Shown here: piece after piece, positions 1 to 64,000 of the stretch
Layout: every line of letters begins with the position of its first letter
Numbering within the stretch: the stretch's first letter is position 1
From: a virus
Direction: 5' to 3' (one strand)
IMG/VR virus record: IMGVR_UViG_3300030333_002703
Span: 32,001-96,000 of that record
Length of the DNA stretch: 64,000 nt
The notes under the pieces: model-generated
Seen by the model: only the letters and a program-made list of their open reading frames with translations
The model's database searches: none
What the model was told of the DNA's origin: nothing
Position numbers and translations under genes: made by a program

Positions 1-303
1 GTTATCTCTAAAGAAAAAGCCACATGGACTGGCGCACGTGGAATGGGTATCGGATTGGGTACACCAGATAGCGCACCACGTGGACCTACTGAAATTACAC
101 AAGATGTCAATACATTGGATTACGATATGAGGCAACGTGATGATGAAAAAACCGAGAAGCCTAGAAAGAAACCTAAGAAAATGCAAGGTGAGCCTCATCC
201 AATGACTGCTTCTGTTACTACAGATGAGGGTGAAAAGGGCAAAATTAGGGTCACAAACGAAGAAGCGGCCTTAGAAATGGAGCCTGAAAATCCCTTTGAG
301 TAG
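1..303 (+). CDS. 3' end of a hypothetical protein truncated by the window edge
   Basis: Frame 1 is open from base 1 (VISKEKATWTGARGMGIGLGTP...) to TAG at 301-303. Confidence 0.75.
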   Translation, partial: VISKEKATWTGARGMGIGLGTPDSAPRGPTEITQDVNTLDYDMRQRDDEKTEKPRKKPKKMQGEPHPMTASVTTDEGEKGKIRVTNEEAALEMEPENPFE

Positions 304-355
304 TATTGTAGTATCATAGGTGGTATCATATACCATTACAACACGTGGTGTGCCA

Positions 356-1747
356 ATGGTTCTTAGCGTAGCCCGGCCAGCCAGCGCAGTTTTGCTTAAG
401 GCACACCGAGTTGACGACCTTGTGATTGCGGGCTATGCGAGTGTCGAACTTGTGGATAAACAAGGTGACTTGATTACTACAGGTGCGCTCAATAAGGCAT
501 TCAAGAAGTTCATGGCGAACCCGCAATATAGCAATGTGCAACTAGCACATTCTAACATCCAAGTGGGTGAAGTCATTCCAGAATATACTGATACAAATGG
601 CCGTATGTGGAAGTCCGAGGTAGATGATACCGGACTATTCGTAGTTATCAAACTACGAAATGACATTGAAAAGGCCCGAGAAGTTGCCGCAGAAATTAGA
701 AAAGGCAATCTTCGTTCATTTTCCATTGGTGGTCAGGCGTTTAAGCGCGTCAACAAATCGGACGGAATGCGCGGTTCATACCGTGAAATCCAAGATATGG
801 AACTTCACGAAGTAACAATTTGTGAAAAGGGCATCAATACGGAATCTACCTTTAAGATATTGAAGGAGGACAAAAACATGGCAGAAACAGAAGTTGTGGA
901 ACAGTTGCACAATGTTCTGGAGCGTCTATCCAAGCGATTGGATGAGTCGGAAGGCGTGGAAAAGGGCAAGCCCCCATTCCTTGAAGACGACAAAGACGAC
1001 AAGGACAGCGGCGACGACAAGAAAGAAGGTAAGTCCGACAAGGACAAAGACGAAAAGATGGCATATTCAGATGAAGATGGCGACCAAGCGAACAAGGGAT
1101 TCGATGACGTTATCACAACTGAATACCTCAATTGGATGGAGAACACCCTAAAGGGCGCAGGTGTCGATACACACGCTGCTCGCGCACACTTTGACAGTGT
1201 GAACAAGGGATACCGACCTGAAGACAAGAGCGACCACCGAGGCCAACCCCCATTGGGTATTGTTGGCGAAGGTATCAGCGCACCCAAAGCCAATTTCGGT
1301 AGCGGGAAGCCTAAGGGTAACAAGTTCGCAATCCGCGCATCTCAAGATGCATGGTCGCCACCACGTGGCAACCAATTTGTCATCAAGGAAAACGTGACCG
1401 CTGCACAGGTCGAACAGGCTTACGAAGTCTACAAGGCCGCAGCAATGGAGCAGCAGTTCAAGGGCGAACTCAACGAAGCATTCGCAGAACGCCTAAACAA
1501 CGAACTCATGCACAAGCAAAATGCAGAAGAAAAGGCAGCATACGATGCCCGAACCGATGTATCCAGCCTACAGAAGGCTGTCCTTGAATTGGCAAACCGC
1601 ATTGACAACATTTCATCCGGTGAAGGTAGCGTATCAATCCGCAAATCTGCACCATCCGTTGAGATTCCCACAACAGAAGCATTGGCTGACATCAGTTGGT
1701 CCGATGTTCACAGCCTTGCTAACAAGGCACTAATGGGAGGCGAGTAA
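356..1747 (+). CDS. HK97-type prohead protease with C-terminal scaffolding region
   Basis: IAGYAS..VDKQGD, catalytic His (QLAHSN) and Ser (SFSIGG), LHEVTICEKGIN; acidic/coiled-coil C-terminus; directly upstream of capsid gene; ATG 356 follows GTGGTG (track start 320). Confidence 0.9.
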   Translation: MVLSVARPASAVLLKAHRVDDLVIAGYASVELVDKQGDLITTGALNKAFKKFMANPQYSNVQLAHSNIQVGEVIPEYTDTNGRMWKSEVDDTGLFVVIKLRNDIEKAREVAAEIRKGNLRSFSIGGQAFKRVNKSDGMRGSYREIQDMELHEVTICEKGINTESTFKILKEDKNMAETEVVEQLHNVLERLSKRLDESEGVEKGKPPFLEDDKDDKDSGDDKKEGKSDKDKDEKMAYSDEDGDQANKGFDDVITTEYLNWMENTLKGAGVDTHAARAHFDSVNKGYRPEDKSDHRGQPPLGIVGEGISAPKANFGSGKPKGNKFAIRASQDAWSPPRGNQFVIKENVTAAQVEQAYEVYKAAAMEQQFKGELNEAFAERLNNELMHKQNAEEKAAYDARTDVSSLQKAVLELANRIDNISSGEGSVSIRKSAPSVEIPTTEALADISWSDVHSLANKALMGGE

Positions 1748-1748
1748 T

Positions 1749-2891
1749 ATGGCACGAGATTATATCCGAACAATACAGGACATGGAGCGATACTATTACG
1801 GCGCAGGTAACGTAAGTGGCTACTCATACAGTGGCGCAGACATCCTCAAGGCCGATGCACCGCTTCTAAGCACGACAGCAGGAACATACCAAGCAATCTA
1901 TGGTCGCAAGGTCTGGTCGCAACTGAACCAAGAGTTCAACGCATTCAGCATTTTGCCCAAGAAGCCTTGGGAGAAGAGTGGTTGGAGAATCATTACCTCT
2001 AAGCCATCGTTCACCAAGGGTGGCGGTGTTGCGGAGAATGCAACCCTTCCTGACACGACCAAACCAACCTTCCTACACGTGGCTGCAAAGCCCAAGACGG
2101 TTGCTCACACATTCGATATGAGTGAAGTGGCAATCTTCCTTGCCGACAAGGACGACGGCCTCGGTGACATCCGACAGGTATTGAAGGAAGAAATGGGTAA
2201 GCACCACGCAGACCACGTGAACGTAATGCTCACAACTGACGTGGAAACACCAGCCGGTAACGATTTCGAGTCTCTTGACCGATTGACAACCAACCCATCA
2301 ACCATCAACAACGCGAACAGTTACGTGTCAGCAAACACTGACAACGATATGTACTCGATTACACGTGACAGCGGTGGAGATGCATGGGAGGCTGCTGAAG
2401 TCAGCGCATCAGGAACAAAAGGCACTAACCGAACATTGAGCCTTGACCATCTTGATACCATGTTCCAGCAAATCTGGACTCGTGGTGGTAATCCAAAGGT
2501 CATGTTCACTGGCTATGACACACTCATGCGTGTTCAGCAACTACTACAGACCCAGCAGCGCTTCATGGAAACCAAGCGTGTCACCCCATCGTTCAACGGT
2601 GTAAAGGGTGTACCCGGTATCGAAGCAGGATTCATTGTGGCTACCTACAACGGTGTCCCAATCATCCCAAGCAAGGACGTACAAACTGACGGCATCAGTC
2701 GTATCTACTACCTCGACACGGATTATTTGTGGTTCCAAACCGCAATTCCAACCCAGTACTTTGAGAGCGGTATTGAATCCGGCGACCCATTCGCCATCAA
2801 CCGCCTCGGTCAGGAAGGTCTGTATCGAACAATGGGTGAACTGATTGTGTCTTTCTACGGCGCACAGGGGAGTGTTCGTGACCTCTCGTGA
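1749..2891 (+). CDS. Major capsid protein (HK97 fold)
   Basis: 380 aa after the protease; GGVAENATLP E-loop and TYNGVPII...IYYLDT P-domain-like motifs; codon use visibly C-ending as in highly expressed genes. Confidence 0.9.
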   Translation: MARDYIRTIQDMERYYYGAGNVSGYSYSGADILKADAPLLSTTAGTYQAIYGRKVWSQLNQEFNAFSILPKKPWEKSGWRIITSKPSFTKGGGVAENATLPDTTKPTFLHVAAKPKTVAHTFDMSEVAIFLADKDDGLGDIRQVLKEEMGKHHADHVNVMLTTDVETPAGNDFESLDRLTTNPSTINNANSYVSANTDNDMYSITRDSGGDAWEAAEVSASGTKGTNRTLSLDHLDTMFQQIWTRGGNPKVMFTGYDTLMRVQQLLQTQQRFMETKRVTPSFNGVKGVPGIEAGFIVATYNGVPIIPSKDVQTDGISRIYYLDTDYLWFQTAIPTQYFESGIESGDPFAINRLGQEGLYRTMGELIVSFYGAQGSVRDLS

Positions 2892-2927
2892 GGTTGTTGA
2901 GGAGAATAACAAGGAGTAGTGAAAAAT

Positions 2928-3335
2928 ATGCCAGCAGCAACACACAGAGGAATTACATACACAACCAATGGTTCCGCGACAATCGCGGCAGACCTAGACC
3001 TCCCCCTATGGGCGGGAGTTGACCAAGACGACGAAAATTGGCTGACCAGTTATCCGGGTGCATTGACATCCTTTGAACCACGTCAGACCGATGGTACTAA
3101 CCGCGCACAACCACGATTGGTTGTATTGACGGTCGGTGCGCTAGCCGAAGCAGAAACCATTACATTGAGCGGAGAGTGCAATGCTATCCTATCATGCATT
3201 GGACACAGCAAAGATGCAACTGCAAACCTAGCCCTGACATTCAGCGGTCTTGTCATCACGGCAGATTGTGAAGCAACAGCAGACGGAACAACCAACGATA
3301 CAGCCAACGCAACCATTTGGCTCATTGTGGCTTGA
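2928..3335 (+). CDS. Putative capsid-associated structural protein
   Basis: Ala/Thr-rich ORF immediately after MCP; AAGGAG upstream of ATG 2928. Confidence 0.6.
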   Translation: MPAATHRGITYTTNGSATIAADLDLPLWAGVDQDDENWLTSYPGALTSFEPRQTDGTNRAQPRLVVLTVGALAEAETITLSGECNAILSCIGHSKDATANLALTFSGLVITADCEATADGTTNDTANATIWLIVA

Positions 3336-3345
3336 GGTGGTTCAT

Positions 3346-3741
3346 CTGCCAAAAGTGGTTTATGATGGTCCCTTGCCAACTCAACGAGTTGGCTGGGGAA
3401 CCCTCATCCGTGGTCAAGTTCAAGAAATCTCGCAAGAGACACTTGACACATTCCGCAACAGTCTGACCAATTGCCGCATCTGGGAAGATGTATCGGCAAC
3501 GGTCGAGGTTGTATCGGTGGATGCCGGACTTGATGGTATCCCAGATAGCGGATGGACCCGAAATGACATCATTTCTTGGCTGACAGAACAAGGTGTATCT
3601 ACACGTGCAGGATTGACGAAAGCGCAATTACTGTCACGTGTGGATGCACACTTGAATCCTGTCGAAGAGGAAGAAGTTAGCGAAGAGTCCATAAGCGAGG
3701 CTCCACAGGCAGATAACAACGACACAGGAAGTGACGAATAA
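3346..3741 (+). CDS. Protein with HeH/LEM-like helical motif and acidic tail (probable CTG start)
   Basis: WTRNDIISWLTEQGVSTRAGLTKAQLLSRV; GAGGTGG at 3334-3340 precedes in-frame CTG 3346 (track start 3250 overlaps the previous gene). Confidence 0.6.
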   Translation: MPKVVYDGPLPTQRVGWGTLIRGQVQEISQETLDTFRNSLTNCRIWEDVSATVEVVSVDAGLDGIPDSGWTRNDIISWLTEQGVSTRAGLTKAQLLSRVDAHLNPVEEEEVSEESISEAPQADNNDTGSDE

Positions 3742-4277
3742 TGGCAGCAGGAAATACAACAGATATTCGAGTACACGTTCTAGGCGACTTGTATATGCTC
3801 ACTGGTTCATTTACTGACGGTGGAATTGATGTCTTTTATGGAGACCATCTATCGACAGTATTGGCCGCAGGTGGACACGCAACAAGTCACTACGATACAG
3901 GTGTAACGGTTGACAACGGTGCAGGTTACGCCGCAGGTCATACAGGTGCAATAGCCGTAGATGCAGTCGATGTACGATTGCATTTTAACGTCGGTGAAAC
4001 ACTATACACGGCGGCAGGTGCGAGACTTGGTACAATTACAACAATTGGAGGCGCAACATCAGTTACAGTTGGTGGCGGTCTTTTGGAAGCGTTGGTTGAT
4101 GACCAACCCATTCACAAGCATGGACCGTTCAACGCAGCAATTACATTGAGTGATGATACATTGGATGTATCCGTTGACGAGAACAACAAATACGTAGTTT
4201 TCGGTACAGGTAACATGGGTGCATCCGCCACTGCATCGGCCCTTGATGGTCGATGGTGGATACTCGGGAAACGCTGA
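3741..4277 (+). CDS. Putative virion structural protein
   Basis: Gly/Thr/Ala-rich; TAATG coupling to previous gene; shares a module with 4294-4725. Confidence 0.6.
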   Translation: MAAGNTTDIRVHVLGDLYMLTGSFTDGGIDVFYGDHLSTVLAAGGHATSHYDTGVTVDNGAGYAAGHTGAIAVDAVDVRLHFNVGETLYTAAGARLGTITTIGGATSVTVGGGLLEALVDDQPIHKHGPFNAAITLSDDTLDVSVDENNKYVVFGTGNMGASATASALDGRWWILGKR

Positions 4278-4293
4278 TGCGGGGTGAAACCTC

Positions 4294-4725
4294 GTGCCAT
4301 CGTTTAGTACCGTTAAACTACCATCAGCAGGGCCTTGGCCCACAATGTGCGCTATCAACAATGCAGCAGGGTATGCAGCCGGTACATCTACCGCTATGAC
4401 CAGTGACGATTTCCTCCCTAGTGGGGATGTTCGCACTGTCATTGTGCCCGGTATGGATGTATGGGCTAAAAATCCAGCACAGAACAACGCTATCCAATTT
4501 TTGGGTACGTGTACCGCTGTCACAGCGACATCTGTTCGTTGTGGCGGTGGTACTAAGTTCGCAATCAATGACAATGCAGAATTGTATGTTGTGGACCCCG
4601 CTAATCTAGCATATACACTGGCTTTGGGTCGCGGATTTGTTTTGTCTGCTGCGGCTACTGCCGGTGTTGAAGTATCTGATGATGGCCGTGGTAATCTCGC
4701 ATATACGTTCTATGATATGACGTGA
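4294..4725 (+). CDS. Putative virion structural protein
   Basis: GGGGTGA RBS before GTG; NNAAGYAAG...LGTCTAVTATSVRCGGG module shared with 3741-4277. Confidence 0.6.
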   Translation: MPSFSTVKLPSAGPWPTMCAINNAAGYAAGTSTAMTSDDFLPSGDVRTVIVPGMDVWAKNPAQNNAIQFLGTCTAVTATSVRCGGGTKFAINDNAELYVVDPANLAYTLALGRGFVLSAAATAGVEVSDDGRGNLAYTFYDMT

Positions 4726-4735
4726 TGGTGATTGA

Positions 4736-5011
4736 ATGAATGGGCTATCCCTCAAAGATATTGACCGTATGAACAAACATGGATGGTCAAAAGCCCAAGA
4801 ACTCAAGCCAGCCGATGAAGGCATTGCGTGGGAGAACTACGCAATTAAAAAACAAAACACCCGCAATCGTCAGATTGCTGATGTATTGAACATTGGTGCT
4901 GGCACACGTTGTAAGCACTGTGGTATGTTACATCTATGTTGGGTTGCCAAATGCGCTACGTGTGGGCAAGATATGGATTACAACCTAGGTAAAACGGAGG
5001 CAGTTCGATAA
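4736..5011 (+). CDS. Small Zn-ribbon protein
   Basis: CKHC...CATC; GGTGA RBS. Confidence 0.7.
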   Translation: MNGLSLKDIDRMNKHGWSKAQELKPADEGIAWENYAIKKQNTRNRQIADVLNIGAGTRCKHCGMLHLCWVAKCATCGQDMDYNLGKTEAVR

Positions 5012-5970
5012 TGGTTGAATCATGTAAAGTTTGTAATGCTGAATCATCACCTGATTCATATTACTGTAGAGTCTGTCGTGAGTCGATGGGAACTGACGAA
5101 TCATCAACATCTACTGATTTTCGTATGAGTTACCCTATGGCTTTTGACTATGCATGGGCGTTGATGAAAAACTTTACACCTATACCTATATCTGATGAAG
5201 AGGCAAAAAAACTCTTGATAGCGCATGGTATTCCTCATGGTGATGGTTCATCAAGAGAACATGGAGAAGATGCACCACCTAATCCATTACGGCATACCTA
5301 TCCTCCTACAAGTGTAATGGCGATTTCTCGTGGTATTCCACAAGAAATTGCACAAAGCCAAGCCATTGGTATAGGGCATCATCCATTGTCGGCCTTGTAT
5401 CGAGATGAAGAGGGTAAGGGAAATCCCATTGAAACGACAGATATTTCTACTGACCCTTTGAAACCCAGCGCCACTACACCTATACCTTGGAACCGCCAAC
5501 GTGAATTAGGGAGGCCAATGTCTTTCACAGATGAGATGTCAGCAGATGCCGCAAATACCATGCATAGAGATATGGCACGAACCAATCCAAACCCGCCAGA
5601 ACAACGGCAACGAAGTCGTCAAGAAGCACCATATTTGTATGACGAACAAGGGCGATATGTTGGCGAAGGTCGTGGTAAAACAGAAAATGTCATTGCGACA
5701 TCCAATGATACTGTCAGCGTAGTTATGCAGATTCTCAAACAAGGAGATTTGAATAAATCGGCTTGGGAAGCGAGGCGAGAAGGACGGCGATACGGACCCT
5801 ATGGCCCTCCGACAGATGAATGGGAGTGTGATGAATGCGGTAAGCGCATCGGATTTACTGAAATCGGTGGTCAAGCCAAAAACGGCCCTCTTTGCATAGG
5901 GTGTGTTCAAAGGTATGTCGAGAACAGAAGAAGGAATAATCCACGTTGGATGTATGAGGAAGGGGCATGA
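5011..5970 (+). CDS. Accessory protein with N- and C-terminal Zn ribbons and internal AFDYAWALMK motif
   Basis: CKVC..CRVC at N-terminus, CDEC..CIGC at C-terminus; Pro/charged centre. Confidence 0.65.
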   Translation: MVESCKVCNAESSPDSYYCRVCRESMGTDESSTSTDFRMSYPMAFDYAWALMKNFTPIPISDEEAKKLLIAHGIPHGDGSSREHGEDAPPNPLRHTYPPTSVMAISRGIPQEIAQSQAIGIGHHPLSALYRDEEGKGNPIETTDISTDPLKPSATTPIPWNRQRELGRPMSFTDEMSADAANTMHRDMARTNPNPPEQRQRSRQEAPYLYDEQGRYVGEGRGKTENVIATSNDTVSVVMQILKQGDLNKSAWEARREGRRYGPYGPPTDEWECDECGKRIGFTEIGGQAKNGPLCIGCVQRYVENRRRNNPRWMYEEGA

Positions 5971-5975
5971 TTTGA

Positions 5976-7577
5976 ATGCCCACAGTATTTCAACCCGGTG
6001 AACGCGCACCAGAACCTATTGACCCAGATGCAGTCATCTATACGACCGCACAGAAAGTCGGTGAACTACTACAGATTCCACCCGCAGACCCGGTGGATTT
6101 AGCAGGTAACGCATCTGCATCTGATACATCTGTCGATATATCACCCATTGATTTTCGGAATACTGGATTTGAAGTAGGGGATGAAATTGAGATTGAAAGT
6201 GATGCAACATTGGTTGAGACACGTACAATTACTGCCATTACATTGAGTAGTGGCAATGCACGATTGGCATTCACAGGTGGTCTATCGTATGCACATACTA
6301 CTGCCAACAATGCCACCGTGCGTAACAATGCTATATTCACCAATGGCAAACTACGTGGTGTATCTAGAACACACGTTGAGACCTTGATTAAACGTCACCA
6401 AGACCGCATTGACAACATCTGCAATAACTCATGGCGACCTATGTTACAGGTTGCTGAATACAAGATATTTGATACTTACAAGCCATACCGACGCCGATAC
6501 TACACAGACTATGTTGGGACCACACCACTCTTATTCCGTAATGTTCAGCAGATTCTACGATTAGAGGTATGGCAAGGGCAAGATTACAAGGAATTGGCAG
6601 GTGCTGAAGTCCGATTGAAAATCATTGACCATTCAGCATTGGCAAGTGATGGTGTGTATCTGTGTCCGGGTGGTGGCGGTGTATTCACTTTGAACGTGGG
6701 TACAGATAGCGATACATGGAATGCATCGTTTGACAATGCGACAACCGCACAACAACTTGCAGACCTCATCAATAAGGATGGTCGTAGAAACAAAAATGCA
6801 GTCGCGTCATCGACCAATTACACATTGGAAGATTCGTATTCATCTAGTGGTACTGTGCAAGCCAAAGTCCACAATGAGTTCTTGGCATCAGCCAATGCTG
6901 ATTACGGCATCGCACGTGTCAAAATCAGTAGTATGCGTCGAGCGGCAGGTGGCACACAATCTACTATTGCCGCATCAGACCTGACAAACATTGAGTTTAG
7001 TCAACATGGTACTGCTACTACAACATCGACAAGTGTATCTAGCACTACTGTCAATGTCGCTTCTACTGCCGATTTCGTATCGCATGGACTCATTATGGTA
7101 GGTAGTGGCACATCAGTTGAGGTCTTGTCATATACGGGTAAAACCGCGACATCATTTACAGGATGCGCCAACGTCAAAGGAACCCCATTGACGACACTGA
7201 ATACAGGTGGAACGACAGCATTCCAATACCAATTCGCCATTGACTATCAAGGTTCCACCGCAACAGGTGATGAAGCCCGATTGAAGGATTGGTGGTTTGA
7301 CCCTGAAATGGGTGTCATATATTTCAACAATTCATATCCATTCTTTGAGTGGAATGCGGTCAAAGTTACGTATGTGTATGGCGAGCGGTACGTCGAAAAG
7401 GCCATTGAGGACATCGTGACCAAGTTGGTTGCTATGGACTTGATTACGGCTGATGACCGTTCAGTTCTAATTCCCGAAGGAACCACCAACATTGACCTAG
7501 GTTCCAAGTATCAACTATTCAAGCAACAGGTTGCCGAGACCTTGCCACGATATGTGGAGGTTGTTACACTTGACTAG
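5976..7577 (+). CDS. Putative head-tail adaptor (neck) protein with inserted beta domains
   Basis: YTT..KV..LL start, 'HQDRIDNICNNSW', C-terminal VKVTYVYG...AIEDIVTKLVA pattern typical of SPP1 gp15/HK97 gp6-like adaptors; position. Confidence 0.65.
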   Translation: MPTVFQPGERAPEPIDPDAVIYTTAQKVGELLQIPPADPVDLAGNASASDTSVDISPIDFRNTGFEVGDEIEIESDATLVETRTITAITLSSGNARLAFTGGLSYAHTTANNATVRNNAIFTNGKLRGVSRTHVETLIKRHQDRIDNICNNSWRPMLQVAEYKIFDTYKPYRRRYYTDYVGTTPLLFRNVQQILRLEVWQGQDYKELAGAEVRLKIIDHSALASDGVYLCPGGGGVFTLNVGTDSDTWNASFDNATTAQQLADLINKDGRRNKNAVASSTNYTLEDSYSSSGTVQAKVHNEFLASANADYGIARVKISSMRRAAGGTQSTIAASDLTNIEFSQHGTATTTSTSVSSTTVNVASTADFVSHGLIMVGSGTSVEVLSYTGKTATSFTGCANVKGTPLTTLNTGGTTAFQYQFAIDYQGSTATGDEARLKDWWFDPEMGVIYFNNSYPFFEWNAVKVTYVYGERYVEKAIEDIVTKLVAMDLITADDRSVLIPEGTTNIDLGSKYQLFKQQVAETLPRYVEVVTLD

Positions 7578-8007
7578 TCCAATTGATTTCGCATGGGCTG
7601 TAATGAAAGCACCTATTGATTCTCACGGTTATTCAGATTTACCCCGCGATATGTTCGATGAAAATGTAGGAATAATGTCTAATCAAGAAGAGCAAGATTG
7701 GTATGATTTTATAGCGAAACTGCCTTTTGATATGGACAACGATTTGACTGATGAAGAACAACAAATGATTGTTGGTATTTTCAATAGACTGTATGAAGGT
7801 GATGCTCACATACTACACCCTGATGACGATTTTGATGCAAGGGGCATGATATTCATTGAGGATTATGGGGAAGTGCCAAAAGAAGATTACTATAATGCCG
7901 AATGGTGGTGGAATCATCCACACGGACACATCAATAGCATACGAGATGAGTATGAATCTATTGAAGAACTTCAAGCAGATTTAGACAAGGAACGAGGGGC
8001 GGTTTGA
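7570..8007 (+). CDS. Acidic accessory protein with PIDFAWAVMK leader
   Basis: GGAGG 7556-7560 before in-frame TTG 7570 (MTSPIDFAWAVMKA); track start 7531. Confidence 0.7.
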   Translation: MTSPIDFAWAVMKAPIDSHGYSDLPRDMFDENVGIMSNQEEQDWYDFIAKLPFDMDNDLTDEEQQMIVGIFNRLYEGDAHILHPDDDFDARGMIFIEDYGEVPKEDYYNAEWWWNHPHGHINSIRDEYESIEELQADLDKERGAV

Positions 8008-8390
8008 TGCACCCAATTGACCACGCATGGGCCGTATTGAAAGCCAATGAAGTAGTTATTGATGGTGTCACATACGTGCCACAACAAGAACAGCCGCAAC
8101 AAGAAGAACCTGCACCTACTGGAAGTGATGTACCGTGGGCTGGTCGCACTATTGCGAATCAAGGTGGATGGAAAGATTTTGGTCGCCGTATGATGGCAGG
8201 ATTTAGAACCCGCGATGACCAAGGTAATAGAAGTACTATGATGGATAAATTACGCGGAGCAATGGAGCAACGCCAACAACAATTGTCTGCGCCCAATCCT
8301 GAAGCAGATTCACCATTAGCGACGGAAGAAGAAAAACCTAGGTCTATTATGGATTTAGTGCCAGATGAGGATGACCCCGAGGCATGGTGA
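8004..8390 (+). CDS. Accessory protein with PIDHAWAVLK leader
   Basis: TTG/ATG at 8004/8007 overlapping previous stop; Gln/Glu/Pro-rich. Confidence 0.7.
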   Translation: MMHPIDHAWAVLKANEVVIDGVTYVPQQEQPQQEEPAPTGSDVPWAGRTIANQGGWKDFGRRMMAGFRTRDDQGNRSTMMDKLRGAMEQRQQQLSAPNPEADSPLATEEEKPRSIMDLVPDEDDPEAW

Positions 8391-8396
8391 TTGAAT

Positions 8397-8702
8397 ATGA
8401 TGAGTAAAGAAGTATGGAATAATATGCGAAGTAGCATCATTATGCAACGTGACGAAGGATTACTCATTGACGATACACAGCGTGAAAATTTCTACATTCA
8501 AGAATGCATGGCTGAATTAGATTACAGTGGTACTGAATGTCAATATGATGATGGTAATATCATCGACCCAAAAACGAGTAATCCTGTATCTAACGATATT
8601 GCTGATGCCATTCATCGACGTGTTAAACAACGTAGTGGGACCGAAAGCATTTTAGCAGACAAGATGTTGAGACAATTGGATAAGTTGGAGGATTTATCAT
8701 GA
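8397..8702 (+). CDS. Hypothetical neck-region protein
   Basis: GGTGA RBS; overlaps next gene by ATGA. Confidence 0.6.
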   Translation: MMSKEVWNNMRSSIIMQRDEGLLIDDTQRENFYIQECMAELDYSGTECQYDDGNIIDPKTSNPVSNDIADAIHRRVKQRSGTESILADKMLRQLDKLEDLS

Positions 8703-9148
8703 CAGCAACGTGGTTAGAGGCGATTCCATTATTGGAGAATCTATTCGATACAGGTTGGAACCGTGCCAATACGGGCCAACGTAAGCCGGTGATTGCTGAT
8801 ATTACAACAGTGGACCCCGGCCGTGGGAAGCGTTTGGACATCCAGCGACAAGATGCTGTGTTGTTCTATGAGACTGCACACAACGAAGAACAACCTGAAT
8901 TGCTATACGACTTCGTGAACACTCGTATCAATATCACAGTGGACATCAGAACCACTGTAAGTCGTGACCAACTATACAAGATGGAAAACGAGGTACGACG
9001 TATTGTTCATGCCAATCGTAGAGGTGATGCGGTGAACTTTGATAGGATGATTTACAAGACCAGAACTGACCTATCTGACCGTACAAAGAAGTTGTGGCGT
9101 TACACATTTCAGGTAGAAATAGTAACCTTTGCAGAATTGATACCATGA
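8699..9148 (+). CDS. Putative tail terminator/completion protein
   Basis: 149 aa just before tail tube; ITVDIRT...EVRRIV...WRYTFQVEI pattern. Confidence 0.6.
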   Translation: MTATWLEAIPLLENLFDTGWNRANTGQRKPVIADITTVDPGRGKRLDIQRQDAVLFYETAHNEEQPELLYDFVNTRINITVDIRTTVSRDQLYKMENEVRRIVHANRRGDAVNFDRMIYKTRTDLSDRTKKLWRYTFQVEIVTFAELIP

Positions 9149-9190
9149 AAACACTGATTAACTGACGTAGTATCCGAGGTAGTGAAGCAT

Positions 9191-11158
9191 ATGCCATCAA
9201 CAGTGTATAAGGGTGACTTGAGCGAGGTCACATTCGGTCGAGAATCAGGATTATATCTCAAATCAGCAGACAGCGCAGGACACGCATCTGGCTATCCTCA
9301 AACATTCACATGGACTTCTGCGGCAGTCGCAAGTACCAATACTTCCACCATCACATTTGCAGGTGGTATCGCAAATAGTCCAGTACAAAGTACGAAACTA
9401 ATGTATCCAGATGGTATGCTCATTGGTGCAACATTGACATTCCATGCATCAGGTAATTTCGCCAATGATGATTACGCTACAACAGGTCAAATCTATACCA
9501 TTGTGAAACACACAGCGTCGTCTGGTGCTACGGTTTTGACTGTATCGCCACAAATGAATGTTGCGAATAATTCAGCAACAGGTGATGCGATGTACATTCA
9601 TGCATTGGGTACTCCTGCACCGGATGTCACAATGGCTCACAATACTTCTGCAAGCAGTAGCGACGAATCAGTATTGACTGACCAATTCATAGGTCTGGCC
9701 GCAACGGTCACATTACCTGATACAAAAAATGAGATTAAGCGACAACACGTTGTCGGTATTGGTCGTGATGTCGTAGTCCAAGTGGCTGGCAAGCAAGTCA
9801 ACGAGGGTGGTTCTATTGAAGTTATGATGAATAATCCACGTTGGATGTATTACGCATTGGGTGGAACAACCGTTAAGGATACAAGCACAGGTGCAGTTGT
9901 AAGTCCCACATTGGATGGTGCAGTTAGCGCTGGTGATTCACACGTTACTCTATCAGCATTGACAAGTATTGCAGTAGGTGATTATCTGATGATTGAAGAT
10001 ACTACTGCATATCAGATTCCAAGCGATAACCCAGCAACGGCTGGCACAGGTTCCGGTGGCAATACATGGCCGGATAGTACTGCAGCAACCGGATTCAAGT
10101 TCACAGAAACCAATGAAGTGCGTCGTATTGTCGCATTGAATGGGTCCAATTCCAGCAACAGTAAAGTGGTATGGTTGGATGCACCATTAGACTTCGGCCA
10201 TGCAACAGGTAAAACGTGCCGTATTATGCGATATGATACAGCATCATCTAATGGAAGTCCTGATGTGAACAAGGACACCTTAGCCATTACCAATCCATAC
10301 ACACATATGGTCTATAGTTCATGGAATATCCCATCATTCACTTTGGAACACAGTATTCGTAATCGTGATGTTGGAGGATTCCAAACTGAAACAGGCGCAC
10401 TTGAAAACGTACCGGGTACATCGTCTGACGCCAAGACCTTAACACGTGTATTCCGAGGATGCAAAGTGAAGGATTGGTCATTGGGCGCAGATGCAGATGC
10501 CGAAGTCAAATTTACAGTCAATTTCGATGCACTGTCCGTGTACACAGATACTGGAAGATTGGAAGCGAGTGACAAAGGTGACAGATACACCGCACACCGT
10601 ATGTTTGAAAATACAGCAAACAGTGTGGTTAATCGTAAGATTGCAGGTATCGCACCATATACACAAAAACCATACCTATTCTACAACGGGACTATCAAAG
10701 CATTTGGTCAGACCTTGGCGCGTGTAACCAAATTCAATCTAAATGGTAAAAACAATGTTACACAACATTGGACAATCAAAGGAACCGATGCACCATTATA
10801 CAGCACCACTACAACAGGTGAGGCACAAGTTCCATTTGCGGGGTCACGATTCCCAAGTCTAGCCGTTGAAGGTAAAACCGAATACGATTTGGAATTGGAA
10901 ATTATCATTGATGACCCACTTCTATGGCACGAACTACGCAATGCAACCGAGCGAGATTGGACTGCACCTGTTGAATTACAACTCACCAAACAAGGAACAG
11001 GTGCAACCCGCGAACAAATTACCATTACGGTGGAAGATTACATCATGGAAACGGGGCCAATTCCTGTGCCAGAAGATAAAGGTGTGATTCGCACTACCGC
11101 TAAACTACTATGCAAGCACGTCAAGATGGAGACTACTGGAACACTCATAGGATTGTGA
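9191..11158 (+). CDS. Major tail tube protein, enlarged by inserted domains
   Basis: SEVTFGRES start, PSFTLEHS, RVFRGCKVKDWSL tube-like motifs; upstream of chaperone and tape measure. Confidence 0.7.
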   Translation: MPSTVYKGDLSEVTFGRESGLYLKSADSAGHASGYPQTFTWTSAAVASTNTSTITFAGGIANSPVQSTKLMYPDGMLIGATLTFHASGNFANDDYATTGQIYTIVKHTASSGATVLTVSPQMNVANNSATGDAMYIHALGTPAPDVTMAHNTSASSSDESVLTDQFIGLAATVTLPDTKNEIKRQHVVGIGRDVVVQVAGKQVNEGGSIEVMMNNPRWMYYALGGTTVKDTSTGAVVSPTLDGAVSAGDSHVTLSALTSIAVGDYLMIEDTTAYQIPSDNPATAGTGSGGNTWPDSTAATGFKFTETNEVRRIVALNGSNSSNSKVVWLDAPLDFGHATGKTCRIMRYDTASSNGSPDVNKDTLAITNPYTHMVYSSWNIPSFTLEHSIRNRDVGGFQTETGALENVPGTSSDAKTLTRVFRGCKVKDWSLGADADAEVKFTVNFDALSVYTDTGRLEASDKGDRYTAHRMFENTANSVVNRKIAGIAPYTQKPYLFYNGTIKAFGQTLARVTKFNLNGKNNVTQHWTIKGTDAPLYSTTTTGEAQVPFAGSRFPSLAVEGKTEYDLELEIIIDDPLLWHELRNATERDWTAPVELQLTKQGTGATREQITITVEDYIMETGPIPVPEDKGVIRTTAKLLCKHVKMETTGTLIGL

Positions 11159-11159
11159 T

Positions 11160-11579
11160 ATGATGGCACGACGATTCAGTATGCATCCCGGCGACCCAGA
11201 CCGTGTAATACGACAAGCAGAATTAAAAGCAGAAAGTGTACCACTCAAACCCCTTGTTGAAGAGGTCTTTGACCCCGAGGCATCCAAACCAACGGATGAC
11301 CCATTCCCTGAAGAACTGCAGGATTACAGTTCTATGACCGTTGCAGAACTGAAAGCACTATGCGCCGAGCGTGGTCTTGCAGTATCTGGAACAAAAAACG
11401 AACTCATTGAGCGATTGAATCTCAATGATGCATCCGATTCCACCGAAGCCCCCGCTGAAGAAGCGGCTGTTGAGGAGGAAGTGGTGGCTCCCGCTGAAGA
11501 AGCGGCAACCACCGAAGAAACCGTAGAAGGTGAAGTAAGTGAGTCAGGAGGAGAGAACAGTGGCGAACCCACTGAATAA
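11160..11579 (+). CDS. SAP-domain protein with acidic tail
   Basis: YSSMTVAELKALCAERGLAVSGTKNELIERL matches SAP consensus. Confidence 0.85.
   Translation: MMARRFSMHPGDPDRVIRQAELKAESVPLKPLVEEVFDPEASKPTDDPFPEELQDYSSMTVAELKALCAERGLAVSGTKNELIERLNLNDASDSTEAPAEEAAVEEEVVAPAEEAATTEETVEGEVSESGGENSGEPTE
11451..11506 (+). repeat. 17-bp direct repeat (cccgctgaagaagcggc x2) encoding APAEEAA
   Basis: Copies at 11451-11467 and 11490-11506. Confidence 0.85.
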
Positions 11580-11955
11580 TAGCAGACAAGGCGAGCAGAT
11601 AATTGCAGATAAATCATCACTACTAGTGAAAAGTGGTGTAACGGAACACATAATTCGTGTGGACCCTAGCAATGAATCCCTCGTAATGAAGGTCAATGTG
11701 CGTGATTTATCGTTCATAGATATGCAGAAAGCGATTAAATCATTCGTTTCTATTGAAATGGATGGCGGTATTGAAATTGACCTTGCTGGATATTGGCGAT
11801 ACATGATGGAAAAGTGCATTGTAAGCACGGAACCATCGCTATCCGTGGTTGAGATGACAGGTCTCAATCAATTTGCAGGACAACAACTAACGTCTGTTCT
11901 GCCACAACCACAGGACCTATTATCAGGCCCTTTGGAGGATGGCAGCAGCGAGTAG
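11539..11955 (+). CDS. Tail assembly chaperone (lambda gpG analog)
   Basis: Between tail tube and tape measure; ends just after a slippery heptamer; alternative GTG start 11560. Confidence 0.75.
   Translation: MSQEERTVANPLNNSRQGEQIIADKSSLLVKSGVTEHIIRVDPSNESLVMKVNVRDLSFIDMQKAIKSFVSIEMDGGIEIDLAGYWRYMMEKCIVSTEPSLSVVEMTGLNQFAGQQLTSVLPQPQDLLSGPLEDGSSE
11928..11934 (+). other. Programmed -1 ribosomal frameshift site C CCT TTG
   Basis: X XXY YYZ in the chaperone frame; the -1 frame is open from 11928 into ORF 11970-12218. Confidence 0.8.
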
Positions 11956-11969
11956 AAGAAACGTATCAT

Positions 11970-12218
11970 TTGATGCAAAATCCTGCCAACGATAATATCC
12001 CATTCATGTTTGATTCTGCCATCTACTTTGTTGCTAAGCATTATGGGTTAAGCATACCCGAAGTGCGGGCTATGACCGAAGAAGATTTTGCGGATTCATT
12101 TGTATTCGCGGCAGCGTCTGAACGAATTAAGCACGAAGAAATGGAGAAAGCGACCAAAGATGCCAAAAGCGGTACTCAAGTAGGTCCGAACAAGGGGCAA
12201 CCGTTCCCGTTTGAATGA
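11970..12218 (+). CDS. Frameshift extension of tail chaperone (gpT analog)
   Basis: YFVAKHYGLSIPEVRAMT motif typical of gpT-like segments; no clear RBS; in the -1 frame of the upstream gene. Confidence 0.7.
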   Translation: MMQNPANDNIPFMFDSAIYFVAKHYGLSIPEVRAMTEEDFADSFVFAAASERIKHEEMEKATKDAKSGTQVGPNKGQPFPFE

Positions 12219-12227
12219 GGTGATTGA

Positions 12228-13949
12228 ATGGCAGATACGACCCAACGAGCAACTCAAGATACGGCGGCTCTACAAAGACAGATTCAAGGGCAAGTTGTAT
12301 CTCTCGGTCTTTTAGAAAAGGCACAATTGAAAGTTCACAAAGCAATGGTGAATATGCCCGGTTTGAAAACAATACTGCAAATGAAACAATTTGTTGGAGG
12401 GATTATGGGAGCGCATAAAGCCAATACGCAATTAGCGCAAGGACAGCAAAATGCAAATAAACGAGCAAATACCAATTTGTCTGTCATACAACAATTGTGG
12501 GTATCCATGACAGCATATGGGGCAGCGACAAGGGTAGCAACTAAAGGAACTTCTGGATTAGGCAAAGCCATGTTTTCATTGGTTGGTAGCATGATGTTTA
12601 TTTTTGGTATTTTTTTATTGCTGGTATTAGGTCTAGGATTAGTTGCAGTTGCCTTTGCTGATGCTAATAGCCCGATGGTACAGATGATGGAAAATACGCC
12701 GGTATTATCAAATGTTTTGAGTGGATTACAAATTGTCTTAACAGGTGAAGATGGTGCAAGTGGAGCCGCTGGTGCATTCGATGTATTCGTAGTGGCCGCT
12801 ATCGCAGCAGCAGCATCACTCGCATTATTTGGTGCGCCTATTGCTATATTGGTAGGAACTTTAGTCGCAACTGTTGGCATTTTCAAATGGTTCAAAAAAG
12901 AAACAGGAAGTACATTTGGTGCAATTGCGGCAGGTACGGCAGTTGCAGCAGCAGGTTTGTATGCATTCGGCGCATTTATTGGTGGATGGGTAGGAACGAT
13001 ATTGACAACAGTAATGGGACCAATTGCCCTTATTGCTGGTGGTATCGCAGGTCTGGTAGCCGTGGCTTCAGGCGCAATGAGTGACGCAAAAGCAATTCTT
13101 GTGGGCATTGTCAGTGCTGTGTTACTGGCAGTAGGATTGATTGTTGCGGGTGTTGCTATTGTTCCTGCTGCAATCATCGCCGCAGTTGCGTTGGTTCTCG
13201 CCATCATTTGGCGATTCCGTGACCAAATTATTGAAGGCATTACATGGTTCCTTGGATGGCTATGGGCTGGTGTCGAAACTGTTGGTACTATTTTATGGAC
13301 TATTGGTGAAGTGATTGTTTCTGCAGTAGTGTTCATTGTCACACTACCGTTCAAACTCATTTGGGGATTGTTGAAATTCTTATTCAGCATACCCGGTATG
13401 TTGTTCAATCTAGGTAAGAAGATTGGTGAAGCCACCGTGAAGCCATTCTTAGACCTTGTAGCGGCAGTCAAATCTATTGGTGCTGGCCTGAAAGATAAAT
13501 TTATGTCTGGTGTTAATTGGTTCTTGAATTTACCCAATACGATTATCGCTGGTGTCAAAGCAGGGATGGCGGCATTTGATAGTGCATTCCGTGGTTTTTG
13601 GAATCAATATATTTCACAAACATGGACAGTTCCGAGATTCATTATGAAACTCACAGGTTTGCCTCGCAAACTCAATTTCCCACCAGAGATGGCAGATGGT
13701 GGTATTGTATCAGGTCCGAAAAGTGGATACCCTGCTACATTACACGGTACTGAAGCCGTAGTCCCATTACCTGATGGGCGCTCTATCCCTGTTACTATGA
13801 AAGGTGGTACTGGTGGCGGAGGTCACACATTCAATATCCATGTGGATGCGTCTGGCATTGCCATTCTATCACATCAACAAAAGATGTCATTCGCCAAAGA
13901 AATTGGCAATCTCATCAAAGATGAAATCAATAAAAGCAGTCCATTCTAG
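12228..13949 (+). CDS. Tail tape measure protein
   Basis: Ala/Gly/hydrophobic helical protein after chaperone; C-terminal MADGGIVSGP...LHGTEAVVPL motif. Confidence 0.85.
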   Translation: MADTTQRATQDTAALQRQIQGQVVSLGLLEKAQLKVHKAMVNMPGLKTILQMKQFVGGIMGAHKANTQLAQGQQNANKRANTNLSVIQQLWVSMTAYGAATRVATKGTSGLGKAMFSLVGSMMFIFGIFLLLVLGLGLVAVAFADANSPMVQMMENTPVLSNVLSGLQIVLTGEDGASGAAGAFDVFVVAAIAAAASLALFGAPIAILVGTLVATVGIFKWFKKETGSTFGAIAAGTAVAAAGLYAFGAFIGGWVGTILTTVMGPIALIAGGIAGLVAVASGAMSDAKAILVGIVSAVLLAVGLIVAGVAIVPAAIIAAVALVLAIIWRFRDQIIEGITWFLGWLWAGVETVGTILWTIGEVIVSAVVFIVTLPFKLIWGLLKFLFSIPGMLFNLGKKIGEATVKPFLDLVAAVKSIGAGLKDKFMSGVNWFLNLPNTIIAGVKAGMAAFDSAFRGFWNQYISQTWTVPRFIMKLTGLPRKLNFPPEMADGGIVSGPKSGYPATLHGTEAVVPLPDGRSIPVTMKGGTGGGGHTFNIHVDASGIAILSHQQKMSFAKEIGNLIKDEINKSSPF

Positions 13950-13957
13950 GTGATATT

Positions 13958-15247
13958 ATGTCAGTTCCAATTCGTCTTGTGCAACGCAATGGAGACCTCA
14001 TTTCGTTAGATGCATTAGATTTCAATTTCAATATCGCACGTGGCACTACACCTGTACCTATTCCTATGTTCGGAGAACGAGCCGCAGCAGATTTGAATGT
14101 CGTTACCACTAGCATCACTATGAGTGTGATTATACGCGATGATGATTGTGAATCAACAGATGTCTCACCACAATCTGCTTCAGCATTCATTGATTTTGGT
14201 AAGCCCAATGAACGAGATGCAAATCAAATTGGTGCAGGGTCGTATTTCTTAGGTGATGGTGGAACCGTTACGATTGGGCAAAGCACTGGTGAAGACATTA
14301 CCAACAAAGAATTCCAAATAAAATCTACCCACCATCAACAATCAGGCACTGGTCCTGTCATCATCAAATTCATTGCTGATGCCGCTGGCTCTTTAGGTGC
14401 TGCGACATACAGTTCTGGAACGGTGAGTATCAATCTCTATCATGCTAACTTGGTACACGCATCTGCGCCATCTCCATCATCGGGTGCATTCGATAGCATT
14501 GGAGAAGAGGTTGCGACATACCTCACCAATGCATTAAACAATTCAGCCAACATTGGTATCACCACAACAAGCACAGGAGATACAGGTCTTAGTCATGCAT
14601 TTACAGCCACTTTGAATAATGGTATATTCCCCACTACATTAGGCAGCACACGTGTAGATATTGTGCAAAAAGAAACGGGGGTAAATGGAGATAGTGCAAC
14701 TCCCGTATTTTGGGATTTGACTTCATCAGGGTCTAGCAATCAATTGGCGTGTAAGCCACCATCATTTCGTACATTCCGTGGTGGTAAAGGTAGTACGTGC
14801 AAATCTGCAGGTGACAAAGTACAAGACCTTATCGCCAATGTATCGAATAGTAACGTCATGGGTGCAGTCGGTCAAGTCATTTCACTAGATGCAAATGAAG
14901 AACGAAAAAGTGTCATCAGTACTGATTTCAATAGTTTGGACCCGACTGCAGGAGCCACAGATGACTATATTGTAGGTATTCAAATACCATACAATTCATT
15001 GATTCAAGCGGCTGGAACTACATCAACTGTGGCTCGCAATTTCTTACTTGTGACAGGTCTTAGTCCTGCGGCTAATCAAGGTTCAGAAGCCAATACATTA
15101 CCTGCGAGTACAACTTTCGATGTGTTAGATGTCTATACAGGTATTCGTGGCACTGTAACAACTCTCCAACTTAAGTATTCAGCAGGTGATACCTTCTACG
15201 GAGGTTCAATCACATTCAACCCAATTGACTTCATTGCAGGACCGTGA
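13958..15247 (+). CDS. Putative distal tail/baseplate hub protein
   Basis: Follows tape measure; Ser/Thr/Gly-rich; GGTGA RBS. Confidence 0.55.
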   Translation: MSVPIRLVQRNGDLISLDALDFNFNIARGTTPVPIPMFGERAAADLNVVTTSITMSVIIRDDDCESTDVSPQSASAFIDFGKPNERDANQIGAGSYFLGDGGTVTIGQSTGEDITNKEFQIKSTHHQQSGTGPVIIKFIADAAGSLGAATYSSGTVSINLYHANLVHASAPSPSSGAFDSIGEEVATYLTNALNNSANIGITTTSTGDTGLSHAFTATLNNGIFPTTLGSTRVDIVQKETGVNGDSATPVFWDLTSSGSSNQLACKPPSFRTFRGGKGSTCKSAGDKVQDLIANVSNSNVMGAVGQVISLDANEERKSVISTDFNSLDPTAGATDDYIVGIQIPYNSLIQAAGTTSTVARNFLLVTGLSPAANQGSEANTLPASTTFDVLDVYTGIRGTVTTLQLKYSAGDTFYGGSITFNPIDFIAGP

Positions 15248-15251
15248 TATT

Positions 15252-18200
15252 ATGACACTGATTGGTAAAAGTAGCCATGCAATGTTTTTCAATGGTATAT
15301 CAGATGGTATCTTGGTTCCGCAAGCACCATTCTCTAAAACTGGGACACAAACTACTCATGGTAAATCATACGACGCGACATTGGGTGGGCAAGGTCAAAA
15401 CGTAAATACCAAAATGAGTAAAACTAGTGAATCATTCAGCGTTGAAGCATGGGTAGTGCCTGATTGTGGTGGTGTGATTGCTTCCAAAGAAGGTGTGTTT
15501 GAATTACGAATTGGGGATATTAGCACACCCGGCCCAGCCCAATTTACAGTTCACACTTACGATGAAAATGTAGGTAAGCAATCTGTAACGGCTACAACAG
15601 CGTCACCTGTGATTGTATCTGGGGCGCACAAAGGGTGGGATGGCATCGTATATCCAACGGATGCATCCGTGGCTCTACAAGGCACGTTCAATCGCTTCAA
15701 TACGGGTAAAACAGATGAATCTGCATTGAATCGTAATTCACGTGAATTGATTTACATTGTTGGTGTGTTCACTGGGCAACAAGTCAAACTGTATGTAAAT
15801 GGAGAATTGGTAGCATCTGAAAAACTTCAACGTAAAACACGTAGCGCTCATTCATCTGCTAATCTATACATTGGTGGTAAAGGTGGTGAATATCGTGGTC
15901 GTATTGAAGGTGTACATTGGCGACGTGGGTTCGCTGAAAGTAATGCCATACCTAGTTCACTATTACCAAACACTGATACTATTGGATTGTGGCGGTTTGA
16001 AGAACCCATTGATGTGCCAGATATTTCACTGACATTGAAATCTGCAGCATCAGCATCAACAAATGCCAGTGGTAGTACATTGACAATATCCAACGCTGAT
16101 GGTAAAGCGTTGATGGAATACATCACAGGTTCAACACCTACGGCAACAACCACATTAGACCTTGCTTCATCCACATATAGCAATGGCAAATATCAGATAA
16201 CTACAGCCGGTGCATTACAACAACCTGACCATCTTCCTATCAATCTCATCATTAATCCCACAGGTGTGGATGAAAAAACTGGCATTGCGTATCAAACAAG
16301 CCCCCCAGAGCGCGTTAGATTGAAGCAAGTGGTATGGAATGCCGATGGCACTACAGACAGCACCCTGACGGTGTATAGTATCCATTTAGATTTTAGCAAT
16401 AGCACCACCACAGGTCTGCGTGGATTATTACACGCACACGCAGCCAATGATACTACCAACCAACTTGCGAAAGGTTCGACCATTGCCGTTATCAATTCAG
16501 ACCTACTGATTGATTCAGGTAGTGGATTACCATTACGCGCACCCGGTCAAGGTACACAAATCATTGACCGTACAGGCCAAATGGTAATTGATGAAGTCGG
16601 TGGCAATCATGGATTCATTTTCAATACACAAATTGCTACTGACACTACAAATAACCCATTCGCATTCAATTGGGGTGCGACAGAACTACCTGTTGGATTC
16701 CAAGCCGGTCATACAGGCCGACACAAATTCACACACATCACTGGGCATCCATATCTTCAGCATTTACCCGAAGCCACTGAAGAAATAGTTGAACGAAATT
16801 TAGATGGTGACAGTGATTCATTTACAGCATTCTATGAAGGAAGCGCATTAGGTCTGCGTCGTCAAGTGCCATTGGGGTCATTGATGGATGTTCACCGCCA
16901 AGCATTTGTCGGGTCGGCCATCAATGTGGAAAATACAGGTACAGTAGTTGAAGCCGTTGAGAATGGATTAGCAGGTTTTGACACTACGGCACGACAACTC
17001 ATTGCTATTGGTGGTGAGGGATTCGACCCAATACCATTTTTATTGAAAGGTCATGCATTCCTTGGTGAAGATGGAACTACAGATACCTATGATATGCACC
17101 TAACACCTGAAGATACATCACGTGTGGCTATTTTGGAATGTGCAATGGGAAGTGACGCCGCACCATATGTGGAAATCCATTACAATGCCATTGATTTGGA
17201 TGGTAGCCGTATTCAGTATGCTGCAACAGGGACAACATCAGCGGCATGGGATAATACCAATCATCGTATCACATTGACCAATAATGGCACGAAAGCATTT
17301 GGTCCTAACAGTGGAACATTCGATGGATACCATCTCATCTGCGATGGGGAACGGGCTTACGATTCTAAAGGAACTGTTACTTTTACAATTGACCACACCA
17401 ATCACCGATTGAATGCAACATCAGGTGGTTCAAGTGTCCGAACTGCATTTGAAGGTAAGATTGCGGCTGCTGGTGCTATTGTATATTTAGAACTTACAGG
17501 TGCAGCGTTATGTGTAACTAAAACTGTGCCGGATGCATCATCTATTATCAGTGGAACACAAGTCATTGATTACATTCATACTGCATTAGCATCGGGGGCA
17601 ACATTACACGCTCCCGGTGGTGTAGTGACCATCAGCGATGATGTATTGGGAGCGGGTAGTGTCGCATTTCAAAATCATCGTATGGTAGGCGATAATACAG
17701 GTGGCACAACATATGAAATGGAATTGGACAACACTTTGATTCCGGCCAATCATGTTCCCAATTCTGCTACAGATACTCCGCAATCACCCCCAAAAGGAAT
17801 TGTTGCTTCTCATGTAATTGATGCTACGCATTCACCTGTTTATCACAAAATGGTTATCCGCAATTCTCAATCTGGAACATCAGGTTCTGCAGCCGGTAAT
17901 TCAAGCGACCCTGCTATTACAAACGCACCTGATATATTCCGATTATCGCCACGGAAAGAAGCGACTTCAAATGCAAATGGAGTATTCGATACTCCAGCCA
18001 CCAATCATGCGACTAATCTGTTTGAGGTATTCGATATTATTGACAATTGGCAAGTCGGGAAAAATCATGTATTGATAGTACAACCAACAGACCGTACACG
18101 CACTATGCAATTGACAAAATTCGCAAGTGAATCTACACAATCCAATGACCCTAATTTCCTAAGTGTCGAGTTCTTACAATGTCGTGGTCGTGTCCAAGAC

Positions 18201-21200
18201 TTCCGTGAAAAAACAGACGACAAAGGGCGACAACTCATTATCCGAGGTTTAGGATTAGTACATGATATTCGAGATGCTAATGCATCACTTTTGGGTGACG
18301 GCTCTCCTGATTCACACGGCGTCAAAGAAATTATTCCCGGTGGGCCTGTAGTTGCCGTATCATTGGGTGGTCCCGGTCAAGGTGCATTGGATACCAAGCC
18401 CACATATGACCCATCACCAATGGCTCGTATTGGGTGGAATACTCGTCGCCCATGTGCGGCTGTAGTCAATACAGTGGATGTATCATCTACACCTCGTACC
18501 ATTACCTTGAGTCCGTACAATAATCAATCTAAACATTTGGCTAGTTGGGGGCATATTTGCTTCCCTCCTAGTAGTGGTTCAAGCGGTAGCAATGATGCTC
18601 GGGTGTATCTCAAAACAGGTGCATCTGCAGCATACTATGACATCGTAGCAGGTGAGATTCTTTTCGACACAACTGATACCAATATGGCAGGATGGTTCGT
18701 CAATGCCGATGGGTCATTGGAAAGTACATTCGCTGATTGGGTCACTACCAACGTATTACCTGCTGGAACCATTCTATACACAGACCCATACATTGGGGAT
18801 GATACAATGTCAGAAGATGGCACGACCGTGCAAGACCGTATGTTCCAAAAATTGAGTAGTGTAACACATGATTACCAATTAGGCACACAGTATGCTTCCA
18901 CACGTGCATTGGTTGAGATACCATTTTTCCCCCATCAATTCTTTGAAGATGCTGAAGAAGGTATTTTCCCCGGTCCGAACAATAGTATGAAACTGACGTT
19001 AGATGCTACCATGACCGCCCACACATGGAATCCTAAACCTGTAGGGCGAAGATTGTGTGATTCAAGCATTGCCGCTGACCCAACTGTATTGGGTCCATAT
19101 ACTCGTAATTGGATAACATCTGGTCTGCGTGATACGTCTATTGTATCTGTTACCTATGTATCGGCTTCTTCTCCTGCACCTGCACATTGGTTATTTGAAG
19201 TGGATGACGCATCTATTTTCCCACAGGCTATGGAAGGATTGATTACATCAGCCAGTGCATCTGGATTAGGTCGAGCCGGTATAGCGAAAGGTGGCGCAGT
19301 ATCTCGAACACGGCGATTCTTTTTGCCTGATGGTAGTTGGGCAATTTATGACCGTGTAGATTACACCAATAATACAATTCGTGTGAATGATTTGTTATCA
19401 GGCTATGGTATCCGAACAACAGATTCTGGTGGTCATACTACAAATTCCAAAACAAATGAAAATAATGCAATAGGATTCGGAATGGGCAAAACCAAAGGTG
19501 GTCATACATGGAGACCTCTTTATGGTGAATGGCAAACAAACAGAGAAAGTCGGCAAGATGGTGAATGGGTCATCCAACCTATTACTTCACCTGAAATGAT
19601 TGGAAAACGTATTTCACCAACTGCTCACATATTCAATGGAGATATCCCATCCATCAATGACGGTGAAGGATATTCAGTAGCCGAAGCGCAATCTTTCACA
19701 TCACCATTTTACCATGACCAAGCCAGTGTATTGACACAAGGTAGTGGATTGGATTACGGATTGAAACAATATGTCAGCGCTGTCGAGTTCAAAGCAGGGC
19801 CGGAAGAAAATCCACATACTGCTAAATTACAAACGGGGGCATGGCGTGGTAAGATTCTTAGTTACAAAAACAATGTATTGATAGTGGATAATGCAGAAAA
19901 CTTCCCACCCATTGGTGCAATGCTACGATATGGCTCACAAAGTGTATTGGATTGGAAAGTACGAAATGAGAATACTGGATTAGAATTACAAATCAATTAT
20001 CTAGCAACAACTACTTCGATAAGTGAACCTGTATTTAGCGCTAAAGTATGGTCAAGTAGTGCTACCGCTGTATTGGGAACCCACTTCAAAATTGGAGATG
20101 AACTTACCATTATGTCATTGGAAGTGAATCCCAATACAGGTGGATATGCTACAACATGGCCGAAAGTGATGCACGATGCAATTCTCAACAAAGAATGGTT
20201 AGGACCGTATGCATCTGGCGGATTGCGTAACGGTGATACCATATGGATGAATATGCACTACACTAACCCACACGCAACCGATGGTATATTCTGTAAGAGT
20301 CGAGGTGTAGTCAATGATTGGGAAGTTCATTCCATGTTCAATGGAGGTCTTGGTCAATTTGACTTACGTTCACGTAACAGTATCCCAATGGAGAACTTCT
20401 TGATTGGGAATACGTGTCGTGAGACTGCGGAAAATTATGTCCAACACGTGAACAAAACAATTGAACAAAATCTGATACAACTAGGTATTCACACTACACG
20501 AACTGTTGCTTTCCTTGACCCATATCTATGTACTGATGACCATGCACGTGTATTGCTATACGATGTCGAAGCAGACCGAGAATGTGTAGCGTTCCATGAT
20601 TTGTATATGCAGGTTCAATCATCTCCTGATGCTGTCAAAATTGACAATATGGATGCTGCAAATGGGTTCATATCTCAACGACGTGATGTGGATATTTCAG
20701 GGTGGTTGTCCACATCACAAGAACAAGATTACCCACATGACCATACTGACCATGTGAAGATACGCAGTGACCACGGTAAATCGTCATACATTGAAGGCGC
20801 ATACAGTCATTCTGATGGAGTCACTATGAATGTTGAACGATTATCTCAAGATGATTCAGAAACAGCCATAGCACGATGGGCCATTGATGATAGATACAAT
20901 CGCAATTATGAAGAATATGCAAAGCAAGGAGATTGCACAAGTCGATACGCAGTGCCACGCACAACAGATGGTGTATGTTGTTACACTCAAGCAGAACTAT
21001 GGTTCGGTCAAGGTATTGAAGATGCAAAAGAAGCCGCAGCGTTTTGGGCAAGTAAAAGTGTGACTGGTGTCACCTCAACTACTACAGTTGCGGCGGCGGG
21101 AGGAACAGGCAGTCAATCTTTTGATGATTCTACTACCGCAATACAATTCAATAGCCACACTTTAGATACGCCAAATGGTACACGAACAATATCTGCATTC

Positions 21201-24200
21201 TTATGCCTCAAAGGTATTCGTGCCGTAGATTCACCTACCACTAATGCACGATTGTCTAACTTACCACATTGGAAACAAATGGACTTTACACGACGTTTGA
21301 CAATAGACCTCGGTGAAATAGGTATCAAAGAAGGTGTAACAAGTGTAGAAGCGGCGGCTCATGAAATTGTCAGACTCATCAATCAAGCCGGTGCAAAGAA
21401 AGGGCGGTCGAATATCCGCCGCCCTGTTGACCAATTCCCCGGTGCTACTGTCGGTCAAGACGATGGTGCATCTGCTCACATCAAAGCCGATTACGCTGTT
21501 ACAGGTTCAACTCATGACCCTGCATCATTTTGGGATGATACAGCGTTCTCATCATATGACCGAGGTTCACATATGGGCTATTTACGCGCACATATAGGTC
21601 GAGTAATTGAAGACCGTAATGGTGTTGAAGGCTATACTATTGTTATTCATTCTACAATTCCCGGTGCAACAGGTCGTAATTTCTGTGTATGGCTTGATAA
21701 TTCCAAAGGGCAGACAAATTACAATCCACAGTTCTTGATTGGTCATGGTGGTAGATTCAATTCATTCTATTGTCAACCATTGGAAACTGCTGGTGAAAAT
21801 ATGCACCCTGCACCTATGCCCATCAATAAGCATGGGCGACCGTTTGCACCTATCACTACACTACAACAATTTGTTAGTACAGGTGTGCCATCCAGTGCTA
21901 ATGCACAATTGAATCGCGCTATCCCACCCACACCATTTACGGCTCAAGAACAAGAAGGTGCGCTTCCAGCATTACCTAGTTTTGGTGCGGCAGGTGGTGG
22001 AGTTGGTTCTAATAGTGTCACAATGGAAAGCACTATGCCTACAGAAATGACTGTTGTAGAAGGATTGGGCGTGGGTACAAAGGCATATGCTCAAATGAAC
22101 TTTGGTGGTTTAGTTGCATCTGGTGTTCCCGGTTGGAGTCCAGACTATGGAACATGGGGCTTTGGTGATGGGACAGATAGCCGAGCGCATAACATCTATA
22201 GTGCATCTGCCGCAACCCAACAAGATTACACAAGTCATGTTCCCGCGACAGATAAATTGGAAATTGGAACAGATGGGCAAATCTATGGTATCCAATTTGA
22301 AGACCATCTAAAACGTAAGCATACTGTTCGGATGCTGTATAAGGAATACGGAAAAACATTCACCAATGAAAATACCAATCTCCCATCTACAATTGAAAAT
22401 GAAATTGTCATTTGGATGGATGACAGAGATGTATCATTTGGTGGATTCACTATTGGTCGCGCTATGAAAGGTGCTGGTGATATTGGTAAGCGTATCAAAA
22501 CCGGAGCGGCATGGAAATTGGACACGAATGCATACGATGGTGCGGTGACGGAATCCAAAGCCGCATATACAGATGCAATTACAGATGTCCCATATTGTGG
22601 AGGCCGATGGAATGGTGTACCGTCGCCAATGGCAGCGTATGCTGTAACCATAGACAGACCGTCAGGGACTTCATTGAGTCTGCGTCACAATCAAGGTGAT
22701 ACATTCGCATGGAACAAATTACATGGTGGCATATGGCATGATTTACCAGCAGATGGTGACGTACTAGGATTTTTAGGATTCCCCAAAACAAACGGTGTGC
22801 TTCAACTCACATTACCAGAAGGTAATTCAGGCGGAGCGGCTGCTGACATTGGTTCAACTGGATACATGATTTCATACACACATCGGACTGAAAATACCAA
22901 ATTTGGGCCACACACATTCTATGGATGTACAGGTATTCCGACAGCATTGAGTGGATGGGGTGATACTACAATTGGACCGGACACATACGAAGTGGCAGAA
23001 TCACCTGCGTGTATATCTGCTAGACCTAATTGGACAACATTGGTGACGGATGAATTGATTGCAGCCGCTGTCGAGTTTGCATTGACAATGGATGACCCCA
23101 ATGAAGGTGATACATTTGATTGCACGAATATGTTGGCAGCCGACGGTCGCACATTTGGTGAATGGGGTATCAGCCCATCAGCAATTCGTGTTCAGGCATA
23201 TTCTGATAAACACCCTATTACACCATTACGTACATTATTCAATGTGCGTCGAGAGAAAGATTACGGCATATTACACGCTCATGCGAATGCGCCACAAAAG
23301 ACTGTAGATGGTGTAGCCATTCATGCGGCAGGTGCTAGCCATGCAAATGCTCACCTATGGTATAACGAATCATATCCATTGAATCTTACGGAAGGAACAA
23401 ATTCGACACCTGCTTATGCATCCCCAAGAGGTATGACCAATACTGCATTAGATGGGAATATGGGTGTCCCATGTGGATATGTGCCGCGAACTGTATTGCA
23501 TATCTCCACTAGGTATCGTGGTGCAAATGCTAACACGGTATCCCCATTGGTTGTTGATTCGCGGAATGTACCAATCAATACAGATACATGGCAACAAAAC
23601 CTACGTGGTGAACTATGTCAGTTCTGGGCAGGCGACCATATTCTACCTATGATTAACAACGGTCGTGTCGAATTATCTGTTTCTTCATCATCAGATGACG
23701 CTAATGGAACATTCACTAATGGTGGTCATTCATCAACTGGTAAATGGGCAATAAAATTGTCTACGATAAATGGTGGCGGTGGTACATCTAGTAATGAAAT
23801 TCAAGAATTATTCCAATTCGGCCCAGTGGGTCGAATCAAGAACGAAAATATGGGTATGATTACGGCTGGCGCACATGGCGACCATTTACCATTTGGTGGA
23901 GCCGAAGATGCATCGTATGTAGCCCCATATACAATGTGGTGTAGTAATTCAGATTGGGCAGTGATTACTCCAAAAGCCTCACAAGCCGATGCTAAAGCCA
24001 GTGGTGGCCCCACTAATTTGTTTGATAGTGGATACCGTGATGGTGGATACCAATGGCGTCATCAATTTGCACGTATCAATGTATTAGATGACTTATCTGT
24101 TTTGGCTAGTGGTGTCACTGCAAACGAAAGTGAAGAATTCACCGCTCGATGTGATGCTACAATTGCAGCCAATGAAATCATCTACCTACAACGATGGTTA

Positions 24201-27200
24201 AATCCAGAACATGAAGGTATCCGCACATCTGGTTCATATGCTTATGCGAAACCCATCACATATTTCCGTGGTGCGTCTGATGGTAGTGACCATTCAGTAC
24301 CATTGTATTTCGGTGGTGGATTCAGCGGAGCAGTATTAGACATCAATGATGGCACAGAAAATGATTACACCGAGTTCTATACACATCCATATTCAGCAGG
24401 ACCAACAGGTTGTGCAGGGATACAAAATGCAAATGAGATTATGGGGTCGCATTGTATCTTAGACACCACTGCAATGCTCGCCATGTTCCCCGGCACAGGG
24501 TATCTCGACCAGCACAAAGGACAAGCCAATCCTCCGTTCCAAAATGAACATCTGCAATTGTCACCTGATATGGCATTGGAAGATAGCCATGTACCTATCA
24601 CTACTGCAAGTAGTCAAGGACCAGATGGTAGTACAGGTGCGGCAGGATATACAAACAACAGTAAGACTGTTATTCAAACACAACCGTCACCCATCATCTT
24701 GAGATTCGCGCATCCATTTGCACGGTATGAAGATGTGCAAGATGATGCTAAGAAAACTCAAACTACCTATGTCGTATTCGGTCCCGGTCAATCCGTGCCG
24801 ACATTCTTACAATCCAATTACACCAACTCACCAAGTCCGACTACTTACATTGAACCATCAGTTGCCATTTCAGTAGGTTGTTTATACAACAAATACTTGT
24901 TTGCTAATTATGGGTCTGACCGTTCAGGCTTCAATCCAGTGGGTGTGGGTCGGTATATTCCAGCATATCCATACGCACCAATGGCATCAGGTCTATTGGC
25001 ATATTATGGAACACCAGATTATGCGTATCTGCCTAATGGTGTGGATTTGGGCAAAACTACAACATGGGATAACGCACCAAAAACAGGTAGTAGTAGCACG
25101 ACTAAAAGTGGTTGGGATGCAAAGATTGGATGGTTGCCTCCCACGAAGGATTATCAGCAAGATAACGTCACTCGTTGGCAAGGTGTAGATAATTGGGAAC
25201 CTGCACAAGGCGACCCTAACGCAGACCAATACAATCAATATGATAGATATGGATTGCATTTGAGTGGTCATTTCAATCGTCACGACTATGGTGAAGATTC
25301 TAATCACGACCCTGCATCTGGCACATGGTCGTATGGTTCCACAGGATATGCTCATCCATTATCTCCATTGACTCAAACAATTTACAATGGAAGTGGTGAA
25401 CGCTTAGCCGGTCCTATTGAAGATGCTGCTGCTATTGACGAAGTGAGTAGTAGAAAAATCTATACCGCTACAGCCAAGGATTATGCGTGGCACATGGATG
25501 GTGGGCATCCACCCGGTGCTAATTTCCTCGATGACCGAGTGGTGCGTAATCCACAAAATGGTGGCGCTGCCCAATACTGTTACGCATATCATCAGATTTC
25601 AGATGGAACCTATACACCTAGTGAGTTCCGTGTTGGTGACAATGCGACCATGTTCCGTATTGGTGCGGCTATGCTTAAACAACTAACAGATGGTTGGGGA
25701 TACACACAAGACAATCATACTACAGGTGTCGAAGGTCATGTTGACCGTGACATCATTGTAATAGATGCGACACGTGTACAAAATGCTGAAGAACTTGCTA
25801 CTGTAATGTCATGTGCCATCAATGAATGGCCGGGAACAGGTGCGCTCAAAGCATTGGGTGGTACGTTCCTACCATCATTCCAAAGCGCTCACAAGCAAGA
25901 CCGTTATTCATGGGTAGAATTACCAATGGACCCCACCGCAGGAAACAGTGGATTGAATGGGCGCACTGACCATTTGACTTTTGAATCAACAGCAATCAAT
26001 ACAGACTATGTACATCGTGACCATTTCAGTATTGGTATTGCGAATCTCAATCCATATACTAGAGCCACAGTGACAACGTATGTTCCGTATGAATTGCCAG
26101 TAACAGGTAGTGGGCGTTTGTTCTTAGACAGTGATACAAACCCTGCAGTAAAACGATATGTTGGTGCAGATACAGGGGCGGATACAGTATCAAGTATGAA
26201 TGACCGAGGTTTCTACTTCTTCTATGCCGGTATATCCAATTCAGATGATACTTCACAAGGTGGTGGCACTGTCGCTACAGCCGCACATCGTTCATTCTAT
26301 CTCGCACAAAACTACCGTACAGGTCTACGATTGCCAGAAGACCCTACTGTAGATTGCACTAACCGAACATTCTCTAGTGGTATGACAGGGGCGCAACGAC
26401 CCGGTATGAAATACATGGAATGTGCAGTACAAGCAGTAACAGCAGCAATTCCAAACCCATTGGTAGGATTCCCGCGTATCATGGTATGGACAAAAACCGG
26501 CAACCATCGGTGGAACAATGGCGGATTCAATACTGCTAACGCAACTAAAACGAATACTGACCGAAGCCGATTGGGATTGGATACAACAACAAGTCTCATC
26601 TTCCATGCATTGGCTTGTACCCATGTGCATTTCAATGGATTACATGATGCTGTGGACCGTACACGACCCATTGGTGCGGTGGGATGGGCTGGCAATCAAT
26701 ACTCGATGCTCAATAGTATGGGATATTGGGAACCGTCATTGGGTGTATTCGCAGTACCGCGAGGTCTTGGTGCATGGCATCCATACCTATCATTCAATCC
26801 ATATGGTCATCAAATGGGATGCCATGATAGCAACTACATTGGTCAGTATCAAGCCTCAAATGTTTTCGCAGATGGTGACAACGCTGCCAATTATGGTATT
26901 GGAGGAATGAATGCCACAGACGCATCTGCTCATTGGTCATATTCAAATGGATGGTCAACCACATATCCAACTGCTAAAGGGACACATGAAAATCACTATG
27001 TGGTTATCACCCACGAAAGTGAATTGCCGTTGGTTGCACGTGCTGACCATTTAGGCATCAATGGTGTTGGTGATTTGCTATCTGGTATTTGGAAAACATC
27101 TGCAATGGGTACAACGTCACCACCCGGCAAGGCTGCCAATAACGACCCAAATAGTATTCCACCTACAGGCACTACTGCATGGTCAGCGGATATTCATGCC

Positions 27201-30200
27201 CCATCTCGATACAGCGCACCAGCCAATGGTGGTCCGTATGTTGAGGCTCAAGTGCCAGCCACCCTTGAGAATCCTACAACAAACGATACGAAAAGAACCA
27301 ATATGCAATGGGGTGCGAAAGTAGATGGTGCAGATGACCTCATCATGGCAGATGCGTGTGCTGCACCCACAGGTGATTTGTTTGTAGGAACAGATTGGGT
27401 GGGTCATGCCAATACATATTATTCAGATGTGAATGGTATTGGTGGTGCAAGAGCCAATGCATTACCCGGTATTTTCGATGCCGATACGGAACCACAAAGA
27501 TACTGGCACGACCCTGTATCCAACGCAGGTAAGGTTGGTGGGCGCAACTTCACCGTTGAACACGTAGTATGGAAGCGAATGGATGGTGGTAATCTATCAT
27601 TACCCGCACCTAACGCCCGAGGTCTTGGTGCATTACCTTGGGTATGGCGTAAGCAAAGTGGCACATCAAATTATTACAAGACAGGTGAAACTGTGTATGG
27701 TAATTGTCGATTCTCATTTGAAACAACCAACAGTGCAATGCTACCTGTCATTCAGGCACAAGAATTATCCCATCCACAACTTGCTGAATTGTATCCATTT
27801 GAAATTGGGAATGCTATGACGATTCCTAATGAAGAGATTCAATTTGAATCCATTACGGTAATAGATGACACCGGACAAGAGCATCGTATCGAAGGTGGTT
27901 CACCATTTGGGACAATCATTCGTGATTTCAAATCTATCAGCGACCGCACTGATGAAGGTATGGCCCCAGCCCTTGCAGGTAGTGGGTCATATCCCAACAT
28001 GGAAATTCAATTACCTGACCCAGATACAATCCCCGGCAACATCATTGTGCGTAGTGGATTCGATAGAGTGCAGTCATACCAGAATGAAACTGTTGGTACT
28101 GGAGGTCTGCAACACCCATCACAACCCACCAATTTAGTGGACAAGGCATTCGATGGAAGTGGCCCAACAGATGCATTGTGGCCTACATGGGAGAATAACA
28201 AATGGGAACAAGTCGCACAAGATAGCACCTTCCCTCAATCTGTTACAAGCAATTGGGCGAATTCGACAGATGATGCACCACTCAAGACCGCATACGAACC
28301 ACATGACCGCACGTTGTATTTCCATATCACCAAGCACGATATATCATACAGTAAGCGTGAACCCGTAGCGGCAATCAATCATATTCACCAAACAGCACTT
28401 GGTGGTGGTGCAACTAATCTTGTATTGCGTGACAATATCACTGTCAATCAGACTACATTCACAGGCACGACACTAACCTATGGTGGTACAGTGCATTTCC
28501 ATGCTACACACAAGGGAGCCATCTTTGCTGACCCACGTGAACAACTGAAGGATGGGTCGAACCGATGGTATTTGGTGGCTATCAATTCAGCCGGTAAGAA
28601 AGCCATTGCGTCATACACAGGTGTTACTACAGGGTCAGCGCGATTCGATGGTGTAGTGTTCGATTCAAATTGGGATGAGACCTTCAACGGCGCAGACATA
28701 TACCCATCATTCTATACACCCGCAGGGTCAGCACGTCTGTTCGCTGCCCGTCGTATGCGTGACCATGCTGAAGTATCTGGGAACAGCCCTGATATGCCAC
28801 GTGTAGCATGGTGGAAACTCAATGATGGAGGGCCGACATCTACCAACCCATACGACCTCATCAACGCACCCAAACTCACACCTATGCCTATTCCACGCAT
28901 GGGCCATCATTATGTCACACCAACGATGGCAATGATGCCCGGTCATCTAGCCCATCCAGTGTATCAGAACATTTGGAAATCACATTTGGCGGTAGAATCA
29001 TCTACACGCGCACCCGTAGAAATGTCAGGGAATGTGGGTGGCACACCTACAATGGACCCCAACATTTGGTTCTCCAATCTCACACCCAACTATCCACCAT
29101 CTGATATTCACGGTGGTGCATTCACATTGATGAGTGAGACGAAGGTGCGCTTCGATGGATATGGTGTGTTGGCATCCAATGGTGTAGCAGGTGATGTAAA
29201 TAGCAAAGGTGGTCACGTCATCATCTTGGAATCAAACAGTCACTATACACAAACAAGCCACTTCCCTGACCCATTGGAAGTAGGTGCATATCAGATTGTA
29301 ATTCAACCAAACCTATTTAGTCAGCAAGTCACAGGGTTCCATCAAAACACACCGTTTGCTGATACCACATCGCCACGCAATGCTGCGGATAGTGCATATG
29401 AAAGTGACCTTGAACAGAACTTGACAGGTCAACAAGTAGCAACAGTTGTAGGTATATTCCATGATTGGGCAACCTATGGTGCGACAGGTCTGGTATTGGC
29501 CGATGCATTATCAGCAGACGTGCGTGGATGTGAGGTATATCTCAATGAGATTATGCTTGACATTGACCCTGCCGCTGGTCAGCAATTCACATCATTACCG
29601 CCATTGGCTACATTCAATGCATTGGGTGTCAACGAATCAACATCTCCTGCGTTTTCACGTAGGTCTATGCCATATCATCCAACCATGTTCAAGCGCGCTA
29701 CGCCCGGATACACATTGACAATTCCGTGGTGGGCCATTGGAATGAATAGTGGAATGCATTCAGGTCTATCATTGATTGGTGTTGATGATTACTACCAATT
29801 CTGTCGAGCCACCTACGGTGCAATCAGCGCACAGATTACCTTGGCAGGGTATCCGTCATACTTCTTCGACCCATACCAGCGTGAACATCAAAGCCTCAAT
29901 CCTCAATGCACCGTCACCACCAATCCAACCGCTGGTGCTACGGCAACAGTTCGTGTAGATGATAACTCATTGTTCCCATTGGATGGTAGTATCTACAATC
30001 GGTTGCTTATGACCATTGATGCAACAGGTCAGAAACACTATGCCACTTACGCAACACGTGGTACAAGTGGTATGGCTGCAACGGGTGATACTGATAGATT
30101 CTTGACTGTAACACCGGCTGATGGTCTAGGTGCATCATCACCTATTTGGAATGCATTAACGACCACTCACGCACTATACAATGGTGGTGTATTACATCTC

Positions 30201-33200
30201 ACAGGACCACACCATAATTACGAGCGAGGTGCATTGTTCACTGATACTCGTATCAGTCCATTAACACGCATTCTACCACAGGTATTGTCGGGTTCACGCG
30301 ATACCAACAATCTGTTCATGGCTGATGCATACCTATGTATGTGGCATCATAATCTGGGTCGGCCATTCACCGCATTCTCCGAGGGTCGAACCACTGCAGG
30401 TTCACCAACGCATCAAAAGCCATACAACATCATGCCTGAATCATTTGAAATGGTTCACTACCATGAGTTCGCATACGCTATCAGCACAGGCCCATTCGCA
30501 TTGGGTATGAAGTGGATGAATCATCGTATTGCATCTGATACATCTACTGGCACATGGGACAACGCCAATCATCGTATTACATTGACCAACAGTCCAGTTA
30601 CATCTGGCTATGGTGCTGATGGTGGAACCTTTGATGGGTATTATCTGATGATAGATGGGATACGAGCATACCATGAGGTCGGTACAGTCACATTCACTAT
30701 TGACGACGGCAACAAACGATTGAATGCTACTGGTGGTGGCGCAAGTGTCAGTACAGTGTTTGAAGGATTGGTTGCTGCTAGCGCTGTCGTAGAACTCATC
30801 ATGGATGATGGAACCAATGCGGCTATCGCAGCATCATCAGCAGTGAGCGCACCTGTGACCATGCCATCCGGTGGCAAGCATTTCTTCGGTGGATTCTGGC
30901 CCGGTGGGTCACGATACGGTGCAGGTGCATCCCGTCTTGATATGTGGGGTGACGTGGAACGTGGATGGAACGCCGCATCTAATCCATTTGATGGGTCATG
31001 TGTGGCGTATGCCGCACAATACAATGCTGGCCCTACATTAGACCCAATGGAGATACGAAGTGACCAAACTGTGACCAGCACATGGACAAACTACAACACC
31101 ACACCACACAATGGTGCGCCTTGGACACGGAACTATTGCTTCGGATACCGATTCGCGGTCCGGCAACCATACAACAGACCTCGATGGGCTATCGCTATCA
31201 AGAGTGTAGCGGAAGGGCCATCAGCCAGTGGGACATATGCGGCAACGGGTCACTTCGCATATTACAACGGACCGTTTGTTCAAAATGAAAGCGGGTCATG
31301 GACAAGTGGTGCTGAAACAGCCGTGGGTACTACCAGCATCGCATCAGGTATCAGTGGTATCTTGGAACGTCAAACCAATGCCAGTCATCTACTTGGCTTT
31401 GACATCCCCGGTTGGCAGGTTCGATACAGTGATGGCCGACGTATGACACGACCATTCGGTTGTCCTGTGAGAACCCTACGCAATCACGGATTGTCACGCC
31501 GACAGTTCCCCGGCGATAGTGCAGGGTTAGCCATTGAGGATGTGGTCAAAGCCAATATGTACTACGTTGTAGATTGGTGGGGTAACACCACAGGTGAGGA
31601 TGTCAGACGATTCCCAGTGCGTGGCTTTGGACTACGCCCTGCCTTCGACCCCGAAGCATGGCGATGGACTGCACCCGGCACAGGTGGTAACATCATCCAA
31701 AGACCTGAATCTCTATTCCATTTGCATTCCAATGCATCTATGCCTCCATCAGTACAAGAAGGCAATCGCAATGAAACAAATAATAACGAATACTCGGCAA
31801 CAATGGCTGATAGACGACTGACTGATTTATTCAATCCACTTGACAGTATCCGTGTAGGTGATAGAGGTGACGGGCGTGGTGTTCGATGCCCTATCTTCTT
31901 CAATGAATATGTAGCACAAGCCGTGAACACTACCATCAATCCATTGGGTTTGATGTTATCACATCATACTGCTGAACCTCCATTCACACAAGGGTTGATT
32001 CGTGCGCGTGACGACACACTACAAGGCACAGAAATACCACGTGGTATATCATCTCGTATGGGCATTGCAGATGCGGCAGGTCTGCTCAAGAAAGAAGGGA
32101 CATCAGGTCGTAATTTGGAAGAATCATCAGGTGTATTTGGTATGGAAGGTTTGTCGTTCCAAGACCCAGTGAGTAGAATGTCACCACGCATTGGTTTAGA
32201 TACTCTAACCGTAGGAGAGATGATGGGTCAAGCCAGTAAGGATTACATCATTCAAGCGACACAGGCTATCAGTCTACATACTGACCGTGAGGTTGGTCAG
32301 CGATACATCTTTGAGGGTTCATTCAAACACACTATGTTCCCACGATTAGCGGCAGATGGTGAAGATGATGTGTCAGAAACCACACAAGCATTGGGTCATT
32401 TGGACTTCAGCAAAGCAGCATCCATGACGTGGGCCGACCCACCATCTATCCTGCGATTCAACAACGCACATGGTGTATCTCCATTGGGTGGTAACTACAT
32501 CATGGAGGTCTCATCATACAGTGAACCATTCGATGACACCGGATGGGGTATTGACGGAACAGTATCATTGGGTTCATCAGGCCCGACATCCAACCCATAT
32601 CAAGGGAATACTGCATCATCTAATTTGAACAATCCAATGTCACGACGCACCAATGCATTGGACACAACAGTACGATTCTTGGTTAGACCATATCGTGTAT
32701 TGGATTATCGACACGTTGCATTATTCAGACCTGTCGCTGAACCAGTGGCTGGGACACCTCAAGCATTATCTACGAAGCCATTCTTCAAACATACAGCAGG
32801 TAGTCGGTATGGTCTGTTCAACTATGAGATGGCGAATGGTCGAGCAGGTTTGAATGTGTATGTGTCTACAACCAATCCGTCACCAACGACAGCCCCATAC
32901 GTCGCGTCATACATCCCCAATCAATCCAACTATTCAGATAACAAATCACATGGCCCCAAGATTCAGGGTGCTTCAGTGCTGAACGCATCAGGTGTAGTTC
33001 CCACACCAACACTTGGTACACCTGTGGCACGATTGCTCATCAGTGAAAACACATTACAACACTACAGGTCTGATGCATCACGTCGTAGAACCATTAGTGA
33101 AGAAAATGATATAGTGATTCGCCCAGACTATAGTGTGCAACCAAGATACAGTCAGTCTCTTCATCCAAAGGGTGAAGGTGGCACAACGGACTTCAACACA

Positions 33201-33260
33201 GGCGACCACGATGATGACACACCTGATGATTATAGTGGAGTGAGGACGGTGGATTACTGA
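15252..33260 (+). CDS. Giant (~6000 aa) tail/baseplate adhesin-like protein with N-terminal LamG/concanavalin-like domain
   Basis: Uninterrupted 18-kb ORF; SFSVEAWV...VGVFTGQQVKLYVNGELV...LYIGG..YRGRIEGV...GLWRFEE LamG pattern; ATG 15252 (track start 15186). Confidence 0.85.
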   Translation: MTLIGKSSHAMFFNGISDGILVPQAPFSKTGTQTTHGKSYDATLGGQGQNVNTKMSKTSESFSVEAWVVPDCGGVIASKEGVFELRIGDISTPGPAQFTVHTYDENVGKQSVTATTASPVIVSGAHKGWDGIVYPTDASVALQGTFNRFNTGKTDESALNRNSRELIYIVGVFTGQQVKLYVNGELVASEKLQRKTRSAHSSANLYIGGKGGEYRGRIEGVHWRRGFAESNAIPSSLLPNTDTIGLWRFEEPIDVPDISLTLKSAASASTNASGSTLTISNADGKALMEYITGSTPTATTTLDLASSTYSNGKYQITTAGALQQPDHLPINLIINPTGVDEKTGIAYQTSPPERVRLKQVVWNADGTTDSTLTVYSIHLDFSNSTTTGLRGLLHAHAANDTTNQLAKGSTIAVINSDLLIDSGSGLPLRAPGQGTQIIDRTGQMVIDEVGGNHGFIFNTQIATDTTNNPFAFNWGATELPVGFQAGHTGRHKFTHITGHPYLQHLPEATEEIVERNLDGDSDSFTAFYEGSALGLRRQVPLGSLMDVHRQAFVGSAINVENTGTVVEAVENGLAGFDTTARQLIAIGGEGFDPIPFLLKGHAFLGEDGTTDTYDMHLTPEDTSRVAILECAMGSDAAPYVEIHYNAIDLDGSRIQYAATGTTSAAWDNTNHRITLTNNGTKAFGPNSGTFDGYHLICDGERAYDSKGTVTFTIDHTNHRLNATSGGSSVRTAFEGKIAAAGAIVYLELTGAALCVTKTVPDASSIISGTQVIDYIHTALASGATLHAPGGVVTISDDVLGAGSVAFQNHRMVGDNTGGTTYEMELDNTLIPANHVPNSATDTPQSPPKGIVASHVIDATHSPVYHKMVIRNSQSGTSGSAAGNSSDPAITNAPDIFRLSPRKEATSNANGVFDTPATNHATNLFEVFDIIDNWQVGKNHVLIVQPTDRTRTMQLTKFASESTQSNDPNFLSVEFLQCRGRVQDFREKTDDKGRQLIIRGLGLVHDIRDANASLLGDGSPDSHGVKEIIPGGPVVAVSLGGPGQGALDTKPTYDPSPMARIGWNTRRPCAAVVNTVDVSSTPRTITLSPYNNQSKHLASWGHICFPPSSGSSGSNDARVYLKTGASAAYYDIVAGEILFDTTDTNMAGWFVNADGSLESTFADWVTTNVLPAGTILYTDPYIGDDTMSEDGTTVQDRMFQKLSSVTHDYQLGTQYASTRALVEIPFFPHQFFEDAEEGIFPGPNNSMKLTLDATMTAHTWNPKPVGRRLCDSSIAADPTVLGPYTRNWITSGLRDTSIVSVTYVSASSPAPAHWLFEVDDASIFPQAMEGLITSASASGLGRAGIAKGGAVSRTRRFFLPDGSWAIYDRVDYTNNTIRVNDLLSGYGIRTTDSGGHTTNSKTNENNAIGFGMGKTKGGHTWRPLYGEWQTNRESRQDGEWVIQPITSPEMIGKRISPTAHIFNGDIPSINDGEGYSVAEAQSFTSPFYHDQASVLTQGSGLDYGLKQYVSAVEFKAGPEENPHTAKLQTGAWRGKILSYKNNVLIVDNAENFPPIGAMLRYGSQSVLDWKVRNENTGLELQINYLATTTSISEPVFSAKVWSSSATAVLGTHFKIGDELTIMSLEVNPNTGGYATTWPKVMHDAILNKEWLGPYASGGLRNGDTIWMNMHYTNPHATDGIFCKSRGVVNDWEVHSMFNGGLGQFDLRSRNSIPMENFLIGNTCRETAENYVQHVNKTIEQNLIQLGIHTTRTVAFLDPYLCTDDHARVLLYDVEADRECVAFHDLYMQVQSSPDAVKIDNMDAANGFISQRRDVDISGWLSTSQEQDYPHDHTDHVKIRSDHGKSSYIEGAYSHSDGVTMNVERLSQDDSETAIARWAIDDRYNRNYEEYAKQGDCTSRYAVPRTTDGVCCYTQAELWFGQGIEDAKEAAAFWASKSVTGVTSTTTVAAAGGTGSQSFDDSTTAIQFNSHTLDTPNGTRTISAFLCLKGIRAVDSPTTNARLSNLPHWKQMDFTRRLTIDLGEIGIKEGVTSVEAAAHEIVRLINQAGAKKGRSNIRRPVDQFPGATVGQDDGASAHIKADYAVTGSTHDPASFWDDTAFSSYDRGSHMGYLRAHIGRVIEDRNGVEGYTIVIHSTIPGATGRNFCVWLDNSKGQTNYNPQFLIGHGGRFNSFYCQPLETAGENMHPAPMPINKHGRPFAPITTLQQFVSTGVPSSANAQLNRAIPPTPFTAQEQEGALPALPSFGAAGGGVGSNSVTMESTMPTEMTVVEGLGVGTKAYAQMNFGGLVASGVPGWSPDYGTWGFGDGTDSRAHNIYSASAATQQDYTSHVPATDKLEIGTDGQIYGIQFEDHLKRKHTVRMLYKEYGKTFTNENTNLPSTIENEIVIWMDDRDVSFGGFTIGRAMKGAGDIGKRIKTGAAWKLDTNAYDGAVTESKAAYTDAITDVPYCGGRWNGVPSPMAAYAVTIDRPSGTSLSLRHNQGDTFAWNKLHGGIWHDLPADGDVLGFLGFPKTNGVLQLTLPEGNSGGAAADIGSTGYMISYTHRTENTKFGPHTFYGCTGIPTALSGWGDTTIGPDTYEVAESPACISARPNWTTLVTDELIAAAVEFALTMDDPNEGDTFDCTNMLAADGRTFGEWGISPSAIRVQAYSDKHPITPLRTLFNVRREKDYGILHAHANAPQKTVDGVAIHAAGASHANAHLWYNESYPLNLTEGTNSTPAYASPRGMTNTALDGNMGVPCGYVPRTVLHISTRYRGANANTVSPLVVDSRNVPINTDTWQQNLRGELCQFWAGDHILPMINNGRVELSVSSSSDDANGTFTNGGHSSTGKWAIKLSTINGGGGTSSNEIQELFQFGPVGRIKNENMGMITAGAHGDHLPFGGAEDASYVAPYTMWCSNSDWAVITPKASQADAKASGGPTNLFDSGYRDGGYQWRHQFARINVLDDLSVLASGVTANESEEFTARCDATIAANEIIYLQRWLNPEHEGIRTSGSYAYAKPITYFRGASDGSDHSVPLYFGGGFSGAVLDINDGTENDYTEFYTHPYSAGPTGCAGIQNANEIMGSHCILDTTAMLAMFPGTGYLDQHKGQANPPFQNEHLQLSPDMALEDSHVPITTASSQGPDGSTGAAGYTNNSKTVIQTQPSPIILRFAHPFARYEDVQDDAKKTQTTYVVFGPGQSVPTFLQSNYTNSPSPTTYIEPSVAISVGCLYNKYLFANYGSDRSGFNPVGVGRYIPAYPYAPMASGLLAYYGTPDYAYLPNGVDLGKTTTWDNAPKTGSSSTTKSGWDAKIGWLPPTKDYQQDNVTRWQGVDNWEPAQGDPNADQYNQYDRYGLHLSGHFNRHDYGEDSNHDPASGTWSYGSTGYAHPLSPLTQTIYNGSGERLAGPIEDAAAIDEVSSRKIYTATAKDYAWHMDGGHPPGANFLDDRVVRNPQNGGAAQYCYAYHQISDGTYTPSEFRVGDNATMFRIGAAMLKQLTDGWGYTQDNHTTGVEGHVDRDIIVIDATRVQNAEELATVMSCAINEWPGTGALKALGGTFLPSFQSAHKQDRYSWVELPMDPTAGNSGLNGRTDHLTFESTAINTDYVHRDHFSIGIANLNPYTRATVTTYVPYELPVTGSGRLFLDSDTNPAVKRYVGADTGADTVSSMNDRGFYFFYAGISNSDDTSQGGGTVATAAHRSFYLAQNYRTGLRLPEDPTVDCTNRTFSSGMTGAQRPGMKYMECAVQAVTAAIPNPLVGFPRIMVWTKTGNHRWNNGGFNTANATKTNTDRSRLGLDTTTSLIFHALACTHVHFNGLHDAVDRTRPIGAVGWAGNQYSMLNSMGYWEPSLGVFAVPRGLGAWHPYLSFNPYGHQMGCHDSNYIGQYQASNVFADGDNAANYGIGGMNATDASAHWSYSNGWSTTYPTAKGTHENHYVVITHESELPLVARADHLGINGVGDLLSGIWKTSAMGTTSPPGKAANNDPNSIPPTGTTAWSADIHAPSRYSAPANGGPYVEAQVPATLENPTTNDTKRTNMQWGAKVDGADDLIMADACAAPTGDLFVGTDWVGHANTYYSDVNGIGGARANALPGIFDADTEPQRYWHDPVSNAGKVGGRNFTVEHVVWKRMDGGNLSLPAPNARGLGALPWVWRKQSGTSNYYKTGETVYGNCRFSFETTNSAMLPVIQAQELSHPQLAELYPFEIGNAMTIPNEEIQFESITVIDDTGQEHRIEGGSPFGTIIRDFKSISDRTDEGMAPALAGSGSYPNMEIQLPDPDTIPGNIIVRSGFDRVQSYQNETVGTGGLQHPSQPTNLVDKAFDGSGPTDALWPTWENNKWEQVAQDSTFPQSVTSNWANSTDDAPLKTAYEPHDRTLYFHITKHDISYSKREPVAAINHIHQTALGGGATNLVLRDNITVNQTTFTGTTLTYGGTVHFHATHKGAIFADPREQLKDGSNRWYLVAINSAGKKAIASYTGVTTGSARFDGVVFDSNWDETFNGADIYPSFYTPAGSARLFAARRMRDHAEVSGNSPDMPRVAWWKLNDGGPTSTNPYDLINAPKLTPMPIPRMGHHYVTPTMAMMPGHLAHPVYQNIWKSHLAVESSTRAPVEMSGNVGGTPTMDPNIWFSNLTPNYPPSDIHGGAFTLMSETKVRFDGYGVLASNGVAGDVNSKGGHVIILESNSHYTQTSHFPDPLEVGAYQIVIQPNLFSQQVTGFHQNTPFADTTSPRNAADSAYESDLEQNLTGQQVATVVGIFHDWATYGATGLVLADALSADVRGCEVYLNEIMLDIDPAAGQQFTSLPPLATFNALGVNESTSPAFSRRSMPYHPTMFKRATPGYTLTIPWWAIGMNSGMHSGLSLIGVDDYYQFCRATYGAISAQITLAGYPSYFFDPYQREHQSLNPQCTVTTNPTAGATATVRVDDNSLFPLDGSIYNRLLMTIDATGQKHYATYATRGTSGMAATGDTDRFLTVTPADGLGASSPIWNALTTTHALYNGGVLHLTGPHHNYERGALFTDTRISPLTRILPQVLSGSRDTNNLFMADAYLCMWHHNLGRPFTAFSEGRTTAGSPTHQKPYNIMPESFEMVHYHEFAYAISTGPFALGMKWMNHRIASDTSTGTWDNANHRITLTNSPVTSGYGADGGTFDGYYLMIDGIRAYHEVGTVTFTIDDGNKRLNATGGGASVSTVFEGLVAASAVVELIMDDGTNAAIAASSAVSAPVTMPSGGKHFFGGFWPGGSRYGAGASRLDMWGDVERGWNAASNPFDGSCVAYAAQYNAGPTLDPMEIRSDQTVTSTWTNYNTTPHNGAPWTRNYCFGYRFAVRQPYNRPRWAIAIKSVAEGPSASGTYAATGHFAYYNGPFVQNESGSWTSGAETAVGTTSIASGISGILERQTNASHLLGFDIPGWQVRYSDGRRMTRPFGCPVRTLRNHGLSRRQFPGDSAGLAIEDVVKANMYYVVDWWGNTTGEDVRRFPVRGFGLRPAFDPEAWRWTAPGTGGNIIQRPESLFHLHSNASMPPSVQEGNRNETNNNEYSATMADRRLTDLFNPLDSIRVGDRGDGRGVRCPIFFNEYVAQAVNTTINPLGLMLSHHTAEPPFTQGLIRARDDTLQGTEIPRGISSRMGIADAAGLLKKEGTSGRNLEESSGVFGMEGLSFQDPVSRMSPRIGLDTLTVGEMMGQASKDYIIQATQAISLHTDREVGQRYIFEGSFKHTMFPRLAADGEDDVSETTQALGHLDFSKAASMTWADPPSILRFNNAHGVSPLGGNYIMEVSSYSEPFDDTGWGIDGTVSLGSSGPTSNPYQGNTASSNLNNPMSRRTNALDTTVRFLVRPYRVLDYRHVALFRPVAEPVAGTPQALSTKPFFKHTAGSRYGLFNYEMANGRAGLNVYVSTTNPSPTTAPYVASYIPNQSNYSDNKSHGPKIQGASVLNASGVVPTPTLGTPVARLLISENTLQHYRSDASRRRTISEENDIVIRPDYSVQPRYSQSLHPKGEGGTTDFNTGDHDDDTPDDYSGVRTVDY

Positions 33261-35140
33261 TGGCATCTACACAATCATTCCCGCCAAAGGGTCGGCAAGA
33301 TAGTATCCTGAATGAGGTATCATCTACAATACGCGCACCTGTGTTTGTAGATAACACAGTTCTCCATGCAGAATACACACGTGAGCGAGACAGAATAACA
33401 GGACAAACAGTGAAGATATCTCCACCGTCTTCATCCGATTTCCAAATGACTAACCCTCGCCAATACAATTTGACAGAAGGTACTGACCAACTAATTCTAT
33501 CCCATGCAACAAAGGCAGGGTCACATTATACAGGGGCGGTGTATTTCAATGGTACAAAACTAGACGATAGCACTGACCAAATCCCTGCCATCATCTACGG
33601 AACAGAAGATACAAGCCAACGATTGACTGTAAGTGAAGTCCAAACGGCTACGTCAGGAACTAAAATGATGTTGCCAAATATGCGAGGTAGGTCATTGGAT
33701 GACATAAATTTCGATAGCCAACAAACTGTAGTACTTGGGCAAATAATCAATGTGGGATTCCGCACGACTGATGTAGTTCAACATCTATTCAAAGGAACAT
33801 ACAATTCGATTAACGCATTTGAAATCGGATTTGTATTGGCAGGGCCACGCGCTGGGAATAATACATACTACAAAGGTGGTGACATTGCACGACATTCTAC
33901 GAAATTCATTTCGCAAAACTTCCAAGGTGTGAATATGTTGGCGGCTTTGAAATACGTAGGTAGATATGACAAACACATTTTGATACATGATAGATTTGGT
34001 AACTTGTTGTACACTCCAGATGTATTTGCATACACGGATAGAGAAGTAGGTGACGCTAAGGGAATTGCTGAAGTCAAAGTTAGACCTCTTGTAGGGAGTG
34101 CAAATCAAATCACTGTGAGAGGTCGCCCAATGGCATTGAACGATAACAACATCATAAACGTAGATGATATGGATTCACAAAAGCGAGATGGAGCCGTCAA
34201 GAATCAACGCATTGATGACCCATTGTCTAAAACCAAAGTCCAAGCAAGATTAACAGCATCACAAATGCTACGATTTAATCGCAAAGCGCAAAGCATTCTT
34301 GATACAAGAGGGCATATGAACTCATGGGATTTAGACCCCGGTGATATTGTGAACTACAAAACTCCATCATCAGGTATAGATAAATCTGTGGCCTTGCTCA
34401 AAGCAGAACATTCACTACGAAAACATAGTAGTGATTTCCGTTTGGTACGTGATGATGACACCTTGGAAGGAATGCTAGCAGCATTCAGCAGCACAGGCAC
34501 AATTGAAAATGATGAAGCAGATTTCATCTCACAAATACAAACGCATGAATTGTCTAATCTTGGTGACATTCAACTACGAGTGCAACCATCAATTATTACT
34601 CACACATTGTTAGGAACGCAAGCCCGCGTGTACTCCCATATAACCGCATCTGATAATCCATACGCATTTAGTGAACCGATGGGAGCCATAGACCCAGCGA
34701 CATATGCTAGGGAAATTAACAACGATATGCCGAACAAACACGCAGGTCTGATAATCGGTCATCGGTACAGTCAAGGTAACACCACAAACGGTATTGGTAC
34801 AACGGATGTAACCAAGGCTGCACGTGGGGCTATTGGTGTAGGTGCATCATTATCTACAACAGTGAGTGCATACACACACGTTGGCACTACAATTACCGTA
34901 GCATCTACTGATGGATTCCCTACATCAGGTGCATTAATGGTGACAAGTGAAGAAAGTACAAAGTCAATGTATCTGACATATACTGGGATAACAGATGCAA
35001 CTACATTTGAAGGTGTAGCGAGAACTCCAACAGCATTGACTGGTGATGTATCGTTTTCACCACACGCGAAAGTCATTTACGCTCGCCCTCGCTCCCACGA
35101 AGTAGGGACACACCGTTCTAAAATGCAGGTGGTGCTATAA
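33260..35140 (+). CDS. Putative baseplate hub/tail tip protein
   Basis: HDRFGNLLY, ANQITVRG, LDPGDIVNY hub-like motifs; TGATG coupling. Confidence 0.55.
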   Translation: MASTQSFPPKGRQDSILNEVSSTIRAPVFVDNTVLHAEYTRERDRITGQTVKISPPSSSDFQMTNPRQYNLTEGTDQLILSHATKAGSHYTGAVYFNGTKLDDSTDQIPAIIYGTEDTSQRLTVSEVQTATSGTKMMLPNMRGRSLDDINFDSQQTVVLGQIINVGFRTTDVVQHLFKGTYNSINAFEIGFVLAGPRAGNNTYYKGGDIARHSTKFISQNFQGVNMLAALKYVGRYDKHILIHDRFGNLLYTPDVFAYTDREVGDAKGIAEVKVRPLVGSANQITVRGRPMALNDNNIINVDDMDSQKRDGAVKNQRIDDPLSKTKVQARLTASQMLRFNRKAQSILDTRGHMNSWDLDPGDIVNYKTPSSGIDKSVALLKAEHSLRKHSSDFRLVRDDDTLEGMLAAFSSTGTIENDEADFISQIQTHELSNLGDIQLRVQPSIITHTLLGTQARVYSHITASDNPYAFSEPMGAIDPATYAREINNDMPNKHAGLIIGHRYSQGNTTNGIGTTDVTKAARGAIGVGASLSTTVSAYTHVGTTITVASTDGFPTSGALMVTSEESTKSMYLTYTGITDATTFEGVARTPTALTGDVSFSPHAKVIYARPRSHEVGTHRSKMQVVL

Positions 35141-35490
35141 TGCCAATCTTAAATCACGCACGTAGATACCTGACAGAACAACTAGCCTCACAGATAAACG
35201 AAATGGTCATTGGTAGTGATGGCACAACAGCCACCGCTGATGATGGCGGGGCTAGAACTTTAGCACGTGTCGTTCCAACTGTGCGTGTGTTAGGCGACCA
35301 GACCATTTTAGTCGAAGGGACATTCGGAACGACATATTCATTTGATGCATCGGATGTCCAAGAAGTAATGGTACAGCATCGAAATGCTTCGACAAACGAG
35401 TTCATTCCAATTTATCGTACTGACTTCAGACCTATTACAAAAACCACACAAAACGAAATCCGAATCTCTTTGATTATTGAGGTGAACTAG
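35140..35490 (+). CDS. Small baseplate/tail protein
   Basis: MVIGSDGT...FRPITKT..NEIRISLII pattern; TAATG coupling. Confidence 0.55.
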   Translation: MPILNHARRYLTEQLASQINEMVIGSDGTTATADDGGARTLARVVPTVRVLGDQTILVEGTFGTTYSFDASDVQEVMVQHRNASTNEFIPIYRTDFRPITKTTQNEIRISLIIEVN

Positions 35491-36846
35491 ATGGCAAATC
35501 CAAATTCAGGACATACAGCAGCGAACATTACATGGGGTTCAGATGGATTACGTGACGGTGACGTAATCACATCTGCAACATTGACAAACATAGTGCATGG
35601 TGTACATGGCAATGGCATTCTTCGATTACAAGACAATGTATTTGGGATGACTAGTCGCAACGAGGTGATGACACAATCACCCGGTCATCTCACTCGCTCT
35701 GATGAGAATACTCTCACTGTGAAAGGTGGGTATTGTGTATTAGATGGTGTGCTATACTCATTTGCAGGTGGTCCGGGGCAAAGTGTAAATGTAGATATTG
35801 ACAATACCCAGAACTATTGCACTAGTACGGTCCTCGCAGCAGGTCAAGAATGCATATACACAGTGTACTTGGTAGGTTCATCTAATTCTGCCCATGCTAA
35901 TGCGCGTGTTAAAATTGCAGGTGGGACACCAACGACTACTACATCAGGTGTATTCCCTCCATCAGCATCAGTAATGAATGTAGACCCTATTGCTGGATAC
36001 AGTGAACTCAATGCACACAGTGTCATATTGGGTGTTGTTCGTTGTGTATTCCAAGCCGGTACAGGTGGTCCTGACAACGTGAACATCATCGAAATCAATG
36101 ACAAGCGTGTGTTTATCCGCCCATCACCTGATTACATCATGCCACTTACAAGTAATGTCGATGCGACAGCGGCTGACGCTGCTACAGTATCACGCACATA
36201 CCGCAATGGTGTGAACTATGATGTGCAACTCAAATCTGTGTTCGGTTCAGGTCACGTCGAATCAGGTGACTTTGGTGGTGTGCATGGGTCCAATCGTATT
36301 GATGTGGCTGCACTGTGGGTCAGCCATCAGAACTGGAAAGCGTCAGTGGCTGATGCCACTGACCCTGCTGTACCGAGTTCCAGCGACCCCAACTATGGAT
36401 TGGGACCGGGTGGTGGATACGATAGTACAACGGCCACGTATGCTGATGCACAGACACCTACAGATGTGTTGTACTTCTCCGGTCAAGGGAATGCCAAGCA
36501 ATCTCTAGCGACGGGCGGGGCTATGACAACAGTACGTTTAGGTTCCAAAGGCGTTGATGTATTTCAACTAACTGTTAGTGGGAATAAGGCATGGCCGGTT
36601 ACATCATACGGCGACCAAGTATTCATCACCGATTGTACGACTGCACCATCTGGTTCAAACTTCGTTACCTACACACCAACGGGTGAGTTCCCCGAAGGTC
36701 ACATGATATGGATTCAGAACACCAACGGGTCACACGATAACATTCGATTCAATGCCACAGGCATTAGCAATCAAGTCATTGAATCAGGTAAGACCGCACA
36801 GTATGTGTACGATGGCACTACATGGTATCGTCTAATGTATGTCTAA
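35491..36846 (+). CDS. Putative tail fibre/receptor-binding protein
   Basis: LTVKGGYCVLDG, INDKRVF anchor-like region; C-terminal YVYDGTTWY; last gene of structural block. Confidence 0.6.
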   Translation: MANPNSGHTAANITWGSDGLRDGDVITSATLTNIVHGVHGNGILRLQDNVFGMTSRNEVMTQSPGHLTRSDENTLTVKGGYCVLDGVLYSFAGGPGQSVNVDIDNTQNYCTSTVLAAGQECIYTVYLVGSSNSAHANARVKIAGGTPTTTTSGVFPPSASVMNVDPIAGYSELNAHSVILGVVRCVFQAGTGGPDNVNIIEINDKRVFIRPSPDYIMPLTSNVDATAADAATVSRTYRNGVNYDVQLKSVFGSGHVESGDFGGVHGSNRIDVAALWVSHQNWKASVADATDPAVPSSSDPNYGLGPGGGYDSTTATYADAQTPTDVLYFSGQGNAKQSLATGGAMTTVRLGSKGVDVFQLTVSGNKAWPVTSYGDQVFITDCTTAPSGSNFVTYTPTGEFPEGHMIWIQNTNGSHDNIRFNATGISNQVIESGKTAQYVYDGTTWYRLMYV

Positions 36847-37772
36847 TCATCTGCGTTGATGTCACCCAAGTTTAGGTGGCGACAAATCTCTTTGTATCTG
36901 TTACGGATTGTCACCTCGGTGACACCCGCCGCTTCCGAGACCTCACGTTGTGTGCGGTGGTGTTTTGACAACACACCTGCAATGTAGATACTCGACGCTG
37001 CAATACCCACTGGGCCTTTGCCGCTATCCAATTCCAATCTGCATATCTCATCCACGAACTCCATTGCCTTGGCCTCTACATGAGGTGGCAATCCTAATTC
37101 AGAACAGAACCGCGCTACATACTCTTGAGGGCGCGGTGCTTGAATCCGTATCTTCAATTCACGGATAACGAATCGTGCAGTACGCCCAATTTCTTTGCGA
37201 CCTGTTCGTGATGCCTGTGCAATCTCATCTAATGTTCTAGGAACATTGTGCAATCGGCAAGCGATGTAGATTGATGCCGCTGATACCCCTTCGATTGAAC
37301 GACCACGCACCAGTCTTTTTTCCATTGCTTTACGATAGATGGTTGCTGCTTCCTCACGTGTTGGTTTCGCCAGATTCAATCGGCTACATATCCGGTCAAT
37401 CTCCGCCAATGCTACAGACAAGTTACGTTCCAACGCATTGGAAACACGCGCTCGGCGTTGCCATTTTCGCATTCGATACAATTGACTACGCATCTTAGTC
37501 GATACTGCCTTGCCGGAGTAATCCTTATTCTGCCAATCCAAATCTGTAGACAGTCCTTTATCATGCATCATTTGGCTCATTGGCGCACCAGTTCTTGCAC
37601 GTTGGTCTCCTTGTTCTGGGCTAAACACCCGCCACTCTGCACCTTGGTCTATGATGTTATCCTCAAGCACTAATCCACAATCTTGACACACGATTTCACC
37701 GTGTGTTTCATCCCTGTCTAGATTACGACTATCGCACTCTGGACACTTCACTATATCCTCAACTTCACTCAT
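36843..37772 (-). CDS. tfb: Archaeal transcription initiation factor B (TFB/TFIIB)
   Basis: CPEC..CQDCG Zn ribbon, IDQGAEWR B-reader, two cyclin repeats (GRSIEGVSAASIYIACR; GKGPVGIAASSIYIA), VTEVTIRNRYKE; AGGTGA RBS before ATG 37772. Confidence 0.97.
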   Translation of the reverse strand: MSEVEDIVKCPECDSRNLDRDETHGEIVCQDCGLVLEDNIIDQGAEWRVFSPEQGDQRARTGAPMSQMMHDKGLSTDLDWQNKDYSGKAVSTKMRSQLYRMRKWQRRARVSNALERNLSVALAEIDRICSRLNLAKPTREEAATIYRKAMEKRLVRGRSIEGVSAASIYIACRLHNVPRTLDEIAQASRTGRKEIGRTARFVIRELKIRIQAPRPQEYVARFCSELGLPPHVEAKAMEFVDEICRLELDSGKGPVGIAASSIYIAGVLSKHHRTQREVSEAAGVTEVTIRNRYKEICRHLNLGDINADD

Positions 37773-37950
37773 GTTGTTCACCTATATCTTTTGTTCGTTT
37801 TGAATCACGCCACAGTGCATTGCACGTAGGGCATTCCCAAATCAGTATTCTATTATTTTCTCGCACGTACTTGCCTACAATACGAATGGCAAATACGAGG
37901 TCTCCACACTGGGGGCAATGCTGTGATAACGCATCACGCAGGTTGCCCAG
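37765..37950 (-). CDS. Small Zn-ribbon protein (possible CTG start)
   Basis: CPQC...WECPTC; G-rich GGAGG just upstream of in-frame CTG 37950; track ORF to 38100 overlaps the thermosome gene. Confidence 0.6.
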   Translation of the reverse strand: MGNLRDALSQHCPQCGDLVFAIRIVGKYVRENNRILIWECPTCNALWRDSKRTKDIGEQHE

Positions 37951-39505
37951 TGTCCTCCCCCCGTCGCCCAATGATGTCATCAATCCGTAGGATTGCATTA
38001 GCAACTTCGGTTGCTGATAGAATGACTTGACGCACGACGGCCTTCGGTTCAATGACTCCTGCATCTGTGGCGTTAAGCAACTCACCTGTAGTGGCATCAA
38101 TACCCCACTCTGGCAAGACGATTTCCTCCACCAATAGTAGAGTATCTAATGCATTGTGACCAGCGTTCTCCGCAATGGTCACAGGGATGCAGTACAACGA
38201 TTCAGCGAATGCTTGAACCGCCAATCGTTCTCGCCCTCCGACCTTCTTTGAGCCACCCCGAATGGTCTTAGCCGCGTAGATGTATGGCGCACCAGCACCG
38301 GGTAGGCAATCGTCGTCACGGTATGCCAATGCGGTCACACCAATGGCGTCATCGAATGCACGTTCCAACTCATCTACGGTCTGGCGTGTAGCACCACGTA
38401 GTACCAGTGTGCTGACCCCATCGGCATTGTCATCATCAACCTCAACGGAGATGTATCTGATGTCACCAATGGTATGTTCAGTGACAACCGCCAAGAAGAG
38501 TTCTTTGGGGGCATCCCCTTCAGTCCATTGTGGTATGTCCTCTGTCATGTGATAGATGGGTTCGCCAGTCAGACGACTGATGGCTTCCATATCTGATTGA
38601 GGCACACGTGATACCACACCGATTCCCTCTTGGGCTAGTGTGTGAATGATTGCTTCATGCACACCATCACGACAGAACACATATCCAACACCCAGTTCGA
38701 CAAGTGCCTTTGCACGTTCCACTAGCATTCGTTGTTCAGCCATCTGAAACTGTTGAACCTCCGCCATTGACCCCAACTGCACACGCATTGAGTCATGCAT
38801 GGGTGGTGGTGTCAGACCTGTGTTGAGTAATACAATGGGTGCAGGTTTGCCATCGTATGCTGGCTTGATGGTTGAAGCAAACTCTTTGTTTAGAACAACG
38901 CCGTCGAACAATTTGCTGTCAGCGAATGTTCCACCGACTTGGCTAACCACCTTGATACGTGAGTCGTCACCATCAACCAGTTGGACTGCATCAACCACCA
39001 TCTGTGCAATGGTTGTCGCATCTTCTAGTTCGGCTGACTTACCACAGATGGCAGTCTGCGCCACCTTCAACAAGATTTCATCGGGACTGTATTCAATCTT
39101 CAATTCCCGACTATCGTTCAACGACTGCACGGCGGTGAGGGCTGCTTGACGATAGCCCTTGCATATCACATGGGGGTGAACCCCCTTCGCCAGTAGTCGT
39201 TCTGCGTTCTCTAACAGTTTGCCAGCGAGGACCACAACAGATGTTGTACCGTCCTTGCATTCCTGTTCTTGCGTCTTAGACATATCCACGACCATTCGTG
39301 CGCCCGGATGGGCCACGTCTAGTTCGCGTAGGATAGTCGCGCCGTCATTCGTGACGACGAAGTAACCCTGATTGTCTACGCTCATCTTATCCATACCATA
39401 TGGCCCGAGCGTCGAGCGAACTGTGTTCGCTATCGCTATCGCTGCCTTGATATTCAATTGCTGTGCTTTCTGTGTGTTGGTGTCTCTCCCTTCTCCCATT
39501 TCCAA
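37934..39505 (-). CDS. ths: Group II chaperonin (thermosome subunit)
   Basis: STLGPYGMDKM, VTNDGATIL, KDGTTS, LRGAT...ELERAFDDAI, LRIDDII; helical protrusion present. Confidence 0.95.
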   Translation of the reverse strand: MEMGEGRDTNTQKAQQLNIKAAIAIANTVRSTLGPYGMDKMSVDNQGYFVVTNDGATILRELDVAHPGARMVVDMSKTQEQECKDGTTSVVVLAGKLLENAERLLAKGVHPHVICKGYRQAALTAVQSLNDSRELKIEYSPDEILLKVAQTAICGKSAELEDATTIAQMVVDAVQLVDGDDSRIKVVSQVGGTFADSKLFDGVVLNKEFASTIKPAYDGKPAPIVLLNTGLTPPPMHDSMRVQLGSMAEVQQFQMAEQRMLVERAKALVELGVGYVFCRDGVHEAIIHTLAQEGIGVVSRVPQSDMEAISRLTGEPIYHMTEDIPQWTEGDAPKELFLAVVTEHTIGDIRYISVEVDDDNADGVSTLVLRGATRQTVDELERAFDDAIGVTALAYRDDDCLPGAGAPYIYAAKTIRGGSKKVGGRERLAVQAFAESLYCIPVTIAENAGHNALDTLLLVEEIVLPEWGIDATTGELLNATDAGVIEPKAVVRQVILSATEVANAILRIDDIIGRRGEDTGQPA

Positions 39506-40110
39506 TCAACCTCCATGTTGATAATGTCGCCCGTCCATCTTGAACGGGTCTTCACGAACCCATGTTCGCATCCGTGCGACCACAGGTCATAATTAAGCCT
39601 TGCGTCGTCTAAACAGTACTTCGCAACGCTCCCATAATTGCCCCGACGCCATTCCTGTGGTGCGTCAGAACTATCCATGAGTTTGCTTTCATCTAGTGTG
39701 TGTTTGCACACGTCACCCAATCTGACAAAGAACTGTGTGCCGATGTCAGTTGTCGCTTTGCGTAGATGGTTGGATGTATCTATGATACTATCCTTGTGCT
39801 TACGCAACACCTCTCCTGCCGCATGGCAATCGAGTCCATCACGTAGTACGGGAAGGTCGAACCGTAGTATGTTGTGACCTACGATAGCCCCTCCGTTCTG
39901 AATGTGTTGTAGTATGTGGTCGCCCACATCCCTTGGATGTAGTGGGCGCACATCAGCATCAATATCTATGTCGTGATTACAGAATACTGTGCTATCCTTT
40001 CCATCGTATGTGGCGACAACAGTTGGCTCAAACATATGGGTGTTACCCCATCCTCCTATGTCATAGGAGTAGTTTGATGTCTCAATATCCAATGCCATTA
40101 CGCCTGTCAT
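39454..40110 (-). CDS. DEDD-family 3'-5' exonuclease (RNase H-like)
   Basis: ALDIET, GHNILRFDLPVL, YCLDDARL; GGAGGT RBS before ATG 40110 (alternative start 40152). Confidence 0.85.
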   Translation of the reverse strand: MTGVMALDIETSNYSYDIGGWGNTHMFEPTVVATYDGKDSTVFCNHDIDIDADVRPLHPRDVGDHILQHIQNGGAIVGHNILRFDLPVLRDGLDCHAAGEVLRKHKDSIIDTSNHLRKATTDIGTQFFVRLGDVCKHTLDESKLMDSSDAPQEWRRGNYGSVAKYCLDDARLNYDLWSHGCEHGFVKTRSRWTGDIINMEVDWKWEKGETPTHRKHSN

Positions 40111-40148
40111 ACTAGTACCTCCGATACCTTGCCGGTAGTTGAGCCTTG

Positions 40149-41573
40149 TCATTCGTCTACCCATTGCACGAACTTGGATACACCCACCGCAGTTTCCTTG
40201 AAAAGTGACTTGGCATCACGGTAGTGTAGGAATTGTGTGTTGCGACTTAGCCCACCATTCTGCTTGGCATATGTCTCCAACAGGTCTGCCTTTCGCACCC
40301 AATCACCGGGTTTGTCACCCACCGATAGTTCAGGACACGCTGCGTATGCAGCCTTCCATGATGCTTGGCGTGACTGACGTGCTTTGGACACGTGTTCCAA
40401 TTCGACTTCGGACTCCAACCATGTAACCAGTTCTTCATACAAGTCATAGATAATCTCCGCCGCCATCTCAATGTGTTCGCCCTTGACTTCCCAACCGAAC
40501 TCAACCACTTCATCATCACTTTGTGTGTAGTCATCTAGCAATGACATATGTGTAGCCAGAATGATGGTGTAGTTGAGTAGATTGGGGATGAATGCACACA
40601 CAACGTCAGCCATTTGGGGGTCCATCATACGAACCAACTCATACATATGGTCCTTGTGTGAGTTCAGTAGTGGATAGAATGAATTGTCCACCGTGAACAT
40701 ATCATACATGGCATCCTGCACAATCTTCTCCTTCGGGTCAGTACCCAATTTAGCCCAGTCATTGCGCTCCATTTCGGCAATGCCTAGAACTCGGGCTTGT
40801 AGTGCCGCACGAACTGTTGAGAAATATGTAGCGAAGTCATCCAATGAGTACTCATATTCAGGAGGTCGCTTGAATGCTGTGTTCATACGCTCCTCGGATA
40901 CCTGTTCACGCCGTTCAATCGGCCAAGGTCTGATGAGTAGAAGAACACGTTGGAACACACCCTTCGTCAGTACCACTTCACGCACACCCTGTGGCGGGAA
41001 CGTGGTTAGCCAGAATGATACACGTGATTCAGTTTCAATGGAACCATCCTTCATGTGCTTGACCAGTGTGTTTGCTTTGGTTCCCACTGGGTTCATCGCT
41101 TGCTGTAGATACAATACGACTTCGCTAAGGTGTTGCTTCTTTGTTTCAAACAACAGACTACCCTCGTCAAAGTTCAATGCTTTCTTACCCGCAAGTAATC
41201 CTTCCTGTAGTTCCAACACCTGTTCTCCATCCTCTTCATACTTGTTCCATGAACCAATCAATGCTGCATCCGTTCCAGTGCTGAACATATCTTGTTTGAT
41301 ACCGAGGGTATCCAAGACCTCACCAGTGTGTTCCCATGCAATGGTCTTCCCAGACCGTGTTGGTTGAATCCAAAACAAATGTATGCGCGAATCTATATGC
41401 GAATTGTTAATCGGGATACGAAGGTAATCTACCGTCGCTTGTCCCTGCACATAGAAGAATGAAATCAATGCAGCCATCTCATTGTGATATGAAATGTCGC
41501 TGAACATATTGATGTATCCTTTCAGCAACGGAAACCGTTGCACCGCTTCGTAATTATCCCATTGTCGTGCCAT
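40149..41573 (-). CDS. MCM-like AAA+ ATPase, putative replicative helicase
   Basis: Walker A QPTRSGKT, TDAALIG, Walker B LNFDE, LQQAMN, GVFQR Arg finger. Confidence 0.7.
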   Translation of the reverse strand: MARQWDNYEAVQRFPLLKGYINMFSDISYHNEMAALISFFYVQGQATVDYLRIPINNSHIDSRIHLFWIQPTRSGKTIAWEHTGEVLDTLGIKQDMFSTGTDAALIGSWNKYEEDGEQVLELQEGLLAGKKALNFDEGSLLFETKKQHLSEVVLYLQQAMNPVGTKANTLVKHMKDGSIETESRVSFWLTTFPPQGVREVVLTKGVFQRVLLLIRPWPIERREQVSEERMNTAFKRPPEYEYSLDDFATYFSTVRAALQARVLGIAEMERNDWAKLGTDPKEKIVQDAMYDMFTVDNSFYPLLNSHKDHMYELVRMMDPQMADVVCAFIPNLLNYTIILATHMSLLDDYTQSDDEVVEFGWEVKGEHIEMAAEIIYDLYEELVTWLESEVELEHVSKARQSRQASWKAAYAACPELSVGDKPGDWVRKADLLETYAKQNGGLSRNTQFLHYRDAKSLFKETAVGVSKFVQWVDE

Positions 41574-41589
41574 GTTTTTACGCTCCAAT

Positions 41590-41620
41590 CATAAATTGTG
41601 AATTGTAAGGAGGATATAAA
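41590..41620 (-). promoter_or_regulatory. Conserved 31-bp viral promoter, copy A
   Basis: TTTATATCCTCCTTACAATTCACAATTTATG upstream of the MCM-like gene; matches copies B and C. Confidence 0.8.
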
Positions 41621-41659
41621 TGAATCAACCATACAATACAACAGGTGATACAACCAATA

Positions 41660-42364
41660 CTACACCCTCTTTGTGCGTTCAACACGCACTGGTTCTTCCG
41701 ATGTCAATACTTCTAACAAACGGTTACGCAGAACCTTACCCATACGCGGTACATTTTTCAATGCATCTGGGTGTAACATCTCTTCAATTGACCCGCATTC
41801 TTCTAGCAGGTTGTCTATCATTTCCGCACCGAATCCCGGTATCGCACGTAACATATCCATGCGTACATCATTGGTGGTCACACGGCGCACCGCGTGTGCG
41901 CTATGACGTGAAGCGGGTCGCACCAACTTGTCATGCAAACTGACAATGTAGGATGATGCTTCCAGCACATTGGTTGCTCGCACTACAGTGAACCCAAAGT
42001 CCGCTGTGATACGTGCGAGTGCGCTCATCACTTCACGAGAGATACGTGTGAATGTCATACGTGTGTTGGGGCTACGCCGCTTAAGTTTGCTGAAGTATGT
42101 GGCAACGTCACCCCATACGACAATAGCCGCACGTTCCACATTGGCATCCATGTTTTCCATCTGACGCCATAGATGACCAGACCTTGAACTTTCAATCAGG
42201 TCTGCAATGGTCTTGCATTCGACCACGCATCCACCTGCCAAGTAGTCACCCACGACAAGATGCTGTCGTTGAAATGACACAGGGGGTGAACGTGTTTCAC
42301 ATCTCTTTACGATGGCATCCACAAGAGGACCGCGCTCGTTACTATCAATCAATAAACTACTCAT
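41660..42364 (-). CDS. ERCC4/XPF structure-specific nuclease with HhH
   Basis: LIDSNE, VGDYL, ECKTIADL..S, GHLWRQM, IPGFG. Confidence 0.9.
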   Translation of the reverse strand: MSSLLIDSNERGPLVDAIVKRCETRSPPVSFQRQHLVVGDYLAGGCVVECKTIADLIESSRSGHLWRQMENMDANVERAAIVVWGDVATYFSKLKRRSPNTRMTFTRISREVMSALARITADFGFTVVRATNVLEASSYIVSLHDKLVRPASRHSAHAVRRVTTNDVRMDMLRAIPGFGAEMIDNLLEECGSIEEMLHPDALKNVPRMGKVLRNRLLEVLTSEEPVRVERTKRV

Positions 42365-42497
42365 ACCATAACCTCAATAAAAATACGATTGGGAATAGAA
42401 TGGCTAACACGCCTAACCAAAATACCAAACCAACACAGGTAACACCGAGTGTCACCCAGCCGGTCACAGTTCTTAGGTTGATTTTCTTCTCTCCCAT
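42357..42497 (-). CDS. 46-aa membrane microprotein (not in ORF track)
   Basis: MGEKKINLRTVTGWVTLGVTCVGLVFWLGVLAILFPIVFLLRLWYE fills the gap between MTase and ERCC4. Confidence 0.55.
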   Translation of the reverse strand: MGEKKINLRTVTGWVTLGVTCVGLVFWLGVLAILFPIVFLLRLWYE

Positions 42498-42509
42498 ACC
42501 CTGTCGGAA

Positions 42510-43946
42510 TCACCAATACTCCTTCAACTCTACTGCTGATTCACGGTACTTACTCACGGTCAGACCTGTGCGTTCTTGTTTCAAACGACGTTCCGATAGT
42601 TCAGCGTATTCAGGGTTGAGTTCTATGCCAATGTATGACCGCCCGTTCTCCAATGCCACAATCCCTGTCGTTCCAGACCCACTGAATGGGTCCACGATGA
42701 CCGATGGTTTGGTTGGGTGGTCGAGTAAGTCAAGGTCAGAAACATACACTTTGACAGTTTTGACCTTATCTTTGGTAAGGTTCTCGATGATGCGTTGTTT
42801 GACAGGGCCACCACCGTTTTCTTCTCGCCCGTCATACTTGGATTGTTGATTGACATACTCACCTTTCATGGTCGCTCCCCATTTTTGTTGGAGATGTTCA
42901 GCATTATCTTCAGATGTAGCGCGACCCGGTATGACAACCTCATGCTTCTCAATGGTCCCATGACATTCACAGTCTGGTGTGAATTGATTCTCCGGTTGGC
43001 GGCGAACCCAAGGCACACCACAGTCAGCACAACACGTGTGAGATGAACTCGCACGGATGATTGGTTCAATGAGATGCTTTGGATACACGGCGAAGTGTGC
43101 GCCGGGGAATGGTTGTGGATTGAAATGCCACACCGTTCTCATGTTGCGTAGTAAGCCACCTTCGGAATCATCATCTGCCATTGGCTCTGCATACGATTGG
43201 ATGTCATAGTAGTATCGTTTAGATTTACTGAAGTGGAAGAAGAACTCATGGCTACGTGTGCATCGGTCTTGCACAGGTTCAGGCATGGATACACCACCAC
43301 GATAATGTGGCCCACTGATTGACTTGGCCCATACAATATCGTTGCGAAGATACCAACCCGCTCTACGTGCCGCGAATGCAAACAACCAAGGCAATCCCAC
43401 CAAGTCCTTCTCCTTGTATCCATCGGGTAGAGATTTAGGTCTGAATTGACCGGCTTCATCACGATGCTTCTGCAATCCATATTGTTCTGGATTTGTCTTG
43501 GCGCTTCCTTTGCTCATGTATGAGTCACCAAGATTCACCCACAGTGTGCCAGATGGTTTGAGGATGCGTCGGCACTCCTCAAATATCTCCACCAGATGTT
43601 CAACGAAATGTTCGGGTGATTGTTCAAGACCTAGTTGCCCTTTCCATGCTCCACATTTGTTGCACGTTTCAAATGTGATGGGGTCGTCACGATTGTTAGC
43701 CCCTTGATTGCTGGCTTGTTTCTCGCTCTTACCATCGTCATTGCTACGACGTTGCCATGAGATGGGGTCATCCCAATCATGTTCGCATTCCTTATCTCCA
43801 CCGAATACTACAGGGTCAGTCTTGTAATCACGTAACCCCCAGTATGGTGGTGACGTTATCACTGTATCCACAGTTTCAGTTTCTATCTCACGCAACTTCT
43901 CAATCGCATGACCTATCTTAATTTCACAAGTTGTATCATCTCTCAT
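42510..43946 (-). CDS. Beta-class N4-cytosine/N6-adenine DNA methyltransferase
   Basis: TSPPYW before DPFSGSGTT; HFAVYP; GGAGGT RBS before ATG 43946. Confidence 0.93.
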   Translation of the reverse strand: MRDDTTCEIKIGHAIEKLREIETETVDTVITSPPYWGLRDYKTDPVVFGGDKECEHDWDDPISWQRRSNDDGKSEKQASNQGANNRDDPITFETCNKCGAWKGQLGLEQSPEHFVEHLVEIFEECRRILKPSGTLWVNLGDSYMSKGSAKTNPEQYGLQKHRDEAGQFRPKSLPDGYKEKDLVGLPWLFAFAARRAGWYLRNDIVWAKSISGPHYRGGVSMPEPVQDRCTRSHEFFFHFSKSKRYYYDIQSYAEPMADDDSEGGLLRNMRTVWHFNPQPFPGAHFAVYPKHLIEPIIRASSSHTCCADCGVPWVRRQPENQFTPDCECHGTIEKHEVVIPGRATSEDNAEHLQQKWGATMKGEYVNQQSKYDGREENGGGPVKQRIIENLTKDKVKTVKVYVSDLDLLDHPTKPSVIVDPFSGSGTTGIVALENGRSYIGIELNPEYAELSERRLKQERTGLTVSKYRESAVELKEYW

Positions 43947-45061
43947 TGTGTTACCTCCTTTTGCTCTGGGATTGTTCCAGTGCCATCCCAGAATTGGCAC
44001 TTACCTACGCAGTATCCACGATTGAATAGACTCGCACATGATGTGTGTTTATACGGTCCTTCAACTATGTGTTTCGTGTAGTTCCGTGTGATTTCAGGGT
44101 TGAAATCTACCCACTGAATGGTACGAATGAAGTCTGTAATCTGGTCGATGTGCTTCGGTGCTAATCCATTCACTGTTTGCGGTGGTCGGAAGTGGCGCAA
44201 CCGAGCAGCCAAGTATGCTACAAGATGATACCGTGCATCATGTGTAGGGTTGCTGCCCGTTCTACAAGACGACGCTTGTAGGCATGGAAGAACGGCGATG
44301 CCGTTCATGGTAAGAGTGGGAATGTTTTCGGTGTCATGGTTGAGCATACCATACAACGAATCTTCTAGGCTTATAGTTGTATCGAGATGACATCCGGTGG
44401 AACCGTAACTGAAGTATCCTGACCTGTGTGTTTGTGCAAGTTCTTGAATGTCCTCCCATTCTAACGTGGTCAATTCTTCAGTCGTCAATGGGATACTCCA
44501 CAGACCACGCTTGACATTGTATGAATTAGGAACGCGAATGAGAGATGCAAGGTCGAATGTAACGGTGGGGTCAATACATTGGAGTGACAGTTCGTTTGCC
44601 CATGACCTCACAAGACATCGACCCGCGCCCTTGAGAATAGAACTCATCTCGTATGTGCCAATTGTGTGTACACGGTCTAACTTGACCCACACATGGAACC
44701 CACCACCGGAGAACCAGATACCATGTTTGATGTCTTGTTCCAGTAGATAGTTGTGAAGGCGTCGAACCTCATTGAGTACCACAGTTGGTGGTACTTCCAC
44801 CATTGAACCACCCTGTATCATTTGGCAATCGAAGTCCAATACAAAGTGACGCACAATAGCAGTTTGATAATTCCCGCGTCGGTAGTTGGGTTCCTTGAGT
44901 TGTTGGAATCCGAACACACTCATGTATGCGTCAGATGCATTGCCTAGACTCGACCACCATTTGTTGAACTCATCCTTGTCGTGTACGACACGACGGAACA
45001 GATTGACTTCGCGGGGGAAGTCAAGAACTAGTAACGCTTTGCCACTTCCACTTGATTCCAT
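43943..45061 (-). CDS. Archaeo-eukaryotic primase, PriS fused to PriL-like Fe-S domain
   Basis: LDFD, FSGGGFHVW, D..SLIRVPNSYN; C-terminal LPCL...THDARY...SCASL..GYCVGKC. Confidence 0.88.
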   Translation of the reverse strand: MESSGSGKALLVLDFPREVNLFRRVVHDKDEFNKWWSSLGNASDAYMSVFGFQQLKEPNYRRGNYQTAIVRHFVLDFDCQMIQGGSMVEVPPTVVLNEVRRLHNYLLEQDIKHGIWFSGGGFHVWVKLDRVHTIGTYEMSSILKGAGRCLVRSWANELSLQCIDPTVTFDLASLIRVPNSYNVKRGLWSIPLTTEELTTLEWEDIQELAQTHRSGYFSYGSTGCHLDTTISLEDSLYGMLNHDTENIPTLTMNGIAVLPCLQASSCRTGSNPTHDARYHLVAYLAARLRHFRPPQTVNGLAPKHIDQITDFIRTIQWVDFNPEITRNYTKHIVEGPYKHTSCASLFNRGYCVGKCQFWDGTGTIPEQKEVTQ

Positions 45062-45288
45062 TTCTCAATCCACTCCATTAGTCGTTCTAATATCTCGTGT
45101 GCTTCTTCAGGGTCTTGTACATAAAGGGGGTCCACTACAAAACGAATCGAATTGCCATCGTGGATTGCATCAAACCCACGTGCTTTCTTTGCTGCCCCCA
45201 TATACACGGAGACCTCGGCGTTGAGAACCGAGCGTTGTAGTATCCATTCAACAGCCACTGTGAATGCGTTGACTTCTAATCCATTCAT
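45028..45288 (-). CDS. Hypothetical protein
   Basis: GGAGG RBS; overlaps both neighbours. Confidence 0.6.
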   Translation of the reverse strand: MNGLEVNAFTVAVEWILQRSVLNAEVSVYMGAAKKARGFDAIHDGNSIRFVVDPLYVQDPEEAHEILERLMEWIEKWNQVEVAKRY

Positions 45289-46202
45289 TCATTGACCTCC
45301 TTCCAGATTGGTTCGGCCCCATGTGATACCTCAATGGGGTTCTCATACGGTGTCCACTTTGGACAGAACTGCATGAAGTCACAATGACTACACTTGTATT
45401 CCTGATTGTCATTGACAACGGGGAAGTCCTGTTCAAGATATGACTTGACAAGACGAACGATACGTTTCTTCATGGCGGTGATGGTTCGCTTGGCCGCAGG
45501 TATTACATCCCAATGTTCTGCATTGGGGAACCGCCATGCCCACCATTTGACATCACCTAGGTTCACATCGGACTCATCGAGAAGGTATGTGTAGTATGCC
45601 ATCTCGCCCCTCATCTTGGGTGGCGTGTACTTGGGATTGAACTTCCCTGTTTTCAGTTCCATTAGAATCAAACCACCTGTATCATCCTTGAAGATGCGGT
45701 CGATGATACCACGTAGATGTACCTTGACGATACCATGTTCCGGCACATCAACTTCCACGATGGCATCAAGGTCTAACTCGTTACCAGTGGGTAGGAAATC
45801 CTCGGGTTCGTTACAATGTTTGAGTCGTGCGACATCATTGTGTATCATCCAGTCCTGTAGGACTTCCTCTTTATCTGCGTACTCGCCCTCGGCTTCGGGA
45901 TACATCTGCTTGAGCAAACTGTATGCCTTTTTCTCATCACCATCTTTGGCGGCTGCAATTGCCTGTTCCATACGTGGTGTGTCACACACTAGATTCTCAT
46001 AGAACTCTTCCTGTCGGTTGTGAACATTGTCACCAATCACAAGATAGTCACGTTCCAATGGCTCGGTGTGGCACACCTTACTCAACCACATCTGTTGACT
46101 ACACCAATTGGAGTATGTGTCTAGCGTGGACTTACTAATCCGAATCATCTTATCCGAATCAGGAGTCCATGTGTATGTCGATAACTTGTTCATCTCACCC
46201 AT
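45285..46202 (-). CDS. PD-(D/E)xK (RecB/Cas4-like) exonuclease with Fe-S Cys
   Basis: ISKS...WC, IGDNVH, LRGIIDRI, ELKTGK, CSHCDFMQFCP; track start 46229. Confidence 0.88.
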   Translation of the reverse strand: MGEMNKLSTYTWTPDSDKMIRISKSTLDTYSNWCSQQMWLSKVCHTEPLERDYLVIGDNVHNRQEEFYENLVCDTPRMEQAIAAAKDGDEKKAYSLLKQMYPEAEGEYADKEEVLQDWMIHNDVARLKHCNEPEDFLPTGNELDLDAIVEVDVPEHGIVKVHLRGIIDRIFKDDTGGLILMELKTGKFNPKYTPPKMRGEMAYYTYLLDESDVNLGDVKWWAWRFPNAEHWDVIPAAKRTITAMKKRIVRLVKSYLEQDFPVVNDNQEYKCSHCDFMQFCPKWTPYENPIEVSHGAEPIWKEVNE

Positions 46203-46206
46203 TGTA

Positions 46207-46539
46207 TCATCCCTGTTGGAAGTATCCACTTACGTCTACTTTGTATGGCCCACTGTGTTGTTGCTCATCTCCACCATGTTTTGTCACTGTGTATTGGTTG
46301 GGGTCTGTTTGTGGTTGTTCTACCACTGGTGGGGCTTGAGGAGTATTTGAATCGCGGGTGTCCCATTCGGTTTGTTCCTTCCCAAGATTTGCAGGTGGAG
46401 TCAGACTAGCCGGGTTCAATAGACCGTCAACGATTTGCTTGACCTTTTCCAATGCTTCTGATGTAATGGATAACGCCTCGCGTAGCCGCTCGTTCTCATC
46501 CTTCAATGCTTGTGCTTGCGCTATGAAATCACTGCTCAT
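46207..46539 (-). CDS. Coiled-coil hypothetical protein
   Basis: AGGAGG RBS; LKDENERLREAL. Confidence 0.65.
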   Translation of the reverse strand: MSSDFIAQAQALKDENERLREALSITSEALEKVKQIVDGLLNPASLTPPANLGKEQTEWDTRDSNTPQAPPVVEQPQTDPNQYTVTKHGGDEQQHSGPYKVDVSGYFQQG

Positions 46540-46715
46540 GATTCATCCTCCTTACAGTATGGACATCCAATGTGACGCATAGCACCCAGTGTATCTACTG
46601 TGTATTTGTAGCCACAACTATTGCACTCCATCCATCTGAAGTCCTCCTTGTATGCAGGTGCATAGCATTCACAGTCAGCACCACCACATCGTGTGCATAT
46701 CCTTTGAGCCATCAT
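46536..46715 (-). CDS. 59-aa Cys-rich Zn-binding microprotein (not in ORF track)
   Basis: MMAQRICTRCGGADCECY...ECNSCG...GCPYCKEDES; GAGGAGG RBS; ATGA overlaps at both ends. Confidence 0.75.
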   Translation of the reverse strand: MMAQRICTRCGGADCECYAPAYKEDFRWMECNSCGYKYTVDTLGAMRHIGCPYCKEDES

Positions 46716-46954
46716 CGTTCCTCCTCATGCGGTGACTTTGGCAACCATGTTTCTTCCATTGAGTCTAACTGTGCTACAATGTCAATCAATTTCTCAATGT
46801 AGACTACGGCATCCATTAGTTCTTCTTGTAGATGAACCAACCATTCCGATGGAGATAAGTCACGGCGTTCCATTGACTTACCATACTTGTGCCATCCTTT
46901 GTCAGCACGTGCCTGTATCTTACGGCACACATCATCCTCAATCTGACTCATCAT
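46712..46954 (-). CDS. MazG-like all-alpha NTP pyrophosphatase-family protein
   Basis: KYGKSMERRDL...WLVHLQEELMDAVVY (EExxD); track start 47074. Confidence 0.6.
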   Translation of the reverse strand: MMSQIEDDVCRKIQARADKGWHKYGKSMERRDLSPSEWLVHLQEELMDAVVYIEKLIDIVAQLDSMEETWLPKSPHEEER

Positions 46955-47117
46955 CAAGACCCCAGATATCTTCGCCACCACGTTTGACGTGCGCCCTACG
47001 CACCTTGTCTTTGAACCATTCCCAAATGGTTGTCTGTCGTGTTGGCTTCGGCTGTTCTTCTTCAAGGGGTTCAAATGTCATACCCCATTCTTCCAATGTT
47101 GTTTGTCTTGTTGTCAT
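46938..47117 (-). CDS. 59-aa microprotein with two PIP-box motifs
   Basis: RQTTLEEWG and RQTTIWEWF; GGAGGTG RBS before ATG 47117. Confidence 0.75.
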   Translation of the reverse strand: MTTRQTTLEEWGMTFEPLEEEQPKPTRQTTIWEWFKDKVRRAHVKRGGEDIWGLDDESD

Positions 47118-47323
47118 TCTTGCACCTCCAGTGCTATTGTGTGTTGGCACACCGGACATCGTAGAATGTCCTTGCGCCCTTCGACTGTCATAGACTCCGG
47201 GTCTGTGTCCAATCGAACTTCAAGGCAGTATGCACGTTGCCATGCATCACACGCATTGTTGTTTGCTCCTGTGGGTAGATGCCCATACGGAGTCTCGCTT
47301 AATTCTCTTGATTTATTACTCAT
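47114..47323 (-). CDS. Small Cys-containing protein
   Basis: C..W...C...RCPVC; GGTGA before ATG 47323. Confidence 0.6.
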   Translation of the reverse strand: MSNKSRELSETPYGHLPTGANNNACDAWQRAYCLEVRLDTDPESMTVEGRKDILRCPVCQHTIALEVQE

Positions 47324-47328
47324 AATTT

Positions 47329-49602
47329 TCACCATAATTTCTTTGGTCTGTGCTTATCCACCGCCATGCCGAGGTCCCAGTCAAGAACATCGAACACCAA
47401 TTTTAATTTCTTACGCACTAACTTGTCTATAATTCCTTCGGTATCGAATGTGAATCCATCTAATTCTGATATGGACCTGCACCCGACAACCTTTGTGGCT
47501 GGCATCCCATGTGGCACATCGCTAACGTAGCACCACAATACACTGTCACCCTCTATGAATGGTTCATCGGGTTCCATGTACCAGTTGTAGTATCGTGCAG
47601 CCCTCGCATACCCACCGGCAGTGGTTGGGTAGTGTCGCTTCGGGCTATGTGATGAGGTCTCGGTGGCCTCAATCTGTTTGGATAGTCGCGTACTGTATGA
47701 CAGTTCATCCAATGGAATCTCATTCTTGCGTATCTGATTCACCCATGAGCGCACAAACTGTGTGACATCTACTTCGGATGCACCATCGGCAACCAACATC
47801 AACACACCCTTCTGCAATTCACGAATGGCTTTGGGTGTGCTACTATGCTTCATCTCAAATCCTGATACCTTCAACTTACCCGCATCAGATTCAGGCCACT
47901 GTATGATTCCAGCGTATCTGTTCTTGACATCCCCACAGAACCAGTGTGGCATCCATGCTTCTGCTTCAGCAAACAGTTTGTAATTTCCAGTTTCGTGTTG
48001 GATAATGTCAGTCACAATCTGTGACACTTGTTCCATCTCATCCAATGGACATCGGATAAACACCGAGTCGGTGTGTCCGAATAGAACTTCATACCCCATC
48101 TCGTATGCGTGGTCACGTAGTGACCCAATAGCACGACGACCCTCGGATAAGATGGTGTCTGCAATGGCTAGGTCTGCCATGCCATGCCCCAATGATTCAG
48201 CGCACAGTCCATACAGCGAAGCCATCACACGCTTGACCGCCTTCTCCAGAATCCTGTCACCACTGTCTTTCAATTTCTGTCGTTCCTCAAACAGATACTC
48301 AATGACGGATGGGAGGATGCCTTGTTCTTCTTGTTCCCAATGTGTTCCATTCAACATGGTACGTGTAGTCTCACTGGGTTCATCCCTACGTGTAGTCCAA
48401 CACAGATTGTTGCCCAACATGATTGATGGGTACAACCCCTTGAAATCTAACACGGCTACACCATCATGCAAACCGGCTACCGGGTCCATGACATCAGCAC
48501 CTTGTAGTTGTCCTTTCTCACGGCGTCGTGACCTGTCACGTGTGGGGAACTTGAGGTCTGTTCGACGGCACACTAGACCACGTGCGAAGTTGCCCACTTC
48601 AAACGTGGAAGTCAATGACACACCACAGAACCGAACCATGTTGGTGAAGAACTCGGTACAATTGAGGAACATATCAATGTCATACATCAATCTAACGTCT
48701 TGCATACAGTAGTCAGTGAGCCGATAGAAATTATCATACCAATCATTCGACAAGTCCACATCATCTTTACCACCCAATTCTAGGTGCTTACCGATGGCAT
48801 CTAACTTGCGGGATGGGAACTGGCCGTTGCCACTATCCTTCCACACCCGTTCAAATCCTGAACCGTCACTGGCCTTACACGCTGTGTCGAATACCCACCG
48901 CCCCTTGATGGGTTGGTCGTTGTATCTGTATCCGTCGTGACCATCCTTGACCTTGCGAACCTGACCCAATGGTGACAGTCGCTTGTAGTTCTTGAATCGT
49001 CTAACCATGTGCGGTATGTCAGCCCACATTGCTGCGTGGGCTATGAGCATATCAAAATCCATATCCTCAATGTATTGGATGACGGCTTCATGCACCGCCT
49101 CCTCACTGGTATAGATGTGTAGTGTGTATCCATCACGTTGTTCAACTTCGTATTGGTTCTGACCTTCACGCCATGCGAAGCAGACCTGTTCTTGTGTGAA
49201 GTTATCAATCGCTGCCCAGCATTGTGTGAAGTCGTTGTTGTCATCAGGGTTCCACTCGATGTCAAAGTAACACTTACGTGGAGTCCACGCTGGCATGGTA
49301 GGGTGATTGTCAATCAACCATCGGTCTGTGAAAGGCACGTCAGCCTCCCACGTCTTTGGATACTTGGCTCGCTCATCATACAATTCGTTGGGTGTGGTAA
49401 GTTCATGCTTTGTTAATGGGAAACGGTCTACTGCATACGCATGAACATGAGGATGCTTAACATCACATTCGCTATAGAAATAATGCCTAAACGTATGGTC
49501 AGTACCTTCAATCAACTCCCCATTGGGGTTGCGGTATCGCCAATAGATGGCTTCGCCTCTCTCCCCTCGCGGGTAGTATGAATCAACAAGCATGAGTATC
49601 AC
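47329..49602 (-). CDS. polB: Family B DNA polymerase
   Basis: Exo FDIE, YCMQD; pol motifs LDFKGLYPS, KRVMASLYG, FGHTDS, KNRYAG. Confidence 0.95.
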   Translation of the reverse strand: MILMLVDSYYPRGERGEAIYWRYRNPNGELIEGTDHTFRHYFYSECDVKHPHVHAYAVDRFPLTKHELTTPNELYDERAKYPKTWEADVPFTDRWLIDNHPTMPAWTPRKCYFDIEWNPDDNNDFTQCWAAIDNFTQEQVCFAWREGQNQYEVEQRDGYTLHIYTSEEAVHEAVIQYIEDMDFDMLIAHAAMWADIPHMVRRFKNYKRLSPLGQVRKVKDGHDGYRYNDQPIKGRWVFDTACKASDGSGFERVWKDSGNGQFPSRKLDAIGKHLELGGKDDVDLSNDWYDNFYRLTDYCMQDVRLMYDIDMFLNCTEFFTNMVRFCGVSLTSTFEVGNFARGLVCRRTDLKFPTRDRSRRREKGQLQGADVMDPVAGLHDGVAVLDFKGLYPSIMLGNNLCWTTRRDEPSETTRTMLNGTHWEQEEQGILPSVIEYLFEERQKLKDSGDRILEKAVKRVMASLYGLCAESLGHGMADLAIADTILSEGRRAIGSLRDHAYEMGYEVLFGHTDSVFIRCPLDEMEQVSQIVTDIIQHETGNYKLFAEAEAWMPHWFCGDVKNRYAGIIQWPESDAGKLKVSGFEMKHSSTPKAIRELQKGVLMLVADGASEVDVTQFVRSWVNQIRKNEIPLDELSYSTRLSKQIEATETSSHSPKRHYPTTAGGYARAARYYNWYMEPDEPFIEGDSVLWCYVSDVPHGMPATKVVGCRSISELDGFTFDTEGIIDKLVRKKLKLVFDVLDWDLGMAVDKHRPKKLW

Positions 49603-50375
49603 TCATCATCATTGTCTTGATTCACGACAACGAGAAGGCATTGCTTTTCCTTGTGGTTGAATACCAACACCGAATCATCACCGTAGTAGATTTCAGCCGT
49701 GCCTGCTGGCAAGCACGATAGAACTTCAGGGAACCAAGGTCCGAACTGGGACTTTGTTACATCGTCACACGCAACATCTTGCACGTGGAACTTGTGGAAC
49801 ATCTGACCACTGACTGTTGTACCAGTATGAATCACACCTTCCTTTGTATCAGGAACCACTGTGAATTGATACGGTTTGTCATTACCAACCACACTACCCA
49901 GTGCGGCGACCTGTGATAGGTCCTTGAGATTGACAACACCATACCCACCAAGTGGGGCATCACCAAATGATTCCCAGTTGGATGCACCGGCATCGTTCAC
50001 CAGTTTAGATGCCAATGCCAGTGACTGTGCTGAACGCACGGTGGATGTCGCTGGTAATGAAATCGTACTGTTACCTGAAGTCAGTCGTAGTGGGCCGGTT
50101 CGTTTCTCGCTGATGTCCTGTTCCAACGTCACGCTATCATCCGTGCAAGCACGGAGGAACTTCAAGACCTTGGACAGGTCTGCGATAACAATACCGCCAC
50201 CCGTTGATGTGGTGTTGGTATCCACGGACAGACTCTTCGTGATGAAGTGGGTGGCTAATGCCACACCACCCACCAACGATGAGTCCTTCACGTCTAACCG
50301 TAGGTCCTCAACGCCCGGTCCAAAACTGGACAGGAACGCTGACAAATCTGCTCGCTTCAATGTTACTTGTGTCAT
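49599..50375 (-). CDS. Probable divergent sliding clamp (PCNA-like)
   Basis: 258 aa, two-domain alpha/beta pattern (IADLSKVLKFLRACTDDSVTL); adjacent to PolB, with RFC nearby; mainly size and synteny. Confidence 0.55.
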   Translation of the reverse strand: MTQVTLKRADLSAFLSSFGPGVEDLRLDVKDSSLVGGVALATHFITKSLSVDTNTTSTGGGIVIADLSKVLKFLRACTDDSVTLEQDISEKRTGPLRLTSGNSTISLPATSTVRSAQSLALASKLVNDAGASNWESFGDAPLGGYGVVNLKDLSQVAALGSVVGNDKPYQFTVVPDTKEGVIHTGTTVSGQMFHKFHVQDVACDDVTKSQFGPWFPEVLSCLPAGTAEIYYGDDSVLVFNHKEKQCLLVVVNQDNDDE

Positions 50376-50710
50376 GCTTTCAACTCCTTGTATGCTTCTC
50401 TCCATTTACGTTCATGCCGTCGCATCTGACTCAACTTGTAACGGTTAATTTCTGCTTGTCGTGAAGCCCAACCTTTGTCCCAATGTGGTCCTGCTCTTGG
50501 GGTATTGGGAATAAGTTCGGCAATCATCTGTTTGAGTTTGCCCATCGTTCCATATTTATTCAGCATTAGATTGTGCATGAACTGTGGGTATGGTGTACAC
50601 GTAATGCAATCCTTTGCACCACAGTTGTGTTCCAAATTAGCATCTAGTATGGATGCCCACTTACCTTCCTTCACACCGAGTTGTTTGATGTCTATACAAT
50701 CCAATGTCAT
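50372..50710 (-). CDS. Hypothetical protein
   Basis: ATGA overlaps; HNCGAKDCITC cluster. Confidence 0.6.
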   Translation of the reverse strand: MTLDCIDIKQLGVKEGKWASILDANLEHNCGAKDCITCTPYPQFMHNLMLNKYGTMGKLKQMIAELIPNTPRAGPHWDKGWASRQAEINRYKLSQMRRHERKWREAYKELKA

Positions 50711-51687
50711 AGTGTCCCATCCCGTAGTTCGCTTAGGCCATACCATTCTGGGTCGCCGTCTTGTCTGGTGATAGCAATAACACGCTTCTTGTTCTGCAAT
50801 TTGATGTTGGTTTTCTGTTTCCAGAACTCAACGGTGAACTCCGTCTTGCCTGTTTTCTTTCCATCATCATCTAGAACATTCTCACGGCGACACCATAGAA
50901 TTTGATTCAGGTTGCCGTCAGTATTCTTCTCCCAGTCTGGTTTCCATGAACCCGTCTGTTCGTTGCGGAACACCTCGGCCTTGAGATGTGTCTCCCAATA
51001 GACCTCGACACCACGACTCATGAGTTCACGACAGATGGCAGTCAGTTGGTGGAACCGTGTGGAACGGATGCTCCAGTTCCATTGGTTGCCAACCAATCGG
51101 TTGGGGTCGGATGCTTCGATACCATCCTTTGCTTTGCCCAACTCAATGACTTTCATGTTCACGATGCACACGTTATCCCACTGGTCAACTGCTGTCACAA
51201 GGAACTTCGCTAGGCGTGGTCCCTCATATCCTTCAGCGTTCTGTTTGATGGCTTCGTTAACTGCCCACCGACCAATCTCCATCACTCTAGCATGAGTTGC
51301 GGGGTAGTCATATGTGGTACGGTCTTCGGTTGCCATTACCCAAGGGGATAGAACACGAATGTTCTTAGATTTGTCACGATGGTATGCCGACTTACAAGCC
51401 GACGCACCACCATCGAAATCAACGGCAAGGATGTAGTCACCATTGTCTATCTGCTCTTGGGTCAGACTGTCCATTACAATACCAGACTTGCCTGTCCCCT
51501 CAAAACCAACGACACCACAGAATACGTGGGAACCATGCGGGGTATCCCCAGCGGCTTCCACTTCGCCACCGATGCCACCAGAGGTGGTGGGTGTTGCCAC
51601 TACCACCTCCGGTGTAACTTCGATAGGTTTCTCGTCTGCGTCATCAACTTTGTTCTCTTCTTGTTTCACTGCGTTAAATCCGCTCAT
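50707..51687 (-). CDS. RecA-fold ATPase (Sak4/AAA_24-like recombinase)
   Basis: GFEGTGKS, AVDFDGG, W..R..RF, VYWETH. Confidence 0.75.
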   Translation of the reverse strand: MSGFNAVKQEENKVDDADEKPIEVTPEVVVATPTTSGGIGGEVEAAGDTPHGSHVFCGVVGFEGTGKSGIVMDSLTQEQIDNGDYILAVDFDGGASACKSAYHRDKSKNIRVLSPWVMATEDRTTYDYPATHARVMEIGRWAVNEAIKQNAEGYEGPRLAKFLVTAVDQWDNVCIVNMKVIELGKAKDGIEASDPNRLVGNQWNWSIRSTRFHQLTAICRELMSRGVEVYWETHLKAEVFRNEQTGSWKPDWEKNTDGNLNQILWCRRENVLDDDGKKTGKTEFTVEFWKQKTNIKLQNKKRVIAITRQDGDPEWYGLSELRDGTL

Positions 51688-51698
51688 TATTTTTCACC

Positions 51699-52988
51699 TC
51701 AATCAAATTGTTCTGCGTTGGTGTCGCCACCTTCAGCCGCAGGTACTACGAACCGAGGGACAGCGAACACACCAAACGCATTGACTTGTGGTACTTCACC
51801 ACTGTCTGTAGCACGAACACCAAGACGACCAAACACCAGCACAGTTGAGCGCTCGGCGTAAGCCTTCCAGTTCCCACCATCATTGTATTCAAATGCATGG
51901 CCTTTCTCTTTCAAGTTGCCAGAGATACGCACGGATACTTCAGAACGTAGCCCACTGGGGTGTTCCTTCTGCAAGTCCCATGATGTTAGACGAAGGTTGT
52001 ACACCTTGCCGGTTTCATCGTAGTCGTTGTCCCATCCTTCCTTGAAGAGAGATGTGACCTTACCCTTAATGAGAACCAACGGGCCGACCGGATTGATACC
52101 CGGTACTTCCTTCATGTTTCGCTGGTAGTATTCAAGCAAGTCCGGTAGTGGAACGTGGTGCTTGTGGATGGCTGGATTGACACCAAACTTTTCCGGCGCA
52201 AGTTGCGCTCGCACATCAGTGTCTACAAAGTCATCTGTGTACACAATCTCGTTGGCCCAGTTGCGTGGGACTCGGAGAATGTCAGCGAAGTCTGGGTTCA
52301 CATCTTCTCGGGTGTTCGGAATCACCTTGACTCGGCACGGCTTCCACATAGTGGGTGTCGCATCAATGTCTGATGAATCGAATCGCCATAGTGTAACTTC
52401 ATCACCGAAGTCTCCCTCGCTGTTACCGAGGAAGTAGTAGTAACGACTCTTCAATACGGGTCGAATCGGGTCGCCCTTTGAATCGTAGTTGCCGGTCTGA
52501 AGAATAGCAATGGGGCCGTTGCCGGTTTCCCATAGGAACCAAGGGTCCTCATCTTCAGGTTCTTCCGTGTCGTGTAGTCCATCTGCCTTGCGTAGATGCC
52601 ATGTGCCATCTTGCTTTACACACTCGGCAACCAGTCCGGCTTCGACAGCCTTCCCCGGTTCCTCAAGGTATGCAGCAACGGCTTGGTCGCGTAGATTCTT
52701 GCGCTTGTCACGCCACTTACCATCTACACCGACCAACATACCGACATAGTTCACCGTCTCAAACGATGAACCTCCGCTGCGGCGTTGGACTACGAATCCT
52801 TCGCTGGCTTCAAGGAGGAAATCTTCATCCTCATCCTGCCAATTTTCAACAGCGAACTTGTCCGACAAAAACTGTACGAACTTCTGCTTTGCGTCATCAA
52901 GGGTGATGCCATTTGCATCAGCATATCCTTGTAGGCGTTCAACCACGCCTTCGGGCCATTCTTTTGTGTCCTTCTTTGGAAATTCCAT
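51699..52988 (-). CDS. Putative RPA-like ssDNA-binding protein
   Basis: OB-like C-terminus (LIKGKVT...STVLVFGRL...VNAFGVFA), acidic end; between RFC and recombinase. Confidence 0.5.
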   Translation of the reverse strand: MEFPKKDTKEWPEGVVERLQGYADANGITLDDAKQKFVQFLSDKFAVENWQDEDEDFLLEASEGFVVQRRSGGSSFETVNYVGMLVGVDGKWRDKRKNLRDQAVAAYLEEPGKAVEAGLVAECVKQDGTWHLRKADGLHDTEEPEDEDPWFLWETGNGPIAILQTGNYDSKGDPIRPVLKSRYYYFLGNSEGDFGDEVTLWRFDSSDIDATPTMWKPCRVKVIPNTREDVNPDFADILRVPRNWANEIVYTDDFVDTDVRAQLAPEKFGVNPAIHKHHVPLPDLLEYYQRNMKEVPGINPVGPLVLIKGKVTSLFKEGWDNDYDETGKVYNLRLTSWDLQKEHPSGLRSEVSVRISGNLKEKGHAFEYNDGGNWKAYAERSTVLVFGRLGVRATDSGEVPQVNAFGVFAVPRFVVPAAEGGDTNAEQFD

Positions 52989-52990
52989 AT

Positions 52991-53944
52991 CTAGTTCACT
53001 CCTTTATTTTTTGTATCCTTTAGTTTCGCTACGAAGTAGTCGTAGTATGCATCATCCCCTGCGGGCCATGTATGCACACGTTCTACGAACTCCCCCCACG
53101 TTACCAAAAAGGAATAGTATTGGTCAGGCGTCAAGCCCAACGAATATACATTGTCTCTCAATTGCTTCATCACATACAATCTTGGGAGACCTTTGGCTGC
53201 GACCTTTCGCAACTCGGTAGATAGTGATTGCCATTCACCCGCCGCAATTGATAGTGCGGGGTCAGCAAAGTCAGCCTGTTCAATCAACAGACGTTCTTCC
53301 AATGCTTCATCATTTTGAGGCAACGATTGTAAGATGTCTATTGCACTACGCAAGTCACCATTACAGGTCTGATTTAGATGTTTGAAATGTTCATTCCAAG
53401 ATTGTGGTAATGATTCTTGGTCAGATATGTAACAGAATAATTCATCTGCTGCATCGTCAGTTGCACGACTAAATCTATATGTCATACAACGTGACTTGAG
53501 TGCATCGGTAATGGCTGACTCATCATTGGCTGTTAGAATGAACAGCGTTTGGTCAGTGCATTGCTCCATCGTATTTCTCATTGCTTCCTGCGCTTGCTTG
53601 GTCAGACCATCGGCCTCATCAAACAAGATTACTTTACGTGCTGTACCCATGCCGCCCTGTTGTGCAATCATCTTGACCTGATTCCTAACGAAATCTATTC
53701 CTCGGTCATCAGATGCATTGAATGTTACGTAATTGATGGGGTCGAACCATTCACCAAGCATATGTCGTGCCACTACACCGGCTGCTGTTGTCTTGCCAGT
53801 GCCGGGTGGCCCAACCAATAGTATGGCTGCTGGATATTCACCCCGTTCAATCCATTCCTCACAATCAGCACGAAAATCTGGGCAACCAACCATTTCATCA
53901 ATCGTGGTTGGCCGGTATCGTTCTCGCCATTGATTCGTCATCAT
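52991..53944 (-). CDS. rfcS: Replication factor C small subunit (clamp loader)
   Basis: WRERYRP, GPPGTGKT, NASDDRGID, DEADGLT..AQ, SRC, GDLR. Confidence 0.95.
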   Translation of the reverse strand: MMTNQWRERYRPTTIDEMVGCPDFRADCEEWIERGEYPAAILLVGPPGTGKTTAAGVVARHMLGEWFDPINYVTFNASDDRGIDFVRNQVKMIAQQGGMGTARKVILFDEADGLTKQAQEAMRNTMEQCTDQTLFILTANDESAITDALKSRCMTYRFSRATDDAADELFCYISDQESLPQSWNEHFKHLNQTCNGDLRSAIDILQSLPQNDEALEERLLIEQADFADPALSIAAGEWQSLSTELRKVAAKGLPRLYVMKQLRDNVYSLGLTPDQYYSFLVTWGEFVERVHTWPAGDDAYYDYFVAKLKDTKNKGVN

Positions 53945-54329
53945 CAATGGTGATTATTGAGGAGGATATAAACGACCCATCATCAATTGCGGTCACTAAA
54001 CGCAGCACGTCGTCGTGTTTCCACCGTCTGGGATACGATTTGAGGAGATGTTGCATTCGTTCCATTCCATCACGGTCATGTACCAATTCACGTATGGGCC
54101 ATAACAAGTCTATGATTTGTTGTATGCCATCGTTGTTCTGTATGCGCCGTGTGGATATACCATGCCGCGATTCCATCCATTGCATAAACAGTGGTTCGTT
54201 GCGCCGTGTGATAGTGACACCTCGGTTCACTTGGTATCCAATGGGTGTCTTTGGTGCGAAGTACACATAGATATGGAAACGTGCTTCGCGGGCTAACCAA
54301 CCCAACATGATTGAATCTACGTTGTACAA
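53898..54329 (-). CDS. Hypothetical protein, possibly degenerate LAGLIDADG fold
   Basis: MLGWLAREARFHI...IGYQV...VTIT resembles LAGLIDADG helix plus beta hairpin; GGTGA before TTG. Confidence 0.45.
   Translation of the reverse strand: MYNVDSIMLGWLAREARFHIYVYFAPKTPIGYQVNRGVTITRRNEPLFMQWMESRHGISTRRIQNNDGIQQIIDLLWPIRELVHDRDGMERMQHLLKSYPRRWKHDDVLRLVTAIDDGSFISSSIITIDDDESMARTIPANHD
53942..53972 (-). promoter_or_regulatory. Conserved 31-bp viral promoter, copy B
   Basis: TTTATATCCTCCTCAATAATCACCATTGATG; terminal ATG is an in-frame RFC start (leaderless geometry). Confidence 0.8.
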
Positions 54330-54399
54330 ATAATATCACCATTCATCCATACCATTACACATACTGTATTGCTTAATATGATACTCAATACTATTGATA

Positions 54400-55776
54400 C
54401 TACCCCATAATTGATAGCACTTCACTCAACTGTGCTGTGTCATTGAAACCTAGCCTACTATCCAACCCAATAATTGTAGGGCTATCCAAATGATAGTTGC
54501 CGTCATGTATCTTGACACCCACTGCAGTAACCCATACGATTGCCCCTACATCATCCACAGATACCCATCTACTATCTAGTCGTGGTGCTAGTCGTGGTGC
54601 ATTTCGTATGTTCAATGCCACATCATCGGGACACATCATCTCTGCAATGTAGGTGGTAGTATGTCCATCCAGTGCTGCTAATTTGATACGAATGTTACTA
54701 CCACTCAATTGTAGATGTGTGATGAGTAGTGGTAACTTCAATGCCTGTTGTTGTAAGATGTATCCCCCAATGAAATCATCATCATAGTATGGGGCATCGG
54801 CTAGCAGTCGCACGGTTTGGTCAGGTCTTACAGACCTAAGAACCTCTCGTAATTTCGCCATTGTGTCAATTTGCCGCGCGGGTGAGGCCTTCATTACCTT
54901 ATAATGCTCGGCCAAGTAAGATTGACGCGAAGTGTATGTTTCTTTCCACAATGCTTCGCTTCCATGTACTAGGACATCTGTGATTAGTACGGTTGCGGGG
55001 TCATAGTCATCAGAACACTCGATTTCAAAGATAGATGGAGTATGGTCACTTTCCCAAGATTGGACTAATTCACCAGACCTAGTAAATATGAGAGCATCAC
55101 TACCTGTGTAGTGAAGGAATAACCGAGAACTACCTACTAGGTCAATATAGGTAGTTTCGTAAGGTAGCGCTACCTTGTTCCATCGAAGATATTTGGGAAC
55201 AGGTACAATTGGCTCTCCGGGCCGCATTTCGCGTTTTACCGGCAAATCGCCTCTAACCGCTCTTTCGATAACTTCCAAAAATGGCAAATATGCGCTAGAT
55301 TGGCGTAAAGTAGCAGTATCGTAAATTGTGAACTGTGCCAATGCACGTAGCATATGGCGTTTGCTGATTGGGGGTGATTCACCCAATGCAACCTGCCAGA
55401 ACAGCGTGGCCTCGTCGTATGATAGAGAATCTACGATGTCGCCTAATTCGCGCTGGTACAGCGCGTCTAGATTGTGAAAAGCGTCATCAACCGACCAGTC
55501 ACTATCATCGTTATCAGATAGCGATGCAATCAGTGGAACGATGGGTTGCCCATCAACAAGGGCAATCCATTCCTCTGCGTGTACTCCTAGATATGATGGG
55601 ACACGAGATATGAACCAAGTGCCATTGATTCGTGGTTCATCATCGAACCACAACATGGCGGCTTCCATCCAGTCTTCATTTGACTGAATGAAGTCCTTGA
55701 TGACATCGTATTTGATGTGCCATCTCTCGTCACTCCGTAGGAGTGTCGCTATTGCTGACGCCTTCCATAGTCGCAT
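54400..55776 (-). CDS. ATP-dependent DNA ligase-like protein, catalytic motifs degenerate
   Basis: MRPGEPIVP, RLFLH...IFTRSG, ITDVLVHG..L....Y..R...L, OB-like end (RLGFNDTAQLSEV); KxDGxR absent. Confidence 0.65.
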   Translation of the reverse strand: MRLWKASAIATLLRSDERWHIKYDVIKDFIQSNEDWMEAAMLWFDDEPRINGTWFISRVPSYLGVHAEEWIALVDGQPIVPLIASLSDNDDSDWSVDDAFHNLDALYQRELGDIVDSLSYDEATLFWQVALGESPPISKRHMLRALAQFTIYDTATLRQSSAYLPFLEVIERAVRGDLPVKREMRPGEPIVPVPKYLRWNKVALPYETTYIDLVGSSRLFLHYTGSDALIFTRSGELVQSWESDHTPSIFEIECSDDYDPATVLITDVLVHGSEALWKETYTSRQSYLAEHYKVMKASPARQIDTMAKLREVLRSVRPDQTVRLLADAPYYDDDFIGGYILQQQALKLPLLITHLQLSGSNIRIKLAALDGHTTTYIAEMMCPDDVALNIRNAPRLAPRLDSRWVSVDDVGAIVWVTAVGVKIHDGNYHLDSPTIIGLDSRLGFNDTAQLSEVLSIMG

Positions 55777-56176
55777 CCTGCGGTCCTCTAAATGGGAGGT
55801 CTGCAGGGTCGCATATCAATACTTCGCATATCATCTTGGTATAGGGGTAACACCACTGGTGTGGTTCAGGTCTGGTTTTTTGACCAAACAGTTTGTCACT
55901 CAAATCTGATGTGGCGCGTCGTGAGATAGGTGCGCCTAGTGCATTGGCTGTAATGTAGAAACATTCCACAGCCAACTTGTGCGGTGCGCGGTGTGTAGGG
56001 TTGGGTGGTTTGGAAATCTCATGGTGTAGTTCCATAGCCTTCTTGGCTATGAAATCTGCTCGCCCTTCGTCATCTACCATGTGGTGAACCATGTATCCAA
56101 CTAGGTCATTGTAGGTATCAAATTTACCATACAGTTTGCGCCAATCGTAATCATCGTAGTGGTTGTAGTCACTCAT
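55730..56176 (-). CDS. Single cyclin-repeat TFB-like protein
   Basis: IAKKAMEL...RAPHKLAVECFYITANALGAPISRRATSD aligns by eye with TFB repeat 2. Confidence 0.55.
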   Translation of the reverse strand: MSDYNHYDDYDWRKLYGKFDTYNDLVGYMVHHMVDDEGRADFIAKKAMELHHEISKPPNPTHRAPHKLAVECFYITANALGAPISRRATSDLSDKLFGQKTRPEPHQWCYPYTKMICEVLICDPADLPFRGPQDATMEGVSNSDTPTE

Positions 56177-56639
56177 TGTAATACCCCACTGGTAGCACTG
56201 CACATTCAGGGCATGGTCCTGTATATTGTTCAACAAGAACTTCCCCATCATCATCTAACATGAACCCATCAGCAATCCATCCTATGTTGTCACATAGGTC
56301 ACAATCAACATCTTTTCGTTCAATACCCTTTGGTAATCGTTCACCTGTTCGGAAGTTGGGATTGCCTGATTCATCGGTAAGGTCTGGATACCTATTTGGA
56401 TGAAAGTCAATTGGGTTGTTTGGGTGGTTATGGTATCGCATCCTATCTCGGACTGAATCTTCCTTTGGGAGATTTGGATACGACTGGGCGTGAGGATTGG
56501 GTATGGGTAGCCTACACTCATCACACGCGACTGTTTCAGGTGGATTGGGTGGCCCCACACATGGCTCATCAGGATGGTATAGACCATCCCACCAGAAGTG
56601 GTTCTGTCTTGCCCCACAATGAGGACATTCAATTATCAT
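56169..56639 (-). CDS. Multi-CxxC Zn-binding protein
   Basis: CPHC, CDEC, CDLCDNIG, CPEC; track start 56714. Confidence 0.65.
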   Translation of the reverse strand: MIIECPHCGARQNHFWWDGLYHPDEPCVGPPNPPETVACDECRLPIPNPHAQSYPNLPKEDSVRDRMRYHNHPNNPIDFHPNRYPDLTDESGNPNFRTGERLPKGIERKDVDCDLCDNIGWIADGFMLDDDGEVLVEQYTGPCPECAVLPVGYYNE

Positions 56640-56740
56640 AGATACACCCACACAAGAAACGCACAAGTTAAGCCCATAAGTGCTCCTGTGATAACACCTT
56701 TCATGTATTCCCACTGAATCTCATCTTCATCATATGTCAC
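56636..56740 (-). CDS. 34-aa membrane microprotein (not in ORF track)
   Basis: MTYDEDEIQWEYMKGVITGALMGLTCAFLVWVYL; GTGA/ATGA overlaps at both ends. Confidence 0.6.
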   Translation of the reverse strand: MTYDEDEIQWEYMKGVITGALMGLTCAFLVWVYL

Positions 56741-56952
56741 TCGTTCCACTCCTCTTCAATCTCATCAATCCATTTGAGAATGTGGTCACAATCAATGGCA
56801 TATTTACGACTATACAACTCATAGTAGTCACGTGCGACCTCACAACTCGTATCTTCACACAACATTTCAATGTCGTCTCTCTTGAACTCATCCATACCAG
56901 ATTGTGAAACCCAACACGCTAGTCGTGTCATATCTCTATAGTGTGACATCAC
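56737..56952 (-). CDS. Hypothetical protein
   Basis: Overlapped operon gene. Confidence 0.6.
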   Translation of the reverse strand: MMSHYRDMTRLACWVSQSGMDEFKRDDIEMLCEDTSCEVARDYYELYSRKYAIDCDHILKWIDEIEEEWNE

Positions 56953-57215
56953 TCATCACCTACAAAGTCTGTTGTCTCGGTCAAGATGTCAAGTATTGCA
57001 TTCTTGACCTGCTCGGCTTGTTCTAGTGTCAATCGTACACCACGTTTAGATGGTCGCCCAGAGTTCGACCATACTCGGATGTCAATTTCGTTTTTGTTGC
57101 TATCGTCATGGAACTTGATACGGTCCACCCGTATGCTAAAGTTATCTGACCCTGACCCTTTCACCGGAATGGTGGCATGGGTGATATTTTCTTGCTCGCT
57201 ATAATCCTTACTCAT
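56949..57215 (-). CDS. PC4/p15-like ssDNA-binding transcriptional coactivator
   Basis: IDIRVW...PSKRGVRLTLEQ matches the PC4 signature. Confidence 0.85.
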   Translation of the reverse strand: MSKDYSEQENITHATIPVKGSGSDNFSIRVDRIKFHDDSNKNEIDIRVWSNSGRPSKRGVRLTLEQAEQVKNAILDILTETTDFVGDE

Positions 57216-57486
57216 TGTTTTTAGCCTCCTTTTCTTTGCGCTTCTTCAGCGTATTGGCGTTAGCGAAGCCGTCTCGACCTTGTGTATATCGGCTCATATC
57301 CGAGATACCGGGTGGTGCAGGTGGCTCCTCGACCTTCCCCCATTGTGGGCATACTTCTGCCCACTGTTGTCCTGCTTTGTATGATGTGTTGCCGACACGG
57401 TGACGGTTGCCTAGGTCTGCTGATTTCCAGACCCAACCGTACCCACCGGGGCATTGGTCACAACATAGTGTTTCTTTATTTTCCAT
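57208..57486 (-). CDS. Hypothetical Cys-containing protein
   Basis: CCDQCPGGYGW; GGAGG RBS. Confidence 0.6.
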   Translation of the reverse strand: MENKETLCCDQCPGGYGWVWKSADLGNRHRVGNTSYKAGQQWAEVCPQWGKVEEPPAPPGISDMSRYTQGRDGFANANTLKKRKEKEAKNNE

Positions 57487-57488
57487 AT

Positions 57489-57692
57489 TTATTCCTCCGC
57501 TTCTACTCTTTCTTTTGTACCTAGTTTGTACACATATGTTGGTCTATCTATGACCCGCATATAGCCACAATGGATTACCTGCCCATTGATGTAAATGTTG
57601 TGTGAATGAGAAGATGTTCTTTTCTTCATCCCACATCCAGAACATTGCCTAAGCGCCATCCGGTCTGCACTACGTGACATTACGAACCCCAC
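57489..57692 (-). CDS. Small Zn-binding protein
   Basis: CSGCG...HCGYMR. Confidence 0.55.
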   Translation of the reverse strand: MGFVMSRSADRMALRQCSGCGMKKRTSSHSHNIYINGQVIHCGYMRVIDRPTYVYKLGTKERVEAEE

Positions 57693-58075
57693 TCCTTGAG
57701 TGACCGCTGACGGTTCACATCATCGTAGATTTCGTCAATGATTGCTTGTGCTTCGGACTGGAACGCACCTCCTAGATTCATTATGCTTGATGTACTGATT
57801 GGCTTTGATTTAACCACATCATGTATCTCATCCTCCGTGATGAGTCCATCTTCAATGGCCTCGGCGGGTGTTCGGGTCACTGCCGCCGTGCTTTTTCTCA
57901 ACACTAGTGTGTCACCATCGAATGCGTCGATGCAATCCTGACAGATGGGTAACGACAATGCAAACTTGAAGTCTGGGTCTTTGGGCCAATTGGGGTCAGA
58001 TGGTGCGCCGCACCAATTCACTGATGCAGTGTGTGGCCCCTTGGTGATGTGTATGACCTTTGGTAAGTCCGACAC
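57680..58075 (-). CDS. Hypothetical protein (H/C..CxxC module, SIMNL motif)
   Basis: IH...WCG...ICQDC; SSIMNLGG. Confidence 0.6.
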   Translation of the reverse strand: MSDLPKVIHITKGPHTASVNWCGAPSDPNWPKDPDFKFALSLPICQDCIDAFDGDTLVLRKSTAAVTRTPAEAIEDGLITEDEIHDVVKSKPISTSSIMNLGGAFQSEAQAIIDEIYDDVNRQRSLKEWGS

Positions 58076-58300
58076 TCATTCACCCGGCCTGTGCTTCTCA
58101 CGCTTGCTTAGCATATTCTCCAACACCTTGAGTATGTTCGCACTCGCTGTCTTGAATCGCTTCTCGGCGTGTTCACAATCGAACACCCCCAAGTTACGTG
58201 CAAGGTCGTCTAGACCTTCAAACTTCATGTATCCATTCTCACCGTTGATGAGATAGTTTAGTATCTCCCACTCGGCGTGTCCTACTGATTTTGCTTTCAT
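58076..58300 (-). CDS. Hypothetical protein
   Basis: AGGAGG RBS. Confidence 0.65.
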   Translation of the reverse strand: MKAKSVGHAEWEILNYLINGENGYMKFEGLDDLARNLGVFDCEHAEKRFKTASANILKVLENMLSKREKHRPGE

Positions 58301-58302
58301 GT

Positions 58303-58392
58303 TTATGCCTCCTTATATTCCCAGAACTCCCAGATGGGTTCTCCGGTTTCCTCGTCAATGGGGCCGCGTAGATGGCTGAATAGTTTAGCCAT
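58303..58392 (-). CDS. 29-aa microprotein (not in ORF track)
   Basis: MAKLFSHLRGPIDEETGEPIWEFWEYKEA; GGGGTG RBS; fills the gap. Confidence 0.5.
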   Translation of the reverse strand: MAKLFSHLRGPIDEETGEPIWEFWEYKEA

Positions 58393-59452
58393 CTAGCAGC
58401 ACCCCACGTAATTGATTGAGTGTAGTTTCACCGTCACAGTATGCGACGATTGCTGCTTCAATTTCATTGAGTCGCGCCATCAAGTCATCACGGTCTTTTT
58501 CAGCCCGTTTAACTCGCTCGTGTGCTTCCTCTATACCACTTTCGCGGGCTGCGGGTATGTACTGGACTCCATCAATCCACACACCTTCAGTTTCAGGCCA
58601 CAACGTCTTGTATTCAGGTTCCGGTGTTGGTTCTTCCATCAATTCATCCACTGCTTCTACAATGTCTGGTTCATCAAGACCGACCACAACCTCATTTGTG
58701 AATGTTGGTGGTTCCTCCGATGTCAGAATGGTAAGTTCACCCTTGTGTTTGAGGTCTTGCAGACGCTTGATGAAATCACCTGATGTTTCATCATCCTCTC
58801 TCTCAATCCCCAACTCTTTGGCTGTCGCTCTAAGCGCTGTGCGCTCTTTATGTTGAGCGATTCTGGAACGTCGGAATTGCATTTGTGGTTGTGCCTGATT
58901 CCGTTCTTTACCTTTCTCTACCTCTTGTTCCCATTTGATGTCTGACTTCTCTACATGAACTGCATCATCCGGTGCATGATTCTTACAGTACCACTTACCA
59001 TCTTCAGTTCGATGTGAGATGTATAGAGTGGATGCGTCATTATGACCAACCTTACATCGCTCACCATTTTTTGTAGTACCATGACATTGACCACGGCTCT
59101 CAAGCCGTCGCATAGACACAAGTTGTGTTTGCCAGTATCCTGAATTGTTCACCAATGCAAAATTGGTTGGCTTACCAGTCGTCACCACTTGTAGTGCGCC
59201 GTGTCCAAGTAGAAGTTGAATGGCCTTGCGTACTTGGTCGTAACCAACATCAATGCCATCTGCCATCTGCTGTTGTGTAGCACAGTGGGCTTTGAAGCCC
59301 AGTTGTGGCACATGGACAAATGGTCGTTTGTCGAACATGAATCTGAAAATCTGTTCAGCGCGTCTATGTGTCATACCTTTACACTTATCCATTTCTTCTT
59401 CAGTGAGTGGTCGATAGATACTGTCTTTCCCATCCGTCGGACCCTTACTCAT
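58385..59452 (-). CDS. Winged-helix-like protein with C3H Zn knuckle and coiled coil
   Basis: TQQQMADGIDVGYDQVRKAIQLL..HGAL; CHGTTKNGERC...YCKNH. Confidence 0.6.
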   Translation of the reverse strand: MSKGPTDGKDSIYRPLTEEEMDKCKGMTHRRAEQIFRFMFDKRPFVHVPQLGFKAHCATQQQMADGIDVGYDQVRKAIQLLLGHGALQVVTTGKPTNFALVNNSGYWQTQLVSMRRLESRGQCHGTTKNGERCKVGHNDASTLYISHRTEDGKWYCKNHAPDDAVHVEKSDIKWEQEVEKGKERNQAQPQMQFRRSRIAQHKERTALRATAKELGIEREDDETSGDFIKRLQDLKHKGELTILTSEEPPTFTNEVVVGLDEPDIVEAVDELMEEPTPEPEYKTLWPETEGVWIDGVQYIPAARESGIEEAHERVKRAEKDRDDLMARLNEIEAAIVAYCDGETTLNQLRGVLLDG

Positions 59453-59456
59453 AGTA

Positions 59457-59960
59457 TCACACCCGTCGCTGTTCTAGTGCAACAATAGCGGCTCGCATTT
59501 GATTACCGCTAATTTCACCATCCATGTATGACTCAATGGCTGATACAAGATAGAAGATTTCTTCTTCCAGCATCATAACGCGCTCTGCCAACTTCGCTGG
59601 GAACCCCGCGAACATCGTTGTTGATGTCGCCTTGCTGAAGTCACTGTTGGGGAATACCTGTGTGGTTAATTCACCAATAGATTGTTCTTCATGGGGTTCC
59701 ACTGGTTCATCCGTTGGGAATGGGAAAACAGGGAACAGACGTGCGCCACGTCTATTGCCAGCCTTCTCTACCAGTCCGTCTTCGATGAGACATCTCTCGG
59801 CAGTTTCACGGTATCCGTTTGGAACACCGAGGGCTTCGTTGTAAAAGCCCAATCGCTCACCGGGTGTCTCTCTAACGATGTTTAGAAGTTTCATAGCGCG
59901 CTGTCGCACTGCCTTCCGTCGTCGTCGTCCATTTGCATTTTTAGTTCTTACTTCGTGCAT
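59457..59960 (-). CDS. Winged-helix-like protein with coiled-coil end
   Basis: LLNIVRETPG...LIEDGLVEKAGNRRGARLF; AAGGAG before ATG 59960 (track start 60059). Confidence 0.6.
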   Translation of the reverse strand: MHEVRTKNANGRRRRKAVRQRAMKLLNIVRETPGERLGFYNEALGVPNGYRETAERCLIEDGLVEKAGNRRGARLFPVFPFPTDEPVEPHEEQSIGELTTQVFPNSDFSKATSTTMFAGFPAKLAERVMMLEEEIFYLVSAIESYMDGEISGNQMRAAIVALEQRRV

Positions 59961-60002
59961 TTTTATCTCTCCTTTATTTTGTTTGTATCCGTTAGGAATT
60001 GG

Positions 60003-60058
60003 TGGGGGGTAGGGTGCGTTGCTTGGGATGCATGACGGTAGTAAATCCCTACCCCCCA
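60003..60058. other. Intergenic GC-rich stem-loop
   Basis: tggggggtaggg (60003-60014) and ccctacccccca (60047-60058), a perfect 12-bp inverted repeat. Confidence 0.85.
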
Positions 60059-60066
60059 TGAATTGC

Positions 60067-61722
60067 TCATATATTCAAGACCTCACTGGCCTTTGGAATG
60101 CTGTTGAGCGCAGACATCCCTTCTTCGTTCACGAATGCCTTCAGGTCATTCAAGTCTGTGGTTCCAATCTTATCCACACCAGATGATTCTTTGTAATCTC
60201 CCACGGTCTGGTATAGTACACCAGTCATGACATTGTGGACTGTGGATAGACGACGGTTGAGTGTTTCCAACCCAATCGTGCGACCCTTCAAGACAGTCTT
60301 GCCATCAGACCATTCTGGCTTGTGTGTGATTGCACCGTTCAATACATTGTAAGCATGGAACAGTGTGTTACTCTGGTCACGGTTCACTGCAACCCAATCA
60401 TTGCTGGGCTTTGTCCAACCATCAAGAGCAAGTCGCCACATATACCCACCAGTCAATTTTTCACTAACAACCTTGTCATTCTTGATGACCGGCTTCTTGT
60501 TGGGCCATCCAATGAGGCCACGTGTCTCACACAGTGTGAGTAGTCGTTCAAACAATTGAACATCCACTGGAAGGTGTTGCATGAACTCCATCTCGACAAG
60601 TGAACGCTGTGCATCTACAATCACTGAATTGATGTCACTAGCAAATGCATCCCAATCACGGTCTTTCATAGCACCCTGCTTGTGTCGAATAGATGCAATG
60701 GTTCTGACACCACCCATCACTGCCAAGTTTTGACAGTACACACGTTCTGCTACGGCTTGGACAGACAGTGCTTTTGTGCCATCCAGTGAGTTGTTGATGC
60801 TGAATCCATATCGGTATAGACCGTCAAGTGATTTGGCGGTATCATTCATCAGATTAAGACTGATAAATCCGTGACCATTTTCACTCAATCGTTGTCGTGC
60901 TTTTTCCCGAGTCTGGGCTGCTTGTGATACATCACAGTCAAGACGCATCTTTGCACCTTCGTTGTGTGCATAGACACGTGCCTTCCAATCATTCTTAGAT
61001 GCCATATCCAAGATGGGGTCACACACTGTGGGATATGATAGGGGGAAGTAATCCTTACCGACCACACCAAGACACGCACCTTCAGGTCTATCTGATGATG
61101 CATATGATGGGTTGAAGATTGCGAAGTGCTTTGCGTTGCCTTTAGCATCAGTCACTGGTGAGAACGTAGGAGCCATCTCCTCCGATTCTTGATGTGCTGT
61201 GAACACCGGCTTCATCACTGGGGTGAATCGCCAATCGTGAGCAATCAAACCTTCACGACCACCGGCTAGGATACTGCCATCCCATACCTCATCACTAACT
61301 TCCACTGCACCAGCAGTAGTAGGGACTTCATCATCCCAATCTTCATCTCCACCATCATTGTTCGGTGAGCCACCTAAATCCATGATGCTTGCTTTCTTTG
61401 CTTTCTGCATTGCTTTGATGTTGGCTGATGCCACACCCTGTTCTAATGCATCTACCAATTCGATGTGTTCCGGCTCTACTACGAGCGGTGCTTTGTTGCC
61501 ACCGAAATGGGCTGATGGGTGATAATCTCCATGCTTCAGGGATGCACTCTCAACAAGGAATGCAGATTGCCCATCACTTGTTTTGTGCTGTTGGGCAATT
61601 GCTCCTTTTGGAATCCATACTGACCGAGGACCACTGACCGCTTCATAACGAACTTTCGTTTGTTTGTCGTTGGTTTCCTCAACATGACCGATAACCACAA
61701 TTTTGGTATTTTCATTTGTCAT
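60067..61722 (-). CDS. DUF932-family protein with N-terminal extension
   Basis: LGVVGKDY, INNSLDGTKAL...RVYCQN...IRH, TLFHAYNVL; alternative GTG start 61737. Confidence 0.75.
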   Translation of the reverse strand: MTNENTKIVVIGHVEETNDKQTKVRYEAVSGPRSVWIPKGAIAQQHKTSDGQSAFLVESASLKHGDYHPSAHFGGNKAPLVVEPEHIELVDALEQGVASANIKAMQKAKKASIMDLGGSPNNDGGDEDWDDEVPTTAGAVEVSDEVWDGSILAGGREGLIAHDWRFTPVMKPVFTAHQESEEMAPTFSPVTDAKGNAKHFAIFNPSYASSDRPEGACLGVVGKDYFPLSYPTVCDPILDMASKNDWKARVYAHNEGAKMRLDCDVSQAAQTREKARQRLSENGHGFISLNLMNDTAKSLDGLYRYGFSINNSLDGTKALSVQAVAERVYCQNLAVMGGVRTIASIRHKQGAMKDRDWDAFASDINSVIVDAQRSLVEMEFMQHLPVDVQLFERLLTLCETRGLIGWPNKKPVIKNDKVVSEKLTGGYMWRLALDGWTKPSNDWVAVNRDQSNTLFHAYNVLNGAITHKPEWSDGKTVLKGRTIGLETLNRRLSTVHNVMTGVLYQTVGDYKESSGVDKIGTTDLNDLKAFVNEEGMSALNSIPKASEVLNI

Positions 61723-61734
61723 AATGCCATACTC

Positions 61735-61765
61735 CACCAATGGTGGAATGGGAGGAGGATATAAA
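61735..61765 (-). promoter_or_regulatory. Conserved 31-bp viral promoter, copy C
   Basis: TTTATATCCTCCTCCCATTCCACCATTGGTG, intergenic upstream of the DUF932 gene. Confidence 0.8.
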
Positions 61766-61794
61766 GGGCGGCCAACATTTTGGTGGTTTAACCG

Positions 61795-62526
61795 TCATTC
61801 TTCTTCATCATTGGTGTATTCGGAACGCACACAGTATGTTCCTTGCATATGAGGAGGAACATCTACTGGTCCTAATGTACTACCCAGTGCCACACCTTTT
61901 CCTCCAGAATCAATCAAAGCAGTACACTCTTCTCTAGGAAGAACGCGGTACTGAATCGTAGTATTGGGTACTCTCCATGTATAGAACAGGTCCTCACCTG
62001 CTATGTATCCGTAATCTAGAGGGTTCATAGGTATAGTTTGACTACATTTGTGACAACATACCTCGGCAACCCATCGGTCGGATTCACCTACCTCGCCCGA
62101 TTCAGGGTCAGTAAAACTATGTAGGCCTAGATTTAACCATGTAGTTTGTTCAAGTGGCATATTGACTAGAGGTTCAGCGCAATCTTCGTCAGGGCAAACC
62201 CATGACGATACTATCTCTTGTATCCGTTGTAGTTCTGCTTCCTGATTGGCTGCTATGTCTTCTGGTGTAGGTTGATTGACAATACGTTCGACACTATCAT
62301 CATCCATAGTCCATCCCATGTGTTCGGTCAGGACTTTACTCACGCGAGCGTGGGCCTCCGCCACACCCTCGTGATTCACCATAGTAACAAGGCGAATTGC
62401 CTTGTCACCTGTTTTTTCATATTCTAGGCCATGAGGCGACCATACGCCCCCAACCTTGAGTGGCTCAAGATTTGTACGAGTCCACTCGATTTCATCGTCT
62501 GCTGGTTCCCAGTCTGTTTCATTCAC
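61795..62526 (-). CDS. Hypothetical protein
   Basis: 243-aa acidic ORF with CPDEDC..CHKC. Confidence 0.7.
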   Translation of the reverse strand: MNETDWEPADDEIEWTRTNLEPLKVGGVWSPHGLEYEKTGDKAIRLVTMVNHEGVAEAHARVSKVLTEHMGWTMDDDSVERIVNQPTPEDIAANQEAELQRIQEIVSSWVCPDEDCAEPLVNMPLEQTTWLNLGLHSFTDPESGEVGESDRWVAEVCCHKCSQTIPMNPLDYGYIAGEDLFYTWRVPNTTIQYRVLPREECTALIDSGGKGVALGSTLGPVDVPPHMQGTYCVRSEYTNDEEE

Positions 62527-62873
62527 GCTGCTCCCTCGGAGAACGAGTCGGACATATCAGCCCATACCCATTCATCCGTCACGGAACACGGATAGACAAT
62601 AAACGTGCCGACGGCAAAGACAGGTCTCATACCGTCAATAGATGACCCACAACAAGGGCATACATCCCAGACTTCAATGGCCTTCCGTATGGCAATCACT
62701 TGTAGTGATTCATCATCATTGGGTGGCGGGGGCCGGAGTTCGACACCCAGCATAGAATGTCGAACCCCGTCGAACCCCCAGTTCCCGTCATCATCCACGT
62801 CTGATGGGGTGACAGACCAGTTGAATCTGGCCCCATCGGATGACTTGTGCTTACCCATCCCCATCACTTCCAC
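62523..62873 (-). CDS. Hypothetical protein
   Basis: CPCCG motif; ATGA overlap; start uncertain. Confidence 0.6.
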   Translation of the reverse strand: MEVMGMGKHKSSDGARFNWSVTPSDVDDDGNWGFDGVRHSMLGVELRPPPPNDDESLQVIAIRKAIEVWDVCPCCGSSIDGMRPVFAVGTFIVYPCSVTDEWVWADMSDSFSEGAA

Positions 62874-62903
62874 CTCACCGGAGGGGTCGTGCGCTTATGG
62901 GCC

Positions 62904-63062
62904 TCACTCTTCACCGTCACTCATTGACGATGTTGAGTTGAGGGCTTCCTTGATGGCGTTAATCTCGTAACCGAGATTGATTTGCACTTCATCAATTGCG
63001 TCGTTCATTTCGTTTCGTGCATCTTGCACGGCTTGCTTCAGTTCATTCAGTTGTTGTTGCAT
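62904..63062 (-). CDS. 52-aa coiled-coil microprotein (not in ORF track)
   Basis: MQQQLNELKQAVQDARNEMNDAIDEVQINLGYEINAIKEALNSTSSMSDGEE. Confidence 0.6.
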   Translation of the reverse strand: MQQQLNELKQAVQDARNEMNDAIDEVQINLGYEINAIKEALNSTSSMSDGEE

Positions 63063-63678
63063 TTTCAATCACTTCCTGTTCCACTAGGTATTGGTCAACT
63101 ATATCCTGCATGATTCTTACATCTGCGGTTGCGACCATATGTGGAATTGCTTTCATCTGGATGAGTGTATCACCCTTCTGATTCTTCACTGTCATTTGAC
63201 GGAACTCACCAAGTATCCTTTCAAGTTCTTCGGGATGCTTTGCGTGTTCATCTATCCAGTGTTGGTATGTTGCCTTGTCATTTGAAAGACGCAGTATGTT
63301 TGCTTCGCTCATTGCTTCTGCAATCTCCCGCATCACTGCTTGGGTGATTCGACCACCCAGCATACCTGCTATCTTATCCAACAAGATTGCCACCTTCAAA
63401 GTCGGTGGGACTCGTTGGGGATTGGATTGTTCATAGTCAGGATACCTGACATATCCATCCCCCTTTGTTTTGCCACCACTGTGTGGTATTGGCTTGAGTA
63501 GGATTGTTGCACCAGTGTCCATATCCACAACCATGAGTCGTGGGCTGGCGCGTGTTTCTATTGTAGTATCTGATGATTCATATTCTGTATTCATCAGGGC
63601 ATCACCCAGTGCGCGTAGTGTCTTACCCGCGCCGGGTGTCCAGTTCATCTGTTTTGCTTGTTCACATTCTAAAGTCAT
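63043..63678 (-). CDS. Hypothetical protein
   Basis: 211-aa ORF, ATGA-coupled. Confidence 0.7.
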   Translation of the reverse strand: MTLECEQAKQMNWTPGAGKTLRALGDALMNTEYESSDTTIETRASPRLMVVDMDTGATILLKPIPHSGGKTKGDGYVRYPDYEQSNPQRVPPTLKVAILLDKIAGMLGGRITQAVMREIAEAMSEANILRLSNDKATYQHWIDEHAKHPEELERILGEFRQMTVKNQKGDTLIQMKAIPHMVATADVRIMQDIVDQYLVEQEVIENATTTE

Positions 63679-64000
63679 TGTATCAAATCCATTATGCTTA
63701 GTGGTTTCTTAGGTGCTTGCCACTTATCCATATCGAACCAACCGGGTCGTAGAGTATGTTTCCACTCGACTGGCATGATTGTGGCTTTGTAGTGGTAGTA
63801 GTCACGATATGCTTTGACAGCATCATCGTTTTTGTACTCGTCAGGCATGGCTTGTGCGAATGGTGTCAACTCACCATCAGGTATCATATCAGCCATATCA
63901 TTCATCTGTATGATACCAGTTTCACAGAAGTGTCTTTTGCCATACCGTTTGTTGAAATGTAGGCATAGACCAATAGCATGGTCAGCGGCCCATTGGAAAT
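63675..64000 (-). CDS. Pyrimidine-dimer DNA glycosylase (DenV/endonuclease V)-like protein, 5' truncated by window
   Basis: Frame open to the window end: FQW..DHAIGLCLHFNKRYGKRH...TPFAQAMPDEYK..DAVKAYRDYY. Confidence 0.7.
   Translation of the reverse strand, partial: FQWAADHAIGLCLHFNKRYGKRHFCETGIIQMNDMADMIPDGELTPFAQAMPDEYKNDDAVKAYRDYYHYKATIMPVEWKHTLRPGWFDMDKWQAPKKPLSIMDLIQ

What the first reader, a model, noticed from the sequence alone, without database searches (positions are those of the whole stretch)
5137..8045. Shared 'D-x-A-W-A-[LV]-[ML]-K' leader on unrelated accessory proteins: candidate capsid-targeting and protease-cleavage tag
Seen: three otherwise dissimilar ORFs in the head/neck cluster carry the same ~11-aa peptide. 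These are MAFDYAWALMKN (5137-5172, after an N-terminal Zn ribbon), MTSPIDFAWAVMKA (from TTG 7570) and MHPIDHAWAVLKA (from 8007). Similarity stops abruptly after the Lys. The same hydrophobic-hydrophobic-K-small ending occurs near the MCP N-terminus (DILK/A, K34, 1842-1853) and repeatedly in the protease/scaffold (LLKA, ILKE, LQKA, IRKS, NKG). Known: T4 internal proteins enter proheads via a short N-terminal capsid-targeting sequence removed by the prohead protease, and Listeria phage A511 capsid protein is processed after a Lys. Inference: this virus has a modular tag that loads exchangeable cargo proteins into the head, is clipped after K, and delivers them to the host with the DNA. I do not know of this being described for archaeal viruses.
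Basis: partly seen in the sequence, partly recalled or inferred. Interest (0 to 1): 0.82.

Follow-up and report, generated by a model that had tools for sequence, protein, structure and literature searches.

The report
Shared address tag on magrovirus proteins
Three unrelated small proteins of this ocean archaeal virus (a magrovirus) carry the same 12-residue helix, which also marks hundreds of unrelated, fast-changing proteins in related viruses; it is most likely a label that loads them into the virus head, but neither loading nor cutting has been shown.

Summary
The motif D-x-A-W-A-[LV]-[ML]-K occurs three times in the six-frame translation of the window, against none in 300 shuffles. The three proteins share nothing beyond it.

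A profile of the tag, [M]-[NTS]-[PA]-[FMIL]-[DEN]-x-A-W-x-h-L-K (h = hydrophobic), finds 254 distinct tagged ORFs in related IMG/VR contigs. Their cargo parts fall into 123 unrelated groups. There are 6-10 tagged ORFs per near-complete genome, and nearly all lie on the strand of the structural genes.

- Conservation is on the amino acids: third codon positions vary freely.
- Conservation ends exactly at the Lys, which is never Arg.
- Tagged genes are accessory cassettes between conserved head and neck genes. Related genomes also hold arrays of them 23-30 kb upstream of the capsid gene.
- The tag is absent from 596 Gb of cellular genomes and from the head region of halovirus HVTV-1.
- It is not strictly N-terminal. 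About a quarter of copies are internal or C-terminal, some behind a Zn ribbon as in the 5011 ORF.

Best reading (about 0.5): a capsid-targeting tag like the T4 capsid targeting sequence, probably cut after Lys by the S78 prohead protease. Packaging and cleavage are inferred, not shown. This scan reached the same reading before on other magrovirus genomes. I found no paper that describes the tag.

The parts
5011..5970 (+). Tagged ORF 1 (319 aa): N-terminal CxxC...CxxC Zn ribbon, tag, about 220 aa of low-complexity sequence, then a C-terminal Zn ribbon. ATG 5137 is an alternative start.
   Evidence: Its homologue in L002 starts at the tag and shares the C-terminal Zn ribbon (cluster 11). The ESM Atlas holds the 319-aa form with mean pLDDT 0.43.
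5134..5169 (+). Tag copy 1, PMAFDYAWALMK
   Evidence: Profile hit of 14.6 bits; regex match.
7570..8007 (+). Tagged ORF 2 (145 aa, TTG start behind a GGAGGT Shine-Dalgarno site). Acidic. Its orthologue in L009 carries MNPLEKAWAVLK.
   Evidence: cluster 12. No Pfam or PHROG family.
7573..7608 (+). Tag copy 2, TSPIDFAWAVMK
   Evidence: Profile hit of 16.6 bits.
8007..8390 (+). Tagged ORF 3 (127 aa, ATG 8007). Q/E/P-rich, with no relatives among the tagged ORFs.
   Evidence: (cluster 27).
8007..8042 (+). Tag copy 3, MHPIDHAWAVLK
   Evidence: Profile hit of 22.5 bits.
320..1747 (+). Prohead protease (S78) fused to a helical scaffold. The likely start is ATG 356 (463 aa). It is the candidate processing enzyme and candidate receptor.
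   Evidence: PF04586, E 2.7e-10. P0001 is identical and 463 aa long. AF2 model: protease at 22-170, long helices, disordered linkers.
1634..1648 (+). Conserved S-I-R-K442|S443 site (h-x-K-[SA]) in a disordered linker just before the scaffold tail. Candidate maturation cut.
   Evidence: Conserved in 63 relatives. Lies in a segment with pLDDT below 50, model residues 419-431.
1676..1744 (+). Scaffold C-terminal amphipathic helix, EALADISWSDVHSLANKALMGGE. It shares the core [AS]-W-x-x-h-[KH] with the tag.
   Evidence: Conserved L-A-x-M-S-W-D-D-V-H-x-L-A. The relaxed core occurs only 5 times in the 21,576 aa of the window: three tags, this tail and one other.
1749..2891 (+). Major capsid protein with the HK97 fold
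   Evidence: PF17236. AF2 mean pLDDT 80.9. Foldseek top hits are Mic1, SU10, HK97 and encapsulins.
1839..1853 (+). D31-I-L-K34|A35 in the flexible N-terminal stretch of the MCP. Candidate propeptide cut with the same h-L-K ending as the tag.
   Evidence: Invariant in 43 relatives. K-A-D-A-P is the consensus down to about 30% identity. Residues 20-47 have pLDDT below 50. By my extrapolation of the profile alignment, the Mic1 MCP chain starts at about our residue 39.
5976..7577 (+). Conserved core structural gene (533 aa) that flanks the cassette site
   Evidence: phrog_17057. Homologues of 51-91% identity in related loci.
8699..9148 (+). Conserved core gene that flanks the cassette site on the other side
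   Evidence: Homologues of 60-85% identity. The gap between it and the 5976 gene varies from 6 to 2511 nt with the number of tagged ORFs.

Best explanation
The peptide is a portable, virus-specific address tag. It is a roughly 10-residue amphipathic helix, (N/T/S)-(P/A)-h-(D/E/N)-x-A-W-x-h-L-K. It has an N-cap box, a hydrophobic face h4/A7/W8/L11 and an invariant closing Lys.

Magroviruses place it mostly at the N-terminus, sometimes inside or at the C-terminus, of a large and fast-changing set of otherwise unrelated soluble accessory proteins. These genes are co-oriented with the structural genes, so they are presumably made late.

Inferred mechanism:
1. The helix docks the cargo to one conserved viral partner inside the assembling prohead. 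The partner is either the scaffold part of the protease-scaffold protein or the inner face of the HK97-fold capsid protein. The tag may mimic the scaffold's own C-terminal W-helix.
2. The S78 prohead protease then cuts after the Lys. It would also cut the capsid protein at ILK34|A and the scaffold at IRK442|S.
3. The cargo stays in the head and enters the host with the DNA. Cargo types include small acidic, disordered proteins, Zn-binding mini-proteins, a basic DUF6321 protein, and ParB-like and SLOG-like domains.

Shown here: the tag, its modularity, its genomic distribution, protein-level selection, the sharp boundary at Lys, and its absence from cellular genomes.

Inferred: the destination, the receptor, the cleavage and the delivery.
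For: - The tag is real and under protein-level selection. Observed 3 copies against 0.0 in shuffles. There is three-base periodicity of conservation, and it ends after codon 12.
- It is modular. The 254 distinct tagged ORFs fall into 123 cargo clusters. The window's three cargos are unrelated.
- It follows the late strand. In the 81 MCP-oriented sequences there are 78 hits of at least 12 bits on the MCP strand and none on the other. All 82 hits lie 2.6-9.8 kb downstream of the MCP start. In six near-complete genomes, 6-10 tags each, all but one are on the MCP strand.
- Related genomes hold arrays at the start of, or elsewhere in, the same gene block as terminase, portal, protease and MCP.
- The tagged genes are accessory cassettes. 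The gap between two conserved core genes varies from 6 to 2511 nt with the number of tagged ORFs. This is like the polymorphic internal-protein locus of T-even phages, where only the capsid targeting sequence is conserved (PMC3012670).
- The boundary fits a propeptide. In the DUF6321 family, leaders of several types and lengths all end h-h-K, and the conserved part [AG]KKKSKPFHGYNP starts directly after it.
- Lys is 98% conserved and never Arg. The residue after it is A, G or S in half the cases.
- The MCP has the same h-L-K|A in a low-confidence linker. The scaffold has a conserved h-x-K|S in a disordered linker before its tail helix.
- An S78 (HK97-type) protease is encoded next to the MCP.
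- The tag is virus-specific. There are 0 matches in 596 Gb of prokaryote genomes and nothing above 2 bits in halovirus HVTV-1.
- The cargo is soluble. It has no hydrophobic runs and is rich in E, R, G, P, D and Q.
Against: - There is no direct evidence that any tagged protein is in virions or is cleaved.
- About 24% of tags are internal or C-terminal. A cut after Lys would not free a cargo that lies upstream of the tag. A pure docking motif explains these copies equally well.
- The residue after Lys also includes M, E, Q, N and K, so any cut-site rule is loose.
- A strongly helical peptide is an unusual protease substrate.
- The largest arrays in related genomes sit far from the head genes, next to a Roc-like GTPase and an HMGL-like enzyme. 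A destination other than the capsid is therefore possible.
- The resemblance to the scaffold tail rests on a pattern designed after the fact.
Confidence: 0.5

Rival explanations
1. The helix is an uncleaved docking motif for a common hub that is not the capsid. The hub could be a viral or host chaperone, a replication or transcription factor, or the viral small-GTPase and membrane-protein system encoded near the large arrays. The tag would bring many accessory proteins to one place in the infected cell.
For: The motif works at N-terminal, internal and C-terminal positions, as short linear docking motifs do. It has the h-x-x-x-W-x-x-L spacing of groove-binding helices. The largest arrays lie 23-30 kb from the MCP, beside a Roc-like GTPase gene.
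Against: All tagged genes are co-oriented with the structural genes, and many sit between the MCP and the tail genes. The motif is absent from cellular genomes, so no host protein uses that form of the tag. This reading does not explain the strict Lys with conservation ending exactly there. Nor does it explain the matching endings in the MCP and at the DUF6321 leader-to-mature junction.
Confidence: 0.2
2. The tag anchors exchangeable proteins to the outside of the virion, on the capsid surface, neck or tail. It would act like the conserved N-terminal anchors of exchangeable tail fibres or like decoration proteins.
For: In this window the tagged genes lie among the head-completion and neck genes, between the MCP and the tail tube gene. 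A conserved N-terminus with a variable C-terminus is the usual layout of exchangeable fibres.
Against: The cargos are small (median 114 aa), mostly acidic and of low complexity, or are Zn mini-proteins or a basic DNA-binding-like protein. They are not beta-helical receptor binders. A 10-residue helix is a weak structural anchor. Many tagged genes lie far from the tail genes.
Confidence: 0.1
3. The tag is a self-associating or inhibitory propeptide. Either it bundles tagged proteins together, or it keeps harmful effectors inactive until removed. No specific capsid receptor is involved.
For: It is an amphipathic helix with an invariant Trp. The boundary at Lys is propeptide-like. Some cargos look like conflict-system domains: weak ParB_N and a SLOG-family hit.
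Against: One short helix is unlikely to inhibit 123 unrelated folds. This reading does not explain the internal and C-terminal copies or the link to the structural gene block.
Confidence: 0.07
4. The tag is a leader peptide for peptide modification, as in RiPP precursors (ribosomally made, post-translationally modified peptides). This would apply at least to the short Cys-rich products.
For: Several tagged ORFs in related loci encode 33-45 residue cores with 8-10 Cys that end in GCA or GCS.
Against: Most cargos are 76-164 aa and some reach 433 aa. Pfam scans of neighbours found no modifying enzyme. The same tag sits on large multi-domain proteins.
Confidence: 0.04

Closest known systems
Capsid targeting sequence (CTS) of phage T4 internal proteins (IPI-III, Alt) and the polymorphic internal-protein locus of T-even phages
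   Same: A short (about 10 aa) peptide is the only thing shared by a diverse, fast-changing set of accessory proteins (PMC3012670). The genes are variable cassettes between conserved genes. The tag ends at a residue that fits a prohead-protease cut. The cargos probably act in virus-host conflict.
   Different: There is no sequence relation. The protease is HK97-type S78 with a presumed Lys at the cut site, whereas T4 gp21 cuts after Glu (that detail is from memory). The host and virus are archaeal. The tag also works internally and C-terminally, and behind Zn ribbons. Packaging and cleavage are demonstrated for T4 and not here.
N-terminal capsid targeting signal of phage P1 DarB
   Same: An N-terminal signal is sufficient to load a protein into an HK97-fold head. 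The cargo counters host defence (PMC9024508).
   Different: The P1 signal is known for one protein and is not a shared consensus on many. No cleavage is linked to it there.
Cargo-loading peptides of encapsulins
   Same: A short terminal peptide on unrelated cargo binds the inner face of an HK97-fold shell. Encapsulin shells are among the structural neighbours of this MCP. Position in the cargo is flexible.
   Different: Encapsulin peptides are extended, Gly- and hydrophobic-rich, and are not removed. They usually sit on one or a few cargos encoded next to the shell gene. Here the tag is a Trp-centred helix on dozens of cargos.
Herpesvirus UL26/UL26.5 and HK97 gp4 protease targeting: a C-terminal tail binds the capsid protein and a maturation cut releases it
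   Same: The protease is fused to a scaffold, with a conserved C-terminal helix and a conserved site in a disordered linker just before it. The tag shares the core small-W-x-x-h-basic with that tail.
   Different: The function of the tail here is inferred from position and conservation only. The tag and the tail are similar in a short core, not demonstrably homologous.

Membership tests
T4-type capsid targeting sequence system | One short peptide shared by otherwise unrelated proteins | tested here: met
   254 distinct tagged ORFs in 123 cargo clusters. The three window cargos are unrelated.
T4-type capsid targeting sequence system | Tagged genes are polymorphic cassettes among related genomes | tested here: met
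   The gap between conserved flanking genes is 6-2511 nt and tracks the number of tagged ORFs.
T4-type capsid targeting sequence system | The peptide is necessary and sufficient for encapsidation | not testable with these tools
   Needs expression of a tag-reporter fusion with MCP and scaffold.
T4-type capsid targeting sequence system | The peptide is removed by the prohead protease at a consensus site | tested here: inconclusive
   Indirect only. There is a sharp boundary at an invariant Lys, a DUF6321 leader-to-mature junction, matching sites in the MCP and scaffold, and an S78 protease. There are no protein data.
T4-type capsid targeting sequence system | Sequence relationship to the T4 CTS or use of a gp21-type protease | tested here: not met
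   The protease is PF04586 S78. The tag consensus has no likeness to the T4 CTS as I recall it. This is therefore an analogue, not a member.
Encapsulin cargo-loading peptide | Extended Gly/hydrophobic consensus peptide, not cleaved, on cargo encoded beside the shell gene | tested here: not met
   The tag is a Trp-centred helix with an N-cap box. It sits on 6-10 genes per genome, many of them far from the MCP.
Secretion signal peptide | Hydrophobic core of about 10-20 residues | tested here: not met
   The tag is amphipathic and 12 residues long. No cargo has a hydrophobic run of 15 or more residues.
RiPP precursor leader | Short core peptide and adjacent modifying enzymes | tested here: not met
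   Median cargo is 114 aa and the largest 433 aa. No modifying enzyme was found among the neighbours scanned.
DNA-level repeat (promoter, recombination linker) | Conservation of nucleotides regardless of codon position | tested here: not met
   Third codon positions carry about 0-0.3 bits, while first and second positions carry up to 2 bits.

The most novel reading that the evidence does not exclude
Magroviruses run a programmable cargo-loading code. Any protein that carries the 10-residue Trp helix is tethered inside the prohead, because the helix mimics the scaffold's own capsid-binding tail. It is then released by the S78 protease cutting after the invariant Lys. This would let the virus ship a rapidly exchangeable arsenal into Poseidoniales cells with its DNA, including a histone-like basic DUF6321 core protein. 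It would be the first virion-cargo addressing system described for archaeal viruses.
Probability: 0.35. Interest if true: 0.8.

Novelty: new variant of a known kind. Interest (0 to 1): 0.7.

Why it matters
Magroviruses are abundant, uncultured viruses of one of the commonest archaeal groups in the surface ocean, and most of their genes are unexplained.

- A shared address tag gives a single handle on 6-10 unknown genes per genome, and on hundreds of families across the group. It predicts that they are virion cargo acting at the first moments of infection.
- It points to concrete, cheap experiments: particle assembly with tag-reporter fusions, and N-terminomics.
- It would extend the capsid-targeting principle known from T4 and P1 to archaeal viruses, with a different protease chemistry.
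- A short portable tag for loading proteins into an HK97-fold shell is also of practical interest for protein encapsulation.

Tried and rejected
- **Complex prediction.** MCP + protease-scaffold + 40-residue tagged N-terminus, all given as alignments, returned no answer: score 0.01 against a mark of 0.32, and the controls were not run. It counts neither for nor against binding.
- **No whole genome** is held for this window. I could not check whether this virus also has an upstream tag array.
- **Cargo function.** Pfam, PHROG and ESM Atlas searches gave almost nothing. The hits were DUF6321, a weak ParB_N, a weak SLOG-family (YAcAr) hit, DUF7140 and Zn ribbons.
- **Protease N-terminal LLK as a cut site.** Rejected, because it is the first beta strand of the S78 fold.
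- **A lineage-specific alternative tag.** I tested whether the CxCC-SPxExAxxhhK leader marks a different virus lineage. It does not. It occurs once per locus, several of them on contigs that also carry AW-type tags, and the leader was defined on the DUF6321 protein family. Hybrids such as CxCC...LAWAVMK link the two forms.
- **Co-variation of tag and scaffold tail.** Distant MCP relatives (33-51% identity) have related [ML]-[ST]-[WF]-x-[DE]-h tails. Within 10 kb of the MCP they show no enrichment of two W-x(1-2)-h-h-K patterns on the MCP strand, so no test was possible.
- **Gene fission at the tag in L057/L067.** The upstream 190-aa domain has no separate homologue in the other loci.
- **DNA-level explanation.** Rejected.
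- **Literature.** The two magrovirus papers I searched for motif, leader and N-terminal terms do not mention the tag. No paper mentions DUF6321. I found no data on MCP N-terminal processing in the related haloviruses.
Full report
**Observation**

- PMAFDYAWALMK at 5134-5169, inside the ORF 5011-5970 and behind a CxxC...CxxC Zn ribbon.
- TSPIDFAWAVMK at 7573-7608, in an ORF starting at TTG 7570 behind a GGAGGT ribosome-binding site.
- MHPIDHAWAVLK at 8007-8042, in an ORF starting at ATG 8007.

The strict motif D-x-A-W-[AGS]-h-h-K occurs three times in all six frames of the window and never in 300 shuffles. Beyond the Lys the three proteins have no detectable similarity. None matches a Pfam or PHROG family apart from weak Zn-ribbon-type matches.

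**What the virus is**

- The window encodes an S78 prohead protease fused to a helical scaffold (320-1747), followed by an HK97-fold major capsid protein, the MCP (1749-2891). The MCP model has mean pLDDT 80.9, and its nearest structures are Mic1, SU10, HK97 and encapsulins.
- Downstream lie head-completion genes, a tail-tube-like gene (9182-11158) and a 6024-aa ORF.
- The MCP has hundreds of relatives of 72-92% identity in marine IMG/VR contigs of 90-110 kb.
- Its closest cultured relatives are the haloarchaeal siphoviruses HVTV-1 and HCTV-1 at 33-34% identity. This matches the published description of magroviruses (PMC5434244).

**The tag in related genomes**

I built a profile from the first regex hits. 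It finds 78 copies of at least 12 bits on the MCP strand of 81 MCP-oriented sequences (80 loci plus the window, about 1 Mb) and none on the opposite strand. All 82 hits of at least 10 bits lie 2.6-9.8 kb downstream of the MCP start.

Many hold 5-8 tagged ORFs in tandem. For five of these loci I located both the array and the MCP. They come from the same kind of virus (MCP 73-77% identical), and the arrays lie 23-30 kb upstream of the MCP on the same strand. In contig G004 the array forms the first genes of the long gene block that runs on to terminase, portal, protease and MCP.

Six near-complete genomes carry 6-10 tags each, and all but one tag are on the MCP strand. Pooled, there are 349 hits of at least 12 bits. 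They reduce to 254 distinct ORFs, whose cargo parts fall into 123 BLAST clusters.

Consensus:

| Position | Residues |
|---|---|
| 1 | M 65% |
| 2 | N/T/S |
| 3 | P/A |
| 4 | F/M/I/L |
| 5 | D/E/N |
| 6 | any |
| 7 | A 97% |
| 8 | W 100% |
| 9 | any |
| 10 | L/V/I/F |
| 11 | L 91% |
| 12 | K 98%, never R |

This reads as a single amphipathic helix with an N-cap box and the spacing h-x-x-x-W-x-x-L.

**Nature of the conservation**

Across 244 distinct loci, first and second codon positions of the tag carry up to 2 bits. Third positions carry about 0-0.3 bits. All signal disappears after codon 12. A G-rich ribosome-binding site lies 8-14 nt upstream. The selection is therefore on the peptide, not on the DNA, and the boundary after Lys is sharp.

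**Accessory character**

The distance between two conserved core genes, the homologues of 5976-7577 and 8699-9148, varies from 6 to 2511 nt among related genomes. It follows the number of tagged ORFs lying between them, which ranges from 0 to 3. The MCP-to-5976 interval varies from 1.5 to 4.5 kb in the same way. In this window the two tagged ORFs at 7570 and 8007 fill that cassette site.

**Not only N-terminal**

- 171 of the 254 distinct ORFs have Met at tag position 1 or 2.
- 21 more probably use GTG or TTG starts.
- 62 carry the tag internally or at the C-terminus.

Recurrent forms are a Zn-binding mini-domain followed by the tag (the window's 5011 ORF; SYPLEKAW in L007 and L014), a tag between two modules (L057, L067), a tag 2-12 residues from the C-terminus (L069, L075), and two tags in one protein (L007, L009, L053). 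The same cargo family occurs both as a stand-alone protein starting with the tag and as the second module of a longer protein.

**Cargo**

Median length is 114 aa and median pI is 5.5. No cargo has a hydrophobic run of 15 or more residues. The composition is rich in E, R, G, P, D and Q. Twenty-six cargos have two or more CxxC-like pairs.

Few cargos have families: a basic DUF6321 domain, a weak ParB_N hit, a weak SLOG-family hit and DUF7140. The ESM Atlas model of the window's 319-aa protein has mean pLDDT 0.43.

**The DUF6321 family and the boundary**

This basic protein lies inside the tag array in L104. In 117 close relatives it carries leaders of different lengths and types:
- the AW tag
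- a CxCC-SP-x-E-h-A-[FMT]-x-h-h-K form
- hybrids such as CxCC-SPSELAWAVMK
- others

All end h-h-K. All are followed at once by the conserved [AG]KKKSKPFHGYNP. A variable leader joined to a conserved body exactly at the Lys is what a propeptide junction looks like.

**Possible cut sites in the head proteins**

- The MCP has an invariant [DE][IL]LK34|[AS]D[AS]P. It is kept as K-A-D-A-P in the consensus of relatives down to about 30% identity. It lies in a stretch of pLDDT below 50, between a short N-terminal helix and the fold. By my extrapolation of the profile alignment, the solved Mic1 capsid protein begins at about our residue 39.
- The scaffold has a conserved h-x-K442|S443 in a disordered linker. 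It is followed by a conserved C-terminal helix, L-A-x-M-S-W-D-D-V-H-x-L-A.
- That tail shares the core [AS]-W-x-x-h-[KH] with the tag. The core occurs only five times in the window's 21,576 aa: three tags, the tail and one other. I chose the pattern after seeing both sequences, so this is a lead only.
- The LLK at the protease N-terminus is a strand of the S78 fold and says nothing about cleavage.
- That the HK97 S78 protease removes the 103-residue scaffold domain of its capsid protein is documented (PMC10275583). That residue 103 is Lys is my recollection.

**Specificity**

The pattern ATG-N-P-h-[DEN]-x-A-W-x-h-h-K has no match in one genome from each of 185,579 prokaryote species, 596 Gb in all. 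Halovirus HVTV-1 has nothing above 2 bits in the 25 kb around its MCP. Distant MCP relatives (33-51% identity) show no enrichment of two W-x(1-2)-h-h-K patterns on the MCP strand within 10 kb of the MCP. The tag thus appears to be a magrovirus invention and not a borrowed host signal.

**Interpretation**

The facts fit the T4 model closely. There, a diverse and polymorphic set of internal proteins shares only a capsid targeting sequence that directs them into the scaffolding core (PMC3012670). Phage P1 DarB has a comparable N-terminal signal (PMC9024508).

My confidence by sub-claim:

| Claim | Confidence |
|---|---|
| The helix is an address tag for one common viral partner | about 0.85 |
| The destination is the prohead interior | about 0.55 |
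| It is cut after Lys by the S78 protease | about 0.45 |

The internal and C-terminal copies, the loose residue after Lys, and the arrays next to a Roc-like GTPase and an HMGL-like enzyme keep an uncleaved docking motif with another destination alive as the main rival.

No whole genome is held for this window.

**Earlier work and novelty**

This scan reached the same reading before on at least five other magrovirus genomes. Those notes are not independent evidence. Their remark that the tag resembles the scaffold tail made me compare the two in register. The two magrovirus papers I searched for motif, leader and N-terminal terms do not mention the tag.

I rate it a new variant of a known kind. 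It follows a capsid-targeting-like addressing principle, in archaeal viruses, with a different sequence, a different protease class and free placement within the protein.

Noticed in passing
window 15186-33260 (+): A single 6024-aa ORF takes up 28% of the window. It lies after the tape-measure-like gene (12228-13949) and the 13958-15247 gene. The profile finds no tag copy in it.
   Followed up: no
window 8391-8702 (+): The ORF directly after the two tagged ORFs starts MNMMSKEVWNNMRS. The stretch E-V-W-N-N-M-R loosely fits W-x-x-h-[KHR]. It may be a decayed or divergent tag, and it scores below the profile threshold.
   Followed up: partly
window 1634-1744 (+): The protease-scaffold ends with a conserved h-x-K|S site in a disordered linker, followed by a conserved W-helix tail. 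This layout recalls the herpesvirus scaffold maturation site before its capsid-binding tail. Distant relatives keep an [ML]-[ST]-[WF]-x-[DE]-h tail.
   Followed up: partly
window 4736-5011 and 5011-5970 (+): A 91-aa Zn-ribbon ORF is coupled by an overlapping TAATG stop-start to the tagged ORF. The tagged ORF itself has Zn ribbons at both ends.
   Followed up: no
L104, - strand, about 7552-7596; proteins P0121-P0240: A highly basic DUF6321 protein sits inside the tag array. Its leader comes in several variants, including CxCC-SPxExAxxhhK. It is a candidate DNA-binding core protein made as a precursor.
   Followed up: partly
L052:9640, L055:8060, L059:8299, L087:5873-6019 and others: Tagged mini-proteins whose 33-45 residue bodies hold 8-10 Cys and end in GCA or GCS. 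In L053 the same module is fused behind a second tag at the end of a 300-aa protein.
   Followed up: no
L204:5105-6058 and L204:10707-11429 (contig G004): An HMGL-like TIM-barrel enzyme (E 1.2e-18) and a weak Roc-like small GTPase hit lie just downstream of the upstream tag array. They sit between it and the terminase-portal-protease-MCP block.
   Followed up: no
G007, about 85476 (+): This is the only tag found on the strand opposite to the MCP in six near-complete genomes (GESMDLAWRLLK, 10.6 bits).
   Followed up: no
L212:3242-4837 (contig G010, the closest complete genome): A 532-aa tagged protein with a weak YAcAr (SLOG-family) hit, a nucleotide-binding fold common in conflict systems. The score is 26.5 bits, below Pfam's 28.2 cutoff.
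   Followed up: no

What the first reader, a model, noticed from the sequence alone, without database searches (positions are those of the whole stretch)
41590..61765. 31-bp fixed-spacing promoter repeated three times, with conserved elements downstream of TATA and no canonical BRE
Seen on the - strand: A 41620-41590 TTTATATCCTCCT-TACAATT-CACAATTTATG; B 53972-53942 TTTATATCCTCCT-CAATAAT-CACCATTGATG; C 61765-61735 TTTATATCCTCCT-CCCATTC-CACCATTGGTG. Consensus is TTTATATCCTCCT-N7-CACMATTKRTG, with the first 13 bases identical. The final RTG lies 28 nt from the first T, which is archaeal TATA-to-TSS geometry; in B it is an in-frame RFC start. The upstream flanks (GATTCA, GGGTCG, CCGCCC) lack a purine-rich BRE. 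The copies head the three - strand blocks: DUF932/regulators, RFC-SSB-PolB and MCM-thermosome-TFB. Inference: a virus-specific promoter class selected through TCCTCCT and the CAC-ATT element, possibly by the viral TFB or mini-TFB.
Basis: partly seen in the sequence, partly recalled or inferred. Interest (0 to 1): 0.75.

Follow-up and report, generated by a model that had tools for sequence, protein, structure and literature searches.

The report
Virus-specific archaeal promoter without upstream BRE
Three (probably four) near-identical copies of one strong archaeal promoter head the replication operons of a marine Poseidoniales virus, and each related virus carries its own version of the sequence just after the TATA box, which suggests, but does not show, that a fast-evolving viral factor reads it.

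Summary
TTTATATCCTCCT occurs exactly three times, all on the - strand (41620, 53972, 61765), and these are the only TTTAWAW heptamers in the 64 kb. A weaker fourth copy lies at 46351.

They are promoters. Each sits just upstream of a - strand gene block. The RFC gene behind copy B is leaderless, with its ATG at position 32 from the first T. A metatranscriptome contig stops at 61735, position 31 of copy C.

Six related viral contigs carry 3 to 12 copies each, on one strand, at the same gene positions. Within a genome the 13 to 14 bases from the TATA box onward are identical. Between genomes the six bases after TATA differ (CCTCCT, GCATCT, ACCCCT, ACCTTT, TCCTCA, ACCATC). Nothing upstream of TATA is conserved, whereas host TFB-gene promoters show a purine-rich BRE. 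The composite motif is absent from five Poseidoniales genomes.

Every virus whose syntenic region is covered encodes a TFB that evolves far faster than the nearly invariant host TFB. That this TFB reads the motif remains inference: its known DNA-contact residues are unchanged, and its gene lies inside an operon driven by copy A.

This is a new variant of a known kind. The closest precedent is the GTC element downstream of TATA in rudivirus promoters.

The parts
61735..61765 (-). Promoter copy C. TATA box 61765-61759, hexamer CCTCCT 61758-61753, CCACC 61746-61742, inverted repeat CCACCA/TGGTGG 61746-61734, inferred start 61735. It heads the DUF932 gene (ATG 61722).
   Evidence: RNA contigs of X12 and X20 (one sample) cover 60914-61735 and stop there, while DNA contigs run on. 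Orthologous copies lie upstream of DUF932 in G001, G002, G003, G004, G005 and G011.
53941..53972 (-). Promoter copy B. TATA 53972-53966, hexamer 53965-53960, TCACC 53953-53949. The RFC start codons ATG 53944 and ATG 53941 fall at positions 29 and 32, so the mRNA is leaderless.
   Evidence: The RFC ATG lies at position 32-33 also in G003 and G004. The copy lies inside the 3' end of the upstream ORF 53898-54329.
41590..41620 (-). Promoter copy A. TATA 41620-41614, hexamer 41613-41608, TCACA 41601-41597, inferred start about 41590. A leader of about 17 nt with GGAG follows, then ATG 41573 of the 474-aa protein.
   Evidence: Orthologous copies lie upstream of the same gene in G001, G002, G003, G004 and G011. 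There is no inverted repeat here in any genome.
46321..46351 (-). Probable fourth, weaker copy D: TTCAAAT ACTCCT caagcc CCACC, upstream of the Cas4-like nuclease gene.
   Evidence: G001, G002 and G003 have the same weaker TTAAAT-type class of copy. An RNA contig at 45946-46113 lies downstream. The DNA contig of X4 diverges at 46352.
36843..41573 (-). Operon behind copy A: 474-aa unknown protein, DnaQ-like exonuclease (39454-40164), thermosome (37934-39505), Zn-ribbon ORF (37765 to about 37975), TFB (36843-37781).
   Evidence: The genes abut or overlap, and no TATA-like site lies between them.
36843..37781 (-). Virus-encoded TFB, with a Zn ribbon and two cyclin repeats. It is the lead candidate for the factor that reads the downstream promoter block.
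   Evidence: Pfam TFIIB 4e-43 and Zn ribbon 5e-17. It is 70-71% identical to Poseidoniales TFB. Viral branches are long and host branches near zero.
47329..53941 (-). Operon behind copy B: RFC small-subunit homologue, four unknown proteins, family B DNA polymerase.
   Evidence: RNA contigs lie at 50790-50996, 51657-51837, 52063-52275, 52576-52860 and 53578-53860.
54400..61722 (-). Gene block behind copy C: DUF932 protein, then many small proteins including a PC4-like one (56949-57215).
   Evidence: No further TATA-like site lies in the block.

Best explanation
The three sites, and a weaker fourth, are copies of the virus's own promoter for its replication (early or middle) operons.

Shown or directly read from the sequence:
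- A consensus TATA box occupies positions 1-7.
- Transcription starts about position 31, which places the TATA box at -30 to -24.
- All conserved information lies downstream of TATA: a hexamer at -23 to -18, a C-rich spacer, and CCACC at -11 to -7. In most copies CCACC is the left arm of an inverted repeat that spans the start site.
- There is no upstream BRE.
- Each related virus keeps the block from TATA to about -17 identical in all its copies, and the block differs between viruses.

Inferred: TBP binds the TATA box. The direction and strength of the promoter come from the downstream block. That block is read by a lineage-specific trans-acting factor that co-evolves with it. The lead candidate is the virus-encoded TFB, whose first cyclin repeat would lie on the DNA just downstream of TATA (the position of eukaryotic BREd). 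Host TFB would give the first, basal round of transcription, and the viral TFB would then take over.
For: Exact repeats on the coding strand, directly upstream of gene blocks.

Start site: RFC is leaderless, with its ATG at position 32-33 in the window, G003 and G004. An RNA contig edge lies at 61735, position 31 of copy C, in both runs of one sample, while DNA contigs run across it.

Relatives: 50 copies in 7 genomes, always on one strand. The positions upstream of the RFC, DUF932 and 474-aa protein genes are conserved even in G011, whose proteins are only 35-50% identical. In the complete genomes G001 and G011 all copies lie in the replication module and none in the structural module.

Conservation: within-genome information is about 2 bits at positions 2-14, 0.9-1.8 bits at positions 15-24, and 0.2-0.9 bits upstream. 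Mean 31-mer identity is 0.75 within genomes and 0.47 between them.

Host: the composite motif has 0 matches in 5 Poseidoniales genomes, 8.6 Mb in all. Host TFB-gene promoters have a purine-rich BRE before TTAAATA.

TFB: all six viral genomes whose syntenic region is covered encode a TFB. Viral TFB branches are 0.2-1.3 changes per site against 0-0.07 for 25 host TFBs (quick tree). About 100 host-invariant positions are changed in the viral TFBs, including positions 156, 158, 165 and 167 around the RGR loop.
Against: The TFB HTH recognition helix (286-298) and the RGR loop (159-161) are invariant between virus and host. RGR is the counterpart of the human TFIIB BREd contacts G153/R154; that equivalence is from my own knowledge.

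The TFB gene is the last gene of the operon behind copy A, and no promoter of its own is visible. Copy A must therefore work with host TFB at least at first.

The RNA evidence is one contig edge from one sample, and contigs cannot prove a 5' end.

Genome-specific regulatory sequences around early promoters are also known in Sulfolobales viruses, where other regulators are proposed to read them (PMC11065993).

Any covariation between promoter type and TFB clade is confounded by shared ancestry and rests on only 6-7 genomes.
Confidence: 0.5

Rival explanations
1. The sites are the same promoters, but the conserved block downstream of TATA, with its inverted repeat over the start site, is an operator for a separate virus-encoded regulator rather than for TFB. 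That regulator would be a repressor or activator that times the replication operons. Candidates are the small Zn-ribbon protein, the PC4-like protein or one of the unknown small proteins.
For: The conserved block overlaps the start site, where archaeal repressors usually act (review PMC5569661). Most copies carry an inverted repeat. The A-type copies lack it in every genome, as would be expected if only some operons are regulated. Virus-specific regulatory sequences around early promoters are proposed to be read by virus-specific regulators in Sulfolobales viruses (PMC11065993). The known DNA-contact residues of the viral TFB are unchanged.
Against: The arms of the inverted repeat are spaced by 3 or 6 nt, which does not suit one dimeric protein. 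The strictly invariant part is the hexamer that abuts TATA, not the repeat. No candidate DNA-binding regulator was identified by family searches.
Confidence: 0.25
2. The sites are ordinary strong promoters read by host TBP, TFB and RNAP alone. The identity within a genome would come from spread of one promoter copy, or from gene conversion between copies, so the hexamer would not be read specifically.
For: Copy A must fire with host factors, because TFB lies in its operon. Some host TFB-gene promoters also have a C-rich run after TTAAATA. Contigs of other strains break or diverge right at the copies (X4 at 46352, X2 at 53981), so the copies may be recombination junctions.
Against: The conserved tract has a sharp upstream edge at the first T and is only 13-24 bp long, which is short for homologous conversion, and no pair of copies shares a longer tract. 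Orthologous copies changed together in each of 7 genomes. The composite motif is absent from 8.6 Mb of host DNA.
Confidence: 0.2
3. The motif is to be read on the + strand. AGGAGG would be a ribosome-binding site before an ATG, or a purine-rich BRE before an inverted TATA (ATATAAA) that drives + strand transcripts.
For: The complement of copy A reads AGGAGGATATAAATG, and a 107-aa + strand ORF starts there. Host BREs end in AGG or GGG directly before TATA.
Against: Only copy A has the ATG; B and C have ACG and AGG there. The + strand there is antisense to conserved - strand genes. In relatives the complement of the hexamer is not AGGAGG (AGATGC, AGGGGT, AAAGGT). All 50 copies lie 31-70 nt upstream of a start codon on the motif's own strand.
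Confidence: 0.02
4. The sites are not promoters at all, but repeats with another role (packaging, replication or recombination sites) or a chance repeat.
For: Contigs of other strains break near copies B and D.
Against: The statistics. The canonical TATA box and its spacing to start codons. The conserved orthologous positions across 7 genomes. The iteron-like repeats of relatives lie elsewhere, in the divergent region. No Rfam family matches.
Confidence: 0.03

Closest known systems
GTC element downstream of the TATA box in promoters of the rudiviruses SIRV1 and SIRV2 (Kessler et al. 2004, as described in PMC5569661 and PMC1635249)
   Same: It is a virus-specific cis element directly downstream of TATA, present in most promoters of the virus, and proposed to be read by a virus-specific factor.
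   Different: SIRV promoters keep a normal BRE, the element is 3 nt long, and the hosts are Sulfolobales. Here there is no BRE, the block is 6 nt plus a -10 element, and each viral lineage has its own version.
Genome-specific consensus regulatory sequences around the strong early promoters of anti-defence genes in Sulfolobales viruses (PMC11065993)
   Same: There are many copies per genome, with a nearly identical core. The copies are more alike within a genome than between viruses, which is taken to imply virus-specific regulators.
   Different: There the core is BRE plus TATA, identical to strong host promoters, and it precedes single small early genes. Here BRE is missing, host genomes lack the motif, and the copies head replication operons.
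Canonical archaeal core promoter (BRE, TATA, initiator, proximal promoter element)
   Same: A TATA box at about -30 to -24, a start at a purine after a pyrimidine, and leaderless or short-leader mRNAs.
   Different: There is no conserved purine-rich BRE. The proximal element is GC-rich (CCACC), not AT-rich.
Downstream TFIIB recognition element (BREd) of eukaryotic RNA polymerase II promoters
   Same: The position is the same, immediately downstream of TATA (about -23 to -17), where the first cyclin repeat of TFIIB or TFB lies. The RGR loop is conserved in the viral TFB.
   Different: The BREd consensus (RTDKKKK, from my own knowledge) does not resemble the pyrimidine-rich hexamers here. No archaeal BREd has been described as far as I know. 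Binding was not tested.
Phage-encoded specificity factors with matching promoters (T7-type RNAP and promoter pairs, phage sigma factors) and the hairpin promoters of phage N4
   Same: The logic is the same: a fast-evolving viral initiation factor with lineage-specific promoters. The resemblance to N4 is an inverted repeat at the start site.
   Different: The machinery is different. This is an analogy only, and no membership is claimed.

Membership tests
Archaeal TBP/TFB-dependent core promoter | TATA box (TTTAWATA-like) centred about 26-27 nt upstream of the start | tested here: met
   TTTATAT occupies positions 1-7 and the start is inferred at position 31.
Archaeal TBP/TFB-dependent core promoter | Purine-rich BRE immediately upstream of TATA | tested here: not met
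   The upstream 6 nt have a purine fraction of 0.24-0.50, and within-genome information is only 0.2-0.9 bits. Host TFB-gene promoters do show it.
Archaeal TBP/TFB-dependent core promoter | Transcription start at the expected distance | tested here: inconclusive
   An RNA contig edge lies at 61735 in one sample. The leaderless RFC ATG lies at position 32-33 in three genomes. No raw 5' ends were available.
Archaeal TBP/TFB-dependent core promoter | Lies upstream of genes on the coding strand | tested here: met
   All 50 copies in 7 genomes do so.
Archaeal TBP/TFB-dependent core promoter | Dependence on TBP, TFB and RNAP in vitro | not testable with these tools
   This needs biochemistry.
Virus-specific element downstream of TATA (SIRV GTC type) | Conserved element directly after the TATA box in most promoters of the virus | tested here: met
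   The hexamer is identical in all strong copies of each genome.
Virus-specific element downstream of TATA (SIRV GTC type) | The sequence GTC | tested here: not met
   The hexamers are CCTCCT, GCATCT, ACCCCT and others. Only one G005 copy reads GTCTCT.
Genome-specific early regulatory motif of Sulfolobales viruses | Several copies per genome, more alike within than between genomes | tested here: met
   31-mer identity is 0.75 within genomes and 0.47 between them.
Genome-specific early regulatory motif of Sulfolobales viruses | Core identical to strong host promoters (BRE plus TATA), preceding single small early genes | tested here: not met
   There is no BRE, the motif is absent from 5 host genomes, and the copies head multi-gene replication operons.
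BREd-like TFB contact site | Position immediately downstream of TATA | tested here: met
   Positions 8-13, which are -23 to -18.
BREd-like TFB contact site | Sequence-specific binding by TFB or TFIIB | not testable with these tools
   Only the conservation of the RGR loop and the variation around it could be read.

The most novel reading that the evidence does not exclude
These would be a class of archaeal promoters that needs no upstream BRE. Direction and specificity would be set by a lineage-specific hexamer just downstream of TATA, plus a -10 element, and both would be read by a rapidly co-evolving virus-encoded TFB. That would be an archaeal counterpart of phage sigma factors or of T7-type polymerase and promoter pairs, used to pull the host RNA polymerase onto viral genes. 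In addition, the inverted repeat across the melted region (-11 to about +5) would act as a DNA hairpin that helps or gates promoter opening.
Probability: 0.25. Interest if true: 0.85.

Novelty: new variant of a known kind. Interest (0 to 1): 0.62.

Why it matters
[quoted passage not shown] The three papers on their viruses that I checked do not mention a promoter, a TATA box or a TFB.

This finding gives a precise, testable promoter model for these viruses. It marks the replication-module operons and predicts their start sites. It also offers a natural experiment: seven lineage-specific versions of one promoter, each next to its own fast-evolving TFB. That bears on how promoter direction and TFB specificity are set in archaea when there is no BRE.

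If the viral TFB reads the downstream block, it would be the first case known to me of a virus redirecting archaeal transcription with its own general initiation factor and matching promoters. If it does not, this remains a well-documented but ordinary set of repeated viral promoters.

Tried and rejected
- The window's whole genome is not held, so copies outside the window could not be counted.
- An IMG/VR scan with the 16-base pattern gave 58 single, unrelated hits, which is about what chance would give by my rough estimate, and did not return the window's own contig.
- A single-protein scan with the TFB found only an unrelated AT-rich contig, L083.
- Naive k-mer enrichment upstream of host ORFs gave no clear host consensus. 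Upstream regions of host tRNA genes were few and heterogeneous. The statement about the host therefore rests on the TFB-gene promoters of about 30 species and on the pattern scan.
- RNA runs: stretches without RNA contigs (53888-57871, 61856-62500) are not evidence of silence, and depth cannot rank genes.
- The rarity of TTTAWAW as a sign of selection against stray TATA boxes is confounded by palindrome avoidance. It holds in the low-GC host G009 but not in the high-GC host G006.
- The + strand readings (SD plus ATG, or inverted BRE plus TATA) were rejected; see the rival explanations.
- The right arm GGTGG is not merely the ribosome-binding site: in three G001 copies the real SD lies further downstream.
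- The CCACC/GGTGG pair cannot be an RNA hairpin in the promoter's own transcript, because the left arm lies upstream of the inferred start.
- Bacterial sigma-70 promoters and intrinsic terminators are at chance level. No Rfam family matches.
- No close named virus is in the phage collection: the best PolB identity is about 22%.
- Pfam, PHROGs and PDB gave nothing for the 474-aa, 429-aa and 326-aa proteins, so 'MCM' and 'SSB' stay unconfirmed.
- The careful ML tree did not finish, so the quick tree is what I cite.

Full report
WHAT IS THERE

On the - strand the 13-mer TTTATATCCTCCT occurs exactly three times, starting at 41620, 53972 and 61765. With up to two mismatches the window has 5 matches against 0.97 expected, and no shuffle reached 5. 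The three sites are the only TTTAWAW heptamers on either strand of the 64 kb. Dinucleotide shuffles expect 29. A third-order model expects only about 5, because this genome avoids palindromes such as TTTAAA and TATATA. The rarity by itself is therefore weak evidence. The exact repeat is the strong part of the observation. A weaker fourth copy, TTCAAAT ACTCCT N6 CCACC, starts at 46351 on the - strand.

CONTEXT

The window holds a + strand structural module (1-36846, with a 6024-aa ORF) that converges on a - strand replication module (36843-64000). The - strand encodes TFB, a thermosome, an ERCC4 nuclease, a DNA methylase, a primase-like protein, a Cas4-like nuclease, PolB, an RFC small-subunit homologue, a PC4-like protein and a DUF932 protein.

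The TFB is 70-71% identical to TFBs of Poseidoniales (Marine Group II) and about 60% identical to those of other Thermoplasmata. The DNA is found in marine metagenomes. This is therefore a virus of Poseidoniales of the magrovirus kind. The exact TFB sequence has been seen on contigs of up to 111,582 bases.

Copy C heads the DUF932 block. Copy B heads RFC to PolB. Copy A heads a 474-aa unknown protein, an exonuclease-like protein, the thermosome, a small Zn-ribbon ORF and TFB.

WHY THESE ARE PROMOTERS, AND WHERE THEY START

I number positions from the first T of the TATA box.

- In B the RFC reading frame runs TTG ATG ATG ACG. The two ATGs lie at positions 29 and 32, and the protein begins MMTNQWRERY. 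In G003 and G004 the RFC ATG lies at position 32-33. The RFC mRNA is therefore leaderless and must begin at about position 30-32.
- In C, metatranscriptome contigs of 823-824 nt cover 60914-61735 and stop at 61735, which is position 31. This holds in both runs of one sample, while DNA contigs of two other samples run across the place.
- In A a start at about 41590 would give a leader of about 17 nt with GGAG before ATG 41573.

The TATA box thus spans -30 to -24, the hexamer -23 to -18, and CCACC -11 to -7.

RELATIVES

Searches with the RFC, DUF932 and 474-aa proteins, and with a TFB alignment, found related viral contigs. I read six of them over their whole length, or for G005 over nearly all of it.

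Each has its own multi-copy, strand-specific version of the promoter:

- G001 (110 kb, complete): 8 copies of TTTATAT GCATCT and 3 of NTTAAAT ACATCT.
- G005: TTTATAT ACCTCT twice and TTTATAT GTCTCT once.
- G002: 9 copies of NTTAAAT ACCCCT.
- G003: 5 copies of NTTAAAT ACCTTT (one of them with TTCAAAT).
- G004: 6 copies of TTTATAA TCCTCA (one of them with TTAATAA).
- G011 (109 kb, complete): 12 copies of TTTAAGA ACCATC.

The element at positions 20-24 also goes by genome: CCACC in the window, G001, G002 and G005, CCATA or CCATC in G003, CCAGA in G004, and A-rich in G011.

Copies lie upstream of the same genes (RFC, DUF932, the 474-aa protein) in all of these genomes that cover them. That includes G011, whose proteins are only 35-50% identical to the window's. 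In the two complete genomes all copies lie in the replication module, and none in the structural module.

Over 50 copies, within-genome information is about 2 bits at positions 2-14, 0.9-1.8 bits at positions 15-24, and only 0.2-0.9 bits upstream of TATA. Mean 31-mer identity is 0.75 within genomes and 0.47 between them. The orthologous promoters have therefore changed together within each genome. The conserved tract has a sharp edge at the first T.

HOST COMPARISON

A pattern of TATA, YT at positions 12-13 and YCACC at positions 20-24 has no match in five Poseidoniales genomes, 8.6 Mb in all. It matches copies B and C in this window.

The promoters of the host TFB gene in about 30 Poseidoniales species show TTAAATA or TTTAAATA. 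In most of them a purine-rich run (AAAAGG, GGAGGG, ATAAGG) comes directly before it, which is a normal BRE. The viral copies have nothing of the kind: the purine fraction of the 6 upstream bases is 0.24-0.50. So the motif is not the ordinary host consensus, and the lack of a BRE is real.

My picture of host promoters is otherwise poor. Simple enrichment analyses gave little.

THE INVERTED REPEAT

It is perfect in C, imperfect in B and absent in A.

Folding of positions 17-45 gives mean z-scores of about -2.4, -2.2 and -1.9 in the window, G001 and G002. The z-scores are weaker in G005 (-1.6), G003 and G011, and there is no signal in G004. The copies upstream of the 474-aa protein gene lack the repeat in the window, G001, G002 and G003, the genomes whose copies I listed one by one.

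The arms are spaced by 3 or 6 nt, which does not suit a single dimeric protein site. In three G001 copies the real ribosome-binding site lies further downstream, so the right arm is not just the SD. With the start at position 31 the left arm is not transcribed. The repeat therefore spans roughly the region that melts on initiation. A hairpin in melted DNA, or in read-through RNA from the upstream operon, remains possible. I could not decide between them.

WHO READS THE DOWNSTREAM BLOCK

Identity within a genome, together with rapid turnover between genomes and a sharp upstream edge, points to a trans-acting reader that co-evolves with the block. That fits better than a general requirement for promoter strength.

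For the viral TFB:

- All six viral genomes whose syntenic region is covered encode a TFB.
- In a quick ML tree, 15 magrovirus TFBs group beside the Poseidoniales TFBs. Viral branches are 0.2-1.3 changes per site, against 0-0.07 for 25 host sequences.
- About 100 positions that are invariant in 28 host TFBs are changed in the viral ones. These include 156, 158, 165 and 167 around the RGR loop, and 282 and 284 before the recognition helix.
- By homology with TFIIB, the first cyclin repeat lies on the DNA just downstream of TATA (my own knowledge).

Against the viral TFB:

- The recognition helix (286-298) and the RGR loop itself are unchanged.
- The TFB gene is the last gene of the operon behind copy A. 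A conserved Zn-ribbon ORF fills the gap before it, and no TATA-like site is visible nearby. Copy A must therefore fire at least once with host TFB, unless TFB is carried in the virion.
- The published parallel in Sulfolobales viruses invokes other regulators.

COMPARISON WITH WHAT IS KNOWN

Three papers on magroviruses and other Poseidoniales viruses do not mention a promoter, a TATA box or a TFB. No paper in the library holds both 'magrovir' and 'TFIIB'.

The closest precedents are two. One is the GTC element downstream of TATA in SIRV1 and SIRV2 promoters, proposed as a virus-specific cis element (PMC5569661; PMC1635249). The other is the set of genome-specific regulatory sequences around strong BRE/TATA cores of early anti-defence genes in Sulfolobales viruses (PMC11065993). 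TFB genes are known in some rudiviruses and in viruses of Asgard archaea (PMC13700489).

What differs here is fourfold. There is no BRE. The block downstream of TATA is longer and specific to each lineage. An inverted repeat spans the start site. The copies head replication operons. I therefore file it as a new variant of a known kind.

I could not check the count beyond this window.

VERDICT

The 'virus-specific, BRE-less' description is supported and extended to seven genomes. Selection by the viral TFB is plausible but not shown.

Noticed in passing
whole window; G001 (L076-L081); G011 (L245-L250): The viruses avoid palindromes to an extreme degree, and the hosts do not. The window has 0 GATC (581 expected), 0 AGCT (267 expected), and 36 of the 64 six-base palindromes are absent. 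G001 lacks ACGT, AGCT, CCGG, GATC and TCGA. G011 lacks ACGT, AGCT, GATC and TCGA. Host contigs lack 0 or 1 six-base palindrome. An N6/N4 DNA methylase gene lies at 42510-44000.
   Followed up: partly
window 36843-37781 (-) and relatives: The viral TFBs evolve far faster than the nearly invariant Poseidoniales TFBs (quick tree). In G003 the TFB gene sits next to the PC4-like gene instead of after the thermosome.
   Followed up: partly
window 37765 to about 37975 (-): A small ORF with two CPxC pairs (a zinc ribbon) lies between the thermosome and TFB, overlaps both, and is conserved in G001.
   Followed up: no
G001 99649-100143 (L080/L081); G002 30368-30775 (L252): Clusters of 9-12 direct repeats G[GT]TTTAC[CT] lie in the divergent region between the replication and structural modules. 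They are candidate origin iterons or control sites for the late operon. The window has no such cluster.
   Followed up: partly
window 61806 (-); G001 and G002, many places: The 12-mer GAAGAAGAATGA recurs 8 times in G001 and 10 times in G002 on the coding strand, and once in the window. It encodes a C-terminal EEE followed by a stop, and it contains an ATGA that could be a start/stop overlap with a next gene. It could be a translational coupling junction or a shared acidic tail.
   Followed up: partly
window 46352, 53981 and 50370-50704: In DNA contigs of other marine samples, X4 diverges from the window at 46352, 1 nt upstream of copy D. An X2 contig ends at 53981, 9 nt upstream of copy B. Both X2 and X4 lack 335 bp (50370-50704), which removes most of the 124-aa ORF. 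The promoter copies may be boundaries of mosaic modules.
   Followed up: no
host contigs G009 (L184-L202) and G006 (L164-L183): TTTAWAW is strongly depleted in the low-GC Poseidoniales genome G009: 12 observed, 281 expected at order 1 and 60 at order 3. It is not depleted in the high-GC genome G006 (97 observed, 29-51 expected).
   Followed up: partly
G003 (L255-L257): The 10-mer TGGCTCGCTC and close variants recur about 10-17 times on one strand. The nature of this repeat is unknown.
   Followed up: no
L211 and L213 (other TFB-encoding viral contigs): More distant TFB-encoding marine viral contigs also show many TATA boxes followed by a shared hexamer, TTTAWAT RGGTGR in L211 and NTTAAAT AGGTGA in L213. 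Here the upstream flank is partly purine-rich.
   Followed up: no
window 15186-33260 (+): A single ORF of 6024 aa lies in the structural module. A large jelly-roll protein has been reported in Poseidoniales viruses (PMC11706807).
   Followed up: no

What the first reader, a model, noticed from the sequence alone, without database searches (positions are those of the whole stretch)
46938..47117. 59-aa microprotein made of two PIP boxes beside PolB and the clamp: candidate PCNA sponge or hijacker
Seen: MTTRQTTLEEWG...KPTRQTTIWEWFKD with a strong GGAGGTG RBS and no catalytic domain. Known: the PIP box is Q-x-x-[LIM]-x-x-aromatic-aromatic, and archaeal PolB and FEN1 bind PCNA through QxxLxxW/FF. 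The viral PolB here ends in KHRPKKLW with no canonical PIP. Inference: a bivalent peptide could occupy two sites of the host PCNA trimer and block host replication, while the virus uses its own divergent clamp and motif.
Basis: partly seen in the sequence, partly recalled or inferred. Interest (0 to 1): 0.75.

Follow-up and report, generated by a model that had tools for sequence, protein, structure and literature searches.

The report
Viral microprotein of two clamp-docking motifs
A virus of abundant marine archaea encodes, just after its DNA polymerase gene, a real and conserved 59-residue disordered protein. Its only conserved parts are two copies of the peptide that replication enzymes use to dock on the sliding clamp PCNA, so it most likely works by occupying a clamp's docking pocket. 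Binding is untested, and it is not settled whether the target is the host's clamp or the virus's own.

Summary
ORF 46938-47117 (minus strand, 59 aa) has a GGAGGTG ribosome site and an ATGA start/stop overlap with the upstream gene. It carries QTTLEEWG and QTTIWEWF. It lies in the replication arm of a magrovirus (a virus of Poseidoniales), after PolB and a Zn-ribbon ORF.

Relatives with PolB only 33-66% identical keep two or three such motifs in the same slot, while linkers and tails differ. Synonymous changes dominate. AlphaFold gives no fold.

A degenerate-codon scan of IMG/VR found the 12-14-residue unit (RQTTLxE-aromatic-G-hydrophobic-x-F) in 113 viral contigs. It occurs as 17-30-aa micro-ORFs, as doublets, and at the N-termini of larger proteins.

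Distant magrovirus PolBs end in the same flavour (RQKTLEEWF-stop). This window's PolB tail (RPKKLW) aligns to that box as a contracted remnant. Host clamp clients end alike (FEN1 QTSLFSF, photolyase QTTLLDFG).

So it is a PIP-type clamp-docking microprotein. The "host PCNA sponge" reading is only partly supported:
- The linkers in most relatives (5-7 aa) are too short to span two pockets of one ring.
- Related viral polymerases use the same motif, so the viral clamp is an equally good target.

Binding is untested. This scan reported the same family earlier on other DNA (a 47-aa form).

The parts
46938..47117 (-). Microprotein ORF, 59 aa plus stop. Its 3' end overlaps the start of the next gene (46712-46951).
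   Evidence: homologues
47123..47129 (-). Shine-Dalgarno-like GGAGGTG, 5 nt upstream of the ATG.
   Evidence: a similar site in relatives
47070..47108 (-). Unit 1 (residues 4-16): a PIP-like box QTTLEEWG plus the conserved G-M-T-F-E extension. This 'G-type' unit is the family's basic repeat.
47013..47036 (-). Motif 2 (residues 28-35): QTTIWEWF, a full canonical PIP box of the 'WF-type' also found at PolB C-termini of distant magroviruses.
46938..47012 (-). Variable basic-then-acidic tail (residues 36-59). It is not conserved among close homologues. AlphaFold predicts a helix over residues 31-46 in this lineage only.
   Evidence: both natural non-synonymous variants fall here
47114..47335 (-). 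Upstream 73-aa Cys-rich (Zn-ribbon-like) ORF, translationally coupled to the microprotein. It is conserved in relatives.
47329..49602 (-). Family B DNA polymerase. The C-terminal tail RPKKLW (47332-47349) aligns to the C-terminal PIP box of distant magrovirus PolBs.
49599..50375 (-). Virus-encoded sliding clamp with a PCNA fold. It is too diverged from host PCNA for sequence methods to match.
57686..57709 (-). QRSLKEWG, one residue from the C-terminus of the 131-aa ORF 57680-58075. It is the only other PIP-type motif in a plausible gene of the window, and it is of the same G-type.

Best explanation
The ORF encodes an intrinsically disordered microprotein made of two PIP-type (PCNA-interacting peptide) docking motifs. 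It works as a free clamp-pocket ligand. Each motif inserts its Leu/Ile and aromatic residues into the hydrophobic pocket on the front face of a PCNA-family clamp subunit. The G-hydrophobic-x-F extension of unit 1 probably pairs with the interdomain connector loop, as the tail of p21 does. With no other domain, its effect would be to occupy pockets and so exclude or time other clamp clients. Having two or three motifs raises local concentration and rebinding rather than setting a fixed geometry.

Shown here: the gene is real, it is under selection at the peptide level, it has no fold, and its motif matches the tails of true clamp clients of related viruses and of the host.

Inferred: that it binds a clamp at all, and what follows from binding.

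The target is open. I lean only slightly (about 55:45) to host PCNA over the virus's own clamp, and it may bind both.
For: 1. Conservation pattern of a short linear motif.
- Syntenic ORFs beside PolBs 60-66% identical to this one keep only the Q, L/I, acidic and aromatic positions.
- More distant magrovirus groups, with PolB 33-37% identical, keep a doublet right after PolB.

2. Peptide-level selection.
- 78 distinct DNA versions of the unit were found. Leu uses all six codons, and Thr and Gly use four each.
- L004 against L006 shows 7 synonymous and 2 conservative changes.
- In a metagenome variant, the three changes in codons 1-38 are all synonymous and the two non-synonymous changes lie in the tail.

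3. Translation signals: GGAGGTG and ATGA coupling, with similar signals in relatives.

4. No fold: AlphaFold with 24 sequences gives pLDDT 62 and pTM 0.27, with helical turns only at the motifs.

5. The same flavour sits at the extreme C-terminus of true clamp clients.
- Distant magrovirus PolBs end in RQKTLEEWF, KQKTLDEWW or NQRGLGEWW.
- Host Poseidoniales FEN1 ends in QTSLFSF(DG), PolD DP2 in QLSLADFL, RNase HII in QRTLF and a photolyase in QTTLLDFGN.

6. A second protein in the window ends in QRSLKEWG-S-stop.

7. Independent internal duplications point to selection for several motifs. In this lineage both copies carry the TRQTT flank, and in L004/L006 the box QTKLTEY is repeated.
Against: - No binding evidence of any kind exists.
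- Unit 1 has Gly, not an aromatic residue, at PIP position 8. In two lineages (L138, L139) it has also lost the Gln.
- In another magrovirus group the same unit is the N-terminus of 146-168-aa proteins, directly followed by a hydrophobic stretch and an AGC or SGC lipobox. A clamp ligand is not expected there.
- The unit also resembles the 23-residue repeat of DUF7487.
- Free PIP peptides would compete with the virus's own polymerase in those groups whose PolB carries the same motif.
Confidence: 0.68

Rival explanations
1. Host-directed PCNA sponge. The microprotein binds host PCNA only, displaces host PolD, FEN1 and RNase HII, and shuts down host replication and repair. The viral replisome runs on its own clamp through a different tail.
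For: - The G-type unit looks like host client tails, with one aromatic residue followed by G or D (FEN1 QTSLFSFDG, photolyase QTTLLDFGN).
- The PolB tail in this window is not a canonical PIP.
- The viral clamp is so diverged from host PCNA that only a weak N-domain match remains. Its C-terminus also lacks the host's LAPR motif.
- The syntenic slot is empty in the L005 lineage, so the protein is not a core replisome part. That record is only a 19%-complete fragment.
Against: - Distant magrovirus PolBs carry the same motif at their C-terminus, and this PolB tail aligns to it. The viral clamp therefore probably reads PIP-like tails too.
- Linkers of 5-7 residues in most relatives rule out occupying two pockets of one ring as the conserved mode. 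The distance between pockets, about 45-50 Å, is my own estimate from PCNA geometry.
Confidence: 0.35
2. Regulator or adaptor of the virus's own clamp. The microprotein binds the viral clamp. It could time polymerase access, keep host clients off the viral clamp, or supply in trans the PIP function that this lineage's PolB tail has lost.
For: - It sits in the PolB-clamp gene block and is translationally coupled.
- A doublet directly follows PolB in several groups whose PolB tail is the short PK-x-Y-W/F form.
- Motif 2 (WF-type) matches the C-terminal PolB box of the groups that kept it.
- The tail alignment shows Q to P and a two-residue deletion in this PolB.
- One subfamily adds a conserved Cys-rich N-terminus and a conserved C-tail, which suggests extra partners.
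Against: - No PolB-binding element is evident, and tails are not conserved across the family.
- Groups whose PolB keeps a full PIP also encode free single and double units elsewhere in the genome.
- The short PolB tail is itself conserved and may suffice for clamp binding.
Confidence: 0.3
3. Not a clamp ligand. The unit is a docking or targeting tag for another partner, for example a membrane or secretion-related signal, or a tag for a viral hub protein.
For: - The unit forms the n-region in front of a hydrophobic stretch and a lipobox in 146-168-aa proteins of another magrovirus group.
- In those proteins, SRQTTLK loosely recalls the Tat consensus S-R-R-x-F-L-K.
Against: - There is no twin arginine.
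- The micro-ORFs have no hydrophobic segment.
- The same flavour ends a DNA polymerase and host repair and replication enzymes. That fits PCNA and does not fit secretion.
Confidence: 0.08
4. A minimal pair of DUF7487-type repeats. That repeat of unknown function occurs in large phage and giant-virus proteins. On this reading the microprotein is a small folded module, perhaps nucleic-acid binding.
For: - P0160 has six KQTNLEKYGFEF-like repeats with a period of 23 residues and matches Pfam DUF7487.
- hhalign of the family against P0160 gives probability 47% and E 2e-4 over 28 columns.
- The Q-to-Q spacing in this window's protein is also 23 residues.
Against: - None of 24 family members matches DUF7487 in Pfam, even at E up to 10.
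- The usual spacing in the family is 13-16 residues, not 23.
- No confident fold is predicted.
- Single-unit 17-aa ORFs and C-terminal polymerase tails do not fit a folded repeat.
Confidence: 0.04

Closest known systems
C-terminal PIP boxes of archaeal clamp clients (PolB, FEN1, RFC-L, RNase HII, PolD DP2; for example PDB 1isq, 3a2f, 6t7y, which appeared)
   Same: Same Q-x-x-L/I-x-x-aromatic template. The same flavour is seen here in Poseidoniales FEN1, DP2, RNase HII and photolyase tails and in distant magrovirus PolB tails.
   Different: In those proteins the motif tethers an enzyme to the clamp. Here two motifs are the whole protein, with no enzyme attached. Unit 1 also carries an invariant Gly at position 8 and a conserved hydrophobic-x-F extension.
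p21 (CDKN1A) C-terminal PIP peptide and disordered PIP proteins such as p15/PAF
   Same: A disordered protein or tail whose job is to sit in the PIP pocket and compete with other clients. A strand-forming extension follows the box (my knowledge; PMC9267019 and PMC10380293 were listed but not read).
   Different: p21 is eukaryotic, has a single motif and carries a CDK-inhibitor domain. There is no TD-type degron signature here. No homology is implied.
TIP, the Thermococcales inhibitor of PCNA (Li et al. 2014; Altieri et al. 2016, as summarised in PMC6204406)
   Same: A small archaeal protein that binds PCNA through a PIP-like motif and inhibits it. In this window's lineage, motif 2 is followed by a predicted 16-residue helix, as in TIP.
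   Different: TIP has one non-canonical PIP plus a 17-residue helix that breaks the trimer. The helix predicted here is not conserved even in close homologues. Sequence relatedness was not tested because no TIP sequence was at hand.
Viral recruitment of host clamps: SIRV2 gp1 and others binding Sulfolobus PCNA (Gardner et al. 2014, cited in PMC5537682), and the WSSV polymerase PIP box (PMC3984155)
   Same: Virus-encoded proteins that address a PCNA clamp.
   Different: Those viruses lack their own clamp and recruit the host's for replication. This virus encodes a clamp and a clamp loader, and the microprotein has nothing to recruit the clamp to.
Multi-PIP microproteins of giant viruses, and the 47-aa magrovirus form, noted earlier in this scan (e1-5568293, e1-5520255, e1-5900874, e1-5900887, e1-5843953)
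   Same: Same architecture: a conserved viral micro-ORF whose only conserved parts are two or three PIP motifs. The 47-aa form is a close homologue of this one (compare P0006).
   Different: The giant-virus cases use eukaryote-type boxes and are unrelated in sequence. These are AI notes, not publications.

Membership tests
PIP-box (PCNA-interacting peptide) proteins | Match to Q-x-x-[LIVM]-x-x-[FWY]-[FWY] | tested here: met
   Motif 2 (QTTIWEWF) matches all positions. Motif 1 (QTTLEEWG) matches 7 of 8, with Gly at position 8. Host FEN1 and photolyase tails also lack a second aromatic residue.
PIP-box (PCNA-interacting peptide) proteins | The motif lies in a disordered region or at a terminus | tested here: met
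   AlphaFold gives pLDDT 62 and pTM 0.27. Unit 1 starts at residue 4. Many relatives are just the motif.
PIP-box (PCNA-interacting peptide) proteins | Template positions are conserved in relatives while the flanks drift | tested here: met
PIP-box (PCNA-interacting peptide) proteins | The same motif is used by proven classes of clamp clients in the same system | tested here: met
   Distant magrovirus PolB C-termini. Host FEN1, DP2 and RNase HII tails.
PIP-box (PCNA-interacting peptide) proteins | Physical binding to a PCNA clamp through the motif | not testable with these tools
   This needs ITC, pull-down or a structure. The one co-folding job gave no verdict.
TIP (Thermococcales inhibitor of PCNA) | A PIP-like motif followed by a conserved amphipathic helix of about 17 residues that disrupts the trimer | tested here: inconclusive
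   A helix at residues 31-46 is predicted in this protein, but that segment is replaced in close homologues P0006 and P0007. Sequence homology to TIP was not tested.
Pfam DUF7487 | Score over the Pfam gathering threshold | tested here: not met
   0 of 24 family members match, even at E up to 10. There is only a motif-level hhalign resemblance to P0160.
Tat (twin-arginine) signal peptides | An S/T-R-R-x-F-L-K motif followed by a hydrophobic region | tested here: not met
   The pair is R-Q, not R-R. This protein has no hydrophobic region. Only the lipoprotein-like relatives have one.

The most novel reading that the evidence does not exclude
Magroviruses run a private clamp-addressing code built from one 12-14-residue unit. 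They deploy it as polymerase tails, free 17-60-aa peptides and membrane-anchored N-termini. In this window's lineage the PIP function has moved off the polymerase, whose tail has decayed to RPKKLW, into a separate two-unit microprotein. Its two unit types (G-type resembling host client tails, WF-type resembling viral PolB tails) address two different clamps, host PCNA and the viral clamp. The protein would then either discriminate between the two rings or couple them, instead of simply plugging one.
Probability: 0.12. Interest if true: 0.85.

Novelty: new variant of a known kind. Interest (0 to 1): 0.6.

Why it matters
Poseidoniales are among the most abundant archaea of the surface ocean. Their viruses are uncultured and known only from metagenomes, and how they take over the host is unknown.

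A free-standing, multi-copy clamp-docking peptide would be a simple and testable takeover or replication-control device. It can be tested with synthetic peptides and two recombinant clamps, without culturing either virus or host.

I found no paper describing such a viral protein. The magrovirus papers I checked list the clamp but mention no PIP motif or small ORF. In Philosof et al. (PMC5434244) a term search found no mention of PIP or a small protein. I read the ICTV profile (PMC10768690) in full.

The unit is very widespread: 113 IMG/VR contigs, including ORFs of 17-30 codons that gene callers may miss. It therefore also serves as a useful annotation marker for this virus order.

Natural high-affinity clamp ligands are of wider interest as leads for clamp inhibitors (PMC6204406).

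Tried and rejected
- Co-folding of the viral clamp (alignment A1) with the microprotein (alignment A3) returned no verdict, with score 0.01. It is not evidence either way.
The contexts of the database homologues could not be fetched that way.
- No RNA run holder was listed for the region, so expression remains unknown.
- tblastn against the GenBank phage collection found no match.
- The ESM Atlas gave no usable hit.
- A genome-contig scan with the viral thermosome found nothing. The host was reached instead through an alignment of transcription factor B (TFB) sequences.
- The search for related loci with the family alignment found 191 pattern matches but confirmed none by tblastn, because the query is too short. 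A degenerate DNA pattern scan replaced it. A first pattern had too few fixed bases.
- Sequence and profile searches of the viral clamp against PDB and against host PCNA were uninformative. The PIP-pocket residues of the viral clamp therefore could not be compared with the host's.
- Homologues of the 131-aa ORF with the PIP-like tail were sought in five related records. Only weak N-terminal matches appeared, so conservation of its tail is unknown.
- I considered whether the conserved unit is a DNA element instead of a peptide. I rejected this because of the synonymous codon spread.
- I considered a read-through tail of PolB. I rejected it for this window because a separate 73-aa ORF lies between PolB and the microprotein, and the microprotein has its own ribosome site.

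Full report
**Where the ORF is.** The window is the genome of a tailed archaeal virus with two divergent arms. The plus arm (1-36846) holds large structural genes, including a 6024-aa ORF. The minus arm holds replication genes:
- TFB (36843-37781)
- a thermosome (37934-39505)
- an ERCC4 nuclease
- a DNA methylase
- a primase-like protein
- a Cas4-like nuclease
- PolB (47329-49602)
- an RFC-like ATPase (52991-53947)

This is the gene set described for magroviruses, the viruses of Poseidoniales (PMC5434244; PMC10768690). The viral TFB is 71% identical to very abundant cellular TFBs, and their genomic loci are labelled Poseidoniales, Poseidoniaceae or Thalassarchaeaceae. No whole genome is held for the window.

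**The observation.** The ORF lies on the minus strand at 46938-47117 and encodes 59 aa.
- Its ATG overlaps the TGA of the upstream 73-aa Cys-rich ORF as ATGA.
- GGAGGTG lies 5 nt upstream.
- Its last codons overlap the start of the next small gene.
- It carries QTTLEEWG (residues 5-12) and QTTIWEWF (residues 28-35), each preceded by TR.
- Pfam finds nothing.
- PolB ends in KHRPKKLW.

The ORF upstream of PolB (49599-50375) has no Pfam or PDB sequence match. With 19 homologues, AlphaFold gives a confident two-domain model (pLDDT 88). That model matches archaeal PCNAs and bacterial beta clamps at E about 1e-13. All factual parts of the finding therefore hold.

**Is it a gene?**
- *Close homologues* (79-100% identical over the first 38 residues) exist in several metagenome sources. 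They keep both motifs while the tail is replaced. One homologue (P0005) is fused to the downstream gene.
- *Syntenic relatives.* Loci whose PolB is only 60-66% identical to this one have, in the same slot, short ORFs that share almost nothing except the motif template. One lineage has QKTLYDYG and QSTIWDWL five residues apart (L002). One has three boxes (L004, L006). Others have QTTLEEFG with QTKLTDFY (L008, L137). Two have lost the first Gln (L138, L139).
- *Substitutions.* L004 and L006 differ by 7 synonymous and 2 conservative changes. In a metagenome contig of another study, the three differences in codons 1-38 are all third-position synonymous. The two non-synonymous differences fall in the tail.
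- *Translation signals.* Ribosome-site-like sequences precede the ORF in relatives too.
- *No fold.* AlphaFold with 24 family sequences gives no fold (pLDDT 62, pTM 0.27), only a helical turn at LEEW and a helix after motif 2.

Together this is the signature of a translated, disordered protein whose function resides in short linear motifs.

**The family is much larger than the finding suggests.** A profile search of 1.8 billion representatives found 19 hits. Most are 29-81-aa proteins that are simply two units of the form RQT-T/K-L-x-E-aromatic-G-F/M/L-x-F/L-E. A degenerate-codon scan of IMG/VR for one such unit returned 113 contigs, and 87 of them carry recognisable magrovirus replication genes. 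The unit occurs in four forms:
- As single-unit ORFs of 17-30 codons.
- As doublets of 28-66 aa, often directly after PolB in groups whose PolB is only 33-37% identical to this one.
- As the N-terminus of a roughly 56-aa protein.
- As the N-terminus of 146-168-aa proteins, where it runs straight into a hydrophobic stretch and an AGC or SGC lipobox.

Across 78 distinct DNA versions, Leu uses all six codons and Thr and Gly use four each. Residues the pattern did not fix are also conserved: the preceding E-N-S and the following F-x-F-E. Selection therefore acts on the peptide, not on a DNA element.

**What the unit is.** Three independent comparisons point to a clamp-docking (PIP) motif.
1. *Viral polymerases.* PolBs of a distant magrovirus group (20-28% identical over the C-terminal part) end exactly in a canonical PIP box of the same flavour: RQKTLEEWF-stop, KQKTLDEWW-stop, RQRDLGEWF-stop, NQRGLGEWW-stop and SQSTLGEWF-stop. 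The L216 protein that ends this way matches Pfam DNA_pol_B.
2. *Host clamp clients.* In five Poseidoniales genomes the classical clients end in the same template. FEN1 ends in QTSLFSF(DG) or QSTLFDF, PolD DP2 in QLSLADFL, and RNase HII in QRTLF. A photolyase ends in QTTLLDFGN, almost the viral G-type unit.
3. *Within the window.* The only other PIP-type hit in a plausible gene is QRSLKEWG, one residue from the C-terminus of ORF 57680-58075.

Extreme C-terminal placement on polymerases and repair or replication nucleases is how archaeal PIP boxes are normally found (my knowledge; PDB 1isq, 3a2f and 6t7y appeared).

The data cut both ways.

For host PCNA:
- The G-type unit resembles host tails, which have one aromatic residue followed by G or D.
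- The viral clamp is so diverged that profile comparison with host PCNA aligns only part of the N-domain (E 0.02). Its C-terminus lacks the host's Y-F-L-A-P-R motif.
- The syntenic slot is empty in the L005 lineage, so the protein is accessory. That record is a 19%-complete fragment.

For the viral clamp:
- Related viral polymerases carry the same motif.
- MAFFT aligns this window's tail R-P-K-K-L-W to R-Q-K-T-L-E-E-W-F of L216, with Q to P and a two-residue deletion. The tail looks like a contracted PIP rather than a different code.
- The short tail is conserved as PK-x-Y-W or PK-S-Y-F across several groups.

I therefore hold the target open, with a slight lean to the host.

**Valency.** The 15-residue linker in this protein could in principle reach a neighbouring pocket on one ring. 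My estimate from PCNA geometry is that pockets are about 45-50 Å apart. Most relatives have only 5-7 residues between boxes, which cannot reach. Independent internal duplications occurred in this lineage (both copies share TRQTT) and in L004/L006. Copy number varies from 1 to 3. These points suggest selection for more motifs, giving avidity or rebinding, rather than for a fixed bivalent geometry.

**Rivals.**
- *DUF7487.* A 617-aa protein (P0160) with six KQTNLEKYGFEF-like repeats matched the family profile and belongs to Pfam DUF7487. hhalign gives 47% probability. However, no family member matches DUF7487 even at E 10. The usual unit spacing is 13-16 residues, not 23. No fold is predicted. 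I rate this rival low.
- *Lipoprotein-like proteins.* These raise the possibility of a non-clamp docking or targeting tag. There is no twin arginine, though, and the polymerase and FEN1 tails are hard to explain that way. If the PIP reading is right, these proteins could tether a clamp to the membrane. That is speculation.

**Comparison with known systems and novelty.** Functionally the closest analogues are the p21 tail and PAF15 (disordered pocket competitors) and TIP of Thermococcales, a small archaeal PCNA inhibitor (PMC6204406). SIRV2 proteins that bind host PCNA (PMC5537682) and the WSSV polymerase PIP (PMC3984155) show viruses addressing host clamps. Neither is a free multi-PIP peptide. 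I found no paper describing this family.

This scan has already reported the same family on other DNA as a 47-aa form (e1-5900874, e1-5900887, e1-5843953) and analogous three-PIP microproteins in giant viruses (e1-5568293, e1-5520255). My reading agrees with those.
- the measured host PIP repertoire
- the family-wide unit and its 113-contig spread
- the canonical PIP on distant magrovirus PolBs
- the decayed PolB tail in this window
- the linker argument against one-ring bivalency

**Limits.** Nothing here shows binding. The single co-folding job gave no verdict.

Noticed in passing
L153:7009-7491, L171:5593-6096, L229:7573-8055 and about 20 more loci: In another magrovirus group the same RQTTL-x-E-F/Y-G unit is the N-terminus of 146-168-aa proteins. 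It runs directly into a hydrophobic stretch plus an AGC or SGC lipobox. These could be membrane-anchored proteins with a clamp-docking N-terminus, or the unit may have a second, non-clamp role. Pfam finds nothing.
   Followed up: partly
L150-L262 (for example L202, L212, L216:12299-12333): There are many ORFs of only 17-30 codons that are a single unit, such as M-E-N-S-RQTTLEEFGFTFE-stop. They are conserved at the peptide level with varied codons. ORFs this short may be missed by gene callers (my inference).
   Followed up: partly
window 47332-47349; L216:850-1842: The PolB C-terminal tail RPKKLW aligns to the canonical C-terminal PIP box RQKTLEEWF of a distant magrovirus PolB, with Q to P and a two-residue deletion. 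The short PK-x-Y-W/F tail is conserved in several groups. In L216 the PolB match is a separate 331-aa C-terminal piece, consistent with the split PolB drawn for Aoguangviridae.
   Followed up: partly
window 57680-58075 (-), 60067-61740 (-), 63675-63905 (-), 8004-8390 (+): A second short motif, S-I-M-D/N-L, recurs in four ORFs of the window, once at a C-terminus. It is absent from the complete related genome G001. The 131-aa ORF carries both this motif and the PIP-like tail.
   Followed up: partly
P0152, P0162, P0164, P0168; L137:4097-4351; L008:3224-3469: One subfamily embeds the double unit between a Cys-rich N-terminal extension (K-W-x-P-W, C-x-C) and a conserved C-tail (G-L/M-H-G-x-P-R-x-x-R-G). 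These hint at extra partners.
   Followed up: no
window 46712-46951 (-) and P0005: The next gene is a small conserved helical protein (MSxIEDxVCxKI... signature) found after the microprotein in nearly all relatives. I labelled it MazG-like from its sequence alone, and Pfam gives no significant hit. In one metagenome sequence (P0005) it is fused in frame to the microprotein.
   Followed up: no
window 15186-33260 (+): There is a single 6024-aa ORF in the structural arm. A 5980-aa counterpart exists in the complete relative G001 at 35359-53301.
   Followed up: no
L145:481-1527: A Poseidoniales DNA photolyase (Pfam FAD_binding_7) ends in a PIP-type tail, QTTLLDFGN. This suggests PCNA-coupled photorepair in the host.
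   Followed up: no
G001:28034-28471 (+): A 145-aa ORF in the structural arm of the related genome has QMTLDQFG 16 residues from its C-terminus. It was not examined.
   Followed up: no
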